Source of the DNA: Phoronis australis
Taxonomy: Eukaryota; Animalia; Phoronida
Reading direction: 5' to 3'
DNA length: 64,000 nucleotides
Assembly (NCBI GenBank): GCA_002633005.1
Contig: NMRA01000191.1
Coordinates: 1-64,000 of the forward strand
Shown piece by piece: positions 1 to 64,000 of the stretch. The notes under the pieces were generated by a model that worked only from the letters and a program-made list of their open reading frames with translations, ran no database searches and was not told where the DNA came from. Each line of letters starts with the position of its first letter. Positions within the stretch are counted from its first letter, which is position 1. The position numbers and the translations under genes were made by a program.

Positions 1-3000
1 CCCCTTGCTGAAAACGTAGATCCGCCACTGTCTGGCCAATAGTTGGGAAAATAGTGGTTAAAATTTACGTTATTTTATGAACATGTAATTTGAGTGGACT
101 GTAAATTTTTTTCCGAAACGTGAGTGTGACTGAGTGAACTTTTCAAGTTTGCACGTGTATTCCAAATTCACGCATACGCGATCTTGACATTAAGCAAGAT
201 TCCAGAAGTTCACGCAGAACAGCGCATGTACGTGTGCGTGTACGTGTACGATCAGCCTCACACTATGAGGACGGTCCAGTCTAGAGGGACTGTGCAGGAG
301 ACTTCCAGCACATGGCTCTCCTGAGTGGAGATAGGTTTCCCCCTCCGACCCACGACCTCTTCGTCAGACCCACCAGATCGACCTAAAACTGACACCCAAA
401 GCCGGGTTAGGCGCCGTCAGGTTATCGACTTATCATCAGCTTCGCTGGGTCTGGCTAGAGAATCCCTGCATTTGATGACGATGTACTTGACTGGGGAAGG
501 GTTAGGATTCCATTCCTGATTGAAGAAGACGTTCACATAAGAAATGATCTCGCCCCCGTCAAAAATAGCTATAAGTGTTGTAAAATGGAAACAGAGCGTG
601 CACTGCTTTCAAACGCCAACTGCGAAGAAAGATTTGATAAAACTTATACAACTACCAGAAAAACTGATCGACTTAAAACTGCTGTTTATGATGGATACTC
701 TGGAGAAACACCTAAGAGGCTTCAAGCCCAATTAGGGACTAGTGGAATCGCTCGTAAGTTCGCCGATTTTTCTCCCACAAGGCAAAGCACGTCGCCTTAT
801 TTAGTAAATTTGGCAAGAAATTGACGTGGCACATTTCCTTGTATGGAAAATGGGACCTTTTACCTTTAATGTAACCAAAACAATGGCTACTAACTTCAAG
901 TTGGAGCCAATCTGATAAGGAGACACTTGATGCAAGTCCTTACTGTACGGTAAGTTAATGGCATAGTGGTATTCAAATCTAAACTTCATTTGGAATTATT
1001 TTTACCAATTGCTTGCTTCACTGATTTACCTCGGACTGTGTCTTAAGTATTTTCATATTCGTTTAAATTAACTTGACTTTTTTGTAAAATTTATTTTATG
1101 GGGTTTGATGGAAATAATGAATCCCAATAAAACAATTGCTGCGTCAGTAACACCAAACAGTGGCGATACACAGCACGCTTTTGTTACTAAGCTCGGTTTT
1201 GTGAGCATGAATTTTCTGATATGCTTAAATCACCATTGTTTTACGCCCATAATCCCGACAAAACAAAAACGGCACTCATAGACTTTATTTTCATAAAATG
1301 TACAGTCAGTATTAATAACGGTAAAGCTTCTGCTAGAAATCCGCGGCAGTATAGGTGTCACATTCCTGGCCGTTAGATGGCGATGTGACTTATCAGGCAA
1401 ACAGCCACAAATTCACATGATTACAGGGGTTCGAGCATGATTTCGTAACTCACTGCAATCAGACAAAACTTTAAGGCTTTTTACCTAGAATTTGAAGATT
1501 ACAGTCATGGTGTGTGGCTACAATGCAGCATACCTGGTCCTAGACACCCAACCAATCAAAAGAGTATTCAGGTGACCTCGTTGCCCGACTCATCAACAGT
1601 GGATGGCTTCTATTGGGAAACTTTTTTTTTTGAAAACTTGTCGCGTGTTCTGTCAGAAGCTTTACTATATGGCACAATTTACAATGGTCCAAAACAAGAG
1701 CATCACACTAAATATACGGTGGTTAAATAATCCAAAGGACAGTAAAATGTGTAAATAAAATGGAATCTTACTTTCGGGGAATGTCAGTACAGGTGCAACC
1801 AACCCATCTGAAACTATCGTAATTTGTAAATTCACTAGTACATTGAAGAGATTGAGTGTTAAATTCTAGTAGGGATTTCGATCTTAAATGTTTTAATTTA
1901 CAACCAGGTGTAGGATACATGATCCTTTCAAACAGCACGGTCATAGATAACTAACTACCACACACGATCTTGGGTATATAAAAGTACAACACACTGTCAC
2001 ACGCACGCGCACACAAACATTTAAAATACACGTATGTCTGCACAAAACGTTGAACATTTGTTTCGAAACAATAAAGTGGCACGCCGCGTGAACGAAGGTT
2101 TTATTATTAAACATGCTTTATAGTGATGGTGTTTGCGGCTAGGATAGGACACAGCAGTGCACTAAAACAATACTCACTGAAAAATGGAACTTTACATCTC
2201 AGTAGGGGACTTAAAGTTGTCGGGGAAAACTTGACATGGTAAAAAATAATGAATACGTGATTTCTTGGTGTCGGTATTGAAAATCCAAATCATTACATAA
2301 TCGGGAAATCTTATATCCATGGCCCGAGGGCAGGCAGTGTCCTAATCTACTACTAAGGGTGTGTTTTTTCTGTTCGTCGTCCTCGCTTTTTCAATTTTGA
2401 ATTTCAATTTGAAGTTGCCGATTTTCAACACTACGCGGCGTGCCTCTTTGAGTCATGTGATTTGGGAGTCTACTGGAAAATAGATGAAATTCTATGGTAA
2501 CAATTGGCGACGATATGCCAAACCGTACAGGCCATAAAAACAACATAACTGATTCTGGTCAGTGTTTTTTTCTTTCTAAAAATTGGTGCGGTGATGCGAT
2601 AACTTATACTTTTTATATTTTCAAAAAAATATCATTAGATGCCGACTGAAAGGAATTGGGATCTCAATGCCAGTTTTAAGGCGAAGGTTTTAAGATGAGT
2701 CGGACGCAGACCAGAGTCTTTGAATTAAATCGGCTACAAGCACACCTTCTATCACAAAAATAGCTTTTGATTAAGACCGTCAATCGTTATGAAAAGGGTC
2801 TCAAAATTTCCTTAGTGTCATTGTAGATAATTTCAGGGTTTCGAATAAACTGACAGTTCTTTAGTGTTTGAGACAAGGCTGTACAAGGTGTGTCATTTTG
2901 TGCCCGAGTATGGTCTCAGGGAGTAACGAACTGTCAGTTCTTTTCAAACCCAGAGATCACTTGACACCTGAGCAAGGAACAAGGTGAGACACCGGAAGTG

Positions 3001-5582
3001 GTCTACATCAAAAGTCTACTTCTTGAACGGAATGCAGGTTTATAACCGCTTCAAGCTATTATTTGGGGTTACACATATTTTTCCTACTTTGGACTCCCAA
3101 TTGATTGTAAATGTTTTAAAGATTCTCTTTCTCTTTTTACAAAATCAGAACGCTGTGAGAAGTTTCGTCATTAGGAACATTTTGAAGATTAAAGCCCCGA
3201 ACAATTTTTAAAGTTACACAAATTGACGCTATAAGTGTAAGTGATTTCGGCAGCCTTTTAATTCGAAAATCAAACCCAATTGTCTGTTTTAAGTTCATGA
3301 TTTAAAAAAGTGGCATTGAAAAAGTATCATTTCGCGAACAATTTTAGTGTAAATCGTTTTTTGGTGAAATTCTTTTTTTAAGCATTAACTGAGCTAAAAG
3401 GGAAAGAGCATCTTTATATCATCACATGTACCATAAATGCACGTATGTAGTCCCCTGCGTCTGTCTTTGAAGCTGCGCTAATATTCGGATTCAAGCACAT
3501 GCTCTGATGTCCCTAATACTTGAGTAAAACCAAGGTGCAACTTTTGTAATAGCTTGACGTCAATGCCTTTTTATGTCAGCTACCTAAATGAAACGCACTC
3601 ACAACACACAAAAGGCACAATGCACACAAAGCATTCTGTTAAAAGACATGTTCGTGTAAAACGGATAGGCAGTGCAGCTACAGGGAAGCTTAGGCGAATG
3701 TGGCGCCTGAGTGTGTTATTTTGGATATAGACTCATGGGCCCAGCTAAATACGTGCATATAGGGTATACTTCCTGATGATCAAGATTTTGTGCAAACAAT
3801 ATCTACCACTTCAGGACACATTTTTGTTCCAACTAGATTCTGAAAAATTCACTGTTCAGGCAAACCAATTAAAATGACGAGATTGGATTAAAATTAAACA
3901 AACTACGCAATCCTCAGACAACTGAATCGTTTTGTTCCGAAAATTTCTTCACTTACGCTGAACGACAGAAATTTTCACAATCTAGTAAAGGTACGCATCT
4001 CTTTCCCATAAGGTGTGGAACTGCTCCTCACAGGAAAGGGGTGTTGAATACAACTGAACACCGGTAACCACTTGGACGATCCAAGCAACAATGGGAAAAG
4101 AAAGCGAGAGACGCACAAGATGAATAAGCCTATTCATCATGTCTCTTATCAAGAACTACAGACGATCTGTAGCCGGGGAAGTCTTTGCTAGAGGTCTTCG
4201 TGTATAAGAGTCGTCATAGAGGTTTGGAAAGCTAGCTTTCGTGGAATTTAACTTCAAAACTGTTCATGAATGTGAAATCTCAGAGCAGATCAATGTGCAG
4301 GAATTCAACAGGACTCCTGTTGCATAGCAACCTGAATACTCTGAAGAATCAAGGAATAGTTATACATTGCAACGTGCATAAGAATTGTCCAGGAGGTCAC
4401 CGTGTTCACACTGTAACAGTCATAATAGAAAAAGTACAGTGACACTCGCCACCCGCATGATACTTGGAAATGTATTTGGACACCAGACGACATGTAGGAA
4501 GCCGGCGGTTAAATCATAAAAAGTACAAGGCGCACAGCATGAAACGGCACTTCACGACTTAGCAATACCCTGAAATGAGCGTCAAGAAGAAGTGCGCCCA
4601 GTCAGTTTTTGTAGGGCTTGCCAATGCTTCCATCACGAGATCCGGTGTCCAGAACATCCAAAAGTGTTTCCACTAAAATTTGTGTTTTACTGAAAGACGG
4701 TGCAACAAGGCACCACCCGACTGCATCCGCGGGACAAAAATGTGCTTAGGCCTACAGGGGCATTTTTCCGACACTGCTGGCAAATAGTCTGCATAAATCA
4801 AAGAGACGTACACCCTTCGTTGTAGATGTTGATGCAATTTGAAATCTAGTACAAAGCAATTTCAAATCCATGCCAGGGTTTTTAGTGATAACTTCGATTT
4901 TATGTGAAAAAATATGAATATTACCATTTCCCTAATATCAATAGCGAAGTACAAAAACGGTAAGTTATAATGACTTTATTTTTGTCATTGTTTATTAATG
5001 ACTTGAACTTATTTGAAGTTTTTTTGATACCAGTGACTATGCTAATGATTTAGCCTCTAAAGATCGGTTAATTTTCACAAAATTGACAATTTTGAGTTTT
5101 TTGTGAGTGTATTTTGGTTTTCTCTTAGATTAAAATAGTGATTGAACAATCAATTTGTTTTGTTTTGCTTTTAAGCCTTTCTGGAGGGATTCTGTATTCT
5201 CTTTATATTACGCTACGTCACAGAAAGGAGTCCTTTCAAAATAAAAAAAATCCAAGAAAACGAATAACTCAAAAAAGTTTTTTTTTCTTTACATTTTTCC
5301 AGTTCTGAGTCAACTCTAACACATTGACGAGGAACATGGGAAATTATCGCAGTTTCCTACCTCCCTCAACCACGTGGTTAGAACAACATACAAAAAGATC
5401 ATTACTAACGCTGCCCACAATACGATATGAGGATTTGAAAATACAATCATGTCATGAGACAAAAAACTCAGATATCACTTGCAGGGTGAAGCCTATGAAA
5501 ATTTTTGTTTCGCGGATGCAGTACACACGCCTGAGGGTGACCCCAGCCCCCGGCCCAAATTCACATACACGCCAGCGTGTTG

Positions 5583-8500
5583 TTATCTCTCCGACTGTGT
5601 GCCTAATCCCATGACATGTTTTGCCGAAGTGTCTTCAATGCGACCGTTTTCCAATGCCGCTTCAAGATCGTGGTCTTGCGCCTCCTGTAGAAATATTGTA
5701 ACTAAGTGAGAAGCGAAGGTACCTAAGAGTGCATAGGCAGATCCCCCACCCCTCTTTTTTCCCTTGATTTCAGTGATTTCAACTTGTTTACTGGAATCCC
5801 CTTTTAAAAAATCTTTGATCCGCCCCTGCCGTGCCTTTTACTGCGTACAACAATTAGACCTTGCCATTAATACCTCCATTAAACATACAGTACAAGTAGA
5901 AAATATTCAGACTAAATTACTTGGAATTTTTATTTTGTGTATATCTTCATGGCGGTCAAGGTCTTTGTTGTAGAGCCTTATGCTTATTAGTCATCGGTAC
6001 GGGAATTGTTTATATGTGTGGATACTACGTTATAGAGCAGACATGAAAAACAAGCAGTTGGTTTTAAATGTGAAAAAATGGAAATCTGCATTCTCCTGTA
6101 CATCATAGCATGTTAAAGTTTTTTCTCATGTGTATTTTTTTACAAAGGGCAATGCCAAATAACCACAAATCTCCCTTACTTCCTGAATAGGCAAGCGTAG
6201 TTCATCGCCATTGGCCATTTCGTGCTGACCTCTAATTTCTGCAGGTGGCTCAACCTGCGCTTGACGAAGCATCGGCTCCCCAGCGTCTAAAGCAAAAATC
6301 AGAAATAAGCTGTTGGTTGGTGACTTTGGAAATTAAAAAAAAAAACAAGGAATGCCGAAAAATAGGGTTCACCGTAACATATTTTCATTCGAAGATGCAT
6401 AGCCTCAATGAAACATGGCTTTGAAGATTCAAATTTTCCTATTTTCAGCTACTGCAATTGTGCTAAATAAGAGAACCATGCATGCACACTCCTTCACATA
6501 AAAATGAAATCGTCACCTTGACCTTGCCTTTGTCTTCCACATTTCAAGCACCCAAACTTCATCTTATCCCTGTATTTGAATATTGTGATCACTGCAATGA
6601 TCAATAAAGCAATTGAAGGGACGATAAACGATACAGCTAGCGCATCTGATGATGGAGACGAAGAGTTTCCTTTCGTTTCTATAGACAGCTCTGGTGGAAT
6701 GGTGGGGTTCCCGAGCGTAGGCATGGTCCCCGGTATCCAGAAACGGCAATCTGAAAAGAATCGAGCTACTCACACAGTGGTCGTAAAATCTGTGCATGTA
6801 ATTCGGAAACACCAATGAGGGCCCAGGGAGTAATTAAAGAGCAGCATTTTCTTCCACCAAGGACTGTGGACATAAAGTCACCAATGTTCAATGTTTTAAT
6901 GTTATGTAGGACCTTATCGACATGTCTTGCACTTAGCAAAATGTCTAGAAAACTATAGATTTTAACTCACCAAAAGCAGTGGCGGATTTAAGGTGCCATG
7001 CCCCCCCTAAAATTCTACCAGATACCATTTGGGAGTTCTGGTGCGCGCAAGCAGGGGCTCGTAGGGGGTGAATAAACAACGCATAGGCCCTGAACAAACC
7101 CCGTTTACCGTTTTTATTTTTTTTAGTTAACAGGTCCGCAACCCCAAACATTCGAGGCCTTTCCGTCCCCACATTTTAGGCTGGGCGCGCGCATCTGTCG
7201 AAATTTTGGTTATTCCCGTCCCTGGCCCCCCTAACTCTAAATCCTGGATCCGCCCCTGAAAAGTATATATTATCTGAAAGTAAAAGGCCTCATAGAAACG
7301 TAAAATTAATTGAATTCCTCGCCCTTGTGATTAATACAAAATAGCACTTGTTTCCGACAAAAATGATTACCAAACATAACCATGCTTTCATTTTTAATTA
7401 GCAAGGTCTTCAGACATTATTGTGAAGACCTACAATTATCTAAAATGTTGTCTGGCGGCAGCCATGATACTGATTTTAAACTGTATATGGTAATAATTAC
7501 ACACCAATGCAACAGTGACGATGGTACTTTGAATATGTTGTACATTTTACATGTCACAGAGTTAACAACTAGCGACAAAATAAACCAAAGACAAAATACC
7601 CTTGCAATTAGGATCACCCAGACAAATTCGTTGATGTTTTTCTCTTTTGCTTTTACAAAGAAATTCGCAGGAACGGTATTCCTTCACGCCTTTGTCAAAA
7701 TGGTGAGCCTTTTTGCAGCTTCCCATCTGAAAAACAAAAGAATTCGTTTCAAGAATAGCATGCTAAATACTGGGTCAGCGAAATAAGACATAGTTTGTGA
7801 CAATCTTTTTAAGATCCAACAGGGACTGAAAAATTGAACTTTCACGCGTATCTTGGCTTGTGGAGTAGATTTGAGCCTTTCACGAGAAAAAAGATAAGAA
7901 TGATGGACTTCAGTTGAGTAACATCGGGCAAGCCAGGGCGATTATTCGGAAGGGGGAGGGGTGTAAACGGATAGCTGCATAAAACTATGTTGTTTTCATT
8001 TTCAATCAATAAATACCAAGTTTGCCAAGACTGTATTCTTTGTTAACAAATGATATATGAATTGGCTTTTAAGATGAACTTTTCCGAATAAATGTCCCAA
8101 TGTCTGAACACTTGAAAGCCCCAAAGTTGTAACACTACATAAACGTCCATGGCATGGGCGTTTCATTGGGTGGGCCTTTTTGTGGAAATTCCCGGCAGTG
8201 ATGCTTATGGCGGGTAGGAAGACGGTCAGAACCAGGGCTCCTTTTGCTGGGCTGAAACGGATATTTAGGAGGCCTATTGAACACCGTGTGAGTCCTGCAA
8301 GAATTGCCGAGAAAGTACAGTCTACACGCAATATCTGGTACTGTACATTGTTTGCGAATGTGGTCACCTTGTCAATGTGAGTGCTCCCTGGGTTCATTCC
8401 TTGCATAGGTCTGACTGGATATGGTGTATCTTGAAATGCACTGGCGACCAAACCACAGCGCCCGCCACAACGGCCCTTACAAAGGACAAATAATTCTTCC

Positions 8501-11500
8501 AAAAACCAGTTGTTCGTTTTTTGAAATAAACACATAACCCGTACATCATGTTTATCGCGCAAGACACCTTTGCAGGCCCGTAGGAAGGCAACGAGTATTG
8601 ACCATTTCGACTTCGCCAAACAACTCCCATCGGCCACCACCAGGGCCACCCCCCCCCCCCCTTCNNNNNNNNNNNNNNNNNNNNNNNNNNNNNNNNCCCC
8701 CCCCCCCCCCCCCCCCCGTTCTCCCGTGCCACCATGTCTGTACCGAAACTCCCATGTCCACCCTAGGTAGGGGGCACAGTGGCGGATTTAGGGGGGCAAG
8801 GGGCCTATGATCCCTCTAAAATTCTCCCAGATTCATTATGGCAGTTCGAGGGAGCGAATTTCTGACGGACAAAACCCTGGCTAATACTCTGACGTGCACG
8901 GGTCAATCAAACAATTCAGTTTTGAAAAACAAAAACAAAAATTCATTGCTCAAAACTACTGGAAACTAAAAAACACCAAGAGAGTGCAATGACAACCTAT
9001 TTGGGGATCCAATTATAGAGTTTTTGCAAATTCAGGCTGCAATTAAATTTATGGAAACATCATCAATTCTTACAAGATTAGCTTATAATTGTCAAAAATC
9101 ATCTTTGAATCTATCGATTTTCGTAGATACATAACCAAGTAAATTAGAAACCAGCGAATTTGTTTATCAAAACGGAATGTTATAAGCAATTTCTGCCTGC
9201 ATGCTAGCAGACGGGTAACAGGGGAATATGTGAAATGGGGCATTGGTATCAAGGTGTATTTTTGCTCATTTTAGAGGTATCCATAGCGATTCACGAGGTA
9301 AAGTTGAACTCCACTGTCAAAAAAACGTTGAAATCTTTGTTCATGATTGCGAGAGTTCTTTGAGTACCCCCTTCCGACATGTACACGGTCATCACATGTA
9401 GTAGCCTAGTCAGCAGTGTTTTCACATTTGGGAATTCCTTACACACAACTCATAGTAACCATCTTCAAAAGATATACTATTCTTGTGATACTATGGGAAA
9501 CAGTAACATTATTTTATAACGTACCACCGGAAAAAGTCCTTTTCATATATAGTGGTCTTCACGTTCTTCAAAATTCCACCCTTCGATGGCGGTCAATCTT
9601 ATTGTACTTTTTCACGTTTTTGGTTGTTTGTGTCGAATGTTTTGATACTGCTGTGCTGTGCACAAATGATTTGTGTTTTTTCATGAATTTGGAATCTTAC
9701 CTTCCCTCGTCAATACTTGGCAGTGTCGTATTTACATGTATAGACGGACAAAGGGACATTTCCCCCGAATTGCTCCACCGAGAAAGGGTCCCGTTTGGAG
9801 TGGAACACCTTACGATGAAAGGCTAAACCTCATTAAGCTTGGAAAAAGAGTGGCAGTTCATTCCACCGCCATGTGGTCCTAAAACGAAGCAGGGAGTGAG
9901 TTCCTTCAACAGGAAGCTTAAGCCGGTTGTACGATTTCACGAAAACAGGAAAATATAGGTAATCGATTCCAACATTGGGCCCTCTCTCCGTGAGCGGCCT
10001 CTTAAGAATTTGCCAATAAAAACACAAAAAGGGTGGCCGCTTGAATGTCATCAGAGGCCTCCTTCAAGGACGGGGCCCTTAAATATGAAAATTTCTATAT
10101 TTTCAAAAATCAGAAATTGATGTTATCTGTTAGTTTATCAATTTTTCTCAAGTGATATACAATTTAGAGAAAAAATAGATCGAAAGTTGACTCCGTTATC
10201 CCTTGCCAGAGAGAGGCCTCCGGAAAAATATAGTTCTGCATTCGCAAAATTGACTTATCGAATTTAAAAACCCAGTAAATTAGTACACTCCGCAAAAGCT
10301 TCGCTTTACACATTTTCTTGATTTTTCAAAATATATGTATGATTGTTTACGTGCACGTTTTCAAATGTGTTTAGACGACCTGTGCTGCAAAAGCGGAGAC
10401 CCTAACGACAATGTCCTGGCCAAGGCCTTCAAAATGTAAACCATGCAGTGATACAGAGTTGTTAATTGTTCTCTTGAATTTTCTGTCTTATACGTATTTC
10501 GCAGTCTTTCGTTTCTCAACTGTCCCCGGCCCCTACGCCTATGTCGGTTGCCATGGTTTAACCCTGACGCCTGAAAATTTTTTTGGGGGGCTGTGCCCCC
10601 CCCCGCCCGCTTCCTACGGGCCCTGCTTGCCCATACACCGGTCAAATTCAAGTTACGTACGTGTGACGTGTAATACCACCACTGACAAGGCACGACATGT
10701 GAGATAAAAACGTTGCGCGTCGATTCACCTGAATATTAGGGTTGCCGTATCACAGTATTTTTCTCAATCATATCAAAATGCTTTGCTTTTCGTTATTACA
10801 GCAAATCACAATATTATTAGGGTGAAACCCCCATTTTTTCGAGGTGGTTTACTTGGGGTTTACCTACGCTGGCGGTGTCGTTTTTGTTTTGCTGGCGACG
10901 TTTTTTGTTATTTTTTTCTAACCCTGTCCCAAGGGGGGGGGGTTTAAACCCCGGCCCTGAACCCCCCCCCCTTGTGTAGATACGCCACTGTGGCATACAA
11001 TTAGACAAATTTGGGAAACAGGGTTACCATGCCCAATCATGAAGTTCCTATCCTTAATGTTTCCAACCCACTTCCAGTCGGAGACTACCTACTTAAATCA
11101 GTTACAGAGGAGACAAATAAGGGACGTCATTGCTCAAGAGTGGACATTTCTCCATATGGTAAGTTTTACCGACATCAAACTATCCCGTCCAATATCCTTC
11201 AAAATTTCACACTGACTACCTCAGACCAGATCATGGGCGGCACAGCACTGAAAAAAGTGGGGGACTATAGCCCCCCCNNCCCCCCTGTGGTGCACCACTC
11301 CGACATAGACCATGGGCGCCGGAGCACTGAAAAAGTGGGGCTAGCGCCGGAGCACTGAAAAAGTGGGGCTATAGCCCCGCCAGCCCCCTATGGTCCGCCG
11401 CCCATGCAGATATCACTATAAAAATGTGAACACTATGTCAACACCAATGAAACAGCAGAAATGAGAAGTAGGCCACAGCTCGTTGGCTTCCGCTATAGAT

Positions 11501-13695
11501 TAGTATATTGTTTTGACTGAGTGTTAGTATTGCAGTTACGATAAATGTACCACCGATACTTTCCTACTCGACCGTATTGGCCAAAACAGTACGATGACTC
11601 ATGAGGTCTGAGTCAAAATCCTCTTTGACTCCTACAAAAGACCTAGCACGAGACCAGGACTGCGGCAAAGTAATATGCACACTATTCCATCTTCCCTCAG
11701 CCAAGCCTTCAGGAAATCTACCATATTAACTTGTATTGACAACTGGAATTCCTTACCATCCAAAATTAAAGAAAGGTTAGCACTTCAATCGTCACTCTAA
11801 AAAATAACTTTAAAATGCATACTACTACTCAAGAGTTGCCAGTCCCATTGACATCGTTCCAACTTCCTGGCAACCATGAAATAACCCTATACAGATCAAG
11901 ATGTGGTCTATTCCTAAACAACGAGAAATTTAGACATAATTTTAATAATATTTCGCCTCTGTGTTGCTGTGGAGACGCACAGACAAATGTTCATGTTTTC
12001 TTTGCTTGTGAGGTATGCAAGGAGCAGAGGGTACAGCTTTTCCAGACACTCGAACAATACCCCAATATTTATAAAAAATATTCTGAAATTCCGCAAGTGT
12101 ACAACAAAACTTTTTTTTTTCGATATGGAAGTCAAGAACTCAACCCAAATGAAAATAAGGTTTTATTCGAAATAGTATCAAAATTTCTTTATAATATTAA
12201 ATTTCTTTGTGTGAGTGGATAGAATTGTATACATGTGTATGAAAATGATTCATTTACTTTCGTAATCATATGTCATTGTAATCTTAACAACAGTTTTTTT
12301 AATTTATGTATTTGTGTAAAATAATTGTATACAGATTTCTTTTTATGTATTTGTGTAAAATAATTGTATACAGATTTCTTTTTATGTATTTGTGTAAAAT
12401 AATTTTATATAGATTTCTTTGTACTTTTTTAACCCAGATATAATGCCTCTTGGCGCTTTCTGGGTTATGTATATTCATTGTATCGAAGATTTCGTAATAA
12501 ACATCACAAAAAAGGTCTGAGTCAAGTTGATCGACACTTGCCACGGCGACACGGTACACAGAGTGTAGACAGGCAATCAGCCAAGACATCCTTGTGTTAC
12601 TGAGGAGTAGAAGTGATGCTTTATCTTCTTAAAGATGTACATATCGCTGGTAATCGTCTGCTTTGATTTTCTCAGTAAATAATTTGAACGTACTCACCTT
12701 CAGTAAAAGGTACAAATTTCCATATATATATATATATATATATATATATGACCCTGACATAATTCTTGGTCTCCAGTTTTCTACATAATGAATGTGTATT
12801 AAAGAATGCTGTGCCACAAACTTTTCATATACCACGCGAACACGCAATGCGAGCACTACCAGACACTGGGGATTTTTTTTTGGGCACATAATGAAAATTA
12901 GGGGGGGGGGGGCGGGCTGACATGNCCAAGATTACATCGACCAATGCTAAAGCGCGTGCCACTAGGTGATACCTGCGTGCTGGCTGGGCTAAGCACGCAG
13001 GGAACCAGCGAGGTTTACATGCAGACAGCCACGCATGCGCAATTTAATCACCACTAGTACAGCAGCGACACCAAGAGGAGAATTCTCCGAATAGCCCCAT
13101 TGGAAACCCTTACAAAATTGAACTTAAGTTTTTCGCAGAAAACTTAAGTTTTTGACGGAGTGGGTACCCTAACCGAGACGATGTCAAATGACGAAACCTC
13201 GCAGTCGCCACATGTTTGATTGCCAACTCTTGACGATCCCTGAGATATAAAGTACCCGTCAGAATTCACGCCTAACCCAGGCTTTGCATCGAATCAAACC
13301 ATACGTGAGAAGTTAAACGCCGCTATGCCCTCAGCGTAGGTCAGTTAAGTTATCAATGCGTGGCTGGTTAACCTGCATGAAAACTTATCACTAAGGCAAG
13401 GTTAATTGTGTTCATGAGTCCAATGGGTGTCTCTGCTCGTGAAAAGATTGTTCGAGAACAATAGCGCCTGATGTATTATTCAGACATGAATGTATATTAG
13501 GCCTGTAGGGCCTATATAGCTGAGGCTACACTCGGATGCACTAGGCCTAATGAATGTTGTTTCAAACACCAAAAACTCAAAATTAGTCCATAAACGTTTG
13601 CGCAGTGAGTCATAAAACCAAGTTAAGCCGACTTTTAGTAACTTGTCGACAAAATACAAACCAGTTCACCGTGACTGATGCAGACTCACCTTCAT
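5583..13695 (-). CDS. Putative type III (no signal peptide) TNF-receptor-superfamily-like protein, BCMA/TACI/BAFF-R-like, paralog A (~191 aa)
   Basis: Manually spliced GT-AG exons in consistent phase: 13695-13690 (GCC-ATG AAG|gtgagt); 7726-7600 (MGSCKKAHHFDKGVKEYRSCEFLCKSKREKHQRICLGDPNCK, a CRD); 6750-6517 (DCRFW..stalk..SDALAVSFIVPSIALLIIAVITIF-KYRDK, a TM helix plus basic stop-transfer); 6286-6180 (..ELRLPIQE); 5684-5583 (EAQDH..SER*). Intron phases 0,1,1,0 match paralog B. The family call rests on Cys spacing, topology and the PIQEE TRAF motif, not on a database search. Confidence 0.72.
6977..7258. mobile_element. Non-autonomous DNA transposon (MITE) with CAGKGGCGGAT termini and a 5-bp TSD
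   Basis: Starts CAGTGGCGGATT and ends GATCCGCCCCTG, flanked by AAAAG at 6972-6976 and 7259-7263. Related ends occur at ~1-30, ~5815-5828, ~8777 and ~10990. Confidence 0.7.
11232..11406. mobile_element. MITE with CATGGGCGGC TIRs and 5-bp TSD (CAGAT)
   Basis: CATGGGCGGC...GCCGCCCATG with CAGAT at 11227-11231 and 11407-11411. The internal motif gcactgaaaaagtggggct is repeated. A related 5' end occurs at ~29014-29050. Confidence 0.72.
11570..12420 (+). mobile_element. Degraded 3' fragment of a non-LTR retrotransposon (CR1/L2-type ORF2 C-terminus plus repeat tail)
   Basis: NWNSLPSKIK at ~11741, then ORF 11815-12222 with LNNEKFRHNFNNISPLCCCGDAQTNVHVFFAC (a CxC..HxxxxC knuckle typical of LINE ORF2 C-termini). 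Frames are disrupted upstream, and an AT-rich tandem-repeat tail follows. Confidence 0.7.
12303..12420. repeat. 39-bp minisatellite x3
   Basis: Unit tttatgtatttgtgtaaaataattgtatacagatttctt starts at 12303, 12342 and 12381. Confidence 0.9.
12722..12749. repeat. (AT)n microsatellite
   Basis: Direct reading. Confidence 0.9.
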
Positions 13696-13712
13696 GGCTG
13701 GATTGCTGAATT

Positions 13713-13787
13713 ATTGGTGACGTCACCAATTCAGCCAGGGATTTCCCCCGTCCCAACACGCTTCCAGAATGTTCCTATGACGTCATA
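13713..13787. promoter_or_regulatory. Proximal promoter of receptor A: two full CRE palindromes flanking a perfect kappaB site
   Basis: attggTGACGTCAccaat at 13713-13730 (18-bp perfect palindrome), GGGATTTCCC at 13738-13747 and taTGACGTCAta at 13776-13787, all within 100 bp upstream of the ATG at 13695. Confidence 0.6.
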
Positions 13788-14211
13788 AAACTGATCATTT
13801 TGCTACTGAAGAAACTTTAGCGTCTAGAAAGAGGGACTCGGTAAAAATATGAGAGTACTCCAAACATTTTACAGGTTCATCAGTTGCTAATACGGATAAT
13901 TATAAGAAAAATGCACATATAGGCACCTAAGGTGACAATCTGTAACAAATTTCTACAAACGAACAATTTCACTAGTCAAAGATCGAAAGATCTCTCAGCA
14001 CAGTTTAAAGGGCGTAGCAGACAATATACAATCGAATAGCTACGGGAATGGGACTGTGGGTTTCGACGGTGCTCGACAGAAGCTTCGCAACGGGATTCAC
14101 CTACAAATTTGACAGGTTGCCGGCCGGCACACTCCGTCGACAACCAATAGAGCGCGATGAAATCAAACAAAGTATTGTGTTCGTGAAACAAATGCGCAAC
14201 ACCTCACTTAC

Positions 14212-14432
14212 CTTTAAATTTAACTAGGTTGCGTAGTATCAACTCAATAAATTAGTGGCCTATTTAGCAAAATTTTCATAAATGTAAGTTGCATTTCGTC
14301 ACACAACTCCAAACAAAGCGGCCATTGCATTGGTAGCGAAAAAGGGTCGTTCCGGTGCAAGGGGATTTCCCAGGCACACACGGGTACTGCTCTTGTCAAC
14401 AAGGTCAAGACCAATGAGATAGCTCATTGGTC
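14212..14432 (-). promoter_or_regulatory. Candidate upstream non-coding first exon and alternative promoter of receptor A
   Basis: Perfect minus-strand donor AAG|GTAAGT with the exon ending at 14212. kappaB site GGGGATTTCCC at 14361-14371. Inverted CCAAT pair gaccaatgag-atag-ctcattggtc at 14409-14432. Confidence 0.45.
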
Positions 14433-15583
14433 AAGACGTCATCGCCGCGTCTCAGCGGGACTCTGAATCGGTGTTTCACAAAAAATCTACTCTTAACGAG
14501 ATTGTTACATGATTTCATAGCTTTAAAAATATGTTTTAAAGAATTTGGCTTGAAAACGTGGCCTTGTTTACCCACTACGCTAGAGCCTGCTGTGACTCAG
14601 TGTTTTCGGCTCACTTGTCGTTGTTGGGGCGCGTTTATTTTCATAGCAACATTTTGAATCGCGCACCGCTGACATTTCTACGATGATTTCCATAGGAGTA
14701 AACGAACATGTTTTTTATCTATCCCTGAAACGGCATTCCTGCTAAGCAACGTACAAAGATAATTGTCATATTAAATCGACTTCCAACCGGGAGAAAAATT
14801 GTGTACGATTTTTCAGTGCAATCAGGGGCACGTTATGACGTGGAGAACCGATACAACTTATTTAGTAAGTCCTCTGTATATTTGTTTGCAATATAGGGTA
14901 AAAGTAAAGTGGATATCACACCTCCAGGGTGTCAATTGAAAACTTCTACATATCAGGTATCACTTTAAACGTTTTCTTCATTTTATAAAAATAAATTTTA
15001 ATGACACTCTTTTCGCTTCATTTTTGTTAAAAGCTTCATTTTCACATTCAGTCTTGTCGTATGAGCGGAAACACCGGGAAACCACTGATTTCACGTAAAT
15101 GCAAAACGTGCTCGGAGATTTAATTGCCGATTTATCGCAAAACATTGTTAGATGTGTGCATCTTTTTCATGTTTTTAGAAAGTTTAGCTATCCAAGAAAT
15201 TGTGTAGCTTAGTGTGTATGTCTTACGTGATTGTTTGAAATAATGGTCTTTGGCCTTCCTCGATCGCGTTTTGATTTTTCCCAGAACAACTACAGTAATT
15301 CGGTGGCAATAAGTGACACAGAAATATTATACTCATATTTCATGCCAAAACATCTCAATCTTGGTAATATTTCATGAAAGCAAACTAGAAGAATGCTTTG
15401 ATCATAAATATTCAATGCAAACAATAATAACGGAGTGTTTGCAAATTAAACACAAACATTTGCTCTCCTCTCAGAAGCAGATGTATAGGCGCATGTCTTG
15501 CTGTGAATGCAGACATACATATTGTGCAAAACAATTTCACGAGGTTCACTGGTTTGACAATCCATTTCTAGATTACAAATCAG

Positions 15584-16092
15584 GGCCCGGGGTTCTAATC
15601 TTTTTACTCGAAATGGAACTCGAAATTGTGTTTGGCATTTTCTACTCTACTTGTCTGTGCGAACTCAAGATAAATATACATTATTGCATGGCGAAGTCGT
15701 TATGCCCGGTAATCTAGAGCCCGAGTGGATTTTGGAGAATGATCGCCCGAGGGGCGTTAGCCCCGAGGGTGATAATTCTACATATATTTATTCTATTCTT
15801 GAGTACATGATGACTTTCGTGAATAATTATAATTTTAGTCCTAGTTTGCTGTTGATAAACCCAACATTAAGGCTAAAAGTTCGAGTTTGACCTCAAAATT
15901 TCGAATTTTTACTCGAGTTTGTAGCAAGGATATAAGAATCATCAAGTGCAAACTTGGACTAGAAACTCATACGCGTAAACTATTCAAGCACAGTCTAATT
16001 ACTACTTACCTTGAGTTCGCACAAAAGTAGCAGAGAAACTGACAAAAATAATTTAAAATTCGTTTCGAGTACAAAGAATCAGAATCTGGCCC
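15584..16092. mobile_element. PIF/Harbinger-like MITE (~510 bp)
   Basis: Imperfect ~30-bp TIRs (ggcccggggttctaatctttttactcgaaa / tttcgagtacaaagaatcagaatctggccc) flanked by CAG on both sides (3-bp TSD). Internal GC hairpin at 15742-15773. Confidence 0.55.
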
Positions 16093-19000
16093 CAGTTATG
16101 ACATACTGTTATGCTACACTTATTTGTGAAGTTTTGTGTACTTTCACTCGTAGGAATAACAGTGATTGACTATAAGTTGCTGGACCAGTGTTCGTAATGG
16201 CGAATAAGTCGGCTGCAATTCAAATTTAAGCCAGATTGTGCATGTTATACATGGAAATGAATTACGATATTTTTATTTCGGTTCACAAAATTCCACAAAG
16301 ACACGTATTCCCTAACAATAATCGTGGATCAGATGTTTCCACGGACCCTGATTAAAATTTCCGCGACTTTAGTTAGAGAATGGAAGGACACGTGGATGTG
16401 AAGTGTTAAATGGATCAAAGATCTTGATTCGTTTTGATACATAACATGACTTTTAGCTGTCTCATTCGCCCAACTCGGGTCCGACAATCATTTAATTTAC
16501 CCTCACGGTAAACTAGTGAAGTGCTAGCAGTTGCAACCAGCACAGGCTTGTCTAAGTGTATTTTTCAGCCCGTACGGTATCATTTGCAAGTCACTTAGTT
16601 GAGAAAATGAAAAAATAAATGGGTTTATATCCGAAGTATCGCTTCCAAGCATTTTTGTCAAACGGTTCACGCATGTACCTAATTCTAGATATAGGCACAG
16701 CCTCTAATATAGGCACATATGCCTAACTACACGCAAACCAGATACGGTAGAGACGAGACTGAGGGTAGGTCTATGAACTTGGTGTACGGTATTTCTGACA
16801 ATGTGCCCAAGACCGTATATTCGTAGAAGGCACATTTTTACAGTTCTGGCAGCACAAACGTAACCTCGGGCGTATTTAGAAAATGGCGACTATAAACGGA
16901 AAACGTTTAAGGTAAAGGTAATGTGTGTTCAATTCACATCATGGGTGACACTTTCACCCGAAAGGCCCACGATACACATTAGTAAAGCCCGAATTACTCT
17001 GCCAAACCATTTGGTCAGCGTCTGTGCTTATGTTTATACGTACGCCTTTGTTTCATAACACCAGGAATAGATTCTTCCTGACACAATCACAAACTCTTTC
17101 ACTGACGTCTATCATTTTGAATGTATCCACTGATAATCAACTCTTTGTTGCTTGGTTATTTCCTCCAGTAGTTTTCAAACAATAGGCCTTTGCACGTTTT
17201 ATCGTATTTTACGACCACTCCACACCGGCAAACTTGTGTTTGCACTGAAACAGGCGACCAACTTTTACTAACAGTTCGCAAGTATACCGTGCTATTTAGG
17301 CACATGGCGGTGGTTGTTTACGATTTTATGGACGCTCTCTCAAACTTCGACAACCTGAAGGCGTATTTTTTACTCCACTATGAGCAGCGAGAATGCAGAT
17401 AACCATGTGATAATGACGGCTCATTTTTCGACACTGGTCACGTTTGATTTTCAGGCAGAAAAAAGAGACCAAATTTAGCACAAAAACACGTTACTGTTAG
17501 CGTATCAGTCATTCTATGCACTAAAAATGTATGTATTTAAAGTCAAAAGCTCTACACGTTGAAAGATATGAAAAGATCCATTTGTTTTCAAGTAAATATG
17601 CATCGGGCACTCCTCAAAAATACGTAGGTCAAACTTCATTCACTAATCCTGAACTGACGCCTGTTTTTTCCAGATGGGAGTTGCGAGACATTGTATGCGT
17701 GTGCTAGCTGCCTGCGTGGGCGACCGCGAACTTTGAGCTAGACTGGTTCAACGAGTGAGGGTTTCATTGAAAAGTCTGAAAGCATGGTTAAGTCAACAAC
17801 GTCTACTCATGTTTGAGTGGGAGGAATATTTATTTTCTGTCGTAGCAGCGTATGAAAGAAAACTTACTCTGCAACTTAATTTCTTCACCAAGGACTCGGA
17901 CCATACCATGTACCACTGTACCACTACTTGAATGTCAGTCCTACCACTGAAATATTCGATTCGTATTCAGCTGTGGAACAGTTTTTCATTGCTTCACCAA
18001 AACAGAATCCAGCGAGAGAAAAGATCAGTAAAATTGTAATAGTTTGAAAATTACTGCCTTGGATGTGTTTGTGTTTGCTGTCAAATTATCTGAGCTAAAA
18101 AGCCATCACGTGGCAGATTATAAACAACTCTGATATTTTTGTTATGAATTTCCCAGCGGATGCGTTGCGTACTTTGTACGCTAATCTTATCTTCCAGTAT
18201 GTGTATTCGGTAGTTGAATCCTATCACGATTATGAGATAAAATTTATGAAAGTAATAGTCCTAATTCGATCTTCGTTTTTCGCCAGCTAACTTACAGGGC
18301 AAAAGATGCAGTTTTATTTCAATGAAGTAAAATCTGTCTTTGATACATTTCTTCGTTTTGATTGATATCGTTCAATTTTTCTGAGTCAGCTGTGAAATTT
18401 AAAAACATTACTTGTAGATCGCACGTGCCACTCAGATTATGTGTTCTACGTTTGACACTTATGATTATTACTCTGAATATTAAAATTATAGACACTTGAT
18501 GTTCATTCTAGCGAACTGTTGTTTTCGAATGATCAGACATGTTTGAGAATTTCCTTTACATTTGTACTTTTGAGTATTTCTCTCGACCACTTCTCTGACA
18601 GCCGTTTAAATAGAACTTGTATTGAGTGCGTAATGACTAATTTAAAAAATTATTAATTATTCGTTATTAACTTTAGGGTGATCACCGGCTTAGTATTTTG
18701 TTTCATCTATTGAGCAATGCAACCGGGTATGAGTTTGCATAACCAATTAGAAAACGAAATTCGTTTTGAATGTCTTATTTGTCTTAAGTTAGAATTAAAT
18801 AACGCCATTTTTTGAAGTTTAGACATTGCATTTTTCAGTGTAATACTATCGAGAGAGTTTCCAGTTCTGTTTATGTCCACTTTCAATCTAAGACAATTTT
18901 TAATCGTTTTCAAAAAATCTAAGAATTTTTGTTTGGTTTTTGTTTTTGGTTTTGCCGAAATAATAAGATAAATCTTAAATTTCTGTAAATTTTAAGATAA

Positions 19001-20325
19001 AACTTCAATTGACTATATTCACAGAACACCTCTGTGCTTATTTTTCTGATGTCAAACATGCCTCACTGACCACTCTTGGTCTTCATACTTCCCAGATCTT
19101 GACCTGTGGACAGGTATCGAAGGAAAAGTTGTAATGGAAATTAGAGAAATGTCACATGTTACTTTTAGCCAGGCTCATCACAAAATTCAATTAAAATACG
19201 TCCATGAACTGTAGTGTACAACACATGGATCGAACATGCTGTTGATTGTTGGACAGCGCTCGGAAATGGACACTAAATGGCCATTAATCATGTGATTGTT
19301 GTCAGAAATAAGCTTTGATTTAGTCCACATACATTCAAACATATTGGTCTCAAATTATTTCTTCGTCAAATTAAACGTAATTTCATGGTTTCAAAAGAAT
19401 CAGCAATTCGTTTGTCAATCTTCGTACCACTGAACCTAACAAAATTTCAGGTCACCGCGTGATCTACAAATGTTATGGGCTTGGTTTAAATAAAGATACA
19501 AGGAACTATCAATTCTTTCTGAGCACAGAAAACACTTCTAAATTGAGTAAATAGCAAATTGAGACCATTTTTCTAACGGCAAGTAGCCTAAACCTAAACT
19601 TTTTTTGATCGATACCAAGGGTTTAAGTCAAAATTTAAAACTGGCACTGCAAAAATACATTAAATAAAACCCTCGGCTCTCACGATGACCGGCTTTTGAA
19701 TAACATCTGGATACATGTAAACATTCCCTTAGACTAAATTTATATTTGATAATTCTTTAAGACCCTGATCCTGTACATTAAATAAGATAGTCCAGATCTC
19801 TCCAAATACATTGTACATAGAAATACTTCTAACTCATTCAGGCTGAGGCTCGTCGTGTTTTATATACGTATGTCCCACCAAACATTTGTTATGGGAAATA
19901 AATTTTCATGACAATTCCTACCTACGATCTTCTACTGGTTCCTAGGTCAGATCAAGTTTCAACACTGTTGTTAGAGTGTCGTTTTCTAGCTGTTATTGAC
20001 ATAGTACGAGCTTGTTATCACTGAATGCATGTAACCCGAACCACAAGGTGAGCCAAAACGCACCTGAATTAATCACAACAAAAACTTTCAACATCGAAGC
20101 TTCTATGGATGGATGACATTTCTACCAAATCTACAAGAATGATGTGACGTTACCGTTTCATGATACATGTACACTCTAATGTAAGTGTTCACGATTTTGC
20201 TGCACTAGAGCACACTCGCTGTCGGCAAAAAGTTGTCGATCACGTCTCCGTTCGTCGATGCGTTTGTTCAAGCTCGTTTTCTCTGAGTGAGTGTTTCGTC
20301 ATTTCTTCAGTGCTGCATGCTTGTA

Positions 20326-21634
20326 TTATTACTCTGCGCGTGTAAGCGCAGAGTACTGTTGTTCCTGGGTTTTCTTCAATTTTATTACTCTGCGCGTGTA
20401 AGCGCAGAGTGCTGTTGTTCCTGGGTTTTCTTCAATTTTATTCTTATTCTTATTCTTCTTATTCTTCTTATTCTTCTTCCGACCAACTTTGAGGCTTATT
20501 AACTCCAAATTGGGTGCAGATACGGTCTTTAAATTCAGCATATGACTTTTGACAGTATATAAATTTTGATTGGTTATACAATCATGTTCCATATTGCACC
20601 GGAAGAGGTCGTTTGGTGCAAAGGTCATATAATTTTCAAAATGCTACTCCTCCTTCAGTTTTAAAGCTAACTTTTTCAAATTCGGTGCACAGGTATAAGT
20701 CAACATGACAATTTAAAAAATTACTTTTCTAAGTAATCGGGTCATCCAATCAGGTGAAATAGGTCAAAGGTCCTTAGGTGCAAACTAAAATTTTGAGCTC
20801 GACACTTCAAATTGACAGGTCTGATTGCCACAGGTAAATCAAATCGGAATCCAAAGTTTCAGGTCATTTAGTGCAAACATGGGGTCATTAGGTGCATTTT
20901 TCTTCTGAAAATTTGACCTTTTCAATCAGCAAGTATTCTGATGTGTCAACCGTTAGACAACTGTGATTCTCAGCGTTAAACACATTTTCCATGGGCTTTG
21001 CAATAATTCTCCTAAAGATGCTTAAAATGCACCGGATAAGGTCAATTAGTGCAACGGTCATGCAATGTTCAAAATGTTATATCTTTTTCAAGGAATTCTT
21101 TTCAATTTCAGCACACTGGTGTAAGTCAACATGCCAATTGAATACCCTACTTTACTTCGCAATAGGCCTAACCAATCAAAAAATAGGTCAAAGGTCATTG
21201 AGTGCAAACTAAAATTTTGAGCTAGAGACTTCAGAATTACGTATCTGTTTACTAAGTGCGATTGAGTTTGAATTCTAAATTTTCAGGTCATTTGGTGCAC
21301 CCATGGGGTCATTAGGCGCATTTTTCTTCTGAAAGTTTGACCAATTCATTCATCTTGTATTCTGAAGTGCTTAAAGTAAAACATCTGTGATTATTAGCAT
21401 TAACCGCACTTTTAATCGAGTTAACAATTACTCCCTCATCGGGGCTCATAATGCACCGGAAGAGGTCAATTAGAGGAAAGGTCATCAACAAATTAATATG
21501 TAATTTCTCCTACAATTTTAAAGAATTCCTTTTCATATTGGAACGGGTTTCTGTCAGTAACTTCTCATGCTAATTCCAGTATTACGCATGCGCAGAGTCC
21601 GTTATTGTCACGCCGTGACAATAATCTTTCTAGT
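20326..21634 (+). mobile_element. Helentron-associated (HINE/DINE-1-like) non-autonomous element with tandem core repeats
   Basis: 5' sub-terminal hairpin actctgcgc..gcgcagagt (duplicated as a 56-bp unit); (ATTCTT)n microsatellite at ~20438-20479; ~430-bp core repeats (tgcaccggaagaggtc-like motif at ~20595, ~21028, ~21452); inverted sub-terminal copy gcgcagagt at 21590-21598; 3' stem-loop ttattgtcacg-c-cgtgacaataa at 21602-21624; T-rich flanks. Confidence 0.75.
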
Positions 21635-24442
21635 TTGTATTGTCATGGTATTTCAAATACTCTGGCCAATGAAAATAAAAATCAAGCGAGTTCGAATCCT
21701 GGAAGTATATTAGTGCTCATTCAGTGTAGTCCCATCTTCAGCCGATAAATTTCAGTGTCCTCAGAAGTCTCTGTCAGTTATGTCACATAAGCTGTATGAT
21801 GAGTAGTGAATCCACCCTATGGAGCCACTGCGGATCCCTTTTAACAATCCACTTACTCTCTGGAGTCTAAGAAACTTCTCCAGCACCGAGACACGGAGCT
21901 CTACAAAACCGACCAATCCTTAGTCCTCGAAACAATAACACCATTAATCTGCTTTACTTTGAAATTTCAAACACGATGTCAGTCATGACACCACACAGTG
22001 AAGACGGAGGCATTGGCGTCTACTCATAAAAATAACACACTTGTTTACTTAAGTGTTTTATTTAAGCATTAAGAAGACTTCACATCTAAAAACAAATGCA
22101 AATTACAGCAGTTAAAATGGATAAAATAGAGACAGCAACAAGTGACTCGAAAAGGAACCAGGCGTGCGTTCCGGTAGACCTCGCTTCCAGCGAAAAAAGC
22201 AAAAACTCGCAAGCGACTTCGCGAGATATCGCCATGTATTGCAAGCGAAGCAGGGGGTCACACCAACTTCCTTAACGACATTCTTGCGTCTACGAATGGC
22301 TAGTCATGTAGTAAACGTTGACCAATCAAAATACTCTATAAATAGGTACCACAACCTTGACCAAATTTACAAAGCATGTAGTATAGCCAGCAAAAAACGA
22401 GATAGACTATAAAATTTCCAGTTTAAAATACAGCAGCAAAAAGTCAACAATAATCTATTTACAGTGGAAAAAATACCAAGTGCACATAAATAATTAATAT
22501 TCAAAAAATACTAAAAATTCAGTCACATAATTCCAACATTTAAGTAGGTTCCACAACCATAACATTTAGAAAGTCGGAAACCAAATGAGAGAATATATAC
22601 AACACCCTTCTTCCTAAGAAACACTTGAACCAAATTCAATGCTCCATTACCACTCTTTCACATTTTCTCATTAATTCTGTATTATATATTTTTAAACAAA
22701 AACATTCATAACTTTTACACTTGTACTTAACATTGTTCCGGGATCAGTATAATAGTCCAGGAAATTTGAAAAATACTGTTGTATCAACTGATGTTTCATA
22801 TAAGTACATTACAAAGTATGGGTCATCCTCATAACAGAGTAATCTCACCAGGAAATTCAAAATACTGTTGTATCAACTGAGATGCAAATGTTGCACAAAC
22901 AACATAATGTTCAGTACATTATAAAATCCTCATCACCATTACCAATGAATAACAGTCACACTGTGTCACTGATAACAATTATGCAATACTGCATATGGCA
23001 CAATATAATACATACATGTGCATGTATCCAGTGTAAATCTGGCAGACAAGAAGACAGAAACATCAAGAATGACGTGTGATTAGTCAGGGTTCAGCCATGG
23101 GGTAGGAACTTCCACTGTAAGCATGATGCACACATAACAAACATATGCATCCTACAGTTTGTGCCACTAAAAAATCACTTTTTATCAAAAAATGAGCTCA
23201 AGAACCTTTCTTTTCTTGAAATTTCAACGAGAGCAATTTATGGTTATGACATTCCGTTTCAGACACAATATGGTGGGCAGGTGAAATTTCATTTTGTTGG
23301 TCAAATTTTTCAACTAAATAACATTTCAGGAAACCTTACATTACTTTTAGCATGGTTTGTGTGGCGCAGCTATTACCAAACAACCCAAGGTAAATTTTTT
23401 AGCATTTGCAACCATGTGGTAAGGCTCTGACAAATAAAAATGTGGCAATTTTGGCGATTGATCTTTTCTCAAATTGAAGAATTTTTACCGTAATAATGCG
23501 TGGCACATCTCCCCACACCTACTCAATAGGAGTATTCCCCTGAGTTAAACACTAACTTCTGGCTCTTCTGTATCTTCATCTGATCTTAGACTGTGGCACA
23601 CAATCTATGATCTGATCTACTTGTTGACTAAGATTATACAACTAGATTAAACTTTTCTTTTATATTTTTTTCTTCAAATTTTTCACTTTTCAGTGATTAG
23701 AAGTTAATTCTTGAAAAGTCTGTCTTTTCCTCCAGCTCCTAACTCTTCCTCCATATCATTTTGGTTTCTATAGAAACGATTCTGCATACACATCAATGTG
23801 AACAAATACAAGTATCAGAGGCCAAGAGCCTAAATATACAAATAAACGCTCATACCTGATATTCATTACAAGATTCTGAAGTTTGCTGAGCAAAAACTGA
23901 TTTAGGTACTACAAAACTTTCATTCGTTCTTTAACAAGTACAGAAGTGAAAAATAGGCTACAGATTTTCAGTTCTTAAAAGGACATTATGCAAATGAGTT
24001 ACACTGGAATGTCTCATAATCTAACACCAACGGATCTAAAACGTTAGCGGAGATTTCAGAGTCAAAATAGATGAACTCTTGGTTTCCACATGGTCATATA
24101 ACAGTAAGTCATTCAACTACTGAAATGTTACTTCAGAACAGAGGGGGACTACATTTTTGACGACAGGTAGAGAGTAAATCTTGAAAATCATTATACAGAA
24201 AGTGAACTTGATGAAAGGGACAAATTTGTAGTACCCTTCCAAAAAGTTACCCTTTCATATAAGATTATGGTCCACGACCACCATACTTTTGAAGGGATCA
24301 ATTTCACATCAACCTTTTCGTAGGTTGACAGCTGAATTTTCAACTGATCTACTTAGCCTGAACGAGTACAAGAAGACACAAAGCTCAGTGAAATTTTGTC
24401 TACAACTTTGGCTGTCCATTTGGCTGTCAGCAGTGATGGTCC

Positions 24443-26834
24443 CTAATTTTCAGCAGGCTGTCGTGTAGTCGGTGATGCAATGGCTTTTGGCCTGGTTTCC
24501 ATGCCCTCACCTGATTCCTGTAACAAGAAAATTTTACATTTATTATCAGTTGAAAAGCACCTGTACAGAGAGAGATTTTCACCACCGAGATTGAACAATA
24601 ATTATAGCCACACTTTTGACAACATAAGTTTGTAAGGCCTTTGATAAATTCTAATATGGCATATATTTCTACAAATAAACAAGCATTGTTCAAATTGACA
24701 AGATGAGAACAAAAATTTTGTCAATAGTGTTTTTTATGAATTAATGTTGGAGCTCAGCAAACCTCTCCATCCCTTTTGTTGGGTACCAAAAAGTCAAATG
24801 TATTCCCCATGAAAGACATTTGAAAACCTGCTGTTGTACAGTTTTTTGCAAATGATCAAATCAAGCTACTATTGACAAGATTAGCCCTCAACAGTAATGA
24901 AAATTATTAGGTCGTCATTTGCAGCCTGGTCAAAATCTAGCTCGCAATTTCGAAAACCACTTCACATACAGATCTCAAGACATCAAATCTTGATGACCAA
25001 GAAATTTGTTGGAACAACTTTTCAATTCATCTAAAAATGCTGTGTGGCATTTTCGCGTGCTGTGAATCAGCCAATTGGCCAGAATCTCAGGTCATATTTC
25101 TAAATTTCAGGTCTCAAATGGGACCTGTAGCTCATGTCAAGCCTTGAACGTTATGACTCAACTGAACCTAAATCATCGTGTAAAAAGTGCTATTATCAGA
25201 CCACGTTTTATACTGACCTGACAGACTCTTTCGTTACTACCATTAGGAGAAGGACTGAATCCAGAGTCTGACTCAGAGTGATTGTCTTTCATTGATTCTT
25301 GAACAGCATCAGTCAGGGGTTCGACCTCTGCAAGCTCCACTATACAGTAGACAAATAATACAGTCTGAATAGGTATGATTCTGACATGCTTGCTCAGAGA
25401 TATAAGATGGTACATTTCATCCTAGGGCAAAAGCCGTCTGTAAAATGTATTATGCATACCTAAAGGGGAATTAAAAATTCTGGTTCAGGGCCCTCCACCA
25501 CCTGAAGGGAAGGTGCCTGTGCCTTATGAACTGGGAATTTTTTTGGTGGAGGTGAAAGCGGGAAATTTTCCACCTCAGTCACCACCAATTTCACCCCTTG
25601 GTGGTCACTCCTCATCGACAGTGCCTCAAGTAGCCAAGTTTGCAAAGTGATTCTAACCTTAAGGGTAATATTCAATCATGGGAGGGAATTGTTCAGCCTG
25701 ATGGGATCGGAATTTAAATACTTTTCATGGTTAAACTAGGCTCAACATTGAGAGCCTGGAGGTTTCACTTGAATTTTGCTCACAGATTTCAAATTATCAA
25801 ACAAACCAAAACCGTTCAACTAATAGAGAAGTAAAGCGTTTAGCTACTGATTTCCAGGAAATTGCATGAAATCTATGTGTTTGTGTTCAGCAAAAATTGG
25901 TAAGAAACTGTGCATTCACCCCAAGATGAATGAAGTTCAACACTGTTCAAAGAAATTAGGCACTCAACAAATGTAAAAATATGCAGCTTCACTGTTTCAG
26001 TGATCCAGGGCCTCGTTCCAAGAAAACTGACTTAGCCAAGACAGATCTTAACTTTCAGTCAATTTTAAGGTAAGACTTAAATCTGTCTCAAGATCATTTC
26101 AATATTTAAGTTCGACTTAGGTTTTGGACTGAAGTTTTGTCTTAATTTTGATTATTTTATCAGATGTACTAGAAGTTTCAAAGTTCGGAATTTGTGAGAC
26201 ATGACAAATCTTAGACTTGAGTCAAAAATGAACTTAAGTCAGTTTCTTGGAACGGACCCCAGGTTTTTAACGTTCAGTGGTGCGGTAATTTCAGAGCTAA
26301 TTGTTTCTGTAATCCTAGTGGCATAAAGATTAGTTGAGCACGAGTTTGGAATGTTTTAGTGGATATTTGTATCACAGAGATCCACTGAAAGTTGTTATAT
26401 GATTACATTGATACAATATGTAAACACGAAGACTAGATTTAATTGTAGACAACAAACAGCTTGTAGCAAAACACTAACTAGATGTTGCTAGCAATCAGAG
26501 GATCATCCTTATTAAACAGACATTTCATTTTTGCTCACAACCTGATGAGACAAGTTAATCAAGGATAAAAATGATCTCACAAACAAACGTTCTATACTAT
26601 GATAGAAAATGATTTCTGTCCCCACGCATACCAATCAATGAACCACAGACAAATATGATAAAAAAACAGAAAATACAAATTTGACCCACAGGTCCTCCAA
26701 TTCGAACCTTAGGCTTGAGATCATGTGGGTCAATTGGCCCACAGCCACGTGATATTTTAAAAGCTACGCAATGGTTTGTTGTATGCTAGTATCTCACATA
26801 TACAGTTACACAACTCATTCTGGTTTATACCTAT

Positions 26835-26874
<40 letters not shown>

Positions 26875-29743
26875 CTCTATAGTTTGAAAACACAACTCAC
26901 CATCTAGTGACTTGTCCTGAGCTGGCAAACGACGGTTTCTCTTCCAATACTTTATGAGCATTGTGATGGCAACAAACCCCACGCAGAAGCTGACAACAAC
27001 AAGAATAGCGATCAGCGCATCAGATGGTACAGAATCTACAACACTGCCTCCTGTTGTGACATCTCCGGGGTTAGCCGTACTTTTAATTGTGGAGCTTCTC
27101 ACTAGCAAGTACCTAAATTCTGAAAATGTAAGCACATTTAAGAAACATAAATTTTAAGTTACAGAAAAAATTTGAAAAAACCATGGAATAAACAATGTAT
27201 ATAACACTTCAAACCCCAATTTTTGTAACCAAAGAACATAAACTGGGCCCCCTGTAAATAACAAATGATGTCACCGCACTATACAATAGTCTATGATAAA
27301 TGACATGATGACAATGACATGCCAGTAGCAAAGTTCAACTAGAAAACCCGTTGGCAAGTATTTTGCACATCCATTGATCAGGAGGCCCAGGGTCTTGTTG
27401 CATAATTGCAAATAGTAAAATATAAAACAACATTGTTACATATGCCTCAGTGTTGCAATCATTGCACGAGTTGGATGTGCAAAATTACAAAAACATGTTG
27501 AGCTCAGACTATCTTGCTAATACAATAAAAGTTACCAATAACAAGCAAGAAGTGACTTGCATAGCACAATTTTAAGAAAATTAATATAACATTTTATTTC
27601 CAGACTAAACCCATTGCTTTTCCAAATATGCCTCCCATGTAGGAGCATGAATTGATGCACATCTTCAGTCATGATAATGTATTGTTAATCATTAACACAT
27701 TTTAGTTTATTCAGTATCAACATTCCTTAATTTTTGTGACGGATTTGTAGAGCTTGATTAGGAATCTTAAAATGATTATGTAATTGTGGTTCTGGGACGA
27801 AAGGGAGCAAAATTAGCAACTGTTCCAGAAAATATTTATTGCTAGAAATGGAATGCATTGATGGTCTTTAAAGAAAACTGCTCCACCTTCAGGGAACAAC
27901 AGTTATGGACATACTTGTGTAAGATCAGGTATACAGTACAGAAGGGAGACTCCAGGAATATCAATTTCACAAACAAGAATAAATATTTCAATGTTGGAAT
28001 GGGGTATAACAAACCTTTGCACTTTAAGTCCTCTGAACATTTTCTTTGACTGCTTTTTCTGATGCTCTCGCACAACTCCTTACACTTTTCACAGATTTTG
28101 AGAGCAAGGTTGTAGTGCTCATATCTGCCACAGTTGTCAAGCACCTGTAATATAACATAGCATGGACACTCTTTCACAAAAACATCAGCAATTCCAAACC
28201 ACTCCCATTGATCACTGCCATCATCATCTGTTAGATCACTGATAGACAGTTGTTAAACATTCCGTTCCCAACAGTGCAATATATCATCATCAGCGTACAG
28301 GTTACGATAAAAATTCTACAATTTGAGAAAGTTTCTAGAATTTGGGCCACGGAAACTCACGCAAATTGAATTGAAATTTCGGCAGTCTTGACACATCGTG
28401 GAATTTGAGACATTAGGCGATTTTGGCACTCACCATATTTCTCAGCTTTTGGACAATTATTATGCTTCACTCTACGGAGAGGGTAATTTTGACAATTTCT
28501 ACGCTCCTTGAATTTGGTATGGCCAATACTGGCTAATTTCTAGAATTTGGGACAAGGTCCGACCTTGAACAAAATAAATATAATCTTCTGCTGTCCCAAA
28601 TTGGGGAATTTTTACCATAATTCATCATTATCATCACCATCCTTATTCATTCCATAGTCTTACTGCTTTTGCACTGCTTCAGTCAGACTGGGTTAAAACA
28701 ACCACTAGACAAAGCTAGCTATCAAAAGCCCTATAAGCGGTTGGGTTGGCCCCTACTCTAAAGGTGCACGTATTTCTATAACACTGAAACTCTGCGAAGG
28801 TTGTGACAGGCAAGGAATTGAAAAGTTTATACGAACTGGCTGTTGTAGATAAGCCAGCCCAGCTATGTCATATAGGCCTACAGATGATTTGCACCGAAAA
28901 CCATTTGGTGTACAGCCTACAGGATAAATATGTGCTGTCATTTAGGCTTAGGCAACACATCGACTGTCGGTGGACGCCGAAGACGATGGTCCTGTACTGA
29001 GGCATGGCTACAACATGGGCAGCGCAGCACTGAAAAAAGTGGGGGACTAAACCCCCTGAATTATTGAGCTCTCGTTTTCAGTATATTTTTACTAGTATAT
29101 TTTTACTCGAATGTTGTCTGTCATCTCTGACTCCCGGAGCTAACTAGTAAAATACACGGGCAAAGCTCAACTCTAATGACTATAAGCTAGGAACAGTAAC
29201 GCTAGGACCTACGCTAGGAATCTAGCCAAAGTCACATGCTCTCATTTGAAATACACGGCAATATCTCACGTAATCTCGCAAAGTCTTGCTGTTTAGCGAG
29301 GCCCTAGACCTAGCGTTACTGAACGGGAGGCTGGTTCCTAGCAGGCATGCCCATTCTTGCCAGGCGGACACGCCCCGCCACTAATCGAGCACAGCCGCCG
29401 GCATATAAGTAACCCCTGTTAATAATTATTTATAAAGGTAATCACCAGCAAATGGTCCACGGCATTGCGATTTCAATCTAGTTATCAAGGTGCTGACTCG
29501 CCGACCCATGTAAATCAGTCAGTTCCAATCACTATCTTCACACCAATGCGCCACATGATACATGTTAAGTTGTCGGCTTTGAGTTAACCGGCCGTAAATC
29601 AAGGCAAGTGAACAATTAAAGCAATATAAGACGGTATTAAGATTGGTGATGACATTAGACTCGTAGCTTAAACTAATATCTGAAAGATTGTTGAGTCATT
29701 CATTGTAAAAACGAAGCTTTAATGAGAAACGAAAAATTACCAT
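24443..29743 (-). CDS. Putative type III TNF-receptor-superfamily-like protein, BCMA/TACI-like, paralog B (~182 aa)
   Basis: Exons: 29743-29741 (ATG|gtaatt); 28144-28015 (VLDNCGRYEHYNLALKICEKCKELCESIRKSSQRKCSEDLKCK, C-x12-C-x2-C-x3-C-x10-C-x5-C); 27119-26901 (S/T-rich stalk, TM SDALIAILVVVSFCVGFVAITMLI-KYWKR); 25339-25218 (..DAVQES..DSGFSPS..VCQ); 24517-24443 (ESGEG..PAEN*). All introns are GT-AG and phases match. The terminal exon is the least certain (alternative at 23781-23704). Confidence 0.72.
26009..26259. mobile_element. PIF/Harbinger-like MITE (~250 bp) in intron 3 of receptor B
   Basis: TIRs ggcctcgttccaagaaaactgactta / taagtcagtttcttggaacggaccc, with CAG on both flanks. Confidence 0.62.
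26838..26872. repeat. (TG)n microsatellite
   Basis: Direct reading. It lies ~30 bp into the intron after the TM exon of receptor B. Confidence 0.92.
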
Positions 29744-29927
29744 CCTAGACGTATGACGAAATCGGCGAGAAAGGGAGATAACAAACGAACGAAAGTTACT
29801 AAAAATAACTCAGGGATTTCCCAAGTCGAACTGACGCCTGGCGGTGCGACAGTAGGCTAATGGAACGCATTTCCGCTAAACAAATTGTTGTTTAGGACAT
29901 ATGTCGCAGACCAAGTAGGCTACCCGA
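29744..29927. promoter_or_regulatory. Bidirectional promoter between receptor B (-) and METTL22 (+) with a kappaB site
   Basis: The start codons at 29743 (-) and 29928 (+) are separated by only 184 bp. GGGATTTCCC lies at 29813-29822. Confidence 0.65.
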
Positions 29928-32900
29928 ATGAATTCCGATGAGCTAGTATTGTCTGACGTCCATTTGAGCACATTTGCAAGACCGAGCACAACCGATAATC
30001 AGCTAGTCAATGGTAGTATATTACACTTAAATCTCAATATATCGTAATAGTTCAGTTCTGTGAGATTTTACTGGATGTCTCTCTGAGCCAGTGAGTCACT
30101 GGTTCGGTTCCCGGGTCGGGTACATAATCTCGCTACTACAAAACATATGTCACGAAAGGTGTTTAGACCAGAATCCGGCAGAATCGCACTTATTTGGGCA
30201 AAATTTCTAGACGTAAATAGAAAGTGGCCTGAGTCGCAACTTGTTTTATTGTCAAAAAGCACTGCAGGTTTATTGCTGCTCCGTAAGCTGCTGTAGCCTA
30301 AATCAGTGAACAGGATTTACATTTGAAAATGTTGGGTTACGAAAATAGGGCTCCGCCCCACTCGTGTTAGCTTGAAACTGAGTGTTTTCTTTTTGTACAC
30401 CCCCACAGCGACAACAAGGTTTGTGTTCAGCTGCCCTGTACATTGCAACCACGATGGTGATGGCAACGCAGAACACCTTCCAGAAACTGATTCTGATGGA
30501 GATTTTGTCCTTGACCGTTCCAGTAGTTCCACTAGAAATAATGAGAAAGACGTAATTGTTTTAAGTAAGTAAAGCCCCTTAACCTCTCTGTATGTCCTGG
30601 TTATTCCGCAAGGCTAATCCTACTGTTACTCAAATCGTCCATATTTTTTTCTATCTACTATCATTTATGTATTTTTCAATAACGTTATTGAAATAGTGCC
30701 CAGTGGTAGTGCTAGGGTTCTTAACTAAAACGACGGCCATTGTGCCATGATTGTTTTTGATTTTCTGCAATTGGCTATTACACATGTAATACCGGATGGG
30801 CAAATTCGGAAGTGACAAACAATTGGGCTTGATTAAAACAGTGGCAAATAGCAAATTTCATAAGTTCGCATGATCAGTATTTATTTGAGGAAGAAATAAT
30901 ACTTTATATCACTGCCAAGCAGAATATTAATTGTATTAGATATTCAAAGCCACATACCTTCTTCAAGGCCTCTGTTTTGATATGGAAACCACTGATCATC
31001 TCATACACAATCGCATCAGGAACTTCTCTACTGCAACATTTTTCTCATGATTGCACTACGGTTAGATTCGACCATTTCAGACTTGGTTTATTGTTGTTGT
31101 TGTTGTTGCCTTGAGTGTTTTGGCGATGGAAACGAATAAAATGGTCAATGCAAAAATATGTTACCAGTGAGTTCTAATGCACTTATTACCTTGTTTCTTT
31201 GCAGACCACTCATTGGCAACATCCTTGAGCAATGTAGGACTTCAGGTATGAACAGGGCAAACAGCACACTTGCTTCGCTAACGGAAAACAGTGTTTACCT
31301 ACAGTAAGGTTATAGGCTACCTTCAGGTATTTACAGAAAACCAATAAAACTATATTTTGAAATCCCCGTATCTACACAAAAGCAATTCCCAGATGTTTCT
31401 AATCACAAGATGTGTTTTTTCTCTAAAATCGTATTTTCCACAAACACACTTGCAAATTCTGTATCTATATTTTACTAGGTACAAAAGTGTAAGGACATTT
31501 ATTTTTAGCCTAAGAACACTGTTGTCCGAGAACTCAAGACTTGTGTTTTTTCAAGGAATGTTGGCATCTTCAATTTTGACAACAGAGTTCATGACTAAAA
31601 GGCCTTGAATCAAAATTTCAGGCATGCTTTTAGCAATAGAAAAGGGAACAATAAATTTTAAAGGTTCACGCAAACATTTGTATTTATCAAATTACGGCAA
31701 TCTCCATAAAATCAAAATTTTTAGAAGAAATCCAGTCATGAAAATTTTTTGTACATTGAGATATTCTGTGATCATCAGCTACGTCAGTAATTTCGGTCAT
31801 TTATTTTTGTTATAAAAGGTAGCCTATTACTAAAAAGGTTTCCATCAACATTTTTTGCTATTACCTGACAACTGAACCTGGTAAACCTTGGAAGTCCTTT
31901 CATGTTTCATCCAACAACTTTTAAGTGGGGTAAGGTAGTTCACTTATTCCGAGAGTGCATTCATGCTGTTTCGGACATTTCTAACACTGGACTCTAACAG
32001 TCCTTTGTCAACTTTTATTTGCCCATTTTCAACAGTCACTTGTAAAAAGATCTATTTTCTGAATCCCGGATAAATTCTTACTATCAATACACAGATTATT
32101 CATTTTTCTTCATACAATAGGTATATCTGACTTCAAAGTCTCTTTTTAAAAACTTACCATCTTCATAACTAATATTACTTGTGCAGGTAAAGGTAAATAA
32201 AATCTGAGAAATGGTTCCCTCGGCCATAGACCTTAACATCAGTTTGCAAAATTTCATGCTAATTGACAAGCACACTAATTTTCAAAATTGCCAAAATTCA
32301 AGAAAATCAAAATGCCTGAAAAAAGATTTTCAATCTTAGTGCTAAACAATTGTGATATCTTGCAGAAAAGTATTGCATTTAAATTAAGGTTATGAGTAGC
32401 AGTGGAAAATAAAGATATGTTTTTATAGGATGAGAATTTGCATTTTTGAAAAAATCCTTGGAAGTTGACAGTTACTTTAAAATGCCATTAAAACTCTTGT
32501 TGTAATGTTGCTACGTACAATGATACAACTACCATGAACTCTGCCATGTGCTGAGAAAATAATAGTATTTTGTCTGCCATGCACAGTCTAGGAAAATTGA
32601 TGACTTATTGCCATATATGTTGCTCTGTGTAGCATTCTGTGACTAATCATTTTACATCATAATTTGGTTACAGGTGTGGAGAGGTGCTTTGTTATTGGCT
32701 GATTACATAGTCAGTCATAATTCCATGTTTGATGGATGTGTTGCTATGGAAATGGGTGCGGGTGCTGGTCTGGTCTCTGTTGTCATAGGAATGTTTGCTG
32801 AACACGTTTTTTGCACTGGTAAAATATTTTATTTGGGTTTTGTTTTTAATATTTCCTTACTGAAATGCAGTTGTACATTCACATGTACATTATTATAAGG

Positions 32901-35900
32901 ATTCAAAGTTTACCTCCATCTCATTGGAAGATTTATACTGTCGCAAGGGGAAAGCCTCAATTTTTTAAGGAAATGTTCAGGCAACCAGTAACTTTAACTT
33001 TGTTTGGGATGCAGCTTCTATTATGAGTTAGTGATGGGTAAAATTAGCTGATAAGTCATGCTGGAAACTATTTTCCAATGAATAGCTCAAGGCATGGTTT
33101 TTGTTGAAACAATCACTTCACCAATGCTGAAAATTCAAGAACCCTCATAGTCTAATTTTTACTTCTCTGTTCCCATCAGTGTCCATGTCCCAAGAAAGTG
33201 GAAAATACAGCCTGAGTCCTTTCTATTTAGGTGTGATCTGATAAGAAATACTGTAGTGATTACCCTCGCTATATGACCAAGTGAATAGAGTATCTCTGTT
33301 GGTGCTTATACCCCAGTGACAATGGAATGTGGATAAGCTGACCAGGTGAATTCAAAGTGATTTTTCCAAATCGATCCTTATCTCTTTAAAGATGATGTTT
33401 GCTTTTGCAGCGTGTAAAAATGCTCCCCCCCTCCTGCTGAATCCATAGTAAGACAATTTTGAAATGCTTTAACAAGAGAGAAATGTCACCTATGACTCCT
33501 AACCCAGGCATAACGCAATCATGGCGGACTGGAAAATGATGTTGTAAAACTGACCAGGTGAGACAAGAAATTCCTGCTTCCCCCCAAATAACCCCATGCA
33601 AAAGATGTAATGGACAATATATTATTTTTCCAAATAAAGTTATTAAAGTGAGCGAAATGAGGTGAATTGTCATTACTTGCCTTATTTCAGCACTTGAAAT
33701 ATTTCTTCTGACAAGGCAAGGCTCGTCACTGAAATGCATGAATGTCCCAACATTCTGTAGCCGCACTAGTTGTAAACTCAGTCTCATCTCATTTCAAATT
33801 CTGTTGTTTTTAGATACTGGAGACAATGTGTTGGAAAACTGTGAAACAAATGTCCACAACAATGGATACATGTATCGAAACAGAAGCCCAGAAAACCCTG
33901 TGGTTGTTGTAAAAGAATTTGACTGGCTTGCAGATGGCTTTAGTACTGATGCAGGAAGACGGTTTTCGTGGACTTGTCAAGAAATTCAATTGCTGGATTC
34001 TGTGACGGTGTTTCTGGCTGCTGACGGTTTGTGTTGCTTTATCTTCCAGTGTAATGTTCTTTGAATTTTGCATTGAAATTATGTCTTTTCCTCTTTAACA
34101 CATGATATATCCTGAAAAATGGAATTTTATTTTAATTTTCAATTAAAGATGTATTTGCATGCTCCTAACTATGCTAATGTATAGCAGCAACTAACCGACA
34201 ATGCTATTTGAACATCATCTATGCTAAACAAAGTGCAGTTGTAGTCATTGACAATAAATGTGAAAAAAAATCTGCAAATAGGTGATCTTTGCACTAGTGA
34301 CATACCTTCAGGGCTATCCCGCATCGTGTAGTGTTATGCCCCAGCACCACGTCACGATACTTACTGGACATGCTTCAGTGATTTGCGGCAGATCATTTTC
34401 TCCACAAAACTCATTTTTAAAAACATTTGGCAATTTTCAACGTACTTCATATTCATATCATCAGTATATGTTGTGTTTCTGACTAATTTGACCCAGCAAT
34501 CACAGAGATAAGGAATTAGCTTGCAAGTTCCACTTGATGAATCTTGGCAAAAATATATCCTACGGTAACATTTCATTTATTTGGCGTACTCATCTGGGTT
34601 ACCGCCCAGGGCGCTTAAATTGGGAATCTAAAAAGTAGGGGGTGGGCGGTAAGCCAGGCATGGGTGGTAACCTGGAGGAGTACAGTAGATAATTCCCACA
34701 ATTGTTTTGTTTCTATTTTTCAAAGACTGTTTACCATGTTGCAAGTAATGGACATTTTGCCAAGTGTTGTTGTATGACATCAACATTGTAAAAGGCAAGA
34801 TAACAATAGACTGAGATTTTATGAATCATTAATTTAGGTGAAAAAATAAAATTTCACTTGCCTACCATATTGTGTGATAAATAGGTGAAGGGTTATCATA
34901 AGCGGTAAGAACGTACTTCATTGTAAATGTTCTCTGTACAGCTGCCCTCAAACAGCACAGAGTAAGGTTACAACTTGTAGTAAGGAAACCACTGCGTTAA
35001 CATATTGACAACAAACAGTTTGATTATTTGGTTGTAATTGGTTAATGCTTATTTGTACTCAAAATGGACTGGATGACCTATCAGATATTTAAAAAATAAC
35101 AATTAAATTGTTACTCTGAAATAACACCTTGTTGTTTAACCGGTAGTAAATCATATTCTCACGTCCAAACTTTCTAGTTCCCAGGAACGCTTCCAAAACC
35201 ACATTACTGCTTTCTCGTAACATATCAGAAGTGAGGTCGGTTATTCACCTCGACAATTTCAACGTGTCAGTATTTCATACTTTCAAGTCAGAGCTGAATG
35301 CTGTGACCTTGAATTTACTAAGTCTGACCTGAAGCAATAAGGATTTGTCAGATTTTTCTGAGTACAGAGATCACCTTTAAACTAAGTAAAGAATAAGATG
35401 GGACCATTTTTATAGCTTCTAGTGGCCTAAATCAAAAACTGATTTTTGACAAAAAGCAATTTAAAGCCACTTTATGAATTTCAAACAATTTTGGATGAAG
35501 GAGTTCTCATCATATGGCATTGTTATTAACCTCAGTGGGGGTGTTGAACATATAGCACTTTGCTAGTGGGCCCATGTCCTAGCTGATCCGTGGCATTTTA
35601 AACGACGACATAGGTCTCTGCATTATTTTCTTTATCTTCATTGTTCATTGATTTATTTTTGTGAATGGTTAATCCTCAAATGTGACAGATATTGAGCTGT
35701 CTTTGTGGTGCTGTGTCACACGCTCAAACTATGATGTGGTCGGTAATTCTTTACTTATTTAGCACACAACATGGCCAAACCAACAGAATTCTATTATCAA
35801 AATTCGCTACAAAATAAAGAAAAATTTAGTCCATTGCCAGTGTGGTTTATATGGTATAGACATTAACAAGATTCCATTATTTTGTAGCAAAGTAATAAGC

Positions 35901-37213
35901 CTTTGATAAATGAAAAATGGCAATTTTCCAGTTATTTTCATAGAAAATAATTGGAGAATAACCGTAGTAACCCTCTCCCACCCAACAGTAAGAGTGACAA
36001 AATCAAGGAGTTGTGTTTTTTTCAGTTGTGTACCGTGATGAGTTAACGGATGCGTTCTTCATGAAAATGTACGACCTTTTATCAAAGCCACCAGCTAAGT
36101 CTCTGTACATCTCCATTGAAAAAAGGCGAGTGTATTAATTGTTGAGTGATAACATTCCTACACATTGTCACAATGTCAGTCTACTTTTTGTTCGTAGTAT
36201 GTAAAATACAACATTTCCTTCCAGTGCTTCTCGGAGGAAGCTTCCTCTTGTGGTCATATTAAACATTGTTTTACTTTAAGTCTTACTGCCTTGAGATGTA
36301 ATTTTAATACCGTCAATGTTTCCGTTTTCTTTGTAGACTTAACTTCACTTTAGAAGAGCTTGACGTAGCATGTCCTGAGTACGAATACTTTAGAGCGTGC
36401 CTGGATAGATTTGGCGAGCTAGAGTCTTCAGATTGCAGCTTTTCAGTTGAGCAGATTCCATCTAATTTCCATCAGCATTTTCGATACGAGCGAGTTAAGC
36501 AGCTGGTGAGTTACGATTTGATATACAGTATTGATCAGTCGGTTTGCTCTATACAGTATTCATTTTGTTTTTGTTTTAACTGGTTATGAAAATTAACACA
36601 ATTTTACTTGCCAAATGTAGTTTACTAATAAAACGACATCACTCAGGGCTTGGAATGACCTATGACAAAAAAAGAGAAAAATGCTGGAGGTGATGTATCG
36701 TTTCATAAATAAGTAGGATTGTGCAATAGAAATATTTTTGTGTTGTAAATTTTAAGTGAAATAAAAATTTTTGCATAAATGAAATCAAAATAATGATAAA
36801 AAGAGATGAAGAACAGAGGAAACTGGAAATCAAATAAGAGGAAATTGGAACCAAAAAGAGGAAATACTCTTAAAAGAGCAGTGTTAACAATTTGAATTCT
36901 TTTTTTGGTGATTTAGTTGACGCGTATTGTTACGTTAAGATCTCATCATTTTAGGACACAGTATGACGGATTAGGGAAATTTTTATATTTTCAATTTCCT
37001 TTTCATAAAAACTGACAGTGGATGATATTTTGTCTGAAAAATGTTATGTTTCTGTACGACTTCGACAGTTATCCTTCAAACAATAATTTGAAAATGAGTT
37101 TAAGAATTTGGCTCTTTCTCTCATATATTTGTGTACCCATCTGTCAATTTTTAATTTGGTGTTTTCTTTTTCAGGAATTATGGCGCATTACATCTGCCTT
37201 CAGCAATGGCTGA
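29928..37213 (+). CDS. METTL22: Methyltransferase-like protein 22 (seven-beta-strand protein-lysine methyltransferase), ~315 aa
   Basis: Exons 29928-30012, 30409-30564, 31205-31245, 32674-32818, 33814-34026, 36026-36125, 36337-36505 and 37175-37213 join in frame. Characteristic segments: VLSDVHL, DSDGD, H-x2-ATSL-x2-VGLQVWRGALLLADYI, SAM motif I MEMGAGAG, FLAADVVY-x-DELTDAFF, IEKRLNFTL, YERVKQLELWRI. Confidence 0.93.
34146..34345 (+). repeat. Interspersed repeat shared with 57107-57320
   Basis: aaagatgtatttgcatgctcctaactatgctaatgtatagcag... is near-identical over ~200 bp in a METTL22 intron and a SUZ12 intron. Confidence 0.8.
34585..34687. mobile_element. Short Tc1/mariner(pogo)-like MITE
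   Basis: Imperfect TIRs cgtactcatctgggttaccgccca / tgggtggtaacctggaggagtacag, followed by TA. Confidence 0.5.
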
Positions 37214-40200
37214 CAATTGACTGCTGTTCAGTGTCGACCAACAGTGTGTGGTAACCTTAACAACATTGGAGAAGCTAAGCGCTTGGGAATGTTAATGGGC
37301 AACTGCGGTGAAATCTCTAGGCTGTTCGCCTTGCCTGTATCATCTTGATCTTAAAGAAGACCTCAGTGACAAGAGCCATGCATCTTGTCACAATCCAGAC
37401 CATTGTATGCCTGCCTGTGTGACCAATGTGTGGTCAAAGACTGCAGCTTAGGTTCTGGCTTGACTGGCGAGCTCTTTCCTAAAAGGCCTCGAGCTTTTGA
37501 AAATCCCAAATCTCGTAATCCAAGGATGAATTTTAGGTAGTGTTAAAGAGATGGCCTTTGAATTGTGAACATCGGATATATACTCTTTGGCATTGTGAAA
37601 ACACAAAAGCGATTTTTGCTTTTTTGTAGTGCAAAACACACCGAATTGACGAAGACAAAATTCACTTACCCACTGTCATAATGGACCTTTTTGCTTGAAT
37701 TTGAATATTGTGACAATGGCAATTCCGCAGCATGATTTTGTAGAATATATAAAATAGTTAATTTAGAAATCCCAGTATGTAGATTCTCAGATGTTGCTGA
37801 ACATTATGAAATACTCAAACCGTCCTCTAGCAACAAATGGCTGTTGTGACCTCGGAATCATACTTACATCAAGCAGATGGTGAAAATTTGACACATTTGT
37901 CAATACACGTGTAATTGAATTTCCAAGACACTTTGGGTAACAATTCTTTTGGTCAGTCGGAGATTGGAGCTGTTCATGTACTTTTTCTCCTTTAATTTTT
38001 GAAATTTGGTAAATGTGATCAGTATTACGAATGCATGAGTGAATACTGACGTGCCTAAGTGAGTGCATTTAAGAATAGTATATTTTAGGTAAGATTACAA
38101 CTGAACTGGTCGGTCACTTTTATAAGAGCAGGTGGCACGAGTTGACTACAAGATATTATCAAATGAGGACCAAATTGTCCAAAACATTCGGCGCGAATTG
38201 GTCATTTAGACACCTGCCTCAACGTGAAACGTTTATTTCGAATCTAGTTTACCTAGTACTTGTATGTGATGAACAGTGAGAACTTGTTCAGATAAGAAAC
38301 ATGAGTAGCAAAATGGTAGCATGTTTATTTAGTACAATAGTTATAAAGGTTGTTGTATTAAAACAGGTACATGCAATAATTTGGTTTGGTACTAGTTTGT
38401 ACACTTTACCTTTATACCGCCATTATGTAACAAACTGTGCAAATAGTAAGGCAACTGGTATAAACAGTGACTTGTAAAAATGCTGTTAATCTGTTGACAT
38501 TATTTGAAACCTGGGCAACCACATTGTATGGCCCTCTAATTCCAACAAATGCCTTTATTTCTCTAGGGAATGTGTTTTTAAATGTACATGAAATCTATGT
38601 TGAAATAAAGGCTTTAATCATTTTATACCAAATGTTTTTTTAACAATCTCTCAAGCTTCTGGTACATCGGGTGTTTAAAATGAACCAATTTCTAATCCCA
38701 CTTAAAACTGCTGGTGTGTTACACTCTACTTGGTTTCCAAGGAAACAAATTCAGATGCAGAGTATTTGCTAGGCAGTAATCTTACAAGGTCACAGATTTT
38801 GAGAACCAGTTTGATGCTCGTTACTTGAATAAGAAAACTGATTCTCAAAATGCAGTATCCCTGTAAGTCACTGTCACTGGATAACAGTCGACAGTAGTTC
38901 ATTTGTTTCTAATGTAAAGACCAAATTAAGACCTGATGGCAAGTGAATGGTAAAACTTGAACAAATAAGTTACACTCCAACATGTTAAAATCACTACTTG
39001 AAGCAGCCATAAACATGTATTCCGTCAAATAAACTTTTGCATTACACCATTTTACTTTAAATCTGGTCCTGATTTGATCTTTACTAGGGACGATTAGTGT
39101 TTCGGGGCTTGGAAAGAACCGATAACTTGATTTTGCGCGAGACTGTTTGGCAAAAAGCAAACTTAATGAATTTAAGTCTCTAGTATTAACCAACTGTCGG
39201 CTGTTTCCTAGCAAAGAAATCACCGATAACGAGAGTGAGGCAAAAGCTTAGACCAATTTCATTACACCGAGTGCTCTAAATCGAGCAACGGAAAGCTGGT
39301 TTTAGCAACTTTAACTCTGATAAGGTTCAACAGTATGGTTGTCCTTAACCATGCACTGGGATTTCTTAGAGAATTTGGAGGTCTTATGCAAGTTTCACAG
39401 TATTTCATTTCAAAAATGATCACCACAAGAATGAGATCCACTTTCACAGGTAGCCATCTTGAGGCCTTCTTTCAACCAATAAGTGTTCCAACTGATGGCC
39501 CACTCCAAATAGCCCTGAATTCAGAAGGTATTGCATACCCATAGTGAAGCTAAGGCACTATCTCGGAAGACTAATAGCAAAACTTCTCTGAAGTGTTAAA
39601 AGAGAGTAAAAATAAAATCTACATTCACTATATAGCCCAAACTACAGTTGATGGTTATAAGTCACATGTACCAGGTGCTGCCACCTTTAGGATAAATACC
39701 CAACTTTTTATTACAATCTCACTTTCCCACACATGGCATTTGTTCCAAGTCAAGGTCACTTTATCCAGCTATTAGAAATGAGTGAGATGGAAGATGGACA
39801 TAACCCAACATTAGCCGTTAAAAAGATTTTCCTGAAAATTCAAGATGAATCCTAGAACCAGACCAAGCATCATTTCTGAAAACCATCGCATTTTGTGGCA
39901 CAGCCCTCTTTTTGTTCCAAGCTGTCCTTTAACACGGCCAGTTAGCCATAATTACACCTTGAATAAAATGCAGATCTTAGAATGTTTCCAATGTAGGATT
40001 CCCTGCCACTTACTTCATCCATTGCATTTTGAACTGAATCACTTAAATAATAATCATAACAACTTACCATACTACTGTTCAAAAGAAAGTCAAAAAGCCA
40101 ACAAAACATCTGAGTGCTGACAGAGGGATGGTACAAGTTTACCCAGAACCCATTAAAACACTGCTTTACAACAAAACAATTTTCTTGTGGTAGACCTATT

Positions 40201-40835
40201 TTAGTGTCAGGATCAAAAGGATTGGTAAACTTGAAACAATGGCGCAGTGACACTCGTCTTACATTCATAAGAGACTCGTGGTATCAAAGGTGGTACACCT
40301 GGTAATAAACAAGACGATTGAGCACACTTTATGGTGAATGCAAACCTGTTAGTGTGACATATTAAAACTGTTTTTCCTTTTCAGACTTAACAACCTCAAT
40401 ACCTATGATATTGAGCTGTAGACAAATTTCAATCTTCTGGGCAAAGACCCGGGCAGCCTTCCGTAAAACACCAATACATTAGCTTCCACTTGTGGTGAAA
40501 AGTTTCTGTCTACAGAACGGAAACAATGGATTCATTCCCACAAGTCAATATTCCAACCTCACCGAACAATCACTTCATCAGTTAAAATAAAATATTTATG
40601 AAAACATCTAATCACTTCAGGGCTCACAATTTCGTTTGGATAGGGTAGCAAGCCCCCAAGCATACTTGCAAAATGCTTTTTGCTTTTGTCAGCAAAATTT
40701 TATTTTTCTTACAAAAATGATCTACAGAACGAAGCATGCGATCTTTGAGAAAACTGGCCCAGGCAGATGAAATCAAACCATCCAGTTTCTAAGGTAGCTT
40801 TCTCAATGAGAGGAATGTTCAAAATCAATTCTTTT

Positions 40836-59373
<18,538 letters not shown>

Positions 59374-60015
59374 AGTTCACACGATCGCTGGTTTTGGTCG
59401 CCGTGATTCCTGAACAAATTGATTTCGCGGGAAATCCTCGTGTATGATTGAAGTCTCTAAGTCCCGTTAGATGGCGCTGTCCTGGCTTAAGCAAAGAGTG
59501 TAGTAAAGCTGCTACACTGCAGCCAGGTTCGTCCTAAAATTAATTAAAAACCACTCCAGATACTCCTCTGTTACGTGTATGCTTACCACTCTCAAATGGC
59601 CCATTTTTCAAGAAAGACGTGCTTAAAATAAACTGTCCCTTTTGTACAAGACCGTACACAACCTGGTTGCCATTCCCCACACCTTCCACCCCTACGGCTA
59701 CGTATTTTATAGAACAAGCCCTAATTCACGCTCTCGTTCTTTTGAGAGAACATACATTCGCACTTCCCATCTACTATTTTACTCTGTAATAGACTCCCAC
59801 AACATGCCATCTCATCAGAAACGATAGAGATGTTCACGAGTCACATCTTGAACATCAACCTTACTCAGTAAACAAATAAAACTTGTCACGGTTTTTATCC
59901 TGGCACTAACCCGCACTTTGTTTTGTTGTTATTTTCAGTTATGCACAGTTCAGTTTATCACTAACGTGCGTCAACATATAAGGATCGGTATTTCGATCGT
60001 TTGTTGAAACCTGAA

Positions 60016-60096
60016 CAAGAAGAAGGAGAAGAAGAAGGAGAAGAAGAAGAAGAATAAGAAAAAGAAGAAGAAGTAGAAGAAGACTGAGAAGAGAAG
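60016..60096. repeat. Degenerate (GAA/GGA)n purine-rich microsatellite
   Basis: Direct reading. Confidence 0.85.
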
Positions 60097-60156
60097 TAAA
60101 TAGAACGCTTATCCCCAGTAGCACCGGTATCGTTGGCCAAATGGGTGAACGTTACG

Positions 60157-60400
60157 CACGTAATTTGTTCTTGTTAGTGGCGTAAATCATGAACAGCGTA
60201 AATTAATTTTTAAAACGTAAAGTAATTATTTGCGGGCTTGCAGTGAAAAGTAAAACTTTGAACGGCGTAAAGTAATTATTTACGGGCGTAATTTACGGAT
60301 GTAAATTAACTATTTACGTGCGTAAATTAGGCAAGTAAATCAACTTTAATTTACGCCGCAATTAATTGGTTTTATGTCGCTAATAAGAATTATTTACGCA
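60157..60400. mobile_element. Fold-back MITE-like element built from CGTAAA/TTTACG motifs
   Basis: Imperfect terminal inverted repeats (cacgtaatttgttcttgttagtggcgtaaa vs tttatgtcgctaataagaattatttacgca) with many internal cgtaaa/tttacg copies in both orientations. Confidence 0.5.
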
Positions 60401-61320
60401 CGTTTGGATAAAAATCTCTGTCGGATGTCTGCACTCATAGGGTATTCCAGCACAAAATCAGTTATTTTTTATCTTTGTCCTATTACAATCAAATAGCGTA
60501 ATACCACTGGCACCATCAGATGTTACATAGGGTAGTAATTCTAGCCCTGGAATGCCAACTTCGATCTCGCGCTGCTGAGGTTACGCCGCGTTGATTTTTT
60601 TTTGCATTCCGGTTTTGCCGGGTATTTGCTATGGAATTTAATGTAACTAAAACTTTTCGCAACTCCGCCGTTTTTTTACAGTGAACTATGGAAAATAACA
60701 ATATTCATAAAATAGACGATGTTATTTTGAACACCTGTTGCATAGTTGTCACGCCGACATTCAAAAATAAAAAAGGAACAACTGGATTGAAAAGTGGGAT
60801 ATACAGATAAAAAGCGGGACATCTGGGTCTAAGAGGAAATGTTCGCCGCAACACACATAAACCCCAAAACAGCGTTTTTTGTCAAGCAGAGAGACTAACA
60901 CCCAAAAGTGCCTTACAGCGTTTTTTTTTTGTCGAATGGGAAATTGCGGGTGCCTCAAAAACTCATGAAATATCCGTCTTTTTTCTATCTAAAACAGGAC
61001 TTAAAGATATTTATCGAAAAATAAAAGTTTCACAAAATGAAAACGAAACGTCAATTTAGAAAACAGTAATAGCGTTTAAGTTTGATATTTCACCTTGAAA
61101 CTATAGAACAAAACAACTTTGGTTGTGCCATTGACACCGTTGTTTTGTAACGAATGTACTTTTTGCTTGATACTACTAAAAGCATGGTCACATTACCCAA
61201 TTATACTAGGTTTGTGTTAGTCAAAAAAAGAAATTCTACATACTTTTTACTTTCAGGAAATATTTATTCTAATTTACCGAGTTAAATCCACTTGTTTTGA
61301 AGACTTGATGATAAGGTCCC

Positions 61321-61338
61321 ACAACAACAACAACAAAC

Positions 61339-61395
<57 letters not shown>
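61321..61395. repeat. (CAA)n microsatellite running into an assembly gap
   Basis: Direct reading. Confidence 0.92.
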
Positions 61396-61689
61396 NNNNN
61401 NNNNNNNNNNNNNNNNNNNNNNNNNNNNNNNNNNNNNNNNNNNNNNNNNNNNNNNNNNNNNNNNNNNNNNNNNNNNNNNNNNNNNNNNNNNNNNNNNNNN
61501 NNNNNNNNNNNNNNNNNNNNNNNNNNNNNNNNNNNNNNNNNNNNNNNNNNNNNNNNNNNNNNNNNNNNNNNNNNNNNNNNNNNNNNNNNNNNNNNNNNNN
61601 NNNNNNNNNNNNNNNNNNNNNNNNNNNNNNNNNNNNNNNNNNNNNNNNNNNNNNNNNNNNNNNNNNNNNNNNNNNNNNNNNNNNNNNNN
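61396..61689. other. Assembly gap (N run)
   Basis: Run of N. Smaller gaps occur at 8665-8696, 11278-11279, 12925, 51273, 63053 and 63799. Confidence 0.99.
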
Positions 61690-64000
61690 CCCCCCCCCCC
61701 CCCTTAAATCATCCACTGAGTCATCTTTTCAGTCGTATTGTTGGCTGTGACCGCATTGCTGGTCCTGAATTAAAACTATAAATTGCGAAATTATAAACCT
61801 CTTTCATGAGGATGTTCTGAAAATTTTGTACATTCTTAAAAATATTTAGTTTAGGTCCTTATACGTCTGAACAGGTGATATGGAACAACTGTGCCATCCA
61901 GTATGAACCTCCGTGACTACCGATAAAAAGGAAGGTTCTTCCGGTGATAATGACAAACAAAAAATGAAGGATGGAAGAGAAATGGGAAGAACGAGGTTGT
62001 GAAAGTGGTGCTCTTGTTTGATTTATTATCATGCAAACAATAAGCAGCAAACAATAAGTGAGGGCTGATCCGGCCATACATTTTCTGGAGCTGAATCCAT
62101 TATACTCATGCAATTTCGTTTTCCAAATCCTCTTGCGTTCGTACATTTTAGTATTATACTGTGACGGCTTAGGGAATGAATTTTAGCGGTCGCGCGCCTG
62201 TACTGTAGCTGTGCACTTGTACCATACGAGTATATATCTTTTTATGATAGCGGTACAATATCGATAGTTATACCGATAGCAAAACTATTTAAAATCTTAT
62301 CGGTACTTAGGAGGCAAATTCGGCTATTTACATTAAGAATGCTCAAGAAACTGAAGGTTGAATAGACATCGTAATTGTAATTCGTAGAATTTAGTCCGTA
62401 TTGAAAACTTTAGAGCGTCTCGACGTTCATCGATGAGAGGCACTACATGTAGATCGATGTTTTTTTATGAAATAAGGATTTTCACACTTATTCGCGTGAA
62501 AATTGAAAACACTTAAACGCATCATTTGGGTCCGACCTTCACGTCTGAAAATTCGCCATTCCCTGATCTTGGCCCGTCCTCCCCATTCCCAAGTTCTATC
62601 ATCATAGACGTTGGACGACCACTAAGCCTGCAAAATATGTCGTTGTTCTTAGATTTTTATGTTTATCTAAGCTTTCCACTTGTACTTTGATTCATGTCAA
62701 AGTTTCCAAGTTTGTCTTGTACATTTTGTTTTTTTCTTGTAATCTTGATTTCTTTGCACTTTGGTAAATTAAATAACCTTTAAAAAAAGTACTCGGAAAC
62801 ATAGGCATGCCCAATGAACTTCTGCCGGCAAAACAGTAGACACGGAATCCTTAAAAATTGAATTCCAATTATAAATAGCTAAGAGGTCGAGATATGTTTC
62901 TCACGCGCCTCCTAAAAGTAATACACCAGAGGGGTCAAATAGTCGCTTAAAATTGTAATTTATTCTTAGCTGGCTAAAAACGACATGACCCCTGGGACAG
63001 GATCAAAAATAAAAATTTTAAAAAAGTGGCCAGGAAAACGAATTCAGCTACANCCCCCACCCCTTTTAGTTACTGAAAACGTAAATCTGCCACTATCGAA
63101 TTAAGCCTTTTACTCAAAGTCGGTCTCATCCGGGTTTCACAAAAGAATATGAAAACATGCAGCAGCGGGCATCAGCGACTCGACAAAGCGCTTCATCGAG
63201 TTTAAAAACTTGCGGATTTGAAAACGGACCATGTATACATCAATGCCTGTGATTTGAGTTGGAAACGGAAGAAATACTGAGACCATGCGGATTTTATGAA
63301 AGTTAGATGATTTTCCGAACGGTTTGCTGGTAGGTAGTTGGGGAGACGCAGTTTTCATAAAGTCAGTGGCATACCCATTTTTCGTGAAAACGATGACCTG
63401 AAAATATGATACCAGACAAGTGAAAATTTCTACAGATTCACTGGTGGCAATCTCCAGGTCTCTGGTGGGTTATTTTGCACACTCATTGAGGGGAGGGGGG
63501 CCAGCGTGACTGAAACCAAATTTCCGATCGTTGACCAAACTATTCAAAAGTCAGGAGAGGCAAATTTCACCAATGTCGGTCAAAAAATATTTACCAAAAT
63601 TGAAATATTTTCATTTTCCAACATAGTTTAGTGTGCAGTGCCGGAATGTAACTGAGGCAAACGCGACCAGCTCTCTCCGCAACTTTTTTACATTCATGTC
63701 GTGGTGTAAGCCGGTCTGCCGGACGGTATTAAATTACCCGATTACCCGCAGGATAAAACTGAACTGAGACATGCGTGCACCCAGGGGGGGGGGGGGGCNA
63801 GCCCCCCCCCCCATTTGGCGAAGTGGGCAAAAAGATCCGCCTCAAAGACACAAAAAGTCCGAGAAAACGAGACGAACAGTCTACTAAAAAGGCGCAAACG
63901 CAGAATTCAAATTCACAGCACGTACAGCTCCGATCGTGGTACTGTTTTCTTTTTTTTTATTTAGTCGACTGACTACTTTGGTAGTAAAAGGTCCACATCG

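Follow-up and report, generated by a model that had tools for sequence, protein, structure and literature searches.

Two neighbouring minus-strand genes, A and B, in the 64-kb window analysed here (the whole stretch of DNA) encode small proteins of 191 and 182 amino acids, respectively, which are likely single-CRD (cysteine-rich domain) type III TNF receptors working like BCMA or Fn14. Our favoured reading, to which we give a probability of roughly one half (0.52), is that these tandem paralogs, A predicted and B spliced and expressed, are TNF-superfamily receptors derived from the same single-CRD ancestor as BCMA/TACI/BAFF-R and Fn14. Common ancestry with the vertebrate BCMA/TACI/BAFF-R receptors, which serve B-cell survival, is plausible but unproven, an even bet, and for this reason we do not file A and B as TNFRSF13/17 members; membership of TNFRSF13B/13C/17 is not established. 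In each protein a single N-terminal domain with six cysteines is followed by a stalk, one membrane-spanning helix and a short tail. Both genes have five exons, intron phases 0,1,1,0 and canonical AG/GT boundaries (in A by sequence), in agreement with the coordinates and phases of the tandem pair in the preliminary description.

The host is a lophotrochozoan, as the tree of SUZ12 (40851..59373, minus strand; PF23320 E = 2.6e-24; tblastn) places it with brachiopods and molluscs, which bears out the earlier suggestion of an invertebrate genome. No SUZ12 identical to the host's was found among the best 120 of 628 protein matches, so the proteome of the species is apparently absent from the searched database. 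Homologs of A or B were found neither in three protein searches nor in the Atlas, and the 64-kb window contains no ligand gene.

Gene B is a real spliced and expressed gene. Its first exon (29741..29760) consists of 5′ UTR, of which at least 17 nt are seen in reads, and the ATG alone (29743-29741, 3 nt of coding sequence), and is joined to position 28144 by X4 reads. Exon 2 (28015..28144) encodes the CRD, with cysteines at residues 6, 19, 22, 26, 37 and 43, and exon 3 (26901..27119), present as two alleles ∼10% apart, encodes a Ser/Thr-rich stalk, the transmembrane helix (KD19 2.83) and a basic juxtamembrane segment. Exon 4 (25218..25339) encodes the tail, and exon 5 (22062..24517) carries the last 24 codons (24517-24443) and ∼2.35 kb of 3′ UTR that ends near an AATAAA at 22062; both X1 contigs and X2-X4 reads span 22089-24516. 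From ∼18-19% of each of the runs X2, X3 and X4, we recovered 12, 6 and 28 reads across the junction of exons 2 and 3, 10, 3 and 20 across that of exons 3 and 4, and 12, 5 and 41 across that of exons 4 and 5, all on the same strand and accompanied by one X1 contig. The junction of exons 1 and 2 is crossed by 21 X4 reads, the loose end of which equals window positions 29742-29760, so that RNA confirms all four junctions, as the preliminary description had proposed to check. The reads start at the mini-exon and an in-frame stop lies 23 codons 5′ of the ATG, excluding a signal-peptide exon for B.

The junctions and first exon of gene A, also on the minus strand, are predictions. Among 8 candidate phase-0 start exons with GTRAG donors between 7730 and 22000, putative exon 1 (13690..13695), which encodes Met-Lys and is followed by a GTGAG donor, alone has a kB site within 100 nt. 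Exon 2 (7600..7726) encodes the CRD, with a tyrosine (TAC) at the second cysteine position; exon 3 (6517..6750) adds an extra cysteine, a Pro/Ser/Thr stalk, the transmembrane helix (KD19 2.81) and a basic juxtamembrane segment; exon 4 (6180..6286) encodes the tail as far as a TRAF2/3-type motif, PIQE, with a glutamate next in exon 5 (5583..5684), which holds the tail end and stop. An in-frame stop precedes the start codon of A too, and the first 30 residues of neither protein are hydrophobic, in keeping with the earlier claim that signal peptides are lacking. The local alignment of A and B scores 119, compared to 30±5 in shuffles (reached by 0 of 1000). This similarity resides in the CRD (0 of 2000 shuffles reach it; exon 2 identity 36%) and the stalk and transmembrane region (2 of 2000), while the tails are not alignable, with no significant similarity (539 of 2000).

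A closer look at the CRD shows that the first module of B is exactly C-x12-C-x2-C-x3-C (A1-type), and that its full spacing is 12-2-3-10-5, compared to 12-2-3-8-3 in BCMA. The BCMA spacing first ascribed to B thus holds for the first three intervals and does not extend to C4-C6, where the C4-x8-C5-x3-C6 of BCMA is absent and both A and B have x10 and x5; HMMER pairs the sixth cysteine of BCMA with the fifth of A and B. In A the spacing is 15-3-10-5-2, with tyrosine for the second cysteine and the extra cysteine at the start of exon 3. The CxxCxxxC core of TNFR CRDs (PMC6001812) is present in B, while A has one cysteine replaced and one added. The second-module spacing, 3-10-5, is compatible with the nested C2 consensus, 3-11-3, and appears to suit a nested C2 module of the Fn14/Grindelwald type no less well than the second module of BCMA. 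As previously described, the aromatic-Asp/Asn hairpin is in register with BCMA in both proteins. The Asp-x-Leu ligand-contact motif of BCMA/TACI/Fn14 (PMC8024323) is absent from both, with Asp-Lys-Gly in A and Asn-Leu-Ala in B in register, and strong binding of vertebrate BAFF or APRIL would therefore not be expected.

We searched the PDB (177,635 sequences) with an A+B profile, and the sole full-domain match was to BCMA (positions 1-36), with a non-significant E = 0.79. Three of the eight matches at E ≤ 10 were BCMA, the other five being short HOP/STI1 TPR stretches. B alone matched tachycitin (E = 0.12, residues 2-31) and EDAR CRD1 (E = 1.5, residues 3-22), with BCMA not among its matches, and A alone had none. 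In the profile search proposed earlier, BCMA is thus the best, though weak, full-domain match of the pair, and tachycitin ranks higher for B by itself. No Pfam TNFR, BCMA, TACI or CBM14 match was found for A or B by a search whose filters drop weak matches. The suggested AlphaFold and fold-search check of an A1-D2 module gave two models of low confidence: that of B (pLDDT 61, from 2 sequences) has a long helix at the expected hairpin position, that of A (pLDDT 58, from 1 sequence) has two short, low-confidence helices at 20-25 and 29-32, the pTM values are 0.35 and 0.29, and fold searches with these models were uninformative.

Net charge before and after the helix is −3 and +4 in B and −1 and +4 in A, and by the positive-inside rule this suggests that the N-terminus lies outside. 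The tails lack the length of a death domain, and no death domain or TRAF6-type motif is present in either. TRAF motifs had been reported for both proteins; PIQE in A is a fair example (PxQE arises in 460 of 10,000 tail shuffles), while AVQE in exon 4 of B is weak, fits the loose consensus alone and is at chance level (4351 of 10,000).

The promoters provide a new clue. Upstream of B, GGGAAATCCC (29813..29822, minus strand), which we take to be a kB-type site, lies 70-79 nt from the ATG, inside a bidirectional promoter common with a METTL22-like gene. In the proximal promoter of A (13718..13785, minus strand), a kB-type site at 13738-13747 sits between two TGACGTCA (CRE-type) palindromes, and a second kB-type site occurs ∼670 nt upstream of the ATG (14361..14371, minus strand). 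A 17-nt kB block (15/17 identical) is the best local alignment of the two upstream regions, the flanks of which are unalignable. The exact kB 10-mer occurs in 3 copies compared to 0.056 expected, two of them within 80 nt of the A and B start codons, with a background chance of both of ∼6e-5. A putative NF-kB-type site conserved in both promoters supports the TNFR reading.

The second clue, independent of the kB site, is linkage. Head-to-head with B lies a lysine methyltransferase gene (30011..36589, ends approximate, plus strand; PF10294 E = 0.0023), with a plus-strand splice at 30011-30408/30411 in RNA and METTL21-type PDB matches at E ∼1e-4, which its motifs lead us to assume is METTL22. In the linkage-group table METTL22 belongs to chordate linkage group H (CLGH), as do UTP6, RHOT1, TXNDC11, ZC3H7A/B and FLCN, which are neighbours of SUZ12, BCMA, BAFF-R and TACI. 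Human METTL22 is at 16p13.2 and BCMA at 16p13.1; the Fn14 gene is also at 16p13. Rows for BCMA/TACI/Fn14 and SUZ12 were not found in this table, and none of the 31 TNFRSF rows listed is CLGH. Lophotrochozoans have group H in a fusion with Q, and in Lingula it lies on one chromosome together with A1 and C2 (PMC11789643). This evidence supports the favoured reading as a single, chromosome-scale observation.

BCMA is a 184-residue type III protein that lacks a signal peptide and has six N-terminal cysteines (PMC6095983, PMC4490565), and the type III TNFRs are BAFFR, BCMA, TACI and XEDAR (PMC6001812). Like BCMA/TACI/BAFF-R, A and B are type III proteins lacking a signal peptide and death domain, of similar size (∼180-190 residues), with one six-cysteine domain that begins within the first ten residues. 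They also share neighbours from group H, and a CRD exon and a transmembrane exon each closed by a phase-1 intron. The differences are an ectodomain of ∼80 residues compared to 54 in BCMA, five exons with a start-codon mini-exon, and a host without B cells. The proposed kinship with TNFRSF13B/13C/17 is favoured by topology, the single cysteine domain, the paired-profile match, the kB sites and the linkage group, and weakened by the missing Asp-x-Leu, the second-module spacing, the uninformative fold predictions and the chance-level TRAF motif of B. Fn14 (TNFRSF12A) resembles A and B in its single CRD and short tail with a TRAF motif, and differs in having a signal peptide, where B has none, and Ser-x-Asp-Leu as its tip motif. 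The spacing of A and B would fit its nested C2 second module (PMC8024323). At E ≤ 10, neither A, B nor the A+B profile matched Fn14 in the PDB.

It is also conceivable, though rather unlikely, that A and B were reduced independently to one CRD from an EDAR/XEDAR/TROY-, p75- or Grindelwald-like ancestor, signalling through TRAF to JNK/NF-kB, with the likeness to BCMA convergent. XEDAR is likewise type III and TRAF-binding, and EDAR CRD1 resembles the first module of B, but that match covers 20 residues of this module alone, whereas the paired profile tracks BCMA into the second. Members of this EXT clade have three CRDs, TROY is on CLGF and multi-CRD TNFRs are on CLGP/D/I/Q/K/L rather than H, and in one BLAST survey lophotrochozoans yielded no ortholog of the EDAR/XEDAR/TROY type (bioRxiv 2021.12.26.474206). 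Drosophila Grindelwald is a protostome single-CRD TNF receptor that also lacks Asp-x-Leu and in which a helical C2 module comes after the hairpin; the C-x3-C-x10-C-x5-C of A and B resembles the nested C-x3-C-x11-C-x3-C of this module (PMC8024323). Against this descent, Grindelwald has eight cysteines and a signal peptide. It also has an X2 first module, and was not among the PDB matches of A and B.

Alternatively, the proteins may not be TNF receptors, but lineage-specific, NF-kB-inducible type III membrane proteins acting as pattern sensors or adaptors, with a cysteine domain of another fold, such as a hairpin resembling the chitin-binding CBM14 domain or a disulfide bundle of helices. Tachycitin as the best single-sequence PDB match, the helical model of B, and the lack of Pfam TNFR matches and homologs point this way. 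Yet the tachycitin alignment pairs some cysteines only and is gone with the two-gene profile, the fold models were built on 1-2 sequences, and the CxxCxxxC core of B, the size, topology and linkage group, and PIQE in A all fit a TNFR, so that we judge this alternative unlikely. It is very improbable that B is a functional receptor and A a decaying or decoy duplicate that has lost the C1-C2 disulfide and is perhaps not transcribed as modelled. The tyrosine of A is one base from a cysteine codon, the gene is known here from sequence alone, and its first exon, 6 kb upstream, has just 6 coding nt; but A retains a reading frame of 191 codons, open across five exons with the same phases, a compensating sixth cysteine, a TRAF motif better than that of B, and, between flanks that cannot be aligned, the kB block and both CRE palindromes.

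If A and B are TNF receptors, the CRD would fold as a β-hairpin module (C1-C2) and a helical module, with nested disulfides 22-43 and 26-37 probable. Three receptors would bind one trimeric TNF-family ligand of the host, and the clustered tails may recruit TRAF2/3-type adaptors, for which PIQE in A is the best support, leading to NF-kB and/or JNK. Rel/NF-kB would in turn act at the conserved promoter site to induce A and B, which would make an inducible feed-forward loop, part of innate immune or stress signalling.

One review on the evolution of the TNFSF suggests that invertebrates may lack control of NF-kB by TNF receptors (PMC7674686). Such control becomes directly testable with an expressed lophotrochozoan receptor that is type III, with a single CRD and kB sites at its promoters. 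In the literature searched, with most subscription journals outside its scope, no such receptor was described outside vertebrates. The start mini-exon, 130-nt CRD exon and adjoining METTL22/SUZ12 provide a search image for orthologs in other phyla. We tentatively propose, at a little under even odds, that the single-CRD, signal-peptide-free, TRAF-coupled receptor behind BCMA/TACI/BAFF-R (and Fn14) was already present in the last protostome-deuterostome ancestor, carried on linkage group H and controlled by NF-kB. If this is true, the BCMA-like receptor type predates lymphocytes.

Genes A and B, tandem minus-strand paralogs encoding small single-transmembrane proteins with a cysteine-rich domain (CRD), were assembled by coordinates, and both could be rebuilt with canonical splice sites in the shared five-exon architecture (phases 0,1,1,0) that the preliminary description had proposed. 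Gene A runs from 13695 to 5583 and encodes 191 aa, and gene B runs from 29743 to 24443 and encodes 182 aa. Each begins with a mini-exon holding the start codon, followed by a cysteine exon of 127-130 nt, an exon for the stalk and transmembrane helix, and two exons for the tail. The local alignment of the two proteins scores 119 against a shuffle mean of 30, with 0/1000 shuffles as high, which establishes A and B as paralogs. When split by region, shuffles scored as high in 0/2000 cases for the CRD, 2/2000 for the stalk and transmembrane helix, and 539/2000 for the tail, and the paralogy signal therefore resides in the first two regions, with none in the tail. A six-frame scan of the window for C-x(10-14)-[C/Y]-x2-C-x(2-4)-C returned five matches, of which only A and B sit in such an architecture. 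Neither a third paralog nor another copy of exon 3 is present in the window, and no third gene or ligand gene appeared in the scanned gaps, where 0/98 stretches (92 of 96 flanking ORFs plus 6 exon stretches) matched Pfam at E ≤ 0.01. Both CRD exons and all four tail exons also matched no Pfam family, and NCBIfam gave a single weak, irrelevant match. Between the genes, a 61 nt direct repeat (98%) lies beside an AAGAAT microsatellite (20326-20442). Downstream of gene A (200-5000), broken ORFs resemble retroelement remnants by eye, and those of at least 58 aa have no Pfam match at E ≤ 0.01.

Gene B is real and expressed; the junctions of gene A are predictions. Four RNA runs with the same species label were aligned to the B region (X1 as contigs; X2, X3 and X4 as raw reads). 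Reads from X2, X3 and X4 cross the exon 2-3 (12, 6 and 28 reads), exon 3-4 (10, 3 and 20) and exon 4-5 (12, 5 and 41) junctions exactly at the predicted bases and on a single strand, and one contig additionally contains all three on the same strand. The RNA extends the transcript into a 3′ UTR of ∼2.35 kb. In X4, 21 reads run from exon 2 into sequence equal to 29742-29760, so that the mini-exon is real and extends through the AG directly before the ATG; all four junctions are thus borne out by reads. Upstream, an in-frame stop lies 23 codons 5′ with no intervening ATG, and a plus-strand transcript (spliced from 30011 to 30408/30411) begins within ∼270 nt of B in head-to-head orientation. Together with the read-confirmed mini-exon, these features uphold the earlier claim that the gene B product has no signal peptide. 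The acceptors at 30408 and 30411, 3 nt apart, are used in different runs. Many unrelated RNA reads, from both strands, pile up on high-copy short repeats at 21500-21650, 25940-26270 and 28400-29400, and a short related element is found in the first intron of gene A, near 11270.

The RNA also revealed two alleles of B exon 3 (26901-27119), ∼10% divergent, the second of which occurs in two studies (X1 and X4). X2 and X3 carry the window form, and X4 has both forms at about half depth each. Against the window, X1 differs at 21/213 aligned bases of exon 3 and has a 6-nt deletion (2 residues), compared with 18/2570 bases in the remainder of the transcript (Fisher p ∼3e-14). At the protein level the two forms differ at 15 codons, nine of which lie within or next to the transmembrane helix, and pN (0.098) is close to pS (0.094). 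Divergence between the alleles stays below 1% in exon 2, exon 4 and the UTR, and the two exon 2 differences among those listed are both synonymous. Such a pattern could reflect either a long-standing balanced polymorphism or conversion by a paralog not seen here.

In the CRD, B has cysteines at positions 6, 19, 22, 26, 37 and 43 (spacing 12-2-3-10-5), and A has tyrosine at 19 and cysteines at 6, 22, 26, 37, 43 and 46. A two-sequence A+B profile searched against 177,635 PDB sequences (E ≤ 10) gave eight matches, namely five short stretches of HOP TPR (E 0.04-6.7) and three BCMA constructs (E 0.79-1.1, positions 1-36), the latter being the only matches to span the domain; TACI, BAFF-R, Fn14 and Grindelwald were not among them. 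Against the BCMA match, B alone favoured tachycitin (E = 0.12) and EDAR CRD1 (E = 1.5) in the PDB, and A alone had no match. The BCMA alignment puts the hairpin aromatic residues and Asp/Asn of both paralogs in register, as had been claimed, with the Leu of the Asp-x-Leu motif replaced by Gly in A and Ala in B. Passages of PMC8024323 describe Asp-x-Leu as the motif through which BCMA, TACI and Fn14 chiefly touch their ligands, and as missing from Grindelwald. The BCMA spacing previously attributed to B likewise holds for C-x12-C-x2-C-x3-C and fails in the second module. HMMER pairs the sixth Cys of BCMA with the fifth Cys of A and B, from which we infer that the C4-C6 bond would be kept and Cys22 would pair with Cys43, giving a nested C2 module of the type seen in Fn14 and Grindelwald.

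Structure prediction returned low-confidence AlphaFold models (pLDDT 61 for B, from 2 sequences, and 58 for A, from 1 sequence), in which B is helical at the expected hairpin and A has two short helices at the would-be second module. Searched with these low-confidence models, Foldseek (E ≤ 10) returned a single match for one of the two and none for the other, while VIA found nothing at Z ≥ 2 for A and, for B, generic helices at Z 3.3 as its top match; neither listed a TNFR. A word-based search with the B CRD found no candidate, and one with the A+B alignment found five, none at E ≤ 10. The ESM Atlas had no usable match for either CRD. Phmmer over 1.84 billion representatives returned two matches, to repeat proteins that lack the Cys pattern and were rejected as homologs, so that none of these searches yielded a homolog.

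The tails (81 and 88 residues) have no Pfam match and neither resembles a death domain, in agreement with the preliminary description. Its TRAF motifs fared differently in the two genes when scored with consensus patterns. In the A tail, PIQE at the end of exon 4 continues with Glu in exon 5, and PxQE arises in 460/10000 shuffles (7 for a narrower pattern picked after seeing the sequence), while the B tail has only AVQE, which 4351/10000 shuffles also produce. BCMA, TACI, BAFF-R, XEDAR and Fn14 are given as TRAF-binding receptors in part of PMC3697994. At ∼80 residues, the ectodomain is intermediate between the sizes that an excerpt of PMC4490565 associates with direct γ-secretase shedding (∼50 residues) and with poor cleavage (>100).

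The window holds 11 matches to the kB (NF-kB-type) consensus, whereas 100 shuffles average 2.86 and never reach 11; the matches fall at 7 distinct loci. Three exact copies of the 10-mer GGGAAATCCC are present against 0.056 expected, at 70-79 nt upstream of the B ATG and at 43-52 nt and ∼670 nt upstream of the predicted A ATG. The best local alignment of the two upstream regions is a 17-nt block around GGGAAATCCC (15/17 identical), and its retention amid otherwise unalignable DNA argues for selection, supports the predicted A exon 1, the sole one of eight candidate start exons with a kB site, and points to putative Rel/NF-kB control of both genes. At 13718-13785, the A site is flanked by two perfect TGACGTCA palindromes, a sequence found five times in the window (0.77 expected), including two copies in a duplicated SUZ12 segment. 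At 29743-30411, B and the METTL22-like gene, head-to-head within ∼270 nt, have a common bidirectional promoter holding the kB site.

SUZ12 and a PF10294 methyltransferase (METTL22-like) are the neighbours of A and B, and the motifs of the latter suggest that it is METTL22. In vertebrates, UTP6 and RHOT1 flank SUZ12, TXNDC11 and ZC3H7A flank BCMA, FLCN neighbours TACI, and ZC3H7B neighbours BAFF-R. Human METTL22 is at 16p13.2 (PMC13765333) and BCMA, according to part of PMC6095983, at 16p13.1. Among the rows listed in the hagfish-genome supplement, METTL22, UTP6, RHOT1, TXNDC11, ZC3H7A, FLCN and ZC3H7B are all assigned to chordate linkage group H (CLGH), 0/31 TNFRSF rows are on CLGH (TROY is CLGF), and snx29, gspt1, cops3, cenpm, mprip, rsl1d1, nt5m, pemt, the SUZ12 family id and single-CRD receptors are absent (PMC10972751). 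SREBF2 and ERCC4 lie on vertebrate H segments, with families assigned to F and B (PMC10972751). Limiting the weight of this synteny, sections of PMC11789643 describe H as fused with Q across lophotrochozoans and, in Lingula, on one chromosome with A1 and C2. There are 18 linkage groups in total, and we estimate, without computing it, a probability between about 1/10 and 1/18 that the match to H arose by chance. The ohnolog supplements of PMC7269912, PMC8040251 and PMC13450315 contain none of the gene names.

SUZ12 also places the host. An exon search found a best protein at ∼77% and none near-identical among the 120 of 628 matches listed. In a tree built from 14 SUZ12 pieces, 549 residues in all, and 18 selected homologs, the window groups with chiton, abalone, Lingula and two unnamed rows in a clade supported at 100/99, and its closest neighbour there is Lingula (93/89, 64% identity). 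This placement upholds the invertebrate assignment and led us to reject an echinoderm host. Because the branch is long and the named rows include no annelid, nemertean, phoronid or echinoderm, lophotrochozoan is the safe statement. Within SUZ12, a 2.15-kb segment including two coding exons is tandemly duplicated (49131-53421, 97.3% identity), either as an uncollapsed haplotype or as a real exon duplication.

We put the probability that A and B are TNF receptors at about three in four, and consider common descent with BCMA, TACI, BAFF-R and Fn14 an even proposition. The proposed kinship with TNFRSF13/17 stands as far as the BCMA-like build, but two of the features tested, Asp-x-Leu and BCMA's second-module spacing, failed, and A and B are therefore not filed in that subfamily. 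Our literature searches listed no paper on a receptor of this kind in a non-vertebrate, with nothing specific in the portions of PMC11463336 and PMC7308424 covered. Elsewhere, the PITA preprint leaves four human receptors with one or two CRDs untraced to invertebrates (bioRxiv 2021.12.26.474206), PMC6001812 describes invertebrate TNFRs as mostly EDAR-related, and PMC7674686 suggests that NF-kB may lie outside the control of TNF receptors in invertebrates. A and B are treated here as a new form of TNF receptor with a single CRD. Alongside the observed B transcript, topology features and promoter sites, the CRD would fold as a TNF-receptor module and bind ligand, the tails may recruit TRAF, and NF-kB would be induced.
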